Part shown: in pieces, positions 1 through 64,000 of the stretch | Numbering within the stretch: the first letter of the stretch is position 1 | Layout of the letters: each line of letters opens with the position of its first letter | NCBI RefSeq assembly: GCF_021869535.1 | Contig: NW_026262734.1 | Location: 111,290,001-111,354,000, forward strand | Direction of reading: 5' to 3' | Source: Mytilus californianus | Lineage: Eukaryota | DNA length: 64,000 bases | Notes under the pieces: generated by a model | What the model was told of the DNA's origin: nothing | Database searches by the model: none | Seen by the model: the letters and a program-made list of their open reading frames with translations, nothing else | Made by a program: the position numbers and the translations under genes

Positions 1-1989
1 GTTCGAGTTTCCTGTCACGGAATCCATATATTACGAATTGCAGAACTCAACTTCACGTTACTAGGTATTGATACGCATTTTCCGAAGAGTAAACTTCATA
101 CACATAGTTTTAATAGTATAAATTTTGGCGTAAATTTTTCATATTTACCTGATGTTGCTCAAAATCATTTTGTTATCACTTTCTAAATGCCAACGTTCTC
201 TCGCTTATTTCTGATCCAAAGGTCGCAAATAGCTGAAAGATTAGTTTGGTTAATGTAACTAATTAGTTTACGTCATTAATAGCTCTATTTCCTTGCCAAG
301 TGGATAAGTTATGGAAAAGAACTTGCGAACTTTCCGTTCTAACAATTAAAAACTATGAATCAATTGTCAAAGAACTTTTAACAACGACCTCGTTTGACCT
401 ATTTGTACAGTGACGTCAATCAGCGCTTTACAGCTGTCGAACCAGACGTCATAAAGTATTTCTCCGTGATGTAGTATAGGTAAAAAATGTCTGCACATGA
501 TTAAGTTTTATCGTGGCACTATGTGAAACTTTTTCATTTGGATTACATAAATATTTTGTGTCTTATGTGATAAATATCAAGGTTGTTGATGAACATAATC
601 TGATTAAGATAAAAGTAAGAACCAGTTGGTACAAGCTATATTCATCAACGCAAATGTTGAATTTATTAATAACGTCATACAGAAGTATTTATGTATAAAT
701 AATATGATAATGCTCAACACATTTTCTCAATTTTCACCATCTAGACAACCACAAATCAAAACATTTTTTAAAAGGTTGAAATATTAGTAGTGCGTCGACA
801 AAAGATCACAGCATATTTTTCTTTTCGTCTCATTTGTAATTGGAGAATAAAGTTCACAGAAAGTAGGGTGGGGTTAAAGTTTCAACCTCTAAACCTGCTC
901 CCTTATCCGCTAATGATTAAAATAGGTGCGATATGATTGTCAGTGAGACAACAATCAACAAAATAGATAGGAACGAGAAAAAAAGTATATTAGCTGATCT
1001 AAAATGTGCTAGTTTTTTAAATTAGTTATTTCCATTAAATAAATGTTTGCTTATAAGACCAGCTCCTCGCAGTGTTTCTTAAATAGCAATTTTCTTAACA
1101 TCTGTATAACTTTGTAATGGAGGACATATATGTATTCATTGAGGAAATATGAAGGCCGAAGTAAATCATCGAATTTTAATGGAGAAAATATATATGTACC
1201 AATTTTTATACGCGTCTTCTTTATAGAAAAAACTGAGTGCACATGATACATGTATGAACTATGGTAGTAGTGTTTCAGGTTTTGATATTCTTATAATATA
1301 TTTTCCCTTTTTATGCAACTATTTCGTATGTTTTGGCGCTTAGCATTTTCGATGAAGGTTTGTACAAAAAAACTGCTAGCGCTTGAAACCAAATAAATGT
1401 AGTATGCCGTGCTTTGGTTTTTGTCGAGCCCTAACGTCTAATGACATTATGGATTGTGATGGCATTTCAAATAAAGATTAAACTATCTCAGTTCAGACTG
1501 TATGCATTTTTATCTTTTGCATGTCAAAGGGACAGATTTAAAAACTATTATAGACAGATGAGTAAAACCTGTTCTGATTGGCCATGCTACATTGATATTC
1601 ATTGTTTGATTACATCCATGTACTATATGGTAAACTCATCTAGGTCACGTGTTACGTTTACAACATAGACGCAGACGTATATTTGGCGCTTTAGTTACTG
1701 TTAACAAGAAGCCTCGTCTGAACGTGAATCACGTGACGTGAAGAAATATGTTGAAGTGATCATTCTAGTTGTACCTTTTAATATCTTCTTTATTTTCCAC
1801 TACTTTTCAAGCAAACCAACTGTTGTTTTAACTTTTTCTCGAGACTTGTACTCGTATTACTTAAATTAGAATAACATTTATATTATTTGTTTTCTTTCTC
1901 GATATATTTTCAATCATTGTTTGATTATGTTTTTTGGCATATAATAACGCATGTTTCTTTATCTAAATGCATTTAATATATTCATTATT

Positions 1990-2115
1990 CAGGGGCGGAT
2001 CCAGCCATTTTTAAAAGGGGGGTTCCAACTGTATGTCCCCATTCAAATGCATTGATCGTCAAAAAAAGGGGGGTTCCAACCCCCGTAACCCCCCCCCCCC
2101 CTGGATCCGCCACTG
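1990..2115. mobile_element. Small non-autonomous TIR element (MITE), 126 bp
   Basis: Termini CAGGGGCGGATCCAG and CTGGATCCGCCACTG are a 14/15 inverted match; TTATT flanks both sides as a candidate 5-bp TSD. Confidence 0.75.
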
Positions 2116-2147
2116 TTATTTCTGTTTCTAATAACCATATCTCTAAC

Positions 2148-2825
2148 TGTTAATGACGTCTTCACACTAAATCCATTGGATGCTGGATGTGCACTGATTG
2201 ATATTTTAGTCTTAAATACATGATTTATTTATCAGTTGTTATTGGCTTTAAACTTGCTGTCAGTAAATAAATTCATCATAGATACCAGGATGTAAATTTT
2301 ATATTTGCGAGTACTCTCAGATCTTTACGTGGTGTCCTTTTTGTTGAGGGATGTATAGATATGCTGCCACGTCCGGTCTGTGTTTTCGTTGGATGTTTTC
2401 TGCTTTGTATCGATCTGATGAGTTAAGCCCTTTTCAACTGATTTTTATAGTTTGTTGTACTGTTACACCACTGTTCCAGGTTAGGGGGAGGGTTTGGCAC
2501 CAGCAAACTACTTTAACCCCGCCACATTATATATGTGCCTGTCCCAAGTCAGGAGCATGTAGTTCAGTGGTTGACGTTGGTTCATGTCTGTCATATTTTT
2601 TTTTCGTAAATTGTTTTGTTATAAATTAGGCCGTAAGTTTTCTCAATTGAATTGTTTCAAGTTTTTCATGTCGAGGCCTTTTATAGCCGACTATACGGAA
2701 TGGGTTTTTCTCATTGTTGAAGGCCATACTGTTGACTATAATTGCTTATATCCACTTCATTTCAACTTTGGTGGATAGTTGTCTCATTTGCAAGCATACC
2801 ACATGCATCTCCTTTTTTATATATA
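2148..2825 (-). mobile_element. Copy of the most abundant unclassified dispersed repeat family in the window
   Basis: Shares long blocks (e.g. CCTGTCCCAAGTCAGGAGC, GGGCCTTTTATAGCCGACTATAC) with many other copies in both orientations; the reverse-orientation copy near 51480-52010 is the longest match. Boundaries approximate. Confidence 0.7.
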
Positions 2826-3075
2826 TACCTGGAACATCTGATAATCGCTATAACCTCCCTTTAATCGCAATCTGGCAAAGAAAGACAATTCTTCTTACAA
2901 GAATAAAATATATATTATGATACGAAATTCCAAAAGCAAAATTTTTTGTCGAACTAAACTGAAAGGCACATTGTTAATGAATAATAGTTCAGTATGAAAT
3001 GTCTTAATATGATTAAGTTTTTGATTGATTGTTGTTTGCTTAACGTCCAGTGGCAAATATTTCATGCATGTTCAA

Positions 3076-3211
3076 AACGATATGTTCAATTGGATTGAAA
3101 CGGATATACCTAATAAAAGTTGACACTTTTTATGCCCCCGCCGAACGATATGTTTAATTGGATTGAAACGGATATACCTAATAAAAGTTGACACTTTTTA
3201 TGCCCCCGCCG
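3076..3211. repeat. 68-bp tandem duplication (2 copies) spanning the left end of the HINE
   Basis: AACGATATGTT...TTTTTATGCCCCCGCCG occurs at 3076-3143 and 3144-3211. Confidence 0.9.
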
Positions 3212-3734
3212 AAGCGGAGGGGGCATTTAGTTTTACCCTTGTCCGTCCGTCCGTACGTCCCAAAATTGGTTTCCGGTCTCTAACTTAAGTTTGCCTCAAC
3301 CAAATGTTTTTTTTAAAAATTATACACAATGTTTATTACCACAAAACACAGATCAAGTTTGAATTTTGGGGGCGTCACTTTAACCATTCTAGAGTTATGC
3401 CCCTTTATAAATGGAAAAATTGCAAAATTTTTCATTTCCGTTCTCAAACTTAAGTTTGCCTCATCCAAATGTTATGAAACTTATACACAATGCTTATTAC
3501 CACAATACACAGATCAAGTTTGAATTTTGGGGGCGTCACTTTTACTGTTCAAGAGTTATGCCCCTTTACAAATGGAAAAATTGCTAAATTTTTCATTTTT
3601 TTTCCAAAAATATAAATGTCATTATTCAAGTAATTTTTAAAATTGGAGTTATCTTCCTTTGTCCATGATTATAGTTAAATCAACTACAATCAATGCTTTA
3701 TACAATGCAATGTTTAATTTTGCCTTCCACTGAT

Positions 3735-4800
3735 AAATAAAGGCAACAGTAGTATACCGCTGTTCGAAATTCATAAATCGATTGAGAAAAAAACAAATCC
3801 GGGTTACAAACTAAAACTGAGGGAAACACATCAAATATAAGAGGAGAACTACGACACAACAGAAACACAACATTAAAATGTAAAACACACAGAAACGAAC
3901 TATAATATAACAATGGCCATTTTCCTGACTTGGTACAGGACATTTTAAGAAAAAAATGGTGGGTTGAACCTGGTTTTGTGGCTAGCCAAACCTCGCACTT
4001 TTATGGCAATGTTAAATATAACACTAAAATGACACCATTACATGACATGAATACAGTACAACATTACGGACAGAGAATTACGCAAATAAACAATACAATA
4101 TAGTACATTTGGACAACGAAACAACAGAAACACTGAAGTGAACAAACATCAAACGACAATGCAACACACACAGAGACAAACTATACGATAACAATTGCCA
4201 TTTTCCTGACTTGGTACAGGACATTTTTAAGAAAAAAAATGGTGGGTTGAACCTGGTTTTGTGGCTAGCCAAACCTCCCGCTTTTATGGCAATGTTAAAT
4301 ATAACATTAAAATGACAACATTACATGACAGGACTACAATACAAATAAATGGGAGCACATATAGGACAGAGAAACATACGAATAATAGCTAACAAAAGGT
4401 ACCAGGTTTAAAATTTAATACGCAAGACGCGCGTTTCGTCCACACAAGACTAACCAGTGACGTTCAGATAAAAAAAGTACGAAAGCTAAAACAAGTACAA
4501 AGTTGAAGAGCATTGAGGACCAAAAGTTCCAAAAAGTTGTGCCAAATACGGCTAAGGTTATATGTCTGGGATAAGAAAATCCTTAGTATTTAGAATAATT
4601 CATACTTTTGCAAACAGTAAATTTATAAAAATTACTGTATAATAGATATACATGACAACACCGAAGTGGTGACTAACTACAGAATAAAAACGGATACATA
4701 AAACAACATAAACCAGCACATAAAAATTCACAGCCGAGTTAGCCAAAATGATCAACGCAAAAAAAGTGACGTCACATTTGAATTTCTGAAATTTCCCCAA
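3735..4800 (-). mobile_element. Dispersed repeat nested in the HINE; has an internal duplication and a decayed hammerhead motif
   Basis: Interrupts the HINE core repeats; block 3880-4030 recurs at about 4160-4320; matches partial copies near 21170, 49160 and 58255. Boundaries approximate. Confidence 0.6.
4425..4467 (-). ncRNA. Decayed minimal type I hammerhead ribozyme motif
   Basis: Minus strand reads CGTCA CTGGTTA GTCT TGTGT GGAC GAAA CGCGCGTC T. Stem II, GAAA and the palindromic stem III are present, but the core CUGAUGA is mutated. Confidence 0.55.
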
Positions 4801-5899
4801 AATAGGATAGAATTAGCATAGAATTCAAGATTTAGCTTATAATACACATAAAATACAGATCAAGTTGAATTTGGGTAGTGTCACTTTAACCATTATTGAG
4901 TTATGACCCTTTATAAATCGAAAAATTGTAAAATTTTTAGTTTCCATTCTGTAACTTAAGTTTGCCCCCAACCAAACATTATGAAACCTATACACAATAC
5001 TCAAATATTGTTTCTGTTCTCTAACTTTAGTTTTCCTCAACCAAATGTTATAAAACTTATACACAACCGTTCTAGAGTTATGCGTGTTTACAAAAAGAAA
5101 TATTGCTGAATTTTTCGTTTCTGTTCACTACTTAAGTTAGCCTCAACCAAATGTTATGAGACTTACACACAATGCTTATTACCACAAAACTCAGATCAAG
5201 TTCAAATTTGGGTAGCGTCACTTTTACCGTTCTTCAGTTATGTCCCTTTATAACTATATGATATGCAAGCGGGGGCATTATCTGTGTCCACATGTGGACA
5301 CAATCCACATTTATTTTTTATATAAAGTGAAAACGTATTTGCAAAATAATGTTTTTATTGAAAGCATCCTGCCGACTTCATGAAAAATATGTGGACCTTT
5401 ATAAAATTAGAAATAAGAAATGATATACTTAATTGACTGGTAATAGGTTTTGATACACTATTATGAAAGGGCCTCACATCTTGAATTACTTAACAATAAA
5501 TAAGAATCCAGCGAAATATAGTTTACAACATATTTGTACAGAGTTAGTAGTGTAATATACAACTATATAACACTGATAACGAGATACACGTGTGAAATAA
5601 TCATCTAATCAGGTGTTTGTTTATTATATATTGTTGATATTTATTATAACAAACAACTGCAAGACGTACAGACAGTGTTGTGTGCATATTAATCATACAT
5701 GTTTGTTGCTAACTGACCAACGGAATTAATTATGATACAGCTATGTTTTCATCTTCCCAATTTACAGACCTGTCAATCATCTCGTACTATTGACGTTTGT
5801 CTGACGGGTAATTGGTCAACCTAAATATGCCACACGGGTTAACGTCATATTACTGTGATGAAAATTACAAATGATTAAAGGAATAAAAAATTGAGAAAA

Positions 5900-6935
5900 A
5901 TAATAACTGTACAAGATGGAAAAAAAGATAGCAAATCTTTAAAGTATGACAAGTCCAGAGTAACTGTACAAGATAGAAAAAAGATAGCAACTCCTTAAAG
6001 TATGACAATTCTAAAAGTAACTGTACAAGATGGAAAAAAGATAGCAACTTTTTAAAGAATGACAGAAAAAAGATAGCAACTCTTTAAAGTATGACAAGTC
6101 TGAGTAACTGTACAAGATAAATAAAGATAGCAACTCTTTAAAGTATGACAAGTCTGAGTAACTGTACAAGGTATAAAAAGATAGCAACTCTTTATTGTAT
6201 GACAAGTCTGAGTAACTGTACTAGATAGAAGAAAAGATAGCAACTCTTTATTGTATGACAAGTCTAAGTAACTGTACAAGATAGAAAAAAGATAGCAACT
6301 CTTTAAAGTATGACAACTCTAAAAGTAACTGTACAAGACAGAAAAAGGATAGCAACTCCTTAAAGTATGACAATTCTAAAAGTAACTGTACAAGATAGAA
6401 AAAAGATAGCAACTCTTTAAAATATGACAATTCTAAAAGTAACTGTACAAGATACAAAAAGGATAGCAACTCTTTAAAGTATGACAAGTCTGAGTAACTG
6501 TAAAGGGTATAAAAAGATAGCAACTCTTTATTGTATGACAAGTCTGAGTAACTGTACAATATAGAAAAAAAGATAGCAACTCTTTAAAGTATGACAATTC
6601 TAAAAGTAACTGTACAAGATAGAAAAAGGATAGCAACTCCTTAAAGTATGACAATTCTAAAAGTAACTATACAAGATTTAAAAAAGATAGCAACTCTTTA
6701 AAGTATGACAAGTCTAAGTAACTGTACAAGATAGAAAAAAGAGAGTAACTCTTTAAAGTATGACAATTCAAAAAGTAACTGTACAAGATAGAAAAAAGAG
6801 CAACTCTTTAAAGTATGACAATTCTGAGTAACTGTACAAGATAGAAAAAAGATAGCAACCATTAAAAGTATGACAATTCTGATTAACTGTACAAGATAGA
6901 AAAAAGATAGCAACTCTTTAAAGTATGACAATTGT
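5900..6935. repeat. Minisatellite, 55-57-bp unit, about 18 copies
   Basis: Unit GTAACTGTACAAGATAGAAAAAAGATAGCAACTCTTTAAAGTATGACAAGTCTGA repeated with variants; explains the minus-strand ORFs at 5865-6931. Confidence 0.95.
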
Positions 6936-7439
6936 AAAGTAGTTTCTCTATTTATATCTTACTTGACTTTACTTTGAAACTGTCAGTTAACGTCGAATAA
7001 CAAACATCAAAGGCAAATCAGATAAAAAGTGTCACCATCCTTGATCAGACATCTCACTTATTGCTTTGATTTTCGAAAGTAAAGAACATTTGATGAACAT
7101 ATAAACTTTTTTCCTCTAGAATATGTTTCTATTCTGAGTTTTTAAGTAACAACACCTGCTGTTTGCATTTCTGTACAATTATGATTATGTTTTTTGTCCA
7201 GAATAGTTGTCATTTTTCTGACATATGTTTCTGTTTGAACGTTGTATGTTTCACATGGTCTATGGTAATCATTGTAATTTTAATTATATTATTATTACCA
7301 CATCATAATAACAGATAATTAATGCGAAAACTACGGTTATAAGTAATATCTACTGGACATTACATAAAATTGCATTTATGGACAGTAAAATATCACATAC
7401 GTCTAATGGATTCCAACAGAGTAACATTTTATTACTGTA

Positions 7440-7740
7440 TAAAAATAAGAAGATGTGGTATGATTGCCAATGATACAACTATCCACCACAGACCGAATGA
7501 CGTAGAAGTAAGCAACTATAGGTCAATGTACGGCCTTCTACAATGAGCAAAACCCATATCGTATAGCAAGTTATTAAAGGTCTCGACATGACACATGTAA
7601 ATCAAGTCAAAGAGAAAACGAACGACCTGGTTTATGTACAAAACAATAAACGAAAAATAAATATGATATACAGCAACAAACGAAAACAAATGAATTATAG
7701 GCTCCTGACTTAGAATAGGCACATATATGTTTGTCCAATG
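7440..7740 (+). mobile_element. Abundant dispersed repeat family copy
   Basis: AAGAAGATGTGGTATGATTGCCAATGA...GGCTCCTGACTT; homologous blocks at about 16010, 20570, 38715, 43280, 47505, 56575 and 63270. Confidence 0.7.
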
Positions 7741-8034
7741 TTGAATTTGTACGAAAGATGAAAACGAGGCGATGTGTTTTTCCGACCAACATACAAATGC
7801 TGCTGACTTTTTTTTTTTTATCTTATCATTGATTATTTAAATGGTTGGCTTCACACGATTTCAATCTATCGTGTTATTTGCTACTAATAAACAAAATATT
7901 CAGCAACATCTGTTTTTCTCAATTTCAAATCTTAACTATACTTCTTGTAAAATATTTTGAAAATGATGATATTTCTGATATATTGTTTAATTATACAGTT
8001 ACACATTTCTATAATCCATATGCAATGACTAGCA

Positions 8035-8240
8035 TGTCAACACTGAGGTTGTGTGTTCGAACCCCGCTCCTGGCAGGTGTGGTCCGTTCGACTCTATTTC
8101 TTGATTGACTAGGATTGTTAGTTTTCTTACCGAAGGTATGTGGTATTCTCTTGGCAAAAAAAAACTGGTCGCTATAATATAGCAAATAGCATTGAAAGTG
8201 GCGTTAAACTATTAGAATTAATCAATCCATCAATCAATCA
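8035..8240 (+). mobile_element. tRNA-derived SINE remnant
   Basis: Pol III B-box-like GTTCGAACC at 8055-8063; 3' end GAAAGTGGCGTTAAAC followed by an (AATC)n tail. Confidence 0.55.
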
Positions 8241-8369
8241 AAATTTCTTATTTTATCAAATACTTGTATCTTAAAACAATCACATAGACCTTTTTTTTTA
8301 TTATTCAATGATTATGCATTATTGTTGAATGGAGAAGAAGTCAGTTGTTATTTCAAATATCAGCAGGGA

Positions 8370-8680
8370 CATTCGTCACCCCGCCACATTCTTTATCTGC
8401 CTGTCCAAAGTCAGAAGCCTGTAGTTCAGTGGTTATCGTTGGTTCAAGTCTGTCATATTTGTTTTTTGTAAATTGTTTTGTTATGAATTAGGCCTTTAGT
8501 TTTCTCAATTGAATTGTTTCACATTTTTATGTCGGGGCCTTTTATAGCCGACTATACGGTATGGGTTTTTCTCTTTGTTGAAAGTCGGATGGTTGCCTAT
8601 AATTGCTAAAATCCACTTCATTTGAACATGTGGATAGTTGTCTAGTTGGCAATCATATCACATCTCCTTATTTTTATGTT
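8370..8680 (-). mobile_element. Abundant dispersed repeat family copy
   Basis: Near-identical blocks to 2510-2810 and 26345-26660. Confidence 0.7.
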
Positions 8681-8833
8681 AAGTTATTATTTTGTGGATT
8701 TCTTTCTTTCTTTCTTTCTTTTGTTCAGTCTTCCTTTGGTTTAGTTGTCGTTATCAGTACTTCCATAGACTCAAAGTTATAATTTCATTTTATAAGAGTG
8801 CGATATTTATCTATAAGAACATGATGTATTTTT

Positions 8834-9010
8834 GTATATTGTTTTCTCACAATCTTAAGTTCATGCATCATTTACGAACTGAACCCTGTCTCGTGTTTAT
8901 CTCATCAGAGGTTGTCGATGGCTAATTTCTTTTTTGAAAGTTTTTTTTATCTTGGTATAATGGTAGATCTCATCACTGTTGGATTAATTCATAATTTATC
9001 TAGACATATG
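8834..9010. repeat. 177-bp local duplication; second copy at 11588-11764
   Basis: GTATATTGTTTTCTCACAATC...TCTAGACATATG occurs twice with only a few substitutions. Confidence 0.9.
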
Positions 9011-9011
9011 G

Positions 9012-9257
9012 AGACTAAGAGATCAGTCCAATACAGCGTGTCTGTTAGTCCATTGTAAAGACTAAGAGATCAGTTCAATACAGCGTGTCTGTTAGTCCAT
9101 TGTAAAGACTAAGAGATCAGTCCAATACAGCGTGTCTGTTACTCCATTGTAAAGACTAAGAGATCAGTCCAATACAGCGTGTCTCTTACTCCATTGTAAA
9201 GACTAAGAGATCAGTCCAATACAGCGTGCCTGTTAGTCTATTGTAAAGACTAAGAGA
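9012..9257. repeat. Minisatellite, 47-bp unit, about 5 copies
   Basis: AGACTAAGAGATCAGTCCAATACAGCGTGTCTGTTAGTCCATTGTAA starts at 9012, 9059, 9106, 9153 and 9200. Confidence 0.95.
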
Positions 9258-9470
9258 AAAGTTATAGTTTCATTTTGTAAGGAGTGCGATATTTATCTAT
9301 AATAATAATAAGAACATGATGTATTTTTGTGTAGATGACATCTCTCCGTCTTTTTTTATATTCATTCTGTATTCAATTGGTTTTTTTTTTTTGGTTTTTT
9401 GTTTTTTGTTTTGCTTTTTTGTATCGACTACATTTTTGAAAAAAGTGACCCATTTCTGTCATTATCTTTT

Positions 9471-10345
9471 TCAAATAACTATACAAATTACGACTGCCTC
9501 ATACCCTTCCCAAATAACTATACAAATTACGACTGCCTCATAGCCTTCCCAAATAACTATACAAATTACGACTGTCTCATACCCTGCCCAAATAACTATA
9601 CAAATTACGACTACCTCATACCCTTCCCAAATAACTACAAATTACAACTGCCTCATACCCTTCCCAAATAACTATACAAATTACGACTACCTCATACCCT
9701 TCCCAAATAACTACAAATTACAACTGCCTCATACCCTTCCCAAATAACTATACAAATTACGACTGTCTCATACCCTCCCCTAATAACTATACAAATTACG
9801 ACTGCCTCATACCCTGCCTGAATAATTATACAAATTACGACTGCCTCATACCCTGCCCGAATAACTATACAAATTACGACTGCCTCATACCTTGCTCAAA
9901 TAACTATACAAATTACGACTGCCTCATACCTTGCCCAAATAACTATACAAATTACGACTGCCTCATACCCTGCCCAAATAACTACACACATTACGACTGC
10001 CTCATACCCTGCCCAAATAACTATACAAATTACGAATGCCTCATACCCTGCTTAAATAACTATACAAATTACGACTGCCTCATACCCTGCCCTAATAACT
10101 ATACAAATAACGACTGCCTCATACCCTGCCCAAATAACTATACAAATTACGACTCCTCATACCCTGCCTAAATGACTATACAAATTACGACTGCCTCATA
10201 CCCTGCTGAAATAACTATACTTGCCTCATACCCTGCCCAAATAACTATACAAATTACGACTGCCTCATACCCTGCTCAACTAACTATACAATCACGACTG
10301 CCTCATACCCTGCCCAAATAACTATACAAATTACGACTGCCTAAT
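9471..10345. repeat. Minisatellite, 39-bp unit, about 22 copies
   Basis: CAAATAACTATACAAATTACGACTGCCTCATACCCTKCC repeated. Confidence 0.95.
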
Positions 10346-11840
10346 ACCTTGCGAAAGACAATTCCATCAAAAACTTGCAAAGAATTATAGATAGAACCAA
10401 AATTACTGTCATGTAAAATCAATGTCAGAAGAATAATCGGTTAACTAACTTGTGTACGGAAATAGCTACCTAATGTTTTATTTCCCTATTAAATTCACAG
10501 TTTATTCGGGGTTTTTTTTGTAATATAAGTAAAGTTTGATGAAGTATCCCGCCTTTTACAAACAAACAGATGCCGAACGTTATGTAAAAACTACTTGTCA
10601 AAATAAGAAACATGAAGATACATGGTATCTATAATAAGCAACACCTAAGTATTCTTAACAGATTTGTTGACACAGAGGGTCCCAGACGTTTACGTTTTGA
10701 AGCTATCAAACTAATTTGATATTTTTAGCCATCTGACGAACTCTTTCTTGCAGAAGACAAGTGTATTCTATTGTTATGTTATTTGCTTGACATAAGACAT
10801 GCTTCATTAATTTATTTTTTACTTGAAGTAAACAGTTGCTAATTTAGAGGCCTTGGGCTCTCTGTGATTGTTGTTATTTATTTCCCTACAATACGCACTG
10901 GTTTATACATTTGACATTCCGCACATTTGAGAGAGAAAACAACTGCAATAAACTCTACAAGATTAAATTGAGTAACAAAACAAATCCTTAACACACATTA
11001 ATTGCAGAAAAAAATAATGAATGTCAAATACCGTACTTGTTTAAAGCGCTTATCCCATTTTTATTTCAGTTATTGTTTTACAATACAATTGGTTTCGTTA
11101 ATTATTTTACCAAATATTAAAATTCTGCACAACCTTTACCTTGAAAGCAAACTCTGGAAAATTATAAGTCATCTGACTTAAAAAACACATCCGGTGTCCA
11201 CGATTATCATCTAATCAGATTGATGGAAATTGATATCAATTATAATTTTGGGAACATGATGGCGTATATTTTTGCAAGTTTTATTTTCATTTTGTTGTTG
11301 CTCATGATTTATCCATTTGTTTTTAACATTTTGTTGATGTTTGTTTGATATTTTGTGTTATTTTAAGCCTTGTGCTGTGTTGATAGAGAAACAACTATGT
11401 AACCGTAATTTCAGAAATTCGAAAGTCCAAAAACGAAAAAAATGTTCTAAGTTAAAACAATCAGCAGTTACGTACATTTTTGACTAGGTACATGTAATTT
11501 CCATAGTAAAGAATTTGGTTCAACAAGAGTTTTTTTTTGGAGCCAAACAACGCTTAACAAACGCTTATCGTACAATTAATCCATAGTGTATATTGTTTTC
11601 TCACAATCTTAAGTTCGTGCATCATTTACGAACTGAACCCTGTCGCGTGTTTATCTCATCAGTGGTTGTCGATGTCTAATTTCTTTTTTGAAAGTTTTTT
11701 TTATCTTGGTATAATGGTAGGTCTCATCACTGTTGGATTAATTCATAATTTATCTAGACATATGTTTCAGTTTTGATTAATAAGTTACTATTATTCAAAC
11801 TTCAAATTCAATCATGACATTTTATTTTTTTATTTTTTAG

Positions 11841-12439
11841 GATATGGTCATGTAGCTCCGAAGACAGACATGGGTAGAATTGTGACGATAGGATATGCTG
11901 TATTTGGAATACCTCTGACGTTATTGTGTCTCACTAATATTGGAGATTTAATGGCTACTGGTTTCCGAATGTTATATGCCAGAGTCTGTTGTGGTGTTTG
12001 TTGTTTACTTTTTACCCCAAGCAGAAGAAAAATGCCGGATCCGGAAAAGGCGTTAGAAAGCGGAAGTATAGAATATCAAGAAGGCAAAGCTACAGACAAA
12101 TTTCCGGAAGTGATAAATGTTCCGACTTCAGTTTGTATTTTATTAATGACATCCTATATTTTGTTAGGAACGTTGCTTTTTTCAATATGGGAGGGATGGG
12201 ATGCCATAACCGGAACCTATTTTTCTTTTATAACTTTAAGTACTATTGGATTTGGAGATGTAGTTCCAGGTACTGCTATGAACCAATGGGCAAACGAAGA
12301 AAAACTAGTACTATGTGCTATGTATTTAGTGTTTGGACTATCTTTAATTGCAATGTGTTTTAATCTAGTGCAAGAGGATGTAAAAAATAAATGTAGATGG
12401 CTCGGAGCCAAACTAGGCATAATAGATCGTTCAAAGTGA
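11841..12439 (+). CDS. Two-pore-domain (K2P/TWiK-family) potassium channel, final coding exon (end of P1, M2, M3, P2, M4)
   Basis: Acceptor TTTTTTAG at 11840, phase 1, reading (G)YGHVAPKTDMGRIVTIGYAVFGIPLTLLCL. This is the end of pore loop 1 plus M2; the second pore signature is TLSTIGFGDVVP, followed by M4 YLVFGLSLIAMCFNLVQE and stop TGA. No upstream exons were found in the window. The ORF-track ATG at 11870 is internal. Confidence 0.93.
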
Positions 12440-12735
12440 CGAGAGAAATAAGTGACTTAACATATAACCTATTCCGTATAGATAAGTCATCTGAAGTGTA
12501 AAAGAAGTGTGTTCGAATTAAGAGATCTATGTGCACGTAAATTTTAATTAATGTTTATTTAATGTTGTTGAAAGGTATATCCAAGTTTGAGTGCGACAAA
12601 ATTAACACCAGTACTGCAGTATTATTTATATCTTTAAAACATTGTAAATTTTCACTTCTTTACATTACAAACAAAAAATGTTTAAAGTCCTATGATCCTT
12701 CAAATTTAACAAAACAGCTGAATATGTTTTATATA

Positions 12736-12760
12736 CTTGTGAGTCTTATGTAGACGAAAC
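12736..12760 (+). ncRNA. Decayed hammerhead ribozyme motif downstream of the K2P stop codon
   Basis: CTTGTGA GTCT TATGT AGAC GAAAC: perfect stem II and GAAA, core with 2 mismatches to CUGAUGA; followed by the family 3' end (CCTGGCATCTTTGA). Confidence 0.5.
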
Positions 12761-12866
12761 ACAGGTCGATATATCTGGCATACCAAATGATAAGCCTGGC
12801 ATCTTTGAGGAAATTTTCGAAATGCTAAGCTTTACTATCAAACACGTGTATTTAGACTTTCTTGTA

Positions 12867-12872
12867 AATAAA
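12867..12872 (+). terminator. Candidate polyadenylation signal for the K2P gene
   Basis: AATAAA about 430 bp after the stop; AT-rich context makes it weak evidence. Confidence 0.35.
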
Positions 12873-13539
12873 AATCCTTTATTTTATCCAAATATCCAGA
12901 AATTTACTGCTTTTGTATTATTGTCTTCCCGTCCTCTTATTCACCGACAGGTTTTCCGTATGCAAAGATATTAAACACGACACTTTTTTTTAGAAATTCG
13001 GCAGTCGCACGGCGTAAAGGCGAACGGAAAAAACCGTCATCACAGTAAACAACCGTAGAAGGAAGTTAGTATTAACTGGTTCAGAAAGAAAATTTTAGTA
13101 CACCAAATTCATTTAACAACTGTTATGATAAAGTTTAATTAACAAATGGGGGCACATTGAAAATATGAATAAAAAAAAATAGATATCGCTCTACCATCTC
13201 ATTTCTTATACACGTGCTCCATGGATGATTATGTGTTGCTTGTTTACCAAGGTCATGGCCGATTAATTTCGGCACCACATACCGAATGTTAATAAGCAAC
13301 CAAAGTTTTGGACCAACAATCACCGATTTTGCGATATGGGCTCGTGATAAATGTTTTGAAAAAGATTATTTAGTTAAGTATGTATGCATTGATTGGTTTA
13401 ATAATTTTCTTAACATTATAATTATCAAAAACTAGTTTCATATGGCTTTATTCATTCAAAGTGTTTTGTACTTTTAAAAAATAATTTCATCTGTTCATAA
13501 TTAGATTTTTGTACTTACAGTATTGTACATTTAAATTGC

Positions 13540-14586
13540 TTTTTATACGCCCGTCAAATTTTTGACGGGACTTATTATGTTATACAAATGTCCGGCGTCC
13601 GTCCGTCTGTCTGTCCAACCGTCTGTCTGTCCGGCCGTCTGTTTGTCCGTCTGTCTGTCTGTCCGTCTGTCTGTCCGGCGTAAACATGTCGCACCGTAAC
13701 TTGAAAATGACTTATCCAAATTTCATGAAACTTAACATAGTTGTTTCTTATGATGGTCAAACGATCTGTATACTTTTTGGTGAAAATTAAATTAAAACTT
13801 TTCGAGTTACGGGACTTAGTAACTAAAACAGGTGTGTGTTTTGTTTTTCACATGTCGCGCCGTATCTCAAAAACAATTTATGATTATTGCTTAAAACTTT
13901 ACACACTTCTTAATTATATTAATCTTAAGATCTGTATACTTTTTGGTGATGATTCAAAATTTTATTTTAGAGATATTGAGTATTTTGTTAAAAAAGGGGG
14001 AGGGGTTTTTCACATGTCGCGCCGTATCTCAAAAACAGTTTATGATTATTGCTTAAAACTTTACACACTTCTTAGTTATATTAATCTAAAGATCTGTATA
14101 CTTTTTGGTGATGATTCAAAATTTTATTTTTGAGTTATTGAGTATTTTGTAAAAAAAGGGGAGGGGTTTTTCACATGTCGCGCCGTATCTCAAAAACGAT
14201 TTATGATTATTGCTTAAAATTTTACACACTTCTTAGTTATATTAATCTAAAGATCTGTATACTTTTTGGTTTTGATTCAAAATTTTATTTTTGATATATT
14301 GATTTTTTTTTTTTAAAAGGGGGGTTTTCACATGTCGCGCCGTATCTCAAAAACGATTTATGATAATTGCTTAAAATTTTACACACTTCTTAGTTATATT
14401 AATCTAAAGATCTGTATACTTTTTGGTTTTGATTCAAAATTTTATTTTAGAGATATTGAGTTTTTTGTAAAAAAAAAAGGGGGGTTTTCGCATGTCACGC
14501 CGTATGTCAGAAACTATTTATGTTTATTGCATAAAAATTCACACACAAGACGACGGGCGTATCATGCGCTCATGGCGCAGCTGTTT
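13540..14586 (+). mobile_element. HINE/DINE-1-like element with four ~160-bp core tandem repeats
   Basis: Inverted repeats ATACGCCCGTC (13545-13555) and GACGGGCGTAT (14552-14562); (GTCY)n microsatellite; cores start at 13849, 14011, 14172, 14329 and 14489; 3' hairpin TGCGC-TCATG-GCGCA at 14565-14579. Confidence 0.85.
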
Positions 14587-16349
14587 ATTCACAAATGAAC
14601 TAGTCAAGTTGAATCATACGTTTTAAACAGAAACATTTCAAATACAGTATCGTCAAACATTTGGGTTTTTTTTGGGGGGAATGGGGGGGGGGGGGGGGGG
14701 AAGGGGTAGAGAAGCAGCCTGATTGTTGAGTGACTCCAAAACATTTCCGATCAATAACGCAAAAAATATTCAATATTCAATGTTTTTTCAACTTTAATTT
14801 GTTTTTGCTTTCAATTCGTCAATATTGACATTTTTTCTCTTTTGCAGTTCATCAGTTTTGGTGCTTTTTTTTATAAATTGAGCTATGTGTCGTTTCTGTG
14901 CGACAACGCGAAATCTGTTCAATCAATCCGTTTCCAAGTTGAACATGTTGTTTCACATGACAAAATGATTTTTCGCGATTACATTTGCTGCTAAGGAGTT
15001 TTGGTCCTTGAATGATTAATACCTCATAGTGTCTGTGTATTTAGATAATTTGAGAACCGTTCAACACATCCTTTTCTAATTAAATAAGATGTGTATGGTG
15101 ACAAAATAGGAGTTCATCTCCATTTAGAAAATTTTACTTGTACTGTGTAGGAGCATGGAAGTATTATTTTACTTTCATGGTAGGAGTTATTGCACTTTTT
15201 TACTTTCACAATATCACATACACGGTTCGCTTTTATTTTCACAGCCTTTGTGCAAAAACGTCTTACGCTGTGGGAAAATATTGATTTTTTTTTATTCTAC
15301 AAGGGTATAGCTCATGATTATTACATGGAAACCCAGCGGGAAATAATATTTTACAGTATGTATCTAAGGGAAGTAACCTTTTCAGAAAATAAAGTGTTAT
15401 CCTGGTTTCTAATCCACTTATCATACACAAACATCATTTCATAGTTTAATTGCATTTCTTTTTCCAATAAATTTTAAAATTTGTATATATTCCTCTGCAC
15501 AAGTCTCCTTTAAATACACCTATATAAAACAATATCGCTAATACCGGTGCTAGGGGCCATCTAGAACTAGCAGTTAGATGAGAATTCCTGCTCCATATTG
15601 GAGGCTTCACTGTAATTTATAGATGGAGTACAGCAATAAAAGCGTGTTCTTTTGCATTTCCGTTCTTTTTATGTTCGCGTAATGATTTTGTGGCACGAAT
15701 TGTTACACAATAGTATTTTCCATTATATATATGAAAAGTAATTATTTTTTAAAATAAATTGTCCATTGAGCTGTTGGTTTGACCATATCCGTCTTACAAA
15801 AAATATGTTGTTACCATGGATAATATAAAGACACTAATATTTAAATAAAAACAAACCAAAAGAACGACTTTCCCTGTATGTTTGTTTTGCTTATGAAAAG
15901 GATTATATCAACGTTATTATTAAAGTTCTCGTGTTCTCGTGGTTGGTTGATGCCAAAAATATATATTAGAGAATATACTTCATCTATATTGGACTTATTA
16001 TAAAAATAAGAAAATGTGGTATTATTGCCAATGAGACAACTCTCCACTAGAGACCAAAGGACATAGATTTATTGCAGACATGTCCGGTCCATGGTTAGGG
16101 AAGTTTTTTTGTAGATTTTTAATCCAATATATGTACGATTGAAACTCCAAATTTATTCATACTTTTCAAGTTTGTATCTTTATTGTATGTTATTATCATA
16201 TTGAATGCATGTATTTATTTCATTGTCCTTTGAGAGAAAGAGAGAGAAAGAGAGAGAGAGAGAGAGATGACCATAAGTTCTGCTACATTTAAGTTTATCA
16301 AATTATTCAAATGTTCATACAGTTATATTAAACATTATGTTTCCTGTGG

Positions 16350-19300
16350 TTGAGTTATGATTAAAGCTATGTCCAGTAATTTGGAATTTGAAGTTATGTC
16401 TGGCCCTTTGTGGTTGAAGTTATGTCTGGCCCTTTGTGGTTGAGTTGGAATTTGAAGTTATGTCTGGCCCTTTGTGGTTGAAGTTATGTCTGGCCCTTTG
16501 TGGTTGAAGTTATGTCTGGCCCTTTGTGGATGAAGTTATGTCCGGTCCTTTGTGTTTTAAGTTATGTCTGGCTATTTTTGGTTTAAGTTATGCCTGGCCC
16601 TTTGTGGTTGATGTAATGTCTTGTCCTTTGTAGGTGAAGTTATGTCTGGTCCTTTTTTGTGAAGTTACATTTGCCCCTTTGTGGGGGGAAATTATGTCTG
16701 GTCCTTTGTGGGTGAAGTTATTTCTGTTCATTTTGTGGGTGTTGTTATGTCCGGTCCTTTTTGGGTGAAGTTACATTTGCCCCTTTGTGGGTAATATTAT
16801 GTCTGGCCCTTTGATGTTGAAGTTATTTTTTTGTTATTTTGTAGGTGAAGTTATGTCTGGTCCTTTGTGGGTGAAGCTATGTCTGGCCCTTTGTTGGTGA
16901 TGTTATGTCTGGCCCTTAGTTGGTGGAGTTATATCTTGCCCTTTGTGGGTGAAGCTATGTCTGTCTTTTGTTGGTGAAGTTGTCTGGCCCTTTGTGGTTG
17001 AAGTTATGTCTGGTCCTTTGTTGGTGGAGCTATGTCTGGCCCTTTGTTGATGAAGTTATGTCTGGTCCTTTTTTGGTGAAGTTATGTCTGGTTCTTTGTA
17101 GGTGAAGTTATGTCTGGCCCTTTGTTGGTGGAGCTATGTCTTGCTCTTTGTTGGTGAAATTATGTCTGGTCGTTTGTTGGTGAAGTTATGTCTGGTCCTT
17201 TGTAGGTGAAGTTATGTCTGGCTCTTTGTGGTTGAAGTTATGTCTGGCCTTTTGTGTGTGAAGTTATGTCTGGTCCTTTGTGTGTGAAGTTATGCCTGGT
17301 CCTTTGTGGTTGAAGTTATGTCTGGCCTTTTGTGTGTGATGTTATGTCTGGTCCTTTGTGTGAAGTTATGTCTGGTCCATTGTTGTTGAAGTTATGTCTG
17401 GCCCTTTGTTGGTGGAGCTATTTCTTGCCCTTTGTTGGTGAAGTTATGTCTGGTCCTTTGTTGGTGAAGTTGTGTCTGGTCCTTTGTAGGTGAAGTTATG
17501 TCTGGCCCTTTTTTGGTGATGCTATGTCTTGCCCTTTGTGGTTGAGTTGGAATTTGAAGTTATGTCTGGCCCTTTGTGGTTGAAGTTATGTCTGGCCCTT
17601 TGTGGTTGAAGTTATGTCTGGCCCTTTGTGGATGAAGTTATGTCCGGTCCTTTGTGTTTTAAGTTATGTCTGGCTATTTTTGGTTTAAGTTATGCCTGGC
17701 CCTTTGTGGTTGATGTAATGTCTTGTCCTTTGTAGGTGAAGTTATGTCTGGTCCTTTTTGTGAAGTTACATTTGCCCCTTTGTGGGGGGAAATTATGTCT
17801 GGTCTTTTGTGGGTGAAGTTATTTCTGTTCATTTTGTGGGTGTTGTTATGTCCGGTCCTTTTTGGGTGAAGTTACATTTGCCCCTTTGTGGGTAATATTA
17901 TGTCTGGCCCTTTGATGTTGAAGTTATTTTTTTGTTATTTTGTAGGCGAAGTTATGTCTGGTCCTTTGTGGGTGAAGCTATGTCTGGCCCTTTGTTGGTG
18001 ATGTTATGTCTGGCCCTTAGTTGGTGGAGTTATATCTTGCCCTTTGTGGGTGAAGCTATGTCTGTCTTTTGTTGGTGAAGTTGTCTGGCCCTTTGTGGTT
18101 GAAGTTATGTCTGGTCCTTTGTTGGTGGAGCTATGTCTGGCCCTTTGTTGATGAAGTTATGTCTGGTCCTTTTTTGGTGAAGTTATGTCTGGTTCTTTGT
18201 AGGTGAAGTTATGTCTGGCCCTTTGTTGGTGGAGCTATGTCTTGCTCTTTGTTGGTGAAATTATGTCTGGTCGTTTGTTGGTGAAGTTATGTCTGGTCCT
18301 TTGTAGGTGAAGTTATGTCTGGCTCTTTGTGGTTGAAGTTATGTCTGGCCTTTTGTGTGTGAAGTTATGTCTGGTCCTTTGTGTGTGAAGTTATGCCTGG
18401 TCCTTTGTGGTTGAAGTTATGTCTGGCCTTTTGTGTGTGATGTTATGTCTGGTCCTTTGTGTGAAGTTATGTCTGGTCCATTGTTGTTGAAGTTATGTCT
18501 GGCCCTTTGTTGGTGGAGCTATTTCTTGCCCTTTGTTGGTGAAGTTATGTCTGGTCCTTTGTTGGTGAAGTTGTGTCTGGTCCTTTGTAGGTGAAGTTAT
18601 GTCTGGCCCTTTTTTGGTGATGCTATGTCTTGCCCTTTGTTGGTAAAGTTATGTCTGGTCCTTTGTTGGTGAAGTTATGTCTGGTCCTTTGTAGGTGAAG
18701 TTATGTCTGGCTCTTTGTAGTTGAAGTTATGTCTGGCCTTTTGTTTGTGAAGTTATGTCTGGTCCTTTGTGGGTGACGTTATGTCTGGTCCTTTGTGTGT
18801 GAAGGTATGTCTGGGCCTTTGTGGGTGAAGTTATGACTGGTCCTTTGTGTGTGAAGTTATATCTGGTCCTTTTTTGTGAAGTTCCATTTGCCCCTTCGTG
18901 GGGGAAATTATGTCTGGCCCTTTGTGGGTGTTGTTATGTCTGGTCCTTTTTGGGTGAAGTTACATTTGCCCCTTTGTGGGTAATATTATGTCTGGCCCTT
19001 TGATGTTGAAGTTATTTTTTTGTTATTTTGTAGGTGAAGTTATGTCTGGTCCTTTGTGGGTGGAGCTATGTCTTGCCCTTTGTGGGTGAAGCAATGTCTG
19101 GCCCTTTGTTGGTGAAGTTGTCTGGCCCTTTGTGGTTGAAGTTATGTCTGGCCCTTTGTTGGTGGAGCTATGTCTTGCCCTTTGTTGGTGAAGTTATGTC
19201 TTGTTCTTTGTTGGTGAAGTTATGTCTGGTCTTTTGTAGGTGAAGTTATGTCTGGCCCTTTGTTGGTGGAGCTATGTCTTGCCCTTTGTTGGTGAAGTTA

Positions 19301-20309
19301 TGTCTGGTCCTTTGTTGGTGAAGTTATGTGTGGTCCTTTGTAGGTGAAGTTACATTTGCCCCTTTGTGGGTAATATTATGTCTAGCCCTTTGATGTTGAA
19401 GTTATTTTTTTTGTTATTTTGTAGGTGAAGTTATGTCTGGTCCTTTGTGGGTGAAGCTATGTCTTGCCCTTTGTGGGTGAAGCTATGTCTGGTCTTATGT
19501 AGGTGAAGTTATGTTTGGCCTTTTGTTGATGGAGCTATGTCTTGCCCTTTGTTAGTGAAGTTATGTCTGGTCCTTTGTTGGTGAAGTTATATCTGGTCCT
19601 TTGTGGTTGAAGTTATGTCTGGCCTTTTGTGTGTGAAGTTGTGTCCTGTCCTTTGTAGTTGAAGTTATGTCTGGCCCTTTGTTGTTGGAGCTATGTCTTG
19701 CCCTTTGTTGGTGAAGTTATGTCTGGTCCTTTGTTGGTGAAGTTGTGTCTGGTCCTTTGTAAGTGAAGTTATGTCTGGCCCTTTGTTGGTGGAGCTATGT
19801 CTTGCCCTTTGTTGGTGAAGTTATGTCTGGTCCTTTGTGTGTGAAGTTATGCCTGGTCTTTTGTGGTTGAAGTTATGTCTGGTCCTTTGTTGGTGAAGTT
19901 ATGTGTGGTCCTTTGTAGGTGAAGTTATGTCTGGCTGTTTGTGGTTGAAGTTATGTCTGGCCTTTTGTGTGTGAAGTTATGTCTGGTCCTTTGTGTGTGA
20001 AGTTATGCCTGGTCCTTTTTGGTTGAAGTTATGTCTGGCCTTTTGTTGATGGAGCTATGTCTTGCCCTTTGTTGGTGAAGTTATGCCTGGTCCTTTGTTG
20101 GTGAAGTTGTGTCTGGTCCTTTGTAGGTGAAGTTATGTCTGGCCCTTTGTTGGTGGAGCTATGTCTTGCCCTTTGTTGGTGAAGTTATGTCTGGTCCTTT
20201 GTTGGTGAAGTTATGTCTGGTCCTTTGTAGGTGAAGTTATGTCTGACTCTTTGTGGTTGAAGTTATGTCTGGCCTTTTGTGTGTGAAGTTATGTCTGGGC
20301 CTTTGTGGT
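16350..20309. repeat. Satellite array, 26-bp unit, about 150 copies, with a ~1.1-kb higher-order repeat
   Basis: GAAGTTATGTCTGGYCCTTTGTKGGT repeated; diagnostic variants recur at 16441/17543 and 16681/17782/18898. Confidence 0.95.
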
Positions 20310-21198
20310 CACTGAACTGATGAAGTTATCAAGTTATCATGAGTTTGATCGTTCCTGATGAAGCGTAATCCATATAAGCGCTTCGGACGCACCAAATGTA
20401 TAAAATCGTGAGAAGTGCTGCCGCCTGGAGGTGCTGTAGAAGTCTTAATGGTGTAAAGGCTATGTACTGGTAGGAAAAACTTACGCACTCGGCTTTCTTT
20501 TCACCTACAAAATATGCAATGTATTATGTGTCGAAGTTGAGTATAAAGGTGTATTCAGAAAAAAATTAAGACAACTCTCAACCAGAGACCAAATGACGCA
20601 GAAATTAATAACGATATGTCACCGTGTGATCTTCAACAATGAGCAAAACCCATGCCGCATAGTCAGCTATAAAAAGCCCTAAAATGACAAATGTTAAACA
20701 ATTCAAACGAGAAAACTAACGAACTGAATTATATACAAAACAATGAACGAAAAACAAATATGATACACAGCAACAATGTTTGTGTAATTCAAGCAACAAT
20801 CATCAAATATATGAATTACCTATATAAAAAGTCATTAATATAATTAATAATAGTATTTGAAATAGATAAAAGGTTCCTAAAACAAACTTGTTTTGCAAAA
20901 GATAGAAAACAATCGTGAATTATACAGGTGGATCTTCGTTTTGCCTCGTTACTGTAATTAATTTTGGGCGTCAGAAATCGTTAATCCTATTCTTTTTCAA
21001 AAAGAGGCCAAATCGTCTATCAACAATTGTTAATGAAAGCTGCTGTGTATAGCCAATTCTAGGTCTACAGTCAGTTAAATTTCAGCTTAAAAACCATTTT
21101 ATGCTACAAGCTGACCTACGACTTTGATTAAGAAAAGTGAAAAATGATAGATCGGTATATTCTCATTAAAGATATCAGGCTTTGAATTTACGCCCTAC

Positions 21199-21236
21199 TC
21201 GCGTTTCATCTATACAAGACTCGCCAGTGGTGCTCA
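21199..21236 (-). ncRNA. Decayed hammerhead ribozyme motif
   Basis: Minus strand reads GAGCACCA CTGGCGA GTCT TGTAT AGAT GAAA CGCGAG; core A6 is mutated. Confidence 0.45.
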
Positions 21237-21409
21237 AAACAAAAATGTTGGACGGCCAAAGCAAGTACAAAACAAGAAATGATTGTAACAGGATGCTGTT
21301 ACGAATTCTCCCAAATGAAGCTCCCATAATTCGTCATTCCCATGGTCGCCTGACATTGGGCAAAGTCCAGTAAAAATTCGTTTGGTCCAGTAAAGTTATA
21401 TGCATTAGT

Positions 21410-22140
21410 GACGCCTAGGGACTGATCCTGTATGCCATTTAAATCTTCGTGAAATGACGAACAGGTTTATATGGTTTAGGGGTGGGGATCTCGACCATTT
21501 ACAAGATATTAGAACATTGGGGGTGGGAGGAACCCCTTAAGACTGACCCTATATATCATTCAAATCTTCATGACATGACAAACAAGAATATAAATGGTTT
21601 AGGGGTTGGGATTTCGACAATTAACAAGATATTTGAATATATTTAAATGACAGGGGGTGGGGATGACCCTTTGGGCCCTACCATGTATATAATTTAAATC
21701 ATCTTGGCATGACAAACCAGCAAATATATGGTTAAGGGGTGGGGATCCGGACCACTTACAAGATATTAGAACTTTCTCAAATGGCAGGGGGTCAGGATGA
21801 CTCCTGGGAACTAACCCTGTTTATTATACAAATCATCTTGGCATGACAAACCAGAATATATATGGTTTAGGGGTGGGAGTGACCCCTGGGGACTAACCCA
21901 GTATTTCATTTGATGTGCCTTATCATGACAAACCAGAATATATATGGTTTAGGGGTGGGGATTTTGACCACTTAGAAGATATTAAAACTTTCTCAAATGG
22001 CAGGGGGTGGGGTGACCCCTGGGGATTAATCCTGTATTTCATTTGATGTGCTTTATCATGACAAACCAGAATATATATGGTTTTGGGGTGGGGATCTTAA
22101 CCACTTACAAGATATTAAAACTTTCTCAAATGGCAGAACA
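21410..22140. repeat. Degenerate tandem repeat, ~80-135-bp units, about 6 copies
   Basis: Recurring CATGACAAACCAGAATATATATGGTTTAGGGGTGGG blocks. Confidence 0.8.
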
Positions 22141-22257
22141 TTTTCAATTATAAAGATTGTGTCTATCACTAACTGTTTTCAAGTTATAATCATTTGAAAA
22201 AAAAAAAAAAAAACGTGTGTCTAGTGCACAAAATCATAAACCTGGTATCTTTGATGA

Positions 22258-23045
22258 GTTTGTTTTATACTATTCTAGAGTATCTGATGTCCACGTGTTT
22301 GTTTCGTACTATTCTAGAGTATCTGATGTCCACGTGTTTGTTTCATACTATTCTAGAGTATCTGATGTCCACGTGTTTGTTTCATACTATTCTAGAGTAT
22401 CTGATGTCCACGTGTTTGTTTCGTACTATTCTAGAGTATCTGATGTCCACGTGTTTGTTTCATACTATTCTAGAGTATCTGATGTCCACGTGTTTGTTTC
22501 ATACTATTCTAGAGTATCTGATGTCCACGTGTTTGTTTCATACTATTCTAGAGTATCTGATGTCCACGTGTTTGTTTCATACTATTCTAGAGTATCTGAT
22601 GTCCACGTGTTTGTTTCATACTATTCTAGAGTATCTGATGTCCACGTGTTTGTTTTATACTATTCTAGAGTATCTGATGTCCACGTGTTTGTTTCATACT
22701 ATTCTAGAGTATCTGATGTCCACGTGTTTGTTTCATACTATTCTAGAGTATCTGATGTCCACGTGTTTGTTTCATACTATTCTAGAGTATCTGATGTCCA
22801 CGTGTTTGTTTCATACTATTCTAGAGTATCTGATGTCCACGTGTTTGTTTCATACTATTCTAGAGTATCTGATGTCCACGTGTTTGTTTCATACTATTCT
22901 AGAGTATCTGATGTCCACGTGTTTGTTTCATACTATTCTAGAGTATCTGATGTCCACGTGTTTGTTTCATACTATTCTAGAGTATCTGATGTCCACGTGT
23001 TTGTTTTATACTATTCTAGAGTATCTGATGTCCACGTGTTTGTTT
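22258..23045. repeat. Highly homogeneous minisatellite, 39-bp unit, about 20 copies
   Basis: TACTATTCTAGAGTATCTGATGTCCACGTGTTTGTTTCA; nearly all variation is at one or two positions (TTCA/TTCG/TTTA). Confidence 0.97.
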
Positions 23046-23877
23046 GGGTTTATGTTGATCAAGCAATTGTTTTGTATTTTAATGTCTATGTTGTTTTTAC
23101 GGTTATGGTTTTTATCACCTCCGATAGGACACACTAGAGGAAATATGATACAAAGGCTAACAACGATTTGTTTTAAAAATCATAAAAATACTATATAAAT
23201 GTAGCTTTCAAAAACTGCATAGAATTCAGAACAAAGAAAGATAAAATGACAGACGCTATTTCAGTTTTAAGGGAAAAAACAAGTTCTAAATAGTCGCTTA
23301 TACATAACTTTTAACCAACTGATGTTAAGCTTGAACGCACAAAAACTAGACTATATTTGATACTCCCTGAATTATAAAACTCCATATTCATTGCACCTTG
23401 GATGAAGAATTTTTCACTCTTTATTTTGACCAAGTGTACCGACCAACACGATAGCTTTTCTAACGTAATTGTAAGTTTTCATTGACGGAGAACAAGAAAA
23501 ACACATCGACTGTAAATCCGGCAATGTCATTACAACTTTGATGTGTCGAAAGTTTCTTCGTTAATTTGCCGTTGCGAACATATTAATAAAAATCATCATT
23601 TCCTGTCAAAATTTCCGTGGTAATAGCCATTCCAGAAAAAATATAATAAAAACATATCATTTGTACATTCACAGAAAATCTCGAAAACGGGTATTGTTTT
23701 CATAAACATCATGATGTAACAAAAGTAATCAATTTTTAAGTTTTGATTATTTACATGTATTCACATCAAAGAATACAGTAACGAATTCTTGACATGTTTG
23801 CAATTAACCAATTTCCTGATGTTGAAAAACATAAGAGTGTGACTGTGGTTACAAAATTATAATGAATTGAACACCAA

Positions 23878-24120
23878 TGAGATAGAAGCAGACGCAGGCA
23901 TACATTTATGAAATAGAAGCAGATGCAAGCACACTCTATATAAGATAGAAGCAGACGCGAGCGCACACTTGTGAGATATAAGCAGACGCAAGCACACACT
24001 TAAATGAGATAGAAGCAAAAGCGAGCACACACTTATGAGATAGAAGCAGACGCGAGCACACACTTATGAGATAGAAGCAGACGCAAGCACACACTTATGA
24101 GATAGAAGCAGACGCGAGCA
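23878..24120. repeat. Minisatellite, 31-bp unit, about 8 copies
   Basis: GAGATAGAAGCAGACGCRAGCACACACTTAT starts at 24037, 24068 and 24099, with degenerate copies upstream. Confidence 0.9.
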
Positions 24121-26273
24121 TCAGCTCATCAGAAAGTATGCAAGTAATAAACCTCACTATATCATCTCCTTATTTAATAAATCAGAGACTCTATGCAGTG
24201 TTTGTCTTATGTCATAAATTTATTGTTTTTTTTTCTTTACATTTAAAAAGAACTGGTGTTGCTGGCAGATCATTGAGTGTTACATTTCTTCTCAATTTTT
24301 GTAGGGTAGGGATAATTAGGAACTTTATGATTTGTTTAAACACCTGTTTATTATTGAATATAAGAAGTTGTGGTATATGTCATAACTATTGCCGATCAGA
24401 CAACTATCCACCAGAATCCAAATGAAAATCGACTGTATGTTACCCTTAACATGTATTTTTGGTTAATTTTATCGCTGGATTGTTGTCTTATTAAAGGTTT
24501 ACAACACATCGTCTTTTATTCAAACATATGATGCTGATTTACGTATGCGCAAGCGCAAATAATGTGTTGTTTGAATTTTTGATTACACTTCTATAGATTA
24601 GAGAAATCGAAACTCTTGAAAACCAAATATATGAAGTGACTTGCATCATCCCACATGGTTTTATATAATATATCATATATAATAACGATTATCTATAAAA
24701 CATATCATAAGATGTTATTACTAACTCAAAATATTTTAATTCCTTTTATCTGAACAGCCTCCGTGGATTGTGTTCTCTCTTAAAATGTTCGATCCCTGGT
24801 CAGTTATGCCTCAGACATGGTATTTGCCGCCTCTCCGCTTATCCCTCAATTTTAAAATCAAAAGTAAAACACTGACTAGAGTATGATTTTCCTTTGCTTG
24901 GTTAAGACGTATTTCTGCAAACTGTTACCTAAAAGAATTTTAGGCACTAAATGGATTTGTTGACATTTCAATATTCTTTCTCAATTACTAGAAAAACACT
25001 TTACATACCATTCAATGATTGGAATACAATTTTATGTTTTCAAGACGTTCGTGTAATTGACGATCGCGTGCCTGGCGGTCATTGAAAGGGACACTAATGC
25101 AAATTCGCATGCCTTTTAACCTTTGACCGTACAGTAAAATGCTTTTTAACATAGTATTACAAAGTTCTTAAATTATGCATCTTCTTAATTGTTTTGTTAC
25201 ATGTAAACAGTTGTTTTTATTGCAGTGTATTGAAGTCTGATAGCGCATGCCATAGATAGCATATAATCATGTTTACATGAAAAGAACAATATATAATTAT
25301 TTGTAAACAAAGACTTACAACACCTCTGGTCATTTTTACATCCAAAACTTGTAGCAAAATATTTACAAGCTATGTTTTCTTGTCAATTTCTGCATTATTA
25401 ATTATTTATGTCTAGGGTAGAAAACTTGTAATTAGTCTTAAGTAGTATGCTTTTTAGGGGTTATATATAGAAAACAAATGTTTTCATGAAGTACATTTTC
25501 GTCCTGAACATAAGGGTTCGGTTGGATAGGTAAGACGGATTTTTTTCTATACAGATTATTAATTGAGAAGCATTTATTTACAGATATTTATTCTACTTTT
25601 TGATGGTAAAAAAGTCACATAAATTTGTACAATTTGTTTGGAAATATATGAAGATAGCTTATCTTGAATATTTAACGAAAGTTAATTTTATTTAAACAAA
25701 ATTACTAATATATACCAAAGATAAGTATTGAGTAAATTTTTATAGTAAATGCCAGTAATCAAGTAACCCTGACTTATTGAGAAATAACAAAAGTAGTAAA
25801 TTTACTGATAAAATAATTCTAAGAAACATAAAAAAATCTTTACTGTTCGATAACACAAAAAGCAAACTTTGTCAATAAAAAGATGACATATTTTTTTTCG
25901 AATAATTCAAAATTATCGGTAGCTTATAAAATAACTGTTGATACATCGGATATCCTTGTCGCAAACTTTGAAAACAAAATTTATTGATTACACAATGCAA
26001 AAAAAAACGAAAATATTTTCATCGATACTTTCATTTCCATGTTTATTACAAACATCGTTAGGCTTTCTGTAATTCTTGAAACATGTAATATTGAGTTTAA
26101 TTTCACGGGGAGGGAAAATTAAAAATGAATCTCGTTAAATCTTACCGCCAGGGCAAGTAACTAAGAGTGCAATCATCTTCTTGTTGATATTTTGCTTTAC
26201 AAATATCAAAGGGGTATGTGAACTGATTATGTCTTCATGTACATATATATTCTTCTTCTAACAGAAATCCAGT

Positions 26274-26334
26274 ATGCATCTGTCCCTGCAATTGTTACTC
26301 AGTGTTCTAGGATTGTCTCTAGCAGACGACATTT
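26274..26334 (+). CDS. Gene A coding exon 1: signal peptide of a secreted Gly/Ser/Arg/Tyr-rich protein
   Basis: Acceptor TTCTTCTAACAG (26264), ATG at 26274, MHLSLQLLLSVLGLSLA|DDI, phase-1 donor GTAAGT at 26335. Not in the ORF track. Confidence 0.8.
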
Positions 26335-26344
26335 GTAAGTATGA

Positions 26345-26660
26345 ACTAAATACAAACACGTTTAACCCCGCCACATTCTGTATGTGCCTATCCCAAGTAA
26401 GGAGCCTGTAGGTGGTTGTCGTTGGTTCATGTCTGTCATATTTGTTCTTCGTAAATTGTATTGTTATACATTACGCCGTTAGTTTTCTTTTTTGATTTTT
26501 TTCACATTTTTTATGTCGGGGCCTTTTATAGCCGACTATACGGTATGGGTTTTTCTCATTGTTGAAGACCGAACTGTTGCATATAATTGCTTACATCAAC
26601 TTCATTTGAACTTTGGTGGGTAATTATCGCAATTGGCAATAATACCACATCTCCTTATTT
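26345..26660 (-). mobile_element. Abundant dispersed repeat copy in gene A intron 1
   Basis: Matches the copies at 2510-2810 and 8370-8680. Confidence 0.7.
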
Positions 26661-27347
26661 TTATTTATATCAAAGTTATTATTTTTTTTCAAAATAACGT
26701 ATATGTATGGTTGACAATGAGACAACTTTCTATAAGAGACGGAGAAGTTTAACTTGTTTCCTGTTTTGATAATTAATGAGAAGGACATGCCAAACTAAAA
26801 TAAAATGTTTATTTAAAGTAAAACTAAGTCGTGTCGTACATGCCTAAATTAATTCACTTTGATTCGGATGTAGTTCGATGTAAAAATATACAATTCACAA
26901 TACTGAATCAAAATGAATTTATACCTGAATGTACGTATAGCCCTTGCAAATTTTATTTTTATGAATGTCAAAATGTACAAAAGAAATGTACCTTATTGTA
27001 TATCATTTTGACTCTTTAATGTTCAAATCTCACTGATGATCTTCGAACTTCAAATCTTGACCTTATGAGTGAACAAATTCAGGTGAAACCAGTCATACAT
27101 CTTTCCTAGTCCCACAGTTATAAGATCGAAACAGTGACATTTTTATCCTTGCAAAAAAGAAAAAAAAACGAAGAAAGAAAATAAATTAAAAGGCCAAATA
27201 AATGAATATAAAAATAAACCAATAAGACATGTGTATTAAACCTTTCCAATCATAAATTTTAAATGACAAAACATTTTTCTATTTACCATTGCAAAATTAG
27301 CTTAAACATTATATATATGAAAAGTAATTTGTTTTATCATTTGTTAG

Positions 27348-27530
27348 GGAACTTTGGTGACTGGGATGATGACTATTCATACAACGGATATCAACCAACT
27401 GGTTTACTGCGTGGTGGTAGCCAAAGTTTTATGAGATATCCAACTTATCGCAGTTACAACAGGGGAAGTCGAGGTGTATCATCAGGATTTCGAGGAAATC
27501 GAGGAGGATCGTCAGGATTTCGAGGAAGCC
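27348..27530 (+). CDS. Gene A coding exon 2 (183 bp)
   Basis: TTTGTTAG acceptor and GTAAGT donor at 27531; (W)NFGDWDDDYSYNGYQPTGLLRGGSQSFMRYPTYRSYNRGSRGVSSGFRGNRGGSSGFRGS; in frame with exons 1 and 3. Confidence 0.88.
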
Positions 27531-27768
27531 GTAAGTGTCTTAAGATTTACTGTTCACAATCTGATTTAAATACAGATCCTGAATCCACTCTTTACTTACA
27601 CTCCGTTCTACTTTTAACGACTTTTCGGGATCCTTTGGTTTTGTCGTGATAATACACGTCTTAATATTTTTGAAAGCTGAACATCATTGGCTGATTTAAT
27701 AGTTACTAGAACAGGAAGTAGAATGATGTGTTGCCAAATGATTGTAAGGGAAGCATGGACATATGATA

Positions 27769-28987
27769 TGAGGGTATGGAGGGGTTTACAGAATAGGGAA
27801 TAATAAGCAAAGTAAAAAAAAAGAATAGAGAAAAATAGGCAATAAAAGTAAAGAGAAGAGAATAATGGGATAATATAAGATATTTTATTGGTTTAAAATC
27901 CAAAATTATAGGATTGTTACCAAAGACAGTAAACATTGGCTATACATAAACATGCAATCATATATCTGTCCACATTTATAAACATTGTATATATAAATTT
28001 GTATATCCCCTACATTATTAACAAGAAAATATGGTTACATTATTATATATATCTAATCTCTGCTGAGGAGGTTTCTAGAATAATTCTTATTATATCATTC
28101 TCACCACACGTATACAAAAATTTAAATCTTGCTTCATTATTCATATTTAAAAAAGAGGGAACTATTTCACTTATTTTAGAAAATGATTGTTCTCTAATTG
28201 TACATGTATTTCATTTTGCACATTTTATAGTGAAATGAAATTCATCTTCTACTTCTACTTGTAAAAGACACAAGGGACACATTCTTTCTTCTAAAGGAGT
28301 TTTAGTATGTTGACCTTGTTCAATTTTAAGAACACTATTACTTTCTTGATTTTGGCAAAATGTCCTATTACTTTTTTTTCAATGCTTAACATTAAATAGG
28401 TTTTCAATTTGTAATTTTCTTTAAGCTGTCTGTATGTTCTGAGCTTATTACCGTTCAATGATTTATCATCGCAAAACATATTTTCTTTCCAATAATTCAG
28501 GTATCTATCATTAAGTTTGTTATGAAGTGCGTACAATAAAAGCCTTTTTGAAATAGTATCCTAATTTTCCAACACATGTGAAAAAATTAATGTAGCAAGT
28601 AACTGTTCAATCTGTCTTGCAAATCCATTGGCAGGTTTGAACTATATACATCTTTAAGTAAACAATTATTACCAGATTTTATCACATGCAACCAGAAGCC
28701 AATTGACTGTTATAAAGCTTCTATAAAAACTGGATACATACCATGTTCAGCTAGTACTGCTAAATTGACAGCTGTTTTATTTACTCCAATTAAAGTTTTT
28801 GTAAATTTAATCTGAATTTTAATGGTAGCCATTGACCAATATTTTGACTCTAGATTTGTAATATCTTTAATCCTATAAGGAGACCAAACTTTACTACAAT
28901 AAAGAATGCTAAATTAGAAAGAATAGAGAAAAATGGGCACAAAAAATAAAGAATAAATAAATGAAGGATTCCCCATCCAGACCCTCA
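27769..28987. mobile_element. TIR element (TGAGGGT termini, TA TSD) carrying a nested LINE fragment
   Basis: TA|TGAGGGTATGGAGGGG at the left and CCCCATCCAGACCCTCA|TA at the right; internal AGAATAGAGAAAAAT blocks on both sides of the LINE piece. Confidence 0.65.
28230..28904 (-). pseudogene. Non-LTR retrotransposon (CR1/L2-group LINE) ORF2 C-terminal remnant
   Basis: My minus-strand translation gives LYCSKVWSPY...IKFTKTLIGVNKTAVNLAVLAEHGMYP...*QSIGFWLHVI; the ORF track gives YLNYWKE...NKLRTYRQLKENYKLKTYL. Both resemble the post-RT region of LINE ORF2; an in-frame stop is present. Confidence 0.75.
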
Positions 28988-29055
28988 TAAATATTTTTTT
29001 TCATGTTACATTTTTATAACATGTAATGAAACTTTTGATTGATTATTTTTTTCAG

Positions 29056-30498
29056 TTGGATCCACCGGACTCTCATATAATACTGGGTATAGTCAAAATA
29101 AAGGATACGGTTCCTATGGTAACAGTTATAGCGGAAGTCGAGGTTATGGCTCCAATGGCATCAACTATGGTAGTGGAATGTTAACGACTGGATCCTTAGG
29201 TACGTCGATAAGGCCATCAGGGAGGTCTAGATATTATTCGAAAAGTTCATCAATTATTAGACCAAGAGGCAATATTGGAAACAATTTTGGAATAAGGTCT
29301 CTCAATGACGACGACGATTTTGATGATATCAACATTGGTGTTCTTGGTCCTTCTGTTGCTAGGGCACAAACCGGAAGTCGATCTGTACGACCAACAATTA
29401 AGAATCATCAAAGAAAATCTGCTATTAGACCTTTAATAAACAATGTGCCGTCACCGATCAATATTGGAAGATCTTTTGATAACGACGAAGATGAAATAAA
29501 TAGAGGAGTTCTTGGGCCTGCTGTTGTTAGAAGCGGAGGCAGTAGAGCTTCCATACGGCCAATAGCCAAGAAAACGTATCACAGGAAACTAGCCTCTGTT
29601 CGAACCACTGGTAGTGCTGGTGTGGCACCATCACCTGTGAGAACATCTTTTGACGACAACGGAGATGACTTTGACGACGATAATGGTATTCTAGGTTTCA
29701 GTTCTGCAGGTCGACCTTCTGGTATAGCAAGAAAAATATCTCCAAGACTGGGATCCATTGGTAGATCATCTATTGGAATACAACCATCGTTTGGTAATGA
29801 TAGAGATGACTTTGACGACGATAATGGTATTCTAGGTTTCAGTTCTGCAGGTCGACCTTCTGGTATAGCAAGAAAAATATCTCCAAGACGGGGATCTATT
29901 GGTGGATCATCTATTGGAATACAACCATCGTTTGATAATGATAGAGATGACTTTGATAGAGATATACAAGACGATTTCAATGGGGATTTTCAAGATGACT
30001 TTAATGGTGGAATACGTGGGGCGTCTATAAATAGAAATGGTGGAATACTTGGGGCGTCTGTAAATAAAGCTGGGCCGACTTCAACGGGATCAATTACAGG
30101 TAGTCTGGGACCTGCTATAAACAGGGGTGGACATTCATCGCAGTCAAAATCTACTTACTACCACAGAAAACCACACCAGAATATACATGTAACGCATGTA
30201 CATAAATATCGACCGGATTACGATGAAGACAATTTTGGAAGTGCACCAGTATTTAACAGTAGACCACTATACGGTGGATATGCTGGATATGGTACACAGT
30301 ATCCACAATATGGGTCATATGGTTATAGAAGCGGTAACAGTTATGCCAATGGAGGCGGATTTGGAAGCGGAAACTTTGGTGGTGGATCTGGTTTTAGGGG
30401 TCGCTTCCGAGGTTCTGGCGGAGGAAGTGGTGGACGTGGCGGTTCCGGTTCCGGTGGTGGAGAAAGTGATGATTTTGATTTCGATGATGACGAAAGTG
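29056..30498 (+). CDS. Gene A coding exon 3 (1443 bp)
   Basis: TTTTTTTCAG acceptor; open frame starting (L)GSTGLSYNTGYSQNKGYGSYG and running through the 458-aa ORF to DDDES; GTAAGT donor at 30499; length is a multiple of 3. Confidence 0.92.
29664..29960 (+). repeat. 141-bp (47-aa) coding tandem repeat, 2 copies plus a partial
   Basis: DDFDDDNGILGFSSAGRPSGIARKISPR.GSIG.SSIGIQPSF.NDR; units start at 29664, 29805 and 29946. Confidence 0.95.
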
Positions 30499-30694
30499 GT
30501 AAGTATACGTTGAACAACTTCCTTTTTAATATGTCTTTAATAAAACAATTTTGATACTACAACTGATTTTGCTTGGTACAGATACATTGAGAAAAAACAC
30601 CAAAGATAGGCGAACAAATTATAACTGTGTACTGAGGTAATCTATCATTTAAAAAAATGTCTTATATCTCAGGAATTCAATATCAAGTCTTTTG

Positions 30695-30898
30695 ATAGGC
30701 CCTTTCACGGTTATTTCAGCCATATTGAATAGGGGAAGATTTTCATAGTGGAGGTGAAAATCCTTAAAAAACACGGGACAACATAATTGATACAGAACAG
30801 TTGCTTAGAAACATGCATATGTTTTCCCTTTCTTTATTACTATTTCCCCCTCCATCAAAAAAATTTGTCCCTATTCAATATATTTTTTAATGGCCTAT
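30695..30898. mobile_element. Small MITE-like insertion in gene A intron 3
   Basis: Terminal ATAGGCC/GGCCTAT and internal inverted repeat ATATTGAATAGGG (30722-30734) / CCCTATTCAATAT (30869-30881). Confidence 0.55.
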
Positions 30899-30960
30899 TT
30901 TTAAAAAAAAATCTTATTTGACAAGAGTATAAGATAAATTTATCATCAATATTTCAGCAG

Positions 30961-31179
30961 GATCTAGCGGTAGTTCTGGCAGCGGAGGTGGATTCGGCGG
31001 TGGATTTAATGGTCTGGGTGGTATTGGTGGTGTAGCAGGACGATTTGTCGGTGGAGGTTTTGGATCAGTTGGTGGTATTGGTAGTATCGGTGGCAACCAA
31101 GGTCGCTATTACGGATATGGAGTATATCCTAACAGTAAAAATATTAACCACTATGCTAACTATAAGAATAGTTACAGAA
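30961..31179 (+). CDS. Gene A coding exon 4 (219 bp; 222 bp with the alternative acceptor at 30958)
   Basis: TTTCAGCAG tandem acceptor; (G)SSGSSGSGGGFGGGFNGLGGIGGVAGRFVGGGFGSVGGIGSIGGNQGRYYGYGVYPNSKNINHYANYKNSYR; GTAAGT donor at 31180. Confidence 0.88.
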
Positions 31180-31795
31180 GTAAGTACTTAGATTAAATAT
31201 CAGCAGACATCAGCATACTATCATACACCAAATGCGAATAATTTACAAATATATTGAGAACATTATGCACTGTCCGGCGAGAATCTTACTAAATTATTAT
31301 TCCATCCCGAGACCGTAATTTTGTATACTTTTGAAAGCACCGTAGAAGTATTGACAATCAACGTTCTTATAACCTCTTAACCATCTTACGTGAAACCGAC
31401 ATAGTGTTTCACTATATCATGTATATGCTTAAGTCCATTTTGACAAAATGAAACATCAGTGAACACGGTTTGACTATACTGACAAGTTGCTTAAACGATA
31501 CTCTCCGATAACAACGCTTTTATAATTTTATTTATAATTTTCCCTCGAATGAAACTCGTTTTTATCTATATTGCCCTTAGGACCGTCAAAACCATTTCTT
31601 ATTACATAGGAATTGGGGATATCTTTATCAAAGAGATTCTTTATCCTTAGAACCTGTCGCAAAAAAAAAAACACCACCAAAATATACCAATTTAAAAAAA
31701 GAGCTATATGACATGCGCGATGACACGTAAACAATCTTCCATATCGAACTTTTTCTATACATGATCAATTGAGGGGGATGACACCTTTTTAGTAT

Positions 31796-32005
31796 GTGGG
31801 ATATAGGGGTAAAAAAGTGGGGATTAAGGGTATAGGGGGTAAGGAAAATAGGGATGTGGGATATAGGGGATGAAAAAAGTGGGGATAAAGGGTAAAGGGG
31901 GTAAGGAAAATAGGGATGTGGGATATAGGGGATGAAAAAAGTGGGGATAAAGGGTAAAGGGGGTAAGGAAAATAGGGATGTGGGATATAGGGGATGAAAA
32001 AAGTG
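31796..32005. repeat. Purine-rich 60-62-bp repeat, about 3.5 copies, inside a possible MITE (31770-32110)
   Basis: GTGGGATATAGGGG units start at 31796, 31856, 31918 and 31980; flanked by TGAGGGGG and CCCCCTCA. Confidence 0.85.
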
Positions 32006-32645
32006 AGATCTAGGAAAAATCATCCGAAAGGGAAAAAAATTGGGAGGTGTCAAAAAATTACAAAAAAAAGCCGGTTTTGTTAAATGGCCAACCCCGTGTC
32101 GACCCCCTCATTAATTATCATTTGTGTTTTATGTTATTGTTTTGTGGTATTTTGTTTTTTATTCCCGTCAATGTGTTTTTTTCTCTTCATCAAACTATTT
32201 AAATTTGAATATGTGTTAAGTATATATCTGTGATCTCAGTATATTGTTATCTGTTAGCTATTTATTCTTATCACATAATTTCACTCTATAAAATAATATT
32301 TTAATCACACAACATTACCTAGAACGTAAATACTACGATTCTTTAAATAAATAATGAAATAAATCATAAATTTTAAACTGATATATTCCGGATAAAATGT
32401 ATAAACGAAGTCCTTTTTTATTTAAATATTTTCAAGGCTCAAAGGTCATCCTGGCTCTTTTTAATTGATACAATTGGATAATGGTAATGTTTGTGTAATT
32501 AACCTGTAACAGCAGTGGTACTAAATGCATTATAAACCTGTTAGCTAAATTATTTTATATATTACATGCATTACGCTACACGTACGACCGAATTCGTTTA
32601 ATGTATTGGCATAATTAGTCTAACAACCTACTTTCTTCATTACAG

Positions 32646-32656
32646 AGTCATACTAA
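32646..32656 (+). CDS. Gene A terminal coding micro-segment (K-S-Y-stop)
   Basis: CTTTCTTCATTACAG acceptor; A|AG TCA TAC TAA completes the phase-1 codon; AATAAA follows 105 bp later. Confidence 0.65.
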
Positions 32657-32760
32657 TGGATTTTATGACCTGTGGACATATTGACTGGACAAAGAGGTCA
32701 TATTGGTCATTATGAGATTTGACATGTCATATTTACGTATGTCAAAGTGTGACTTCATGC

Positions 32761-32766
32761 AATAAA
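32761..32766 (+). terminator. Candidate polyadenylation signal of gene A
   Basis: AATAAA downstream of the predicted stop at 32656. Confidence 0.55.
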
Positions 32767-34818
32767 CTGACTGATTTGTGAGAATCTATGGGAGGTTATC
32801 TGTCTTCAATCCGGTTTACAACTTGTTAGATCTCGAAACTGATAAGTTTTTAATAAATGTATTAAACTGGTTTTACTTATTCCCACTAGACATTTTTTAT
32901 GGCATACAGTTCGATCTTATTATTTTGAATGTTTGTGTGTCATGGATGACAATTGACTTGACTTGTTGTTTTGTAAGAATATAACCAACAGAAGTAAATC
33001 AAAATTCTCAATTTGATTTCAAATCTTCCAGTATACCGACACCTACATCACAAGAACAAAGGAACACTCAGTGGTAGTTGCATTTTATTTCGCCATTTAA
33101 AAAACAAAACAAAACAAACTGGAACAATTCAACTTCTTGATAATAGCATACGAGTATAAAGGAGAAAATTTACATTGCTTAATATTTTTCCTTTCTAAAA
33201 TATGCCAAAATGTACATGTATGTGCGACTTCATGATGTATAAATATTGCGTATAATATCGTTTCATCTTGGCCTCTTGTAAATGTTCTAAAACTAATCGT
33301 TCAGTGCTTTTAACTAGTCCCTTAACTACTATCATCACCTTTGGTAATAAAAATGGGAAATGAAAATAGTGGAATTAACTATTTTTGGAGTTTAAAAAAT
33401 GTTTATGATTCGGTTGAGTGTTGACTTTTAGACTCTCTACACTTCACTTCCACAAAATCTTGTCAAACGAAAGTTTTCCTATTCAATAAAATTGTCCTTT
33501 CCTAGATTAAGATATTTCATTTTTTTTCACGGGAAACTCTACACAAACTTTACGACAAAAGGCACGATTTTCGTTCTCTGGTGATATTTTTTCTTTTTTT
33601 GGATGGTGGGAAAGTGTCTTTGGCCTCATCTTACGGTGTTTATATATCCATCTCATCACTATGGCCGTGTAACGTAATCTATGTATTACTGGAAATTATC
33701 AAGTCAAGGATTTCGTTACCATAAATTGCTTTTAAAACCTTTACTCATTTTTTTCATATATACAAAGATTTGGTTTGAAAGTTTGGCTGTACCTGTAGAA
33801 AACTTATTGCAAACGGGATAGCACACCTTAATTTTTCGGTGATGTTGTTTATCGAGCTCAAAAATTAGGATACGATCCGGGTAAACTTATCGATCCTCCA
33901 TATAAACTTACAAGGTAAAAATATAACACTGTAATTAGATCTTTGAATGTTGTTTTTATTTGCATACATATTGATTTTGTTATACCAAACTAAATATCAT
34001 TGCTATACACCTGTACAACATTCATGGTCCTACATTCTGTCGACACCTATTTTGGCATTGCTCTAGATCATGTTTTTCTCTGACTGTTAATAACATCATT
34101 GCACTTAATTCATTAGATATTGAATGTGTATTGGTTGATATTTCAGTTTTATATTCATGATTTTTTATTGGCTTTGAGCTGTACTTTGTGTCTTTAGTGT
34201 TTTTATTAGTTGTTTTTTGTATTTTGTGAAGATCTGTTGAGTTAATCCCTTTTTAAGTGATTTTTTATAGTTTGTTCTTATGTTGTGCTTTTACACGACT
34301 GTCCCAGGTAAGAAGGAGGGTTGGGTGCCCGCAAACATGTTTTACCCCACACTCTCTATGTGCCAGTCCCAAGTCAGGAGCCTGTAATTCAGTGGTTGTC
34401 GTTCCTAGCTGTATATCATATTTATTTTTCGTTAATTGTTTTACCTTTTTCATTTAGAGCCTTTGATAATTTCCTATGCAGTAATGGATTTGCTCAATGT
34501 TTAAGAAGATATGGTGACCCAGAGTGTCCAACTTCTACGCCATTTGGGCTCTGATGGAGAGTTGTCTCATTGACAATCCTACCACAGCTTCTTACTTCTA
34601 TATTATGTGTGGTATAATTTGGTTGGCCATGATACTGCGTGAACTTCATATATTTAGGCTTTTTAATTTGAATTCGTACCAACAATTTATCTGCACCAGG
34701 AAAATATTGCGTCAACATTTTTGAAAACAAATGTAACAGTGAAAGAAACAAATGTAGAATTTAATATCTAAAAGGGCCTAACCTAAATGGAATAGTCAAA
34801 ACTGTCAACTTTGACTAA

Positions 34819-35116
34819 GGGAGCTACCATTTGATTTTTAGGGGGGGGGGGGGGGGGGGGCTAAGATGAAATTTGAAAAAAAGGCAGGACATGAGTTTTA
34901 AATTCAAAAAAAGGCAGGATGAACAACTTCGCAAAAAAAAAAAGGCAGGATGACAATTTATGTAAAAAAAGTCAGGATAAACTAATAAAAAAAAAGGCAG
35001 GACCGAATAGAGTGAAAATAAAAAGGCAGGACAGAGTTTACAACTAAAAAAAAATGCGGGACAAAATTTTTCATCCTAGCCCCCCATAAAAAATCAAATG
35101 GTACAATGTAGCTCCC
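34819..35116. mobile_element. PIF/Harbinger (Tourist-like) MITE with TAA TSD
   Basis: TAA|GGGAGCTACCATTTGATTTT at the left and AAAATCAAATGGTA(caatgta)GCTCCC|TAA at the right; internal AAAAAGGCAGGA repeats. Confidence 0.75.
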
Positions 35117-36542
35117 TAAAGGAATTAAAACCTAACATTCTGTAAAATTTCTTAAATTCATCAGATGATACTTCATTAAAATTTACCCAATTTATCGTTG
35201 GTAAAATTTGCAATGCCGAAACATACATAACTGGAGGGTACGTACCATCCATTATCAGGAAATTTACCTCTAGTAAATTGGTAAAGTAAGTAAGTAAGTA
35301 AGTAAATTTTATTTAGAGTCGGGCATGATTTGTACAATTCAACAAGGTAAACATGAGCTCTGTAGACCTCTTAACCGACTTAGTATATGATAATGCCGAT
35401 GACACACTCGTTATTTATAAACAAACAGTTATTTTCAAATTTCATTTGTGGTTAAGTAAATAATATGAAAACAATATTGGTAAAACGGAAGAGGAATTTG
35501 TCCACGGACAAGGAAGCCCTTGTTTTGATCAGATGAGTTATTGGTTCTGCAAATAAGGCCAATTGTAATACAAGAAACATGTCAAATTGAATCCCGATCA
35601 TTGTTCGATATTTTATTCTCAAAATGCGGAAAAAAGATACCAAGGGATTAATACAAATCACGTGTCGAAAAGGAAATAATTATGCAACAAAAGACAAAAA
35701 TATTAAGACATCATCATTTAGTCTTCTACAATATGTCGTGTGCTAAATCGCCCTGAGTCTGAAAAGTATAAATTAAAATCAAATTCTACAAATAGTATAA
35801 ACACTAAGTCATGGCATCATACAATTATTGACGATATTCTGGACTTCAAACAGAAATACGAAAAAAAGGCGGATTATTTAGATCTCAATTCTATCCCCTT
35901 TATATTGATCAGTTGACCAAAAAAAGGCATACAAAGAATGAACAATACAAATAGCGATGCAGTAGATCACTTATCACTATACAAGTAATATAATACACAA
36001 AAACACTTGTACAAACAAAAAATTTATCGTATCAAAGAATATTCGGAGTTTCAGAGACAAGTTCAGTGTTCCTAGTAACTGATAATACAAAATCATCCAA
36101 TATATACTCTAATATCCGCGGCTGTACTGTACATAAGATTCAACGGTATAAACAGTTCATTAACACATGATATTGAGCAAGGCCCATAACAAACCTGTGC
36201 AGAATTCCAATGCAAACGGACATTTTTATCTTGCGTTAGACTATAAAGCGAATTGATTCATCCCTAAATTATATTAGACGCATTGATTGAATTACAGAAG
36301 AATAATTATAACCGTAATCAGTCTATGAAGCCAAAAAGACACATCTAAAGGTAAAAAAAAACAGATATGGTTTTACCTGCGTCGCCAAGGGCGAAAGCAG
36401 GTCAAGTAATCGCCCCACTCCGTCCGTTCGAAAAACCATTGGTAGAAAACTTTTGTCACACTTTTCTTGGCTATGATGGAAGGGAAAGATTTTATATTTG
36501 TTCTGCAGCTTGATAATGTTCAGTTGTAGCGTGTCAGCCATT

Positions 36543-36725
36543 TTTACACATACCGTGCAGTCAATTCTTGGTTGTCGATAGTTTTATGTTTACACATACC
36601 GTGCAGTCAATTCTTGGTTGTCGATAGTTTTATGTTTACACATACCGTGCAGTCAATTCATGGTTGTCGATAGTTTTATGTTTACACATACCGTGCAGTC
36701 AATTCATGGTTGTCGATAGTTTTAT
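36543..36725. repeat. 46-bp tandem repeat, about 4 copies
   Basis: TTTACACATACCGTGCAGTCAATTCWTGGTTGTCGATAGTTTTATG. Confidence 0.95.
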
Positions 36726-36775
36726 ACTTAACAACACTCATTGTACAACAAAGCATTTCTTCAATCTTTTCTTGG

Positions 36776-36960
36776 CTTCCATGGAGTGGAATGATAATCT
36801 ATGCTGAAGTATGCATGTTACCTCAATCAATTACATTCAGCGGCGCAAGTCCATACCCAGTATTAGTCTTCCATGGAGTGGAATGATAATCTATGCTTAA
36901 GTATGCATGACACCATAATCAATTACATTCAGCGGCGCAAGTCCAGACCAGGTATTGGTC
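36776..36960. repeat. 92-bp tandem duplication
   Basis: CTTCCATGGAGTGGAATGATAATCTATGCT starts at 36776 and 36868. Confidence 0.9.
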
Positions 36961-37280
36961 TTAGTGCCGAATAATATTACTATAAAAAGCTGGATATGAA
37001 TTATTACTTTTTATTAAATTCCTTGAATGGGTATCATACTTCTATGATAAATCTCTATATTTGTTATTATTTAAAAAAAAAATCCACAATTCAATTGATA
37101 TCTATAAACTCTAAAAAGGTTTAAGTAATGAAAATATTGCGGTCATTTCAATCTGATAGGTCAATGTAAACACGGGCATATCGAACTAACTGAAAATTAT
37201 ACTCTTCGGTTTAAAAAGCACCCAAAACGGAACATTTCCACCAACTTATGGTATATTCTATATACACGTCATATTTCCCG

Positions 37281-37547
37281 CTTATGGTGTCACTTATGCT
37301 GACTGCTCCGTATCATCCGAGTTCAATATAAAATAAAATGTGGAATGATTGCCAATAACGTGAATGTTAGTAACAATCGACCAACGTACGGCTTTCAAAA
37401 ACGAGCAAAACCCACTTATGGTGTCACTTATGCTGACTGCTCCGTATCATCCGAGTTCAATATAAAATAAAATGTGGAATGATTGCCAATAACGTGAATG
37501 TAAGTAACAATCGATTTACGTACGGCTTTCAAAAACGAGCAAAACCC
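37281..37547. repeat. 134-bp tandem duplication
   Basis: CTTATGGTGTCACTTATGCTGACTGC starts at 37281 and 37415. Confidence 0.9.
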
Positions 37548-37739
37548 GTAAACACGGTATTCGGGGGGTTCATGTTGCCAATCTGTAGTTTTTTGTGAAG
37601 TGCTTGTGGACTGTTGTATATGTGTTTGTCTTTTTTTTTTACCATAATGGTGTTGGTTGTCTTTTAGACTTAGCGTTTGCCGCTGAATGACTCTTAAGTT
37701 TTTATCTGTGTTTATTGTACAAATTAAGCAATATTCAAG

Positions 37740-38105
37740 TGATATGTTGTGATGTTACACTATTGTTTCAGATAAGGGTGAAGGCTTGGTACCATTGAAA
37801 CGTTTAAACCCGCTGCAATTGTTTGCACCTGTCCTAAGTCAGGAATCTGATGTTCAGTAGTTGTCGTTTGTTGATGTGGTTCATAAGTGTTTCTCATTTC
37901 TCGTTTTTTATATAGATTAGACCGTTGGTTTTCCCGTTTGAATGGTTTTACACTAGGAATTTTTGGGGCCCTTTATAGCTTGCTGTTTGGTGTGAGCCAA
38001 GGCTCTGTGTTGAAGACCGTACTTTGACCTATAATGGTTTACTTTTATAAATTTTGACTTGGATGGAGAGTTGTCTCATTGGCACTCATACCACATCATA
38101 TATCT
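37740..38105 (-). mobile_element. Abundant dispersed repeat family copy
   Basis: Closely matches 52575-52870 and 63785-63935. Confidence 0.7.
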
Positions 38106-38108
38106 ATA

Positions 38109-38765
38109 TGGCTTTGAAAATAGTGCCACGTCAAGATCACTTGCTTTCTCATCGCTTTAAACTTATACCATACACATTCACTTAAATACGTGCAATGTGT
38201 CGATTGGTACAGGCACGTCCGTAAACAACATGTTATCGGTTTTCATACGATATGAAATGTTGTGATAGCACCAGGTGTCAAATGTTTTGCCAATAATACA
38301 ACACATATTAAATAAAACGAAAAACTACTCTAGATAATAAGGATACATATATATATATAGAAATAAGGAGATGTGGTATGACTAATAATGAAACAACTGT
38401 CCACCAGAGCCTAATGAAGTGAATGTATATTGTATAAGATACTGTGATTTTGATCATAAAATTAATGATATTTTGCAAGTTCAAAGCATTATGAATTCAA
38501 GTTACGTGGCTTTGAAAATGGTGCCACGTCAAGATCACTTGCTTTCTCGTTGCTTAAAACTTATGCAATATACATTCACTTACATACTTGCAATGTATCG
38601 ATAGTGGTACAAGCACAAGCTTGTGACAGCACCTGGTGTCAAATGCTTAGCCAATAAAACAACACATATTGATTAAAACGAAACACTGCTATGAATAATA
38701 TAAGGATACATATATAAAAATAAGAAGATGTGGTATGATTGCAACTATCCACCACAGTCTAATGT
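38109..38765. repeat. Older diverged duplication with a 398-bp period upstream of gene B
   Basis: TGGCTTTGAAAATRGTGCCACGTCAAGATCACTTGCTTTCTC starts at 38109 and 38507. Confidence 0.85.
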
Positions 38766-39616
38766 GACGTGGATGTAAGAAACTATACGTCACCGTACGG
38801 CCTTCAACAATGAGCAAACTTCACACCGCACAGAAAGCTATAAATGGCCCTGACAAGACAAAAGGTAGAACATTTCAATCGAAAAAAAAATTAACGCACA
38901 AATATTCTACAAAACAATAAACGAAAAACAAATATGACAGACAGCATTAAATTTTTTTGAAAAATAGCCCTTTGCTTAAAATAAATTCAAGGAAACTTTA
39001 AGTTTTAAATAACCTAAATACTTAAATACAAATTGTCCCATTTATACAGTGAAAACTTAGTAACTTCAATTTATTTGGTCTTATCACCAAAATTAATATA
39101 CCCACTTTTCATTGTTATCAAATATGCTAAAAATGTGTGACAACTCGGATCACAAACTGTCGACATTGTAATATTTTTTTGAACACCTACAAAAACTACT
39201 CTGGTAAAAAATGTATATTTCTTTGTACCTTTATTTTTTACATCCATGAAATGACCACTACAAGATTTTTCTAGTAAAACTAAAGCTCCTACACATTGAA
39301 CAGGTAGAGCAAGTACAAAATGGTCAAAATAATTAATAGTATTAATCATTCTAATGGGGAAGTTGTGTATTTTTTGCATTTTAAGTATAAAACTGAAACG
39401 AGACAATAAAAGCGAGTATTTTTTTATCTAGGCTCAAAGGACAAAGGTCTTGGATATACATATTATATACATAAATTGTTTTAAATCTAGTGTCATTTTT
39501 TATGAGCCGTGTATGAGTTAACATATTTCCTCTTTTTTCATAATCAACGCGCTTTCGGTAATTTATTTCAGATTTATAAAAAAAAATAGAATATTATTGT
39601 TTTTCAGGATTGGAGG

Positions 39617-39680
39617 ATGGAAAAACTGCTTGTATTCACGACGCTATTATTTATTGGAGCTACTGCCACAAATAACTACT
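39617..39680 (+). CDS. Gene B coding exon 1: signal peptide
   Basis: TTTTTTCAG acceptor (39607), ATG at 39617, MEKLLVFTTLLFIGATA|TNNY, phase-1 donor GTGAGT at 39681. Not in the ORF track. Confidence 0.82.
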
Positions 39681-40048
39681 GTGAGTGTAACAAACTTATA
39701 AAAAACAAATGTTTAGGCTTTTCACCAGCCTGGGGATGATTTTTTTTATTCCAATATTATATTCAGTGGACAGTTGTTACAGTATATTTTCTATCTACGA
39801 TTATGTACAATTGTAATTAAGAATAATTGTAAAATTATGTGATATTTGAATCTAAAATTTCGTAGTACCTATATTTAAATTTAAACACTGACAATATTTG
39901 TATATTTTTTTGTTTGCATAAATTTCGTCTTTGTTTGATAAAATTTGACCAAAATGATAAATGGTTATATAATTGTTTTTTTTTTTGTGTTGACTAACAT
40001 TAAAAGAAAGTCAGTTTTAAGTTTCATAGGAGTGTCTTATACTTACAG

Positions 40049-40192
40049 GGACGTATGAGCAAAATGAACCCCTCATTAATACAGGAAGTTTAGGTAACCC
40101 AGGTGGATGCCAATGCTCGTGCGAACCTGCTATAGAGCCACGTAGAGGGAGCGGCGCTTTATCAACAAACAGAAGACGCAGACGTAAAAACC
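40049..40192 (+). CDS. Gene B coding exon 2 (144 bp)
   Basis: CTTATACTTACAG acceptor; (W)TYEQNEPLINTGSLGNPGGCQCSCEPAIEPRRGSGALSTNRRRRRKN; GTAAGT donor at 40193. Confidence 0.85.
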
Positions 40193-40614
40193 GTAAGTTG
40201 GTATAGTTATAAGAATTCACTAAAGACTTTTTTATAAAAGTTCACAATTTTCACGATTATCATTTAAGACTTCATACTGGGAGAGCTATATTACCAAAAT
40301 ATCGCAAATTACCGCACTGTAATGTAAATAAAATTAAACTATTTCTATTGATATGTTTGAGAAGAACTTAGATAGTAACAGTTAAAAAATGTTAGTGAAA
40401 TGAAAAAGAATTAAATCCAGTCTACAAATGTCAATACACATTTTCAGAGTGCGGGTAACGAAGGCACTAACTAGTCTGTTTTTTTTATAAGTTTGAAAAA
40501 AAATGTTTGGCGAGTGAAAGAAATTCTTTCCGAACATCTTATTTTTCAAAAGAAGAAAATAATGAATGCACTTTCAGTATCAACAAGTACATTTCTATTA
40601 TTTTAATATCCTAG

Positions 40615-40923
40615 GCCGGAGACAGCGTCAACCAGTAATACCAGAAGTTATTCCTCAAACTCCTAATTTCATTGAAAGAGGCTCTCGTGGTATAAGAGTG
40701 ACTGACCCAATACCAGAAACAAGGGGCCTAGGAGGTGGAATCAGAGCTCCAGTATCAAAAACACAACGTCGAATTGGTGTAGGAGATGCAGTTTTACGTG
40801 GCGTTGCTGGTTTTGAAGGAGGTGCACCGTCTAGTGGAGTTTTACAGCCAGAATATAGATTTGATAATGGACATGACAACGGTTTTGTGGATAACGGTTT
40901 TGATAATGGCATACATGGCAACG
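40615..40923 (+). CDS. Gene B coding exon 3 (309 bp)
   Basis: TTTTAATATCCTAG acceptor; (R)RRQRQPVIPEVIPQTPNF...FDNGHDNGFVDNGFDNGIHGN; GTAAGT donor at 40924. Confidence 0.88.
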
Positions 40924-40942
40924 GTAAGTAAATATTAAAGAA

Positions 40943-41089
40943 TTGAATGCTTCTTTTTGTAACTTCATTGGGGTGTAAAACCGTTGACCGAAGTACATTT
41001 TGTATGAAGCGCGGAAGCGCTTCATTCTAAAAATGTGCGCACTGTCAACGCTTTTACAACCCTATGAAGTTACAAAAAGAAGCATTCAA
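40943..41089. repeat. 147-bp imperfect palindrome, part of a dispersed repeat, 20 bp after the exon 3 donor
   Basis: Perfect 26-bp outer arms TTGAATGCTTCTTTTTGTAACTTCAT / ATGAAGTTACAAAAAGAAGCATTCAA; inner stem ATGAAGCGC-GGAA-GCGCTTCAT. Confidence 0.9.
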
Positions 41090-41776
41090 TACTTATAATT
41101 ACATTTTTTAGCTAGGGTCATGATAACACGATTTTTATCAAGTTTTTATTTAATTTACCTGTGCATTTTATTGTGGGACCTCGTGTCATCATGAATGATA
41201 AATTTTATTGTGTAATGAAGTTGATTAAGGAATAACGCCAGATTGCAGTTAGCCAATCAGAATAACGTATTATAATGAAACATACATCTAAAGTAATTAT
41301 AAGCTTTTAGGTTAATCAGTACTTAATTTCATATATAGGTATATAACCTAATTTAAAAAAAAAATCTTCAACCCATATTTATTAGTCATGCATATGGATG
41401 CAAGAAAAGGAATGTCGAAGTATCCCAAAAACTAAATGACAGTACTTACAAATGGAAATACCATGCAGTTATACTTCAAAAATTGGAAAGCAAAAATATT
41501 GATACAAAACAAAAACTTAGAAAGATATACCTATCAATGCTGATTCAGAACTTTTGCTATTTGAACATCTTTGAAATCAAATGTGAAAGCGTATGGGGAT
41601 ATTTGACAACGGCGAAATGACAGGTATCCCAATATATCAATTGGAAATACACGTTTTTTGCTTTCATTTGTCATCCTTGGTTTGAGGCATTAAATATACC
41701 TAAAACGCAACCATTACTACATATTAAGGTTATTTTATTTATGTTTCCATATCTAAAATGCATTTGTTTATGTTGC

Positions 41777-41905
41777 NNNNNNNNNNNNNNNNNNNNNNNN
41801 NNNNNNNNNNNNNNNNNNNNNNNNNNNNNNNNNNNNNNNNNNNNNNNNNNNNNNNNNNNNNNNNNNNNNNNNNNNNNNNNNNNNNNNNNNNNNNNNNNNN
41901 NNNNN
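41777..41905. other. Assembly gap (129 N)
   Basis: Run of N in gene B intron 3. Confidence 0.99.
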
Positions 41906-42610
41906 GATTGGAAACAAAGTGGAATTATTACAGAATAAACCACAGTTTTGTATAAACAATTTATACCTTGTATCTGGGTAACTAGTATAATAGTCCCAGC
42001 TTGTATGAATTTAAGAATCTATTAAAGACTTTATTTAGAAAATCATTAGAAAAGTTATTTGGCGGTTAACCAACTCTTTAATGTTAACTCCCAACATATC
42101 AGATGGTCATATTCATTGTGGCTGGAACTGCTTATAACAAAGAAAATATATATTAGGATTCGAAAAGAAACTCAAAGTCAAGTTGTATTACTATTAGTAG
42201 AAGTTAAGCGTTCATTCCAAGATAAACAAACTTAAATTACAACTTAATTGCAAATGCAGGAGACGTTAAAGCACCATTGCAAACACATTTAATGCTAGAA
42301 TCTTTCAACTTATATACATCTTTAGTAAAAGATTTCGTGTCACGAAAAGGTTGGATCATATAAGGTTAGGTCAAATAATCGGGTGGTACATTTTCGGTTT
42401 TGAATATCGATTCACATCACTAAAAACCAATAATTCCTGAAAAAGGAAATTGAAAAAAAAACAAAAAAAAAAACAAGGCAAAACAATTAGAAATGATTTG
42501 AAAAAAGTATGGTTTACTTTATTTCATGATCAATTTTTGATAATTTAATTTGTTGCAGATAATTATGTTAATAGATTATCAAGAATGAGTCTCAATAACT
42601 TTTTTGACAG

Positions 42611-42918
42611 CCATTGGTATTGATTCCAATGTGATTGGCGGCTCGACAGGCTTTCCAACAGAAGTAAATGGTGGTTTTGGTACAGATACTAATGTTGGAT
42701 TCGTTGGTGATCCTAATGTGGGACAGGTTACTGAAACAAACGGCGGGATACAGGGCAGATTTAACATTGGTGATCCTAATGTGGGACAGGTTACTGAAAC
42801 AAACGGCGGGATACAGGGCAGATTTAATGGAGATGGATTCTCTAATACAGGAAATATACGACAGGGGTCTTGGGGTTCAAAAAGTCGGAGGCGACATAGG
42901 AAAAAATACAAATATTAA
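42611..42918 (+). CDS. Gene B terminal coding exon
   Basis: TTTTTGACAG acceptor, phase 1; (A)IGIDSNVIGG...; contains a 63-bp (21-aa) duplication GDPNVGQVTETNGGIQGRFN at 42706 and 42769; ends GSWGSKSRRRHRKKYKY-stop. Total CDS is 825 bp. Confidence 0.85.
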
Positions 42919-43966
42919 TTTTTAAAAATAATATGTATAGAGCAAATATGTTATTCACAAGTAGAAACAATGAACGAAAATATATTTTATTGACAACAGA
43001 AGCAATTAAAAACATCTTGCAATTTCGATACCCAGAACGTCATTAGTTTTCAGACGAACATGAAATTGTATAAGAACGTCTACTCTGAGGACTCCTTGCC
43101 TTGCAATAACTTGCCCAATTATTTTATACTATCGTGTATCATCGTGCATAATCGTGTATTGTCGTGTATCATTGTGTATGCTCGTATAATATCGTGATTA
43201 AATATATATTTAATGACAATGTTGTTTTTTCAAACACAATTTTAAGACAACAATATTGTCTTGTAATATAAAAAATAGGCTATGTATTATGATTGCCAGT
43301 GAGACAAATATCCGTAAAGAAAAAAGTGTACAAATATGTGAACAATTACAGGTCATCGCAGGGCCTTCAAAAATGAGCAAAGTCCATCCCGAATAGTAAG
43401 TTATAAAAGACCACGGTGTGACAAAATGCTAGGCAACTGTTAACCATAAATACATAAAAAGAAATAGACATATTAGTTTTAACCAATTGCTACTAACCGT
43501 ATATTAAAATAAAACACGCCCACTAACCTCATATAAAATATACAGGGTCTCCACGTGTCTGCTTTTAACGAATGATATTCATAAAAATGTATCGGAGGTC
43601 AAATAAATTGTCATATACGAGTTTTATTGAAAGAAAATGTGGAGTTTATGTCATTAAAGCGTCTGTTTTAATGAATGTTTGTATCGCTTAAAGCTTAATA
43701 TTTATGTTGTTCTTGCTCGTGCATTGTCTAACTTCATGCATTCTATAAACTGTTTACATTATTGTTTAGGGCCAGCTGAAGCCCACAAACGGATGCAGGA
43801 TTCTCTCACTGCATTGAAGATCCATTGGTGGCCTTTGGCTGTTTTCTGCTCTTTGGTCGGTTGTTTTCTCTTTGACACATTCTCCGTTTCATTTCTCTAT
43901 TCTATTTCCACGAACGATATAAAATTGGAAGGGTTAAGTTTTTTTAAAATACCTTGTTAAGTCCTG

Positions 43967-44270
43967 CAACATGTTTCGTTCATTATCCTAAATCAGGAAT
44001 CGTATAACATGTTTCGTTCATTACCTGTTGTCCTAGTTCAGGAATCGTACAACATGTTTCGTTCATTACCTGTTGTCCTAGTTCAGGAATCGTACAACAT
44101 GTTTCGTTCATTACCTGTTGTCCTAGTTCAGGAATCGTACAACATGTTTCATTCATTACCTGTTGTCATAGTTCAGGAATCGTACAACATGTTTCGTTCA
44201 TTACCTGTCATAGTTCAGGAATCGTACAACATGTTTCGTTCATTACCTGTCCTAGTTCAGGAATCGTACA
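43967..44270. repeat. 45-bp minisatellite, about 7 copies
   Basis: CAACATGTTTCGTTCATTACCTGTTGTCCTAGTTCAGGAATCGTA. Confidence 0.95.
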
Positions 44271-45380
44271 AAGGGAGATAATTCAGAAGTTTACCGTATC
44301 GTATAACATTCTGTTAATATTCAAGTATTTGCTGCTGAATTCCTACAATACAAGAAAAAAAAATCGCGTTTGAAAATACCTTTAAAATAATAGAAAAGAA
44401 AGGATATGGGGTATTCATCCATGACACACTCGGCCAAAACTAAAAAAAAGAAAAGGAATAGCGCAAAGTTCATTAACTTTGTGAAGATCATTAGGATCAT
44501 AGCAAAGTGAAAACAAGGAATAAATGCAATTGACCAGATTATCATCGTTCCAAACCTTGCCAGATGCCATTTATAAGACTTATTGATACTTTGATAAGGT
44601 TTGAACAGGAATAACTATCCATAATCGTAAAAAGCTTTGTTTGTTATGTTCTATATTCATATAAAATTAAAATAATTTATTCTAAAATATGAAATAGTCG
44701 AGGATAAAATGAAAGAAAACAAAATCTAAAAATCGTAATATGATGTAAACGTAAACACAAAATTTAAATAAACATTAAAGATTTTAGATATGACTGTGGA
44801 GGGGGATTCGTCTACAGTCAAAAGGGATGTATAGAATATCTAAACAGTCGATTGAAAGAAATGGGAACGTAATATCCGATATCGCTAACATGAGCAACAC
44901 GACGGGTGCCACATGTGGAGCAGGATCTGCTTACCCTTCCAGAGCACCTGAGATCACCCCGCAGTTGTTTTTTTTTGGGGGGGGGGGGAAGGTTCTTGTT
45001 GCTCAGTCTTTAGTTTTCTATGTTGAATTTTGTGTACTATTGTTTGTCTGTTTGTCTGTTGGTCTTTTTCATTTTTAGCCATGGCGTTGTCCGTTTATTT
45101 TCGACTTATGAGTTTGAATGTCCCTCTGGTATCTTTCGCCTCTCTTTTGAGACCGTGTCACATTCAAGTCTATTCTAAGCACGTGTCTGACCTGTTGCAC
45201 ATGAATTCTGACTTATTTTCCATCTTTTTCCAATGGCAGTCCAAATATTCCGCCCTCCATCAAATAATTGCAACTGGACGTTAAGCAACCAACAACCAAC
45301 CAATCAAAGAAACTGCTTATCAGTCTGAGACAACGGAGTTTATTCACTATGTTTAATAGATTGTATGTTATTTAATTTTT

Positions 45381-47043
45381 TAATGTGTGTAGGATGTTAT
45401 TGTTGTTCTCTTTGTTTTTATAAAGTGTGTAGGATGTTATTGTTGTTCTCTTTGTTTTTATAAAGTGTGTAGGATGTTATTGTTGTTCTCTTTGTTTTTA
45501 TAAAGTGTGTAGGATGTTATTGTTGTTCTCTTTGTTTTTATAATGTGTGTAGGATGTTATTGTTGTTCTCTTTGTTTTTATAATGTGTGTAGGATGTTAT
45601 TGTTGTTCTCTTTGTTTTTATAAAGTGTGTAGGATGTTATTGTTGTTCTCTTTGTTTTTATAATGTGTGTAGGGTGTTATTGTTGTTCTCTTTGTTTTTA
45701 TAAAGTGTGTAGGATGTTATATTTTTATTGTTGTTCTCTTTGTTTTATAAAGTGTGTAGGATGTTATTGTTGTTCTCTTTGTTTTTATAAAGTGTGTAGG
45801 ATGTTATTGTTGTTCTCTTTGTTTTTATAATGTGTCTAGGCTATTATTGTTGTTCTCTTTGTTTTTATAAAGTGTGTAGGATGTTATTGTTGTTCTCTTT
45901 GTTTTTATAAAGTGTGTAGGATGTTATTGTTGTTCTCTTTGTTTTTATAATGTGTGTAGGATGTTATTGTTATTCTCTTTGTTTTGATAATGTGTGTAGG
46001 ATGTTATTGTTGTTCTCTTTGTTTTGATAATGTGTGTAGGATGTTATTGTTGTTCTCTTTGTTTTGATAATGTGTGTAGGATGTTATTGTTGTTCTCTTT
46101 GTTTTGATAATGTGTGTAGGATGTTATTGTTGTTCTCTTTGTTTTGATAATGTGTGTAGGATGTTATTGTTGTTCTCTTTGTTTTGATAATGTGTGTAGG
46201 ATGTTATTGTTGTTCTCTTTGTTTTTATACAGTGTGTAGAATGTTATTGTTGTTCTCTTTGTTTTTATAAAGTGTGTAGGGTGTTATTGTTGTTCTCTTT
46301 GTTTTTATAAAGTATGTAGGATGATGTGTGTAGGGTGTTATTGTTGTTCTCTTTGTTTTTATAAAGTGTGTAGGATGTTATTGTTGTTCTCTTTGTTTTT
46401 ATAAAGTGTGTAGGGTGTTATTGTTGTTCTCTTTGTTTTTATAATGTGTGTAGGGTGTTATTGTTGTTCTCTTTGTTTTTATTATGTGTGTAGGGTGTTA
46501 TTGTTGTTCTCTTTGTTTTTATAAAGTGTGTAGGATTTAATTGTTGTTCTCTTTGTTTTGATAAAGTGTGTAGGATGTTATTGTTGTTCTCTTTGTTTTG
46601 ATAAAGTGTGTATGATGTTATCGTTGTTCTCTTTGTTTTTATAATGTGTGTAGGATGTTATCGTTGTTCTCTTTGTTTTTATAATGTATGTAGGATGTTA
46701 TCGTTGTTCTCTTTGTTTTTATAAAATGTGTACGATGTTATTGTTGTTCTCTTTGTTTTTATTAAGTGTGTAGGATGTTATTGTTGTTCTCTTTGCTTTT
46801 ATAAAGTGTGTAGGATGTTTTTGTTGTTCTCTTTGTTTTTATTAAGTGTGTAGGAAGTTATTGTTGTTTTCTTTGCTTTTATAAAGTGTGTAGGATGTTA
46901 TTGTTGTTCTCTTTGCTTTTATAAAGTGTGTAGGATGTTATTGTTGTTCTCTTTGTTTTTATAAAGTGTGTAGGATGTTATTGTTGTTCTCTTTGCTTTT
47001 ATAAAGTGTGTAGGATGTTATTGTTGTTCTCTTTGTTTTTATT
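45381..47043. repeat. 40-bp minisatellite, about 41 copies
   Basis: AAAGTGTGTAGGATGTTATTGTTGTTCTCTTTGTTTTTAT. Confidence 0.97.
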
Positions 47044-50000
47044 ATTGTTTCTCTGTATTTCTCCGATTACAGTTTGTGATTTGCTTCTAAATTGTTACAT
47101 TATCATATTTCTTATCGAAATCTATGATTTTCCAGGGTAGATACAACTTCATTATTGCCGAGGAAGAGAGGCTGATGGAACTTTATTTGGTGGGGGGATT
47201 TCGGGAACAGCCAATGAAATCGCCAGGAATTCGGGATTTGCTTATATTACAGGAACAGACACATTATTTTCACACGAATTCGGGATTTGGCATTTATCTT
47301 CTCGGTAATTCGGAATGAGACCTCCTCTTTCCATTCTCCAGGAATCCCTATAGTAATGTTGTCAGCCTATTTTCAAAGCGTGTATCTCAAAAAATATTAT
47401 GACTATAATAAGAAAAATCGAAAGATATAAAGAGAAAAATTTTCCAGTCAATTTTTTTCTCATTTTGCAAATGTAAATTCATATTCTAGTATAAGCAATA
47501 TAAATATTAGATGATGTGGTATGATAGCCAATGAGACGACATTCCACCAAAGACCAAATGACTTAATAGCATAGACAAGATCATTATAAGAAAGATATTA
47601 CTTATTAAACTCCTTTATTTTTTTATCACAATATCAGCTCTCATTAGAATAAAAAAAAGATGACTACTTGTTGAAAATGCATGTGATTAGTGAACATGCC
47701 TTATTAGACATTATTTTTATGCATATAAGTGTAAAATGATTATCTATATTTTACAAAGGATATAAACATTTGCTCCTTTTCATAGGGTTATTTCCTTGTC
47801 AAATTAGAAAGTTACGTTTATAAAACAAATTTGCAAAATACTTCATTGAAAAAAGAATTGGGCAATACAATATGTCAGCTCTAAATAGGCATTTTATGTA
47901 TTCATCGTTAAACACTTTTAGTACTCTCATTTATGAAATATGGTTGTTGACCATTATCAATGTCATCCATAATTGAAATTACTTTTTGAATGACATTATC
48001 CCCTAAACTCCATTTATACACTTTATACTATACAAATTACGACAACCATTTTATTAACACAGCTTTTAATTCAGGAGTTCCAAGTGTTGGAGTTGAAATC
48101 ATCCCTTCGAAATTTACGGATGCCACCATGAGTTGGTAGAATGCGATGGAAAATTTGTTTCACAGATAACGACGGATATGTTGTAAGCACAATCCCGTCC
48201 TCTTTTCCTCAAATGAGACCTACCGAATAAGAATTTTCCCCGGTTTTTTACTTGCATGAGCAACACGACAGGTGCCACATGTGTAGCAGGATCTGCTTAC
48301 CCATCCAGAGCACCCAAGGTCACTCCTGGTTTTTGATGGGGTTCGTGTTACTCAGTCTTTAGTTTTCTGTGTTGTATTTTGTAGACTGCATGTTGTTTGT
48401 CGTTTTTTGCCATGGCAATGTCAGTTCCTATATTACATAACACTATATAAAATAATTTCAACCTAGGAATACAAAAAGGTATCTCGTCTTCTTTAAATAT
48501 CAAAGCAGGTCTTGACAACCATTTTTGAGCCTGTCCCAAGTCAGGAACCTCTAGCCTTTGTTAGTCTTGTATGTTTTTTTTTTAATTTTGGCTCATTAAT
48601 TTTAAATGTTTCGGAGTTTAGTGTGACGTCCATTTTCTCTGAACTAATATACATTATTGTTTAGGGGCCAGCTGAAGCCCGCCTCTGTGTGCGGGATTTT
48701 CTTGCTCTATTGAAGACCCATTGGTGGCTTTGAGCTGTTTTCTGCTCTTTGGTCGGGTTGTTGTCTCTTTGACACATTCCCCGTTTCCATTCGCAATTTT
48801 ACTTTACACATCTCTGGTCGATAGGTGTCTTATTGACAATCATAGTATCATATCTCATTATTTATATATTTATAGGTTATTTGCGTTATTATAGAATATA
48901 TAAAGTGTCATTTTTTATTATTATTTTGTTAAGTACAAAATATATGTGGTTAATTATGTCATTAGGTCACGATAAATGAAGCTCTGTAATGTCAGTTTAT
49001 TGTTAATATATTGGATTGTTATTATCTTGAATGTATATAGATCATGCTAGCACATCTGCCGCGTGTGTACAACATATATTACTGATTTAATGGTTGGTCA
49101 GTCGAAAGCAAGAAACGCAGTAAGGTGTAAAAAATGGGCATATGTCTTGAAATTATTAAGAATTACTAAGGTTTTTCTTCCCAAGGAATATATTATATTA
49201 GCTTTATTTGACAAAGACTTTCGGAATGTTGGGTCCTCAATGCTCGTCAATTTCGTAAGGTTTTTTGTCACTACCTCTAACTTTGAAACCAGAGACTGGA
49301 CATTATTCTAGTCAGTGATATTTTTCGTAAATTGATTTGTGATCAATTTGTCGTTGATACATTTTGTTAGAATTACAAAAACAAGGTTCCCACCCCTCAG
49401 CAATGGTCACATGCACTTCTCTCGTCCGACACCTAAATCCATGCTGAGCCTGTTACGTCGTGTGGGAAGCATAACTACACAGGCACGTCAGATGTGAAAG
49501 GGATGTAAAATATCATAACCTTGTGAAGGGAGACAACATCGCTCTGTGCACGTTAGGAACCTTTATAAAACTTTGTGATAGGTGTAGGCCTTTTGATGGG
49601 GAAATTTCCCCCATACAGCATTCACTATTTTCCCAGTGAAAGTTAAAACTTTCCCGTCTTTCATCTAGGTCGGGTTTTGAGAACACAGTTAAAAGTGAAT
49701 AAATCTATCAGAAACTAATTTGGGTCTGCTATAACTGATATCAAACTCCTTAAATGATAAAAACTTTAAGATGTAGTTTTAAAAATATCGAAGTTGACTC
49801 CGATTGCATTTAAAAAATATAATCAAAGATACAAACCAGCTAGGCTGATAGTTATGTATACCAGACGCGCGTTTAAGTCTAAGTTGACAATTGTCGTTTT
49901 AAGAATGTAAATTTAATTCCAGTATTAATTGTATACTATGGTTAGTTTTAAGTGATTTTTATTGAATGTATTAAGTGTCTTGTTTATCATTATTGTGTGA

Positions 50001-51479
50001 AGTACCAATACCTAGTGGTCAATTATGTCAAAAAGTCACGAGAAAAAAAAATCCCTGACGAGTTAATCGTAAATAAGTTGGTTTTATTGTGATCTTTTAT
50101 GTATTTCGGACATGCCAGTACATCTGCAGTGTCCAAAATATGTTACTAGTATTATAGCTGGTCAACCGAAAGCAAGGACCTCAGGTAGGAAGCAGTTATA
50201 ACCTGCATTTTTCTTATATTTATTTATCATAATTTACCGTTTATACATGATACATAATAATGTTGCATGTTTGTTTACTTTCATAAAATTAGTGTAAATT
50301 ATTTTTTTTTAAATAATCAAAGATACAAGGCTTATTTGCTTTATAATTGCCTGGTTGTAAATTTATCTTTTCTTGAATATTATTTGATCATTCAGGAGAA
50401 AATATACTGATTTGCCATCAACAGAAGCTGTAACTGGAAACTTTCATTATATGGGATATAATCGTAACAGCTATTTGAAGTCCTTTGATAAGAACATGTT
50501 ACAACCTCGCAGCGTTATATTTGTGCAGAACTCGTTTAATACGTGGTTCCCTACGTTTGTTGTATTAAGAGGAAAATGATAGCATTATATACAATACCTA
50601 TGTTATTATTGGTTTTTTAAAATTTTTATTATTCATATGAAGTTTTTTTTTAGGAAACTAAAAATACATATCGCCCTTGCCAAACAGTTGAGATTTCTTG
50701 TTGAATGGGACATACTATATTGTCACCGGTTTCCCAAGTTATTTATTGACATTCGAGTGTTACCTGAATCCTGAATTACAAATCGAATTTGAAATTGCTT
50801 TGCCTATTGTTCACTTGGTTTATGATTTATTGATTAAAAATGCTATTTATCGAGATTAACATTAATATGATCTAGCAAACATGTGCAATTTGTCTGTTAA
50901 CCGCATTCAGCGATAGTAAGATAAAATCATCATCATTAATACCGTGTTAAATGTTACATTCAAGAATCTTTGTCACCAAAAGAATCTGAATTCTATAATA
51001 GGAAATGAAAAAAAAATGTAAAATGACGAAAAAAAAGTCAAACTCAAATATCAAAACCAAAAGCTCAAACACATTAAACGAATGAATAACAACTGTCATA
51101 TTCCTTACTTGGTACAGGCATTTCCTTATGTAAAAAATAGTGGATTTAACTTGATTTTATAGCTAGCTTAACCTCTCACTTTTATGAAAGAATTCCACAG
51201 ATACCAACCACGTCTGTGAAAGTGCGTTTTACAGCTGAGAAATATTAGCATTGGTAATGTTCTGTTCCTAAATAGCTGTTGTGAGCTGCGATTGACAGCT
51301 TCATTTTTTAAAAACTTTTATACCCACGGACTGCCATTTACACGCTGTAATTACAAGGGTTTCTTTCAGGGACTCGAGACGTGTGATGTTTTAATGAATA
51401 TATTAAGAACAGTCATTTACAAGGAAAACTATCACTAGACTACTATACTAGTAATCATCTATTTCTAAAAATATAAAAC

Positions 51480-52010
51480 AATTTAATTGAGAAAACTAAC
51501 GGCCTAATTCATAACAAAACAATTTACGAAAAATAAGTATGCCAGACATGAACCAACGACAACCACTGAACTACAGGCTCCTGACTAGGGACAGACAAAT
51601 ACAGAATGTGACGGGATTAAACATGTTTGTGAGCGTTCAACCTTCCCCTAACCTGGGACAGTGGTGTTACAGCACAACATAAGAACAAACTATAAAAACC
51701 AGTTGAAAATGGTTTGACTCATCAGATCTATACAGAGCAGAATAACATTTAACAAAAACACAGACCGGACGTGGCAGGGTATTTTTTAATCCCTAACAGC
51801 AAAAAGACACAAAGTACAGATCTGAGAGTACTCCCAGTTACTGGCAGCTAGTTCAAAGCCAATAACAAGTAATAAAAGAAATCATGTATCTAAGACTAAA
51901 ATATCAATCAGTACACATCCAGCATCCAATGGATTTAGTGTAAAGACGTAAGTAGCAGTCAGAGAAAAACATGACCTTGGGCAATACCAGAATATAGGTA
52001 TCGACAGATT
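51480..52010 (+). mobile_element. Long copy of the abundant dispersed repeat family
   Basis: Reverse complement of much of 2148-2700. Confidence 0.7.
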
Positions 52011-53075
52011 GTAGTACCGTGAAAATGGTCTATTATAGCTGCATCTGTATGAATTTGTCGCTGAAATCTACTACTTATTACAAGGAACGATGAGAAAGAG
52101 CACGTAATCTTGATAATGAGACAGCCCACTGAGGTTTGATTATAATACTGTTCACTCCTTCTTCAAGGTGGTCAAAGACAACAAAAGAGTCTTAACAAAG
52201 AATAAAATGATTGAACAGCTGGATATTTCCTCTTACCACGTGTACTTTTTTAGAATTATTGCATACTTGGCTGTCGAGGAAGTTTGTAGTTGTGCACTGT
52301 TTAAATGTTTTTGGTTTTGAATGTTCTAATAAGTTCTTGGTTACAGGCAGAATTTAATTGTAAGCACCTGCCTCTCAGCCTCCTTGTAAGCTGTACTAGA
52401 CGTAGACATTTTCGTCTGGTCTATTACTGTGTAAGTTCCAAATCGGCTGCAATTTTGCTCAAACTACCTTCCTCCCTGGTCCTCTAGTCTTGTTAAAAAT
52501 AAGGGTCAACGATTTCGAGAGGCAATGTAGCTACTCCTTATAAAGCAAGGAGACGCATGATGTTGTCTAACACATCTCTGTTCATGCATCTGTCCTAAGT
52601 CAGAAGCCTGTTGTTCAGTGGTTGTCGTTTGTTGGTGTGGTTTTTAGGTGTTTCTCGTTTCTCGTTTTTTATATAGATTAGACCGTTGTTTTTCCTGTTT
52701 GAATTGTTTTACACTAGTCATTTTGGGGCCCTTTATAGCTTGCTGTTCGGTGTAAGCCAAGACTCCGTGTTGAAGACCGTAATTTGACCTATAATTGTTA
52801 ACTTTTTATACATTGTGACTTGGATGGAGAGTTGTCTCATTGGCACTCATACCACATCTTCTTATTTATAGTCCTTTATCAAATGACAAAATCATAATCA
52901 TTGCTTTATTATTGGTTGATATTCGCTGCAGCTGGTATCTTCAATGCACAAATGCAGAGCGATCAGCATTCTGCAAAGAATTCCGCTCAAACCCTTTCTA
53001 GTGTCTGTCCTAAATTTCAATGAGGTGTGTTTATATTTAAGGGATCGAGTGTGACTTTTTGAGACGAAGAAAGAC

Positions 53076-53214
53076 TATAAAAGCACCGTTCCTTTACTTT
53101 TGGTTTTGTTCTATTTCGTGTATGAATTGCCAATCATATCCCGTCTTTTCTATTATCCCACTCAAACATTAGTTGTTGCATTGATGTAGACACTTCATTT
53201 TCAAATTTCTTCAG
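53076..53214 (+). promoter_or_regulatory. Candidate TATA box and non-coding first exon of gene C
   Basis: TATAAAAG at 53076-53083 and CAG|GTAGGT donor at 53215; the signal-peptide exon begins with an acceptor, so an upstream UTR exon is required. Confidence 0.4.
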
Positions 53215-53215
53215 G

Positions 53216-53433
53216 TAGGTTCCAGTACTTTCGTTTGGCAAGACACATACTTTTGACATGTAAACCAATCAGTAGGCTCCAGTACTATCGTTTGGCAAGA
53301 CACATACTTCTGACATGTAAACCAATCAGTAGGCTCAAGTACAACCGTTTGACAAGACACATACTTCCGACATGTAAACCAATCAGTAGGCTCCAGTACA
53401 ACCGTTTGGCAAGACACATACATCTGACATGTA
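53216..53433. repeat. 57-bp minisatellite, about 3.7 copies
   Basis: TCCAGTAC...AAACCAATCAGTAGGC units start at 53221 and 53278 onward. Confidence 0.9.
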
Positions 53434-53693
53434 TACAATCAAAACACGATTTCTGTTCCGCACCAATCTTTCCTGAAAGCAATCGTCGAATTTTGGTTCA
53501 GATAAAACAAAAATGGTTATTTAAAAAAAATCAGTGTATACCATCAAATAATGAGATACTGACTACTAGGTAGAAGATTTCTTTTAAATCGTTTATTTAA
53601 TGGCACAAATGTTGGTCAAATGTCAGTGAAACTTTATTACAAGATGTAATAAACAATCGTAACTAATGTTGTTATTCTTTTTAGGAAATCGCC

Positions 53694-53766
53694 ATGGTGT
53701 TATATTTTCGACTGGTGTTGCCCATAGTGGTTTTGTTTTGCCTGACTTGCAGCGAAGCACATAAAG
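53694..53766 (+). CDS. Gene C coding exon 1: signal peptide
   Basis: TTCTTTTTAG acceptor (53684), GCCATGG start context, MVLYFRLVLPIVVLFCLTCSEA|HK, phase-1 donor GTAAAT at 53767. Not in the ORF track. Confidence 0.8.
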
Positions 53767-54970
53767 GTAAATAATTTGTATTATTTTCATATAATTCAAA
53801 TGCTGTAATAAGTCTATTCATGTTACCTGTTTCTATTTCATAAATATCTATTGAAAGGGTCGTACTTAAATTAGATTCTTATTTAATTTTTGACGATAAA
53901 TTATAAATAACAATTTCAAATAGCTGGTATTTGAATAGAAAATTCCGTCAATCAGAATCGAGCATTTAATTTGAAAAAGTATAGCTGCGTTAAAAAGCAG
54001 GCAAATAAGATTTGTCTTCGAACAAAAATGAATAATTAGTTGGACTTCCAAGTTTTTTTATTTGTTCTGTAAAGTGCCGCAAAACGGGACTCAAAGGTTG
54101 GACTGCCTCTGAATGGAAAGGGTATATTGGATAGGGACAGAGATTTTACTTTGGAAAAGGTCAACTTCATGTCACACTGTTAACAAGAGCTATCAGATTG
54201 AACGCACTGCTGTTAGTGCACTGTACGTGGCTTTGTATACACATACATCATATACATGTAAACCCAAATGGTGATACTGTCCCTTCTCAGTAAAGATCTT
54301 ACTGTCTCGAAGTTTATAACGGTATTGCATACATACATTTAAGAGAGCAGATGACGTATTTTCCGCCTTGACTTAAAGTTTCATATTTAGAATATTTTTT
54401 TGGAGTAAAGATCTTAAAATATGAATTCTGATATGGCTTCAGAAGTCACCATCTTGTTTCGAAAACAACCCGGTGACTCTACATATATATATATATTTAT
54501 ATATATTAGGAACATCAGTTGTTCGACCTGTTAGTCAAATGCGTATTGTTAAAATATATTTTTTCACTCTTTTGGTCTTTTGGAAAATGTTGTTTGTGCT
54601 GTATTTAGACCCCTCTACAACGAAATTTGTTACATGAACACGTATAAAAATTGCTGTTTTTATCCAACGCAATCATAGGTTTGAACGTTGTTTTCAATTT
54701 AGACTTGTATATATATATATATGGAACCCATTGTTTTTTCAGAAAAAAATCTGGCTAAAAATGTCCTAACCCACTCAGTTTTGCAAAATAATAAAATTTA
54801 TATACTGTATCAAAATTGTCTTCAACAGCAGTTTATTGCGCGGAATACAATGCTGATGTTATACATGATAAATAACAAAACGTTACGTATGTATATTGTT
54901 TACGTAAAGTGTTGAATTTTTTTTGAACATTATTCAGAACTGTATAAAAATTCCGATTCCAATAGGTTAA

Positions 54971-55580
54971 GGTAGATAGGGTGCCTTCCTCCATCTTGGA
55001 TTTTGAAAAAGCAGATAACAATCGGTCCAGATCTTTAATGAAATGTGCAAATTTCGAGAGTAGTATGTAATTCATGTGTAAGGTTTTTCATTTTAATATA
55101 GAAAATTATGTGTTTTATCATATTTACGGCTGTATTTTACAAAAATCAGATGATTTTTGTTTTATTCATTTTTCTTAAATTTTGCCATATAAGGGTAGAT
55201 AACTCAGATACAAGGGGAGATAACTCGATTAAGTAACTTTTGTAATAGAATGTGTTGTGAATTAACCTATTTTATTATGTAGCAAGAAAACAAGTCCCGT
55301 GACCCCATTATTTCTTTTTCTTATCTGAAAGCATATTATTAGAGCTATATTCTGATGTTCTATCTTAAAATTCTATGGTATAGTTTTCTTTTTATCACCC
55401 AAATTTGGGTTTTGCATGCATAATCTATACAAAATCTGACAATTTTGCGCAACCCGTAGCGTGAAAAAGAGCACGGTGACCCATACTTTTTATTTTATTT
55501 TTGAAAAATGCATGATATAAACTTCATTTTGACAAATTATCAAAAAATTCTATGGATTTAAATTAAGACCCCCATCTACC
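54971..55580. mobile_element. Non-autonomous DNA transposon with TTAA TSD (Kolobok-like)
   Basis: TTAA|GGTAGATAGGG at the left and CCCCATCTACC|TTAA at the right; RR...YY termini with a TTAA TSD fit Kolobok. Confidence 0.7.
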
Positions 55581-55738
55581 TTAAGCGACTTTGTGATATT
55601 GATACTGGAAGTTAAAGAACTACTGGGAAAATGGGTTAGACTTCTTTCTAAGTCGTCTTCTTAGCACTAAAGGTACTTTAAATAATTGGAATTTCAATAA
55701 CACCTTTTTTTGAAAAATAACCTTGTTAATCGTTTCAG

Positions 55739-56497
55739 CTTCTTATCCACGGAGGAAAGTATTGAAGTCATATGCACCATCCAAGATAAGAATCCAAGCT
55801 TACCATCCAAAAGGAAGCATTGGTTACCAATTAGCTCCTAAACGTGCATCCGGGTATAGTCAGAAAACAAGGAATTATGGGAAAATACTGGATACTCCCT
55901 ATGCGCCAAGGGTTCTGGTGAAACATGGCAGTCACACGCGTAATGGATACGGACTTCAAAGGAATAAATATTTGTCGAAGAAAGTTCCAAGTTATGCTGC
56001 ATTTAATAAGGGTTTAAAAGGAAAGACATATGTCTATATTCCTAAAGGTAAATTTGCATATGCTGGGCTAATGAAACAATATATACCCTCTAAAGGATCG
56101 AAGAAGTTTGGTCTTGGAAAGAAATCTAAATCATTGAAATCATTTAATGAGTTCGATATTGGAAGGAAATCTAAGTCGTTTGGAGGATCTTTAGAGTTCC
56201 GGGGTAAGGGAGATAGGGTAGGAGTCCATAACATTGGCCTTGGTGCTGACATAAGCTCATTTGGAATTGATCGCAGAGGAGGTATTGATAATATAGGTAT
56301 CGGCAGGGGAGGTCGTCAATTAACAGGAGATTCAAATTCGCTGCATGGACCAGTCGGAAATATTGGACGTTTTGGACCAGTCGGAATTGTTGGAAGTTTT
56401 GGACCAAAAGAATCAGCTGTAGCATTTGGAGGGGGTATTGGAAGCAGATTTAGTGGAGGTGGAGGTGAAAATTTCTTCATAACAGATAACAGATATG
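55739..56497 (+). CDS. Gene C coding exon 2 (759 bp): Lys/Tyr-rich block then Gly-rich block
   Basis: CGTTTCAG acceptor; (A)SYPRRKVLKSYAPSK...GGGENFFITDNRY; GTATGT donor at 56498; length is a multiple of 3. Confidence 0.88.
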
Positions 56498-56574
56498 GTA
56501 TGTTTTTGGGTAGCAGTGACCTTGTTTTTCAATTATCTCTACAGTAACACGATTGTTTCATATTATCTCGTAAA

Positions 56575-56870
56575 CAATAAGGAAATATGGTATGACTGCC
56601 AATGAGACAGCTATCTACCAGACTTCAAATGATGTGAATGTAATCAATTATAGGTCATCGTAGGGCCTTCAACAATGAGCAAAACCCAAACCATATAGTC
56701 GTCTTTAAAAGTACCAAACATTAAAATGAGAAACAATTCAAACGAGAAACCTTTAGGCCTAATTCATGACGAAATAATTTACGAAAAACAAATATGACTG
56801 ACATGAACAAACGACAATAACTGCATTACAGGCTCCAGACTTAGGATAGGCACTAAGAGAATGTTGCAGG
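56575..56870 (+). mobile_element. Abundant dispersed repeat family copy
   Basis: Matches 7440-7740 and 20570-20780. Confidence 0.7.
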
Positions 56871-57889
56871 GTTAACCATTGTCAAACTTGTTGATGTGAC
56901 AAAGTGAAGACACATGATGTCGATACGGGAAAATAATCATAATTTCTAGCAATAAAAAAAACATGACTTTATCCTGAAGTGCAAATACACAGCTTCAATA
57001 TTAATGATAAAAAAGCAAGAATATTTCACCTTAGAAATATATTTCTAAGGTTTGTGGATTTTTGTGCATGATAGTTCTCTCAATTGCAATCATACCACAG
57101 ATTTTATCCCTATTTTTATTGATAGAATATTAACTATTTTTACTATTAACAAATAAGAAGTATACAACGAGAGACCAAATAACACAATAAATCACGATTG
57201 TAGTCGGAGAAATATGTTCTGTGGTAGAATATGATATTAATATAATTTTGAATGTTTTGTTTCGTATTTTTTTTGTGACTCTATTTGTTTTTATTAGACT
57301 ATAACAAATGTGTTTTATATAAAGTCCGAAAGAGTTTGTCCCCTGTTCTTAGAGCGGGTATAGACGTATTTATGTAAACAGCTGACATTAAAGGGGCATT
57401 AGCTACGAGATATAAACAAGTTGCTTTCTTTAAAAAAAAGAAAAGCAATACGTGAACCTAAGACCGCTACCGTAACTGGTCACCAAAAGACTGTTGCTGA
57501 ATTTTTTTTTGCTTTTGAATTGAAATAATTGACTGTGAATAGAAGGGCTAATGGTGAAGTTAAACTACCTTTATCAAAAATATGTAATAGTGTGTACATT
57601 CTTGCACAAGTCAGTTGAAAGCAATGTTGGATAGGTGTGAATAGAAAAGTGTATATACAGCTACTATTTGAATATACATTTTACTTGAAAGCTCGACTAT
57701 TTCATTTATTACTTGGGATTGTATATCATTTTTTTTATAATCCTATTGCAAATCCCAGTTTTTACAAACCGGATGTATAATTCAAATTGCACAAACCAAT
57801 CGCAATATAAATTTAAGCACTCAGTTTGCTTTATAATCTGGATGCATTTATTTTATCTATGACATCTTTATATTTTGTTTCCTGCATAG

Positions 57890-57918
57890 ATGCCTTCATA
57901 TTCTCAACTCGTTATTGA
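57890..57918 (+). CDS. Gene C candidate terminal exon (D-A-F-I-F-S-T-R-Y-stop)
   Basis: TTTTGTTTCCTGCATAG acceptor; the phase-1 join gives DAFIFSTRY-stop, echoing the preceding FFITDNRY. It lies inside the TIR-bounded unit and no canonical AATAAA is nearby, so it is uncertain. Confidence 0.45.
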
Positions 57919-58278
57919 AGTTGTCTGTACTCATGGAAGATGTTGTACAGATAAATGTAAAGTCCATTTTCCATGGGAAGTGAAACCCTGTGGCATGCAA
58001 CTTATAAGAAGGTTTCGTATATTTTTCTTGAGAGTAACACACCAGCTTCATTTGGACCTCTTATATAAAGACTTATTTTGGTCTCATAAAATATCTCAAA
58101 TTTTAAGGATTTCCTGATTTTACTCAAATCAATCCAAATATTTTACAGGGAAACTTGGTTTTGAAGAATATCTTATTTTCAGAAGTTTTATGAATACCTG
58201 AACATACTCTCAAAAGAATCAATTTATATAAAAAGACATGTAGATATAAAAAAAATACCAGGATTAACATGTTGTACG

Positions 58279-58320
58279 CCAGACGCGAGTTAAGTCTACA
58301 AAGAATCATCAGTGACGCTC
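58279..58320 (-). ncRNA. Decayed hammerhead ribozyme motif
   Basis: Minus strand reads GAGCGTCA CTGATGA TTCT TTGT AGAC TTAA CTCGCGTC TGGCG; CUGAUGA and stem I are intact, GAAA is lost. Confidence 0.5.
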
Positions 58321-61300
58321 GGATAAAAATAGTAAAAAAGGCCAAATAAAGTACGAAGTTAAGTAATCTATTCCTTGGGTAGAAAATCCTAGGCATTTTG
58401 AAAATGTCAAAGTTTATAAAAGGACAGTGACTCAAAAAAAAACAACAAAAGAGAAACAGCTAGAGGTCAGAATACCGTAAGCAATGATGACCGTGCTTGA
58501 AAGTCACATGACAAGCTCTTATTGCCGTGTCCTGAATTTAGATAAGAAAAGCGAAAATTCGCATTCGCGAGTGAAATTAATATTTATGCATGAACGTGGT
58601 ACCTTTGCGCAAGAAATAGTAAATAGAAAGCATACGCACTGATACTCTGGATAAGAATACGCATTTGCGTCATCACATATATTAATCTAATAGTTGAATT
58701 CGGATGTTCAACTGTCTACCTCAAGTGTTTTGACTCCGGATTCATTGACATTTTATCCGGAATTTTTGTGAACGCAAACCGATAGTGTGCGTGTGAACAG
58801 GGTGATGTATAATGTGAATGAATCAAGACGTGTAGGATAGCTGACCAACACAATGCATACAATTTTCAAAACCGTACCATAGTACAAATATTTAGATGCT
58901 GTAAGGTTGAACTAATAAAAGAAAAAAAAAATTAAAAAAATTAATTAACATTATGATAGTAATTAAATTTTGCTATGATTATAGTAAAATATTAATTACG
59001 TTTTTTGTGAGATGCAAGGATTTAAAATCCTTGTGAATTGAAACCACGCAAGTACTTTTTCATTCACGACCGTTTAAAATTTAGATATTGTAAATTAGTT
59101 AAATTTGGGTACGCATCCCTGCTTATTGGTGTTCATACGTTACATATAATTTTCATAAATGTAATGACTGATCAAACCTGTGAGACATCATAATACATGT
59201 ATACATCTAATTTTAATTATATTCTATAATTATTAGGAATAAATTCAGTCTCAGTTTTACCTTAACAATGAATATTCTGTTAGTCTGGTAGTATCTATTA
59301 ATGAAATTAGATATTTTTTTTACAATAAAATCCTTTTGTTTGATTATTTTTATGCTTTCCGACCACTGTGTTTCAATATTAGATAAATATTTTTCTCTAA
59401 TTCTTTGACAATTTATACCTTTCTGCACTCATTGTATAAAAAAATTTAATCAACGTGTGGTTGCCGGTGATCTCAGAAGATGATTGGATGAATTTAAGGG
59501 TCATAACCTTTATCAGCTCAAAATATGCTAACAGGTGTTAATGAAATTGACAACTTTGTGAAATGTGGAAGGCACTCGAAGGGGGTTTTGGTTTAACAAA
59601 AAATGAAAATGTATTTTTTAATCATTAGAGAAACAGATTCTTACATAGTTACTCGTGAATTATCGGAATAATCCAATCTCGATAGTTAAATTATAAATTT
59701 TAAAGTCCTCGCCAAGGCACAGACTTTAAAATTGATAATTTAACTATCTCGATTGGATAAATCCGATAATCCACTAGCTGGTATCAATGTAAGAATCTAT
59801 ATTTAACAGAAATATCGTTTTCTTAATTTTCTTCATTCTTTCCGACATTTTCTCATGTTATGGTTGAAATACTAAATACCAAATGATAAAGTTTAGAAAT
59901 AATCAGTTTATTCTGGGTCATTGTATATCAATAAACTATTCCTAGGTTTATTAAATACAACACACACAACGCGTAGAGGGACCGTCTCAAAGCATGAATT
60001 ATATAATTGCGTTATCATTATACTTGATATTTAATAAACATTCACATTATTAGAAACATATATGTTTTGTCAAAAGGCAAATAGGTTCTAACATATAAAT
60101 GATTTTTATAATGCAATCTAGTCTAATTTGTTTTACTTTCAAATCTACAAATGAACCGTTTGTCGGATTGTTGAAACATGCAATGTCACGTTATAGCATA
60201 TCCATAGAGGGACCGTATCAAAGACATAAATAACTACCTATATAAATGATGGAAAATTTTCGAGACGTTCCGAGAATCGTAATTCCGAGGATATCGAGTG
60301 GCCCATAGACACTTCCAAAACTCGCCAATATATAAGCGTGAACCACTCAGGGGGTTCACGCAAAAAATCAAAATATGTTTTTTTTTTTCAATCATTAATG
60401 AAAGTGAAGTAGTGAAATAGTGAAATAATAATTCGTTTTAAGCAGCCAGTTTAGTTTCATGTTGTCAAAATAAGCTAAGAAACATCGCCGATGAATTATT
60501 CAATTGCAAGTGAATAATTTGACCTCATTGAATCCGTATTCATGTGACCTTCAATTTAACCCATTAACTAGTCAGAGATTGGTAACGCATGTATTAGTCG
60601 TATTCAGCCATTAAAAGGAAAAGAATGTCAACATTGAAAGTGAAACAAAGGTGAGCCATTTCGTTGACTGATTCGATCCAACAAAAATCATTCTTATATA
60701 GGTACAAATGATGATTAACTTATTTTTTCAACCTATAACATGAAATTAAACAGACCTAGAAAAGTCCAATTGCACGAGGTCGATATCTATTTATATCTAT
60801 GTTTATGTTTATATCGGGTTATGTGACCGTCGGCAGTCTTCGAAGGTCATCTCGATGGTTAATTAGATGGCGTCTAGACTAAAATACACACGCAATGTTG
60901 AAAAATATTACCGATTCTATGCATTGTTAATTGTTTATCTCAGACTTATTGTAATTTGAATATGCGTTTTAGTATATTATAAATCAAATGTGAGAATTTG
61001 AGTCAAATCGGTGAACATGAATTTGACCGCTAATGCCCCTTTAACTCCACTGTTCGAGAATGAAATGGAGGGATTGAAATTAAAAAAAAACCAGTTAGAC
61101 CTTTGGCATGTTCATATCCCTGTCCCAAGGCATGAACTTTTAATTTCGTTTACAATGAATTTGCCAATAAAAAAAGATTTCGTTTTTTCTTTTTTCTTTG
61201 CGGATATTACAGTTTAGATTTTAAAGTAGTATAATAATGTTAGTTGAAATACAAAATGTAACAAATAAACAAGGTTTGACTCGAAAGAATTGGAATCTTA

Positions 61301-61658
61301 TGAACACCCGACAGAGTAAAACCAAAATCTTCAATCTACAGAATATGCATTTTAAGTGGTGCAGGAATCACGAAACATACTATTTCAAAGTTATATCTAA
61401 TGGAAAGTGTAAAGCAAAAAGTCGCCCGGAATATGGCACTATTAGAATTCTTTTCATGCTTTTAGTGTTATGATGTTTTGTGAATCAAATATTCTGCGAA
61501 TTTGCAGTATGTCTGACAGTATGTCTGACAATGATCCTATTCAAAAGATACCATGGGTGTAGTCATAGCCAATCAGTCTAATAGGAAGAACAAGACTGTG
61601 ATTGATACAAACTATAGTCTTATAATGACGAATATTAAATAAGAAGGTACACAGGGAA

Positions 61659-62065
61659 ATTTTACTCACATCAATTTCACGTGAATTTAAATTCATGTAA
61701 ATCTCACGTGAATTTCACCTCAAACGAGCTTATACGTGAAACTCACGTGAATTTCATGTGAAACTCGCGTAAATTTTACGTGAAAATCACATGAATTTTT
61801 TCAGGTGAATTTTTAAAACAAAGTAATTCAGATAACATCTAAATTTTCAAATTTAATTAAAATGTTGAAAAATTAACGTGATTAATTTCACGTGAGATTC
61901 ATGTGAATCTCAATTCACGCGAAATTCACATGAACATTTGCACGTGAGTTTCATGTATAAGCTCGTTTGAGGTGAATCTCACGTGAATTTCATGTATAAG
62001 CTCGTTTGAGGTGAATCTCACGTGAATTTCATGTGAGATTCATGTGAAATTCACGTGAGCAAAAT
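61659..62065. mobile_element. Foldback-like element built from CACGTG-containing subrepeats
   Basis: 61714-61749 versus 61941-61976 is a 35/36 inverted match; outer ATTTTACTCAC / GTGAGCAAAAT; 8 CACGTG sites. Confidence 0.7.
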
Positions 62066-63784
62066 CTGAAAACAGAAAATAGTGATTTCAGGGTTTAATA
62101 TTGTGAAATTATCTTGAATTTTTTTATGTTTATAATCAGTCCAATTTCATTTCAGGGATTTTATTAAAGTTGGATATAAACTTTTTTTTGTATTTGTATT
62201 TGTATTTATCTATTTATGTTATATATTTTCAGAAGTAACCAAGTGATCTATACTACTGATAAGATGGATATACAGAGTTCCTAGATAACTTATTAAGCAT
62301 GTATATACCAGATATTGTAAGGGTAATTCTATTTTCTGATGGAAAATAATTTGGACTTCTTGTGTTACTTCGATGTATAACGTAGTTAAAAGAACAATTC
62401 ACACACGTTATATGACAGAAAAGACAAAGAGACAGAAACCTAACCACACAAAAAAGACTTCTCAAAATAAAGTGTTAAACAATATAGACGTGTATACTAA
62501 TGTCAATCTCAAAATCAAGAGTCTATTAAAGATGTGTTTGAAGTATCAGACACTACAAAGATCTGCAAGTAACTCAATATTAAATATTTGATTATACTAG
62601 TAGACAAAAACGACATAGAAGGATAACTAATCAGTGTGGAGGTTATTGGATTTAGATGAGACCCCCCCCTTTTTAGATAAGTACTTTATCCTGCGGTATA
62701 GTTTTACTAGAGTATCTTTTAGTATTGTCCTGTGTTTCCAATTTATGATTCATTTCAATTTTTGAACAATATTAAAATATAAACATCCTATAAAAAAATT
62801 TAAGTCACAATATTCCATTTCATTTAACAAACAAAATAGACCAAATTGAGGACGTAACAAAAAAAACATTAATCGAAAAGGGGGAATGGATAAGCCAAAC
62901 ATCATGAAGTATATTTCAACGTTTTATTTGGATCATCAATGTAGTGTTTTTCGTTCTATGTTCGAGAAATGCGTGGTGTGAAATTGATTTATCCTTCCTA
63001 TACGTACAGTAAATAAATTATTCAAATTTTGGAAGTAGTCAGCGATGATTTAAAATATAAAGAGCTAAGCCCATCTTCATTTTGAAATACATGGTAGTTT
63101 TATCTCTCAATCCAACCAGACTTTAAATAGGATGATAAGAAAACAATACTAAGTATTTTGAAATATGATATGGGATTAGTTCATTTGCAACACTGTGCAA
63201 CGTATGGTCGATATCTCATGCAAAAGATGAATAACACGGTTTTAAACAATACGAGTGCCAACAGTATATATAAAAATAAGAAGATGTGGTATGGTTACCA
63301 ATGAGACAACTCTCCCCAGAGACAAAATAAAATTTTGATTAAGTAGATAAGAGCAAAAATAATGTCATACAATTGTAAAACTGTAAGGTCAAATAGACAA
63401 AATGATCTTTCTGCTGTAAAATGAATTATTAAGAAAGACTTTTTTTTTTAAAGTTTTGATGTAAGAAATCGTTTTTTTAAATCTCAGAATATGATAAAGA
63501 TTCTTTGATAAAAAGTCATGAAATTTTCAATCTAGTGTTGTAACTTGGTAGCAATTTAAATGGAGAGAACATAATCTTATTAATAAAACATCTTCATTTT
63601 ATTCATTTATTGCAAAAGGGTAGTTAACCAACCTTACACAATCCTCAAACGAGAGCTTACTTTGGAAGAATATTTATATTCGGCTATAGCTATATTAGCA
63701 GGGTTGTTTTTTTTTTCTTTGGTATATCTTTAATTTACTCAATTTTCATTGTTATATATGTACATGTATTATCATGTATATCAT

Positions 63785-63935
63785 TTTGGGGGCACTTTAT
63801 AGCTTGATGTTCGGTGTGAGCCAATGCTCCGTGTTGAAGACCGTACTTTGACCTATAATGGTTTACTTTTACCAATTATGACTTAGATGGAGAGTTTTCT
63901 CATCGGCACTCATACCACATCTTCTTATATCTATC
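63785..63935 (-). mobile_element. Abundant dispersed repeat family copy
   Basis: Matches 37960-38105 and 52720-52870. Confidence 0.7.
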
Positions 63936-64000
63936 ATCCTGCTCTTTATTAGTTAAATAGTAAAGCATTTTACTTTGCAATGAGTACAAAGAAGATTAAT

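What the first reader, a model, noticed from the sequence alone, without database searches (positions are those of the whole stretch)
26274..57918. Cluster of three co-oriented genes for secreted low-complexity proteins, a candidate bivalve structural-material locus
Seen: three genes built by hand from splice signals. Each has a signal-peptide exon absent from the ORF track and no recognisable folded domain. They have block-wise composition (Gly, Tyr, Arg/Lys, Asp), and the predicted proteins end in Tyr. Known: bivalve shell, periostracum and byssus proteins are typically secreted, repetitive low-complexity proteins and often occur in genomic clusters. Inference: these may be co-secreted components of one material. 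I do not recognise any of them as a named protein.
Basis: partly seen in the sequence, partly recalled or inferred. Interest (0 to 1): 0.85.

Follow-up and report, generated by a model that had tools for sequence, protein, structure and literature searches.

The report
Three linked mussel secreted low-complexity genes
Three neighbouring California-mussel genes really do encode secreted, disordered, glycine-rich proteins of the kind that build shell or byssus. All three are already in RefSeq as "uncharacterized", and their tissue and function are still untested.

Summary
The window is Mytilus californianus chromosome sequence. The three hand-built genes are real, and all three are already RefSeq models.

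- **Gene C:** XP_052073731.1 confirms the first junction. Its last exon is at 62233-62246 (protein ends ...EVTK), not near 57918, so C does not end in Tyr.

None of the three has a Pfam domain. AlphaFold gives no fold for B or C. Composition is block-wise and all three are basic overall. They are not detectable paralogues of each other.

The order A-B-C is kept in M. coruscus and M. edulis, and A-B in M. galloprovincialis. Distant A and B homologues exist on unidentified, presumably mytilid contigs. The B homologue keeps its CxCxC motif, polybasic stretch and basic ...YKY end.

The basic Tyr ends of A and B resemble, but do not match, the shematrin/KRMP C-terminal signature. I obtained no tissue or co-expression evidence: the one RNA run laid on gene B showed no reads on its exons.

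Verdict: lineage-restricted members of the common class of secreted repetitive low-complexity matrix-type proteins. "One material" remains a hypothesis. The scan noted these same stretches before as first-reader notes only.

The parts
26274..26334 (+). Gene A exon 1: start codon and signal peptide (MHLSLQLLLSVLGLSLA|DD), ends in phase 1
   Evidence: identical to P0001
27348..27530 (+). Gene A exon 2: acidic Trp/Tyr head, then basic Gly/Ser/Arg/Tyr block
29056..30498 (+). Gene A exon 3 (481 codons): alternating Asp-rich (DDFDDD) and basic/hydrophobic (GILG..RP..K) blocks, including a 141-bp x2.1 tandem repeat at 29662-29956; then a His-rich block, a Gly/Tyr block and an RGG/GGS block
30961..31179 (+). 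Gene A exon 4: Gly/Phe-rich block and Tyr/Asn/Lys tail. An alternative acceptor 3 nt upstream (30958) gives RefSeq isoform X1 (639 aa)
32646..32656 (+). Gene A exon 5: last residues ...KSY and the stop codon
   Evidence: 5-exon CDS of 1917 nt = P0001
37479..37499 (+). Gene B upstream exon used by RefSeq (MIANNVN, donor GTAAGT). It lies in the second copy of a 134-bp duplication and is probably 5' UTR, because orthologue models start at MEKL
39608..39680 (+). Gene B signal-peptide exon.
40049..40192 (+). Gene B exon: acidic head with CQCSCEP and the start of the polybasic run RRRRRKNRRRQR
40615..40923 (+). Gene B exon: conserved core (FIERGSRGI..TDPIPE..., NGFVDNGFDNG)
   Evidence: dN/dS 0.38 against another Mytilus
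41777..41905 (.). Assembly gap (N run) inside gene B intron 3; not coding. Its letters were not looked up
42611..42918 (+). Gene B last exon: Gly/Asn/Asp core with an exact 63-bp duplication (42704-42827), then the basic tail ...KSRRRHRKKYKY and stop
53694..53766 (+). Gene C exon 1: signal peptide (MVLYFRLVLPIVVLFCLTCSEA|HK), ends in phase 1
55739..56497 (+). Gene C exon 2: Lys/Tyr-rich cationic block (res 25-160: K 17.6%, Y 10.3%, pI 10.6), then a Gly/Phe/Ile block almost free of Tyr
62233..62246 (+).
   Evidence: orthologues end EEVTK

Best explanation
**What it is.** These are three real, single-copy, adjacent and co-oriented Mytilus californianus genes: LOC of XP_052073486 (A), LOC127712979 (B) and LOC127711656 (C). 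Each opens with a short phase-1 signal-peptide exon and encodes a secreted, basic (pI 9.6-10.3), intrinsically disordered protein built of compositional blocks.

**Most likely role (inferred, not shown).** They are extracellular structural-matrix components of the repetitive-low-complexity class. A and B most resemble mantle-secreted shell-framework or periostracum proteins of the shematrin/KRMP type.

**Inferred mechanism.**
- After secretion, the oppositely charged blocks drive condensation and binding to Ca2+/mineral or to acidic partners. These blocks are the Asp-rich DDFDDD runs against Arg/Lys runs in A, the acidic Gly/Asn core flanked by two polybasic runs in B, and the Lys/Tyr block in C.
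- The Gly-rich blocks provide a flexible framework.
- The Tyr-rich blocks and basic Tyr ends are substrates for tyrosinase-type cross-linking that makes the material insoluble.
- B may additionally be cut at its conserved polybasic run, releasing a small CxCxC head.

**Shown versus inferred.** Shown: gene structures, secretory-type N-termini, absence of domains or predicted folds, block composition, conservation and synteny. Inferred: tissue, material, cross-linking, processing, and any cooperation among the three.
For: - **Gene models:** reproduced exactly from the window, with RefSeq identities.
- **No domain or fold:** no Pfam hit, AF2 pLDDT 32 and 38, no internal hydrophobic segment.
- **Block composition:**
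  - A: res 161-400 are 13.8% Asp, res 481-520 are 30% Gly and 20% Tyr, res 611-638 are 28.6% Tyr.
  - B: the core has pI 4.7, between a 14-residue stretch that is 57% Arg/Lys and a tail of pI 11.9.
  - C: res 25-160 are 17.6% Lys and 10.3% Tyr.
- **Conservation:**
  - A orthologues exist in M. trossulus, M. edulis, M. galloprovincialis and M. coruscus, with the C-terminal ...KSY kept.
  - Most Tyr and Lys positions in the basic block of C are invariant across Mytilus.
  - B exon 3 has dN/dS 0.38.
- **Distant homologues:** found for A (44% identity) and for B. The B homologue keeps CQCSCEP, the polybasic run and an RRRRRRYKY end.
- **Synteny:**
  - M. edulis CAG2227853 fuses A+B+C.
  - M. coruscus CAC5400522 fuses A+B and is followed by CAC5400523 = C.
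  - In M. galloprovincialis, A and B lie 14 kb apart on the same strand.
- **Literature:** shematrins and KRMPs are Gly/Tyr-rich secreted shell proteins with basic C-terminal RnKmY signatures such as RKKKY and RKYKY (PMC3896809). Lineage-restricted, disordered, modular RLCD proteins dominate mantle secretomes (PMC4897951).
Against: - There is no expression or tissue evidence. RNA run X15 gave zero depth on gene B exons, with about 6% of the run read and the tissue unknown.
- No spliced transcript-derived copies appeared among the database hits. The Logan/ENA members are unspliced genomic exon ORFs.
- Six diagnostic peptide strings were absent from the supplements of the M. galloprovincialis and Perna viridis shell proteomes and of an M. 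coruscus mantle transcriptome.
- No hit to any named shell or byssal protein came up in three word-seeded searches and one exhaustive HMMER search.
- The C-terminal motifs of A (YRKSY) and B (RKKYKY) do not exactly match any listed shematrin/KRMP signature, and C ends EVTK.
- The His-rich block in A, its Gly-rich hydrophobic block, and the Lys/Tyr block in C would fit byssal proteins equally well.
Confidence: 0.4

Rival explanations
1. They are byssus or foot-gland proteins (plaque, cuticle or thread-matrix components) rather than shell proteins. On this reading they are stored as condensates in foot glands and cured by DOPA/Lys chemistry and His-metal coordination.
For: - Gene C res 25-160 are Lys 17.6% and Tyr 10.3% at pI 10.6, with SYAPSK / YIPKGK-type motifs and conserved Tyr/Lys positions.
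- Gene A has a His-rich block (15% His, res 441-480) and a hydrophobic Gly-rich block.
- The family appears restricted to mussels.
- From established knowledge, mussel foot proteins are basic, Tyr/Lys/Gly-rich and disordered.
Against: - Whole-protein Tyr is only 1.8-5.7%, well below classical foot proteins.
- Long poly-Asp blocks as in A are more typical of calcifying matrices.
- No hit to any named foot protein.
- No foot expression data were obtainable.
- DeMartini et al. 2017, the M. californianus foot-gland catalogue, could not be read.
Confidence: 0.25
2. They are secreted but not structural. Gene B would be a convertase-processed precursor of a bioactive or antimicrobial peptide, and A and C would be mucus, immune or other soluble secreted disordered proteins.
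For: - In gene B, the polybasic run after a small Cys-containing head is conserved in a 44%-identical homologue.
- All three proteins are cationic overall.
- Other Gly-rich cationic secreted genes in this genome were read as host-defence candidates by earlier notes (leads only).
Against: - The proteins are large (29-67 kDa) and block-modular, with Gly/Tyr and poly-Asp segments.
- The 12-residue Arg run is far longer than a convertase site needs.
- No similarity to known peptide families (Pfam).
Confidence: 0.15
3. The three genes are merely neighbours. They would be unrelated lineage-specific secreted genes with different tissues and roles, so there is no single 'locus' function.
For: - No detectable homology among A, B and C.
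- Intergenic distances are 7-11 kb and filled with satellites and repeats.
- Gene C lacks the Tyr end.
- Secreted low-complexity genes are very common in this genome.
Against: - Order and orientation are conserved in M. coruscus, M. edulis and (for A-B) M. galloprovincialis. These species are close relatives, however, so synteny is weak evidence.
- All three share the same design: a phase-1 signal exon and a basic, Gly-rich, disordered body.
Confidence: 0.4

Closest known systems
Shematrins (Pinctada shell prismatic-layer framework proteins)
   Same: Secreted, Gly-rich with Gly/Tyr stretches, disordered and modular, with a short basic C-terminus ending in Tyr. The listed signatures are RKKKY, RRKKY and RRRKY (PMC3896809). 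Gene B ends RRRHRKKYKY and gene A ends YRKSY.
   Different: - No detectable sequence homology.
- The exact C-terminal signature is not present.
- A carries long poly-Asp and His-rich blocks.
- B has a CxCxC head, polybasic run and Gly/Asn/Asp core that are absent from shematrins.
- Mantle expression and shell location are untested.
KRMPs (lysine-rich matrix/mantle proteins of pearl oysters)
   Same: Secreted, with a basic Lys-rich block after the signal peptide (compare gene C), a Gly/Tyr-rich region, and a C-terminal motif such as RKYKY (PMC3896809). Gene B ends KKYKY, and its distant homologue ends RRYKY.
   Different: - KRMPs are about 10 kDa; these proteins are 29-67 kDa.
- The KRMP Lys/Trp lead domain is absent.
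- Gene C, the Lys-rich one, ends EVTK and has its Tyr in the basic block rather than in a Gly/Tyr tail.
Mussel foot proteins / thread matrix proteins (byssus)
   Same: Restricted to mussels, secreted, basic and disordered. They share Tyr next to Lys, Gly/Asn/Tyr stretches and His-rich segments.
   Different: Overall Tyr content is much lower, there are no known mfp repeat motifs or EGF domains, no homology was found, and foot-gland expression is untested.
Generic molluscan RLCD shell-matrix/mantle-secretome proteins (PMC4897951)
   Same: Lineage-restricted, signal peptide plus modular repetitive low-complexity domains, disordered, and evolving by repeat gain and loss. A has an extra 47-aa repeat in M. 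californianus; B has a 21-aa exact duplication.
   Different: Membership of a shell matrix has not been demonstrated.

Membership tests
Shematrin | N-terminal signal peptide | tested here: met
   Hydrophobic N-termini with small residues at -3/-1, and an AF2 N-terminal helix for B and C. No SignalP was run.
Shematrin | Gly/Tyr-rich GnY repeat domains | tested here: inconclusive
   A has Gly/Tyr blocks (res 81-120, 481-520: 30% G, 20% Y) but not regular GnY arrays. B and C lack them.
Shematrin | C-terminal signature RKKKY / RRKKY / RRRKY / IRRKK / PRKKY (PMC3896809) | tested here: not met
   A ends YRKSY, B ends RKKYKY, C ends EVTK. B is similar but not an exact match.
Shematrin | Detectable homology to Pinctada shematrins | tested here: not met
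   Only Mytilus and unidentified metagenome-derived hits were returned. Searches of low-complexity queries have limited reach.
Shematrin | Mantle-edge expression and presence in the shell prismatic layer | not testable with these tools
   No tissue-labelled RNA data. Peptide strings were absent from two shell-proteome supplements.
KRMP | Small (~10 kDa) protein with a Lys/Trp-rich domain directly after the signal peptide | tested here: not met
   Sizes are 29-67 kDa. The basic block of C has no Trp.
KRMP | Short basic C-terminal motif RKYKY / RPKKY / RRKY | tested here: inconclusive
   B ends KKYKY, and its distant homologue ends RRYKY. This is a near match for one of the three genes only.
Mussel foot proteins | High Tyr (DOPA) with Lys/Arg, basic pI | tested here: inconclusive
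   C res 25-160 are Y 10.3%, K+R 23.5%, pI 10.6. Whole proteins are only 1.8-5.7% Tyr.
Mussel foot proteins | Foot-gland expression and presence in byssus | not testable with these tools
   Run tissues are coded, and the one reads call showed no RNA on gene B.
RLCD-type secreted matrix proteins (generic class) | Signal peptide, modular repetitive low-complexity blocks, predicted disorder, lineage restriction | tested here: met

The most novel reading that the evidence does not exclude
The A-B-C trio would be a conserved mytilid 'material cassette'. Three non-homologous but co-regulated genes would supply complementary parts of one quinone-tanned extracellular material: a block polyampholyte (A), a convertase-processed acidic core with polybasic anchors (B) and a Lys/Tyr cationic cross-linker (C). 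One candidate material is the periostracum. To my knowledge the genes for its basic Gly/Tyr-rich precursor proteins in Mytilus have not been pinned down.
Probability: 0.12. Interest if true: 0.6.

Novelty: new member of a known kind. Interest (0 to 1): 0.3.

Why it matters
If tissue data place these proteins in shell, periostracum or byssus, they would add three sequence-defined block architectures to the catalogue of mussel biomaterial proteins:
- a poly-Asp/Arg polyampholyte;
- a polybasic-flanked Gly/Asn core;
- a Lys/Tyr diblock.

They would also give a small conserved gene neighbourhood in which to study co-regulation. As it stands, this is a correct re-discovery of three already-annotated, uncharacterized, lineage-restricted genes of a very common class in bivalve genomes.

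Tried and rejected
- **Paralogy among A, B and C.** BLASTP gives E >= 0.15, with compositional matches only. Rejected.
- **'Transmembrane protein' (the RefSeq name of A).** There is no hydrophobic segment beyond the signal peptide. Rejected as a composition-driven name.
It has a plausible acceptor but is contradicted by RefSeq and by the conserved EVTK end in orthologues. Rejected.
- **RNA confirmation by reads.** Reads were laid on gene B (37400-43000), the gene then without independent support and holding the N gap. RNA run X15 and the seawater RNA run X1 covered only dispersed repeats. X2 looked like DNA, because its contigs run into introns. Result: no junction evidence and no tissue information.
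- **Literature.**
  - Accession and locus IDs, and 'DDB_G0289901' together with Mytilus, occur in no held paper.
  - Peptide strings were absent from the supplements of PMC4517812, PMC6641155 and PMC10639161.
  - Four other papers hold no supplements.
  - DeMartini 2017 (PMC5493799) is not held.
- **Synteny in the distant relative.** No A or C homologue lies within 10 kb of the gene B homologue on L004.
- **Joined-model searches.** All searches used single exons by reference or stored protein ids.
- **The N gap.** Its letters were not inspected, although the public assembly locus L002 differs from the window at exactly those 129 places.

Full report
**Origin of the window.** The large exon of gene A and exon 2 of gene C match RefSeq proteins of Mytilus californianus at 100%. 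A public-assembly locus (GCA_021869535.1, JAKFGE010000008.1) is identical to the window over 25.4 kb, except at 129 positions equal in number to the N run. I did not inspect those letters.

**Gene A (26274-32656, +).**
- The five exons give a 1917-nt CDS. Its 638-aa product is identical to XP_052073486.1, isoform X2.
- Isoform X1 (639 aa) differs by one Ala from a NAGNAG acceptor at 30958/30961.
- The RefSeq name 'transmembrane protein DDB_G0289901-like' is compositional. There is no hydrophobic segment beyond the signal peptide and no Pfam domain.
- The protein is 20% Gly, 14% Ser, 8% Arg and 7.5% Asp, with pI 9.6 and no Cys. It is built of blocks:
  - an acidic Trp/Tyr head;
  - a basic Gly/Ser/Arg/Tyr block;
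  - a 240-residue zone alternating DDFDDD-type runs with basic and hydrophobic GILG...RP...K motifs, including a 47-aa tandem repeat;
  - a His-rich block;
  - a Gly/Tyr block;
  - an RGG/GGS block;
  - another acidic run;
  - a Gly/Phe block;
  - a Tyr/Asn/Lys tail ending RKSY.
- Orthologues exist in M. trossulus, M. edulis, M. galloprovincialis and M. coruscus. All end ...KSY and differ mainly by repeat gain and loss.
- A 44%-identical exon-3 homologue occurs on short metagenome-derived contigs of an unidentified organism.

**Gene B (37479/39617-42918, +).**
- The word-seeded search could not see full-length relatives of a single 102-aa exon. The exhaustive HMMER search, however, returned XP_052075521.1, LOC127712979, 263 aa.
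- I rebuilt that protein exactly from the window. That last segment is a 63-nt stretch with GT..AG ends inside an exact 63-bp duplication.
The upstream ATG is therefore probably in the 5' UTR. The second copy is either a M. californianus or allele-specific duplication, or is skipped by read alignment.
- The assembly gap 41777-41905 lies in intron 3. The exon 3/4 join (...NGIHGN|AIGIDSN...) is continuous in RefSeq and in three other species, so the gap does not affect the coding sequence.
- Architecture:
  - signal peptide;
  - an acidic head with CQCSCEP;
  - an Arg-rich run, RRRRRKNRRRQR;
  - a Gly/Asn/Asp core of pI 4.7;
  - the tail KSRRRHRKKYKY.
- On a 424-kb contig from an unidentified source (ENA ERZ21930238), a 44%-identical homologue keeps CQCSCEP, RSRRRKKRK and an RRRRRRYKY end. 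These features are therefore under constraint.
- dN/dS for exon 3 against another Mytilus is 0.38.
- AF2 with a 7-row alignment gives mean pLDDT 38 and only the signal helix.

**Gene C (53694-62246, +).**
- The first junction is right.
- RefSeq XP_052073731.1 (LOC127711656, 281 aa) ends ...NRYEVTK. It is reproduced by the donor at 56497 and a last exon at 62233-62246.
- The M. trossulus and M. edulis orthologues end EEVTK.
It lies in intron 2 and is not supported, so C does not end in Tyr.
- C is a diblock:
  - Residues 25-160 are 17.6% Lys and 10.3% Tyr (pI 10.6), with most Tyr and Lys positions invariant across Mytilus.
  - Residues 161-281 are 26% Gly, rich in Phe and Ile, and nearly free of Tyr.
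- AF2 mean pLDDT is 32.

**Cluster.**
- A, B and C share no detectable homology, and each search found only one M. californianus gene.
- Order and orientation are conserved:
  - an M. edulis model (CAG2227853, 1079 aa) fuses A+B+C;
  - M. coruscus CAC5400522 (849 aa) fuses A+B and is followed by CAC5400523 = C;
  - in M. galloprovincialis, A and B are separate RefSeq genes 14 kb apart on the same strand.
- No other gene is called between or just after them.
- These species are close relatives, so synteny is only weak evidence of functional linkage. No A or C homologue lies within 10 kb of the distant B homologue.

**Expression.**
- The one run search (on gene A) listed no clear RNA holder. The best was a seawater oligo-dT run with a 0.17 word share, which I could not lay.
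- The one reads call went to gene B. RNA run X15 (raw reads, about 6% read) and X1 had no depth on any gene B exon; only high-copy repeats were covered. The DNA run X9 covered the whole stretch, and X2 behaved like DNA.
- Tissues are coded, so this neither supports nor refutes expression.
- Indirect support for transcription is the RefSeq models themselves: a NAGNAG isoform pair in A, and a UTR-like exon and a 63-nt skip in B. These are features that, to my knowledge of the NCBI pipeline, come from transcript alignments. This is an inference.

**Comparison with known families.**
- Shematrins and KRMPs are secreted Gly/Tyr-rich pearl-oyster shell proteins with short basic C-terminal signatures: RKKKY, RRKKY, RRRKY... 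for shematrins and RKYKY, RPKKY, RRKY for KRMPs (PMC3896809).
- B (RKKYKY) and its distant homologue (RRYKY) come close. A (YRKSY) comes less close, and C not at all.
- Size, domain order and lack of homology rule out membership.
- The trio fits the generic class of lineage-restricted, disordered, modular RLCD mantle-secretome proteins (PMC4897951).
- The Lys/Tyr block in C and the His-rich block in A fit byssal proteins equally well.
- Peptide strings from all three were absent from three supplement sets, and no paper in the library mentions the accessions.

**Verdict.**
The 3' end of gene C and its Tyr terminus are wrong.
- The genes are already annotated but uncharacterized.
- The structural-material reading is plausible, and 'one co-secreted material' is untested.
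- This is an ordinary member of a very common class in this genome. It has a few modestly interesting conserved features: the CxCxC/polybasic/YKY design of B, and conserved linkage.

Noticed in passing
window 11870-12439 (+): Exon of a two-pore-domain (K2P-type) potassium channel gene upstream of the cluster. It hits Pfam Ion_trans_2 at E 5.8e-21, with two matched stretches.
   Followed up: partly
window 16453-20308: A 3.9-kb satellite of a 26-bp unit (about 148 copies, 78-80% matches) with very strong GC and AT skew.
   Followed up: no
window 45376-47042; 22258-23045; 9472-10352: Further minisatellites lie between and upstream of the genes: 40 bp x41, 39 bp x20 (98% identical, producing long spurious ORFs), and 39 bp x23.
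   Followed up: no
window ~37587-38147, 38709-39082, 40930-41326: Very high-copy dispersed repeats in and around gene B introns. DNA contig depths reach the millions, and reads in RNA run X15 fall on both strands. They are probably transposable-element fragments.
   Followed up: no
window 42704-42827: An exact 63-bp (21-aa) tandem duplication in gene B's last exon. The RefSeq protein and all orthologues carry one copy. Removing 42727-42789 (GT..AG ends) reproduces the RefSeq protein. It could be a copy-number allele, a mini-intron or an alignment artefact; this is unresolved.
   Followed up: partly
window 37277-37547: A 134-bp tandem duplication holds two copies of the MIANNVN mini-exon (37345 with donor GTTAGT, 37479 with donor GTAAGT). 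RefSeq uses the second.
   Followed up: partly
window 30958/30961: A NAGNAG tandem acceptor in gene A gives RefSeq isoforms X1 (639 aa, extra Ala) and X2 (638 aa).
   Followed up: yes
window 41777-41905 vs L002: The public assembly locus differs from the window at exactly 129 positions, the length of the N run. The stretch may therefore be masked rather than a true gap.
   Followed up: no
L004 15349-16636 (-): EF-hand (calmodulin-like) ORFs lie about 5 kb downstream of the distant gene B homologue, on the 424-kb contig of unidentified origin.
   Followed up: no

What the first reader, a model, noticed from the sequence alone, without database searches (positions are those of the whole stretch)
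26274..32656. Gene A: ~638-aa secreted multi-block protein
Seen: the spliced CDS is 61+183+1443+219+11 = 1917 bp and open throughout. Block order is a Tyr/Gly/Ser-rich N-terminus with FRG/RGG motifs, an Asp/Arg modular centre, a His-rich patch, GYG/GGF repeats, an acidic DDFDFDDDE stretch, then a Gly-rich exon and a Tyr/Lys/Asn tail. There is no Cys in the mature protein. Inference: an intrinsically disordered matrix protein that could self-coacervate, bind mineral and cross-link through Tyr/DOPA.
Basis: partly seen in the sequence, partly recalled or inferred. Interest (0 to 1): 0.7.

Follow-up and report, generated by a model that had tools for sequence, protein, structure and literature searches.

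The report
Uncharacterised secreted disordered mussel matrix protein
This is a real, spliced and strongly tissue-restricted California mussel gene for a secreted, cysteine-free, disordered protein with alternating acidic and basic blocks; it is already in RefSeq as "uncharacterized", occurs only in mytilid mussels, and probably builds shell, periostracum or byssus, though which one is not shown.

Summary
The five-exon model (61+183+1443+219+11 nt, all GT-AG, all introns phase 1) equals RefSeq XP_052073486.1 of Mytilus californianus (638 aa, isoform X2). Spliced RNA contigs from three independent studies show the first three junctions. They use the acceptor 3 nt upstream at exon 4 (30958), which gives the 639-aa isoform X1. 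The exon 4-5 junction lay outside the reads window and rests on RefSeq and on orthologues.

- **Composition:** every block claim is correct, and there is no Cys in the whole protein.
- **Secretion and disorder:** it has a 17-residue signal peptide and no transmembrane segment. N-glycosylation sequons are depleted (0 against 7.3 expected). AlphaFold pLDDT is below 50 at every residue. Charge is segregated into blocks (z = 8.5).
- **Constraint and range:** dN/dS is about 0.25 and the gene is single-copy. There is no Pfam match. A profile search of 1.84 billion representatives found only Mytilus orthologues and one more distant, unnamed group.
- **Context:** it heads a conserved cluster of three secreted low-complexity genes. 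Gene B ends in the RKKYKY tail typical of shematrin and KRMP shell proteins.
- **Expression:** very high in some runs, absent in another, and present in one seawater poly(A) metatranscriptome.

Best reading: an extracellular matrix protein, shell or periostracum slightly favoured over byssus. Coacervation, mineral binding and DOPA cross-linking are untested. No paper mentions it.

The parts
26274..26334 (+). Exon 1. It holds the ATG, the 17-residue signal peptide (26274-26324), DDI and the first base of a split Trp codon, followed by a gtaagt donor. RNA contigs reach back only to about 26263 and then carry 3-11 letters that do not fit the genome. That suggests a further 5'UTR exon upstream, joined at the acceptor ...aacag|aa at 26264/26265.
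   Evidence: (joint 26334>27348 in X5, X9, X15)
27348..27530 (+). Exon 2 (183 nt, phase 1-1). It encodes an acidic DWDDD start and then a Tyr/Gly/Ser/Arg-rich block with FRG/RGG motifs. It contains a 30-nt tandem repeat at 27464-27527.
29056..30498 (+). Exon 3 (1443 nt, phase 1-1), the bulk of the protein. In order it encodes a G/S/Y block, the polyampholyte centre, the His patch, the GYG/GGF/RGG block and the acidic SDDFDFDDDES stretch.
   Evidence: joints 27530>29056 and 30498>30958; dN/dS 0.25
29202..30101 (+). Modular centre (residues 131-430). It has five to six modules, each an acidic S-F-D-x-D..DDF[DN] motif, then G[IV]LG, then an Arg/Ile/Pro/Ser-rich basic stretch ([IV]RP). Net charge alternates between about -7 and +5 per 20 residues. 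The motifs are invariant in the distant homologues.
29662..29956 (+). Tandem duplication of 141 nt (47 aa), 2.1 copies, 97% identical. The other Mytilus species have one copy. One X5 contig lacks one copy (skip 29661>29803, with 87 letters fitting either side). This is a repeat-number allele or an assembly collapse, not an intron.
30102..30221 (+). His-rich patch (6 His in 40 residues, ...YYHRKPHQNIHVTHVHKY...). It is conserved in Mytilus and absent from the distant homologues.
30222..30497 (+). GYG/GGF/FRG Gly-rich block (37% Gly) ending in the acidic SDDFDFDDDES stretch. The acidic stretch is invariant in all homologues.
30958..31179 (+). Exon 4 (222 nt from 30958 as seen in RNA, or 219 nt from 30961 in isoform X2; CAGCAG tandem acceptor, NAGNAG type). 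It encodes XGnX-type Gly repeats (49% Gly, GVAGRFVGGGFGSVGGIG conserved in L001) and then the Tyr/Asn/Lys tail.
32646..32656 (+). Coding part of exon 5, which completes ...R-K-S-Y and the TAA stop. AATAAA signals follow at 32761-32766 and 32852-32857. The junction was not covered by the reads laid here. It is taken from RefSeq and from the conserved KSY end of the orthologues.
   Evidence: X9 contigs stop at 31179

Best explanation
**What it is.** Gene A is a single-copy, mytilid-restricted gene. It encodes a mature protein of about 65 kDa and pI about 9.6 that is secreted, free of Cys and of glycosylation sequons, and intrinsically disordered. I read it as a structural or organising component of an extracellular mussel biomaterial. 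The most likely site is the shell/periostracum organic framework made by the mantle, and already by planktonic larvae.

**How I think it works.**
- *Shown by sequence:* a 17-residue signal peptide takes it into the secretory pathway, and the chain has no folded domain.
- *Inferred:* acidic DDFD blocks alternate with Arg-rich blocks. These are flanked by Arg/Tyr/Phe/Gly-rich ends (RGG/FRG, GYG, XGnX). Together they let the chains condense on themselves or with partners through charge and cation-pi contacts.
- *Inferred:* the Asp runs can hold Ca2+ or mineral surfaces, and the His patch can hold metal ions.
- *Inferred:* the Gly/Tyr ends and the basic Tyr tail anchor or cross-link it into the insoluble framework, as is proposed for shematrin and KRMP proteins.

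**My odds.** Secreted matrix protein of some biomaterial: about 0.8. Shell/periostracum specifically: about 0.45.
For: **The gene is real and spliced as modelled.**

**Secretion.** Signal peptide and no transmembrane segment. Sequon depletion in four species.

**Disorder.** pLDDT below 50 throughout. No Pfam family.

**Block polyampholyte.** Charge segregation z = 8.5 for the mature protein and 6.1 for the centre, with 0 of 1000 shuffles reaching the observed value.

**Functional constraint.** dN/dS 0.25 and 0.2. Acidic and GILG motifs are invariant at 44-54% overall identity. The exon 4 homologue is conserved in L001.

**Gland-product type of expression.**
- Contig word depth is 750-1140 in X9.
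- The gene is present even in runs whose whole contig set is about 1 Mb (X11, X14).
- There are zero exon reads in 1.55 Gb of another RNA run of the same species (X21).

**Leaning to shell.**
- Spliced transcripts, with 0-1 other letters per exon piece (about 99.8% identical overall), occur in a seawater oligo-dT metatranscriptome (X15). That fits planktonic larvae, which make shell.
- The neighbouring Gene B ends ...SRRRHRKKYKY, the RnKmY signature given for shematrins and KRMPs in PMC3896809.
- Gene A itself has XGnX Gly repeats, a Gly/Tyr block and an R-K-S-Y end.
- The A-B-C order is conserved in M. edulis, as the fused model CAG2227853.1 shows.
Against: - No tissue label, in situ result or proteomic peptide ties it to shell.
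- Its conserved peptides were not found in the Perna viridis shell proteome supplements or in the pteriomorph larval/adult shell protein supplements.
- The C-terminus RKSY is not a strict RKKKY-type signature.
- No sequence homology to any named shell protein was detected.
- The seawater signal could come from gametes, shed tissue or pediveligers that already make byssus, and only one of three runs of that study held it.
- The conserved His patch and the Lys/Tyr-rich neighbour Gene C would suit byssus equally well.
- The AlphaFold disorder call rests on a shallow 10-sequence alignment.
Confidence: 0.45

Rival explanations
1. It is a byssus protein made by a foot gland: a thread, plaque or cuticle matrix component. 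The His patch and the Asp blocks would bridge metal ions and Ca2+ between preCols and foot proteins, and the Gly/Tyr/Asn ends would act like thread-matrix proteins.
For: - The family was found only in mytilids, which are byssate.
- The His-rich patch is conserved within Mytilus.
- It has Gly/Tyr/Asn-rich ends and sits next to a strongly cationic Lys/Tyr-rich gene, Gene C.
- Expression is very high and tissue-restricted, as for gland secretions.
- Pediveliger larvae in plankton already make byssus.
- From my own knowledge: mfp-4 combines His-rich and Asp-rich repeats, and TMP-1 and the preCol-NG flanks are Gly/Tyr/Asn- or XGn-rich.
Against: - Tyr is only 5.6% and Lys 2.5%, unlike the DOPA/Lys-rich foot proteins.
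- The motifs were not found in the Perna viridis byssus proteome supplements.
- Neighbour B carries the shematrin/KRMP-type tail.
Confidence: 0.3
2. It is a secreted but non-skeletal product, for example a component of mucus, the crystalline style or an egg or sperm coat, or another lineage-specific extracellular protein. Its low-complexity blocks would have no role in shell or byssus.
For: - Only secretion, disorder and tissue restriction are actually supported.
- Spawned gametes would also explain a seawater poly(A) signal.
- No proteome links it to a hard material.
Against: - The composition (Gly/Ser/Tyr/Arg/Asp, XGnX repeats, basic Tyr tail) and the neighbours match the repetitive low-complexity proteins of molluscan biomaterials.
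- The absence of sequons argues against a mucin-like glycoprotein.
- There are no furin R-x-[KR]-R sites, so it is not a peptide precursor.
Confidence: 0.15
3. It is not secreted. It would be either a membrane protein, as the RefSeq name ('uncharacterized transmembrane protein DDB_G0289901-like') suggests, or an intracellular RGG/FG-type condensate protein.
For: - The RefSeq name.
- RGG/FRG and GYG motifs also occur in nuclear RNA-binding proteins.
Against: - The only hydrophobic segment is the N-terminal 17-residue signal peptide. The highest 19-residue hydropathy window in the mature chain is 1.06.
- The name comes from a compositional match to a Gly/Ser-rich Dictyostelium protein; there is no Pfam domain or RRM.
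- Sequon avoidance fits passage through the ER.
Confidence: 0.03

Closest known systems
Shematrins (Gly-rich prismatic-layer framework proteins of Pinctada; Yano et al. 2006, as described in PMC3896809)
   Same: - Signal peptide.
- Gly/Tyr-rich domains.
- XGnX repeats in which Gly runs are followed by a hydrophobic or aromatic residue (exon 4: GGGFGGGFNGLGGIGGVAG...).
- A short basic C-terminal tail ending in Tyr.
- Repetitive, low-complexity and Cys-poor.
   Different: - Gene A is two to three times larger.
- It carries a 300-residue acidic/basic modular centre, a His patch and Asp runs that shematrins lack.
- Its end is RKSY, not RKKKY/RRKKY/RRRKY.
- No sequence homology was detected.
- Mantle-edge expression is not shown.
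KRMPs (Lys-rich matrix proteins of Pinctada; PMC3896809)
   Same: [quoted passage not shown] The neighbours Gene B (RKKYKY end) and Gene C (Lys/Tyr block followed by a Gly block) resemble this layout more closely than Gene A does.
   Different: KRMPs are about 10 kDa and have a Lys(-Trp) domain straight after the signal peptide. Gene A is 65 kDa, Arg-rich rather than Lys-rich, and starts with an acidic DWDDD segment.
Modular acidic shell proteins such as MSP-1 (SG/D/K domain repeats) and Prismalin-14 (Gly/Tyr region with Asp-rich ends). This comparison is from my own knowledge and was not checked with a tool.
   Same: Repeated modules that combine Asp-rich, basic and Gly/Ser-rich segments. Asp-rich stretches lie next to a Gly/Tyr region that is thought to bind chitin or the framework.
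   Different: Gene A is basic overall (pI 9.6), not acidic. Its motifs (SFDxD..DDFD, G[IV]LG, [IV]RP) are its own. No homology was detected.
Mussel byssal matrix proteins: mfp-4, TMP-1 and the preCol-NG flanking domains. This comparison is from my own knowledge.
   Same: A His-rich element combined with Asp-rich elements (mfp-4), Gly/Tyr/Asn-rich disordered sequence (TMP-1) and XGn Gly repeats (preCol-NG). All are restricted to mytilids.
   Different: Gene A has low Tyr and Lys, no collagen or known repeat consensus, and is not among the named foot proteins in the databases.
Dictyostelium DDB_G0289901, the source of the RefSeq name
   Same: Gly/Ser-rich low-complexity composition only.
   Different: Gene A has no transmembrane segment in the mature protein. 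The nearest ESM-Atlas neighbours are likewise only compositional (keratin-like and hornerin-like, score at most 0.79).

Membership tests
Shematrin | N-terminal signal peptide | tested here: met
   MHLSLQLLLSVLGLSLA|DD. It is the highest hydropathy window in the protein and is conserved in orthologues. The test was heuristic; no SignalP run was available.
Shematrin | Gly-rich XGnX / GnY repeat domains | tested here: met
   Residues 471-551 are 37% Gly with GYG/GGF motifs. Exon 4 is 49% Gly with Gly runs followed by F, L, I or V.
Shematrin | C-terminal signature RKKKY / RRKKY / RRRKY / PRKKY (PMC3896809) | tested here: not met
   Gene A ends ...NSYRKSY, and ...NSYGKSY in the other Mytilus species. 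The end is basic and finishes in Tyr, but it is not the signature. Neighbour B (...RHRKKYKY) does carry it.
Shematrin | Detectable sequence relationship to Pinctada shematrins | tested here: not met
   The word-based search returned only four clusters and none of them is named a shell protein: two are Mytilus 'uncharacterized' entries and two are unnamed, undetermined sources. The profile search of 1.84 billion representatives returned two. Low-complexity kinship is hard to detect, so this result is weak.
Shematrin | Expression in the mantle edge and presence in the prismatic layer | not testable with these tools
   Run metadata are coded. No Mytilus shell proteome with sequences was readable.
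DOPA-rich mussel foot proteins (mfp) | High Tyr (typically above 10-20 mol%) with Lys, and foot-gland expression | tested here: not met
   Tyr is 5.6% and Lys 2.5%. No named foot protein is among the hits. Gland expression could not be tested.
Transmembrane protein (the RefSeq name) | At least one membrane-spanning hydrophobic segment outside the signal peptide | tested here: not met
   The highest 19-residue Kyte-Doolittle window in the mature chain is 1.06.
Intrinsically disordered secreted repetitive low-complexity matrix proteins (a functional class, not a homology family) | Signal peptide, no folded domain, biased repetitive composition, lineage restriction and high tissue-specific expression | tested here: met
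   Presence in an extracellular material was not tested.
Prohormone / processed peptide precursor | Repeated peptides flanked by dibasic or furin (R-x-K/R-R) sites | tested here: not met
   There are 0 R-x-[KR]-R sites and only 8 scattered dibasic pairs, which do not flank the repeats.

The most novel reading that the evidence does not exclude
Gene A is the large scaffold of a mytilid-specific 'biomaterial gene cluster' (A-B-C, conserved across Mytilus). On this reading it is a Cys-free, glycan-free block polyampholyte that self-coacervates, concentrates Ca2+ and metal ions, and recruits the small shematrin/KRMP-like products of genes B and C into the larval and adult shell or periostracum framework. 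That would be a new protein family with its own conserved motifs (SFDxD..DDFD, G[IV]LG, [IV]RP), and a co-located, co-regulated set of condensate-forming matrix genes.
Probability: 0.25. Interest if true: 0.6.

Novelty: new member of a known kind. Interest (0 to 1): 0.4.

Why it matters
Mussel shell and byssus are models for biomineralisation and for wet materials. Most of their repetitive low-complexity proteins are lineage-specific and unstudied.

This protein has several features that make it a good candidate for study:
- It is abundant in the runs that express it and is conserved under purifying selection.
- It is free of Cys and of glycosylation sequons, which makes it easy to express.
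- Its clean alternation of acidic and basic blocks makes it a natural test case for sequence-encoded coacervation.

Its linkage to two other secreted low-complexity genes offers a small, tractable locus for asking how such matrix genes arise and are co-regulated.

On the other side, it is already annotated in RefSeq, and it belongs to a well-known general class. The finding is therefore a solid candidate rather than a surprise.

Tried and rejected
- **Pfam.** Scans of exons 2, 3 and 4 found no family, even at E <= 1.
- **ESM Atlas.** Only compositional look-alikes came up (score at most 0.79), and there was no structure to search with.
- **Paper searches.** All of these returned 0 papers: the RefSeq name with Mytilus, five conserved peptides, and twelve accession or LOC numbers of the protein and its orthologues.
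- **Supplement searches for conserved peptides.**
  - Perna viridis shell proteome: absent.
  - P. viridis byssus proteome: absent.
  - Pteriomorph larval/adult shell protein tables: absent.
  - No supplement text is held for the M. edulis shell proteome, the M. edulis shell-repair paper or the tyrosinase/byssus paper.
- **General literature searches.** Searches on foot-gland transcriptomes, shell proteomes, periostracum and M. californianus RNA-seq gave background only.
- **Rejected: the 141-nt skip in X5 is an intron.** It removes exactly one tandem repeat unit and 87 letters fit either side.
- **Rejected: a transmembrane protein**.
- **Rejected: a peptide precursor**.
- **Rejected: paralogues in the genome.** There is a single match.
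- **Logan members of the orthologue cluster.** They are unspliced genomic exons and give no extra RNA evidence.
- **Tissue of the expressing runs.** It could not be learned because run metadata are coded.

Full report
**Method note**

For whole-protein analyses I used the public proteins that the homology search returned: P0001 (638 aa) and P0005 (639 aa). The N run at 41778-41905, in an intron of Gene B, was left untouched.

**1. The observation**

Exon boundaries and frame:
- Reading the sequence and a script place the five exons at 26274-26334, 27348-27530, 29056-30498, 30961-31179 and 32646-32656.
- Each internal exon is preceded by AG. Each of exons 1-4 is followed by GTAAGT.
- The lengths are 61+183+1443+219+11 = 1917 nt.
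- All four introns are phase 1, so exons 2-4 are symmetrical 1-1 modules.
- Each exon is open in its own phase.

Match to the public record:
- The word-based protein search returned a 100% identical 638-aa protein, P0001.
- It is XP_052073486.1, [quoted passage not shown].
- The organism is therefore the California mussel, and the model is already the RefSeq model.

**2. RNA evidence (stretch 26230-32229)**

Junctions:
- Contigs of runs X5 and X9 (the same species, two studies) and of X15 (a seawater oligo-dT metatranscriptome) carry the joints 26334>27348, 27530>29056 and 30498>30958. All are GT..AG.
- At exon 4 all three runs use the upstream AG of a CAGCAG acceptor. That gives a 222-nt exon and one extra Ala, which is isoform X1 (P0005, XP_052073485.1, 639 aa).
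It was not seen in these contigs, but contigs drop rare variants.

Ends of the transcript:
- X9 contigs stop at 31179, the donor of exon 4. The junction to exon 5 lay outside the permitted 6,000 letters.
- That junction rests on RefSeq and on the conserved ...KSY end in M. trossulus, M. edulis and M. galloprovincialis.
- If exon 4 were not spliced, the frame would end ...SYRSKYLD*.
- Contigs reach back to about 26263 and then carry 3-11 letters that do not fit the genome. A further 5'UTR exon is therefore likely.

Expression level:
- Introns have no depth apart from dispersed repeats.
- Contig word depth on the exons is 750-1140 in X9. It is zero in 1.55 Gb of the raw RNA run X21 of the same species.
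- Even runs whose whole contig set is about 1 Mb hold more than 80% of the exon 3 words.
- Expression is therefore very high in some samples and absent in others.

The 141-nt skip:
- One X5 contig skips 29661>29803.
- This is exactly one unit of a 97%-identical tandem duplication, and 87 letters fit either side.
- It is a repeat-number allele or an assembly collapse, not splicing. The other Mytilus species have one copy.

**3. The protein**

Composition:
- G 20.2%, S 14.4%, R 8.3%, D 7.5%, N 6.9%, Y 5.6%.
- No Cys anywhere.
- The mature protein is about 65 kDa with pI 9.6.

Secretion:
- The only hydrophobic segment is the N-terminal signal peptide.
- The mature chain has no window above 1.06 on the Kyte-Doolittle 19-residue scale. 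The "transmembrane" in the RefSeq name is therefore a compositional artefact.
- There are 44 Asn but no NxS/T sequon, against 7.3 expected (p about 0.0005). Three orthologues have 1 against 8.3-8.6 expected. That fits a chain that passes through the ER and must stay unglycosylated.

Charge pattern and other motifs:
- Acidic and basic residues are segregated into alternating blocks. z = 8.5 for the mature protein and 6.1 for the centre, and no shuffle out of 1000 reaches the observed value.
- The centre consists of five or six modules: SFDxD..DDF[DN], then G[IV]LG, then an Arg/Ile/Pro/Ser stretch with [IV]RP.
- There are no furin sites and only four S-x-[DE] sites.

Disorder:
- AlphaFold2 on a 10-sequence alignment gives a mean pLDDT of 28, with every residue below 50.
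- Pfam finds nothing.

**4. Relatives**

| Search | Result |
|---|---|
| Word-based protein search | Four clusters |
| HMMER profile of the family against 1.84 billion representatives | Two clusters: the Mytilus cluster and an unnamed cluster at 44-54% identity |
| M. californianus genome | One match, so the gene is single-copy |

- The unnamed cluster comes from a metagenome contig and from Logan contigs. The source species was not determined.
- Those contigs keep the intron position after the acidic stretch. They also keep a downstream exon with GVTGRFVGGGFGSIGGI and a basic Tyr/Asn end.
- Orthologues in M. trossulus, M. edulis and M. galloprovincialis are all labelled "uncharacterized".
- dN/dS over exon 3 is 0.25 against a Mytilus orthologue contig (L003) and about 0.2 against the distant homologue, where dS is saturated.

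**5. Neighbourhood**

- An M. edulis gene model of 1079 aa (CAG2227853.1, P0010) is a mis-fusion of the orthologues of genes A, B and C of this window. The order A-B-C is therefore conserved.
- All three genes encode signal peptides followed by low-complexity sequence.
- Genes A and B both end exon 1 with a phase-1 split Trp codon.
- Gene B ends ...SRRRHRKKYKY.
- PMC3896809 gives RKKKY/RRKKY/RRRKY as the shematrin C-terminal signature and RKYKY/RRKY as the KRMP one. It describes both families as Gly/Tyr-rich shell framework proteins.
- Gene A shares the XGnX Gly repeats, a Gly/Tyr block and a basic Tyr end (RKSY), but not the strict signature. It adds a large centre of its own.

**6. Interpretation**

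*Shown:*
- It is a real, spliced, constrained, single-copy gene.
- It has a signal peptide, no folded domain and a block-polyampholyte pattern.
- Its distribution is restricted to mytilids.
- Its expression is very high and sample-specific.
- Transcripts are present in a plankton poly(A) sample.

*Inferred:*
- It is an extracellular matrix protein.
- It condenses through charge and cation-pi contacts.
- Its Asp runs bind Ca2+ or mineral, and its His patch binds metal.
- Its Gly/Tyr ends integrate it into an insoluble framework.

*Which material:*
- I favour shell/periostracum (about 0.45) over byssus (about 0.3).
- The reasons are the shematrin/KRMP-like neighbours, the low Tyr and Lys content, and the plankton signal.
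- None of these is decisive. No proteome or tissue label could be obtained, and no paper mentions the protein.

**7. Novelty and verdict**

- The gene model is already public, so the observation itself is not new.
- The protein is uncharacterised. It defines a small mytilid-only family with conserved motifs of its own, inside the well-known class of secreted repetitive low-complexity biomaterial proteins. That makes it a new member of a known kind.
- Interest is moderate at 0.4. It is a good experimental candidate, not a surprise.

Noticed in passing
window 39617-42918 (Gene B): A secreted small protein gene whose exon 1 (39617-39680) ends in a phase-1 split Trp codon, as in Gene A. It has a CQCSC segment, an RRRRRK-type polybasic site, and a C-terminus ...SRRRHRKKYKY* (about 42880-42917) that matches the shematrin/KRMP RnKmY signature. 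Its M. galloprovincialis orthologue is XP_076106161.1 (P0008). An N run lies in its intron at 41778-41905 and was left untouched.
   Followed up: partly
window 53694-56547 (Gene C; large exon ORF 55723-56547): A secreted protein with a strongly cationic Lys/Tyr/Pro/Ser block followed by a Gly/Phe/Ile block, a KRMP-like or foot-protein-like layout. Its M. edulis orthologue is XP_071177310.1 (P0006), labelled 'uncharacterized'. Genes A, B and C are fused in the M. edulis model CAG2227853.1, which shows conserved synteny.
   Followed up: partly
window 29662-29956: A 141-nt (47-aa) tandem duplication inside exon 3, specific to M. californianus. One RNA assembly (X5) lacks one copy, so a repeat-number polymorphism is possible.
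   Followed up: partly
window 26355-26830 and 27790-28990 (introns 1 and 2): Dispersed repeat or transposon-like sequence. Many RNA reads and contigs from all M. californianus (organism A) RNA runs align only partly here, with loose ends, strand switches and high depth. This is unrelated to Gene A transcription.
   Followed up: no
window 31794-32005 (intron 4): A 62-nt tandem repeat, 3.5 copies, 97% identical, G/A-rich.
   Followed up: no
window 11870-12439: A long open exon encoding a two-pore-domain K+ channel-like segment (TIGFGD pore motif), so an unrelated neighbouring gene.
   Followed up: no
window 16000-20000 and 22194-23198: At 16000-20000 there is a strongly skewed G-rich/T-rich region (GC skew +0.34 to +0.38, AT skew -0.44 to -0.57). 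At 22194-23198 there is a long satellite with a tandem repeat of about 48 nt that produces spurious ORFs.
   Followed up: no
Gene A protein and its Mytilus orthologues: N-glycosylation sequons are almost absent despite 44-51 Asn residues (0-1 observed against 7-9 expected). This is an unusual and conserved avoidance.
   Followed up: yes
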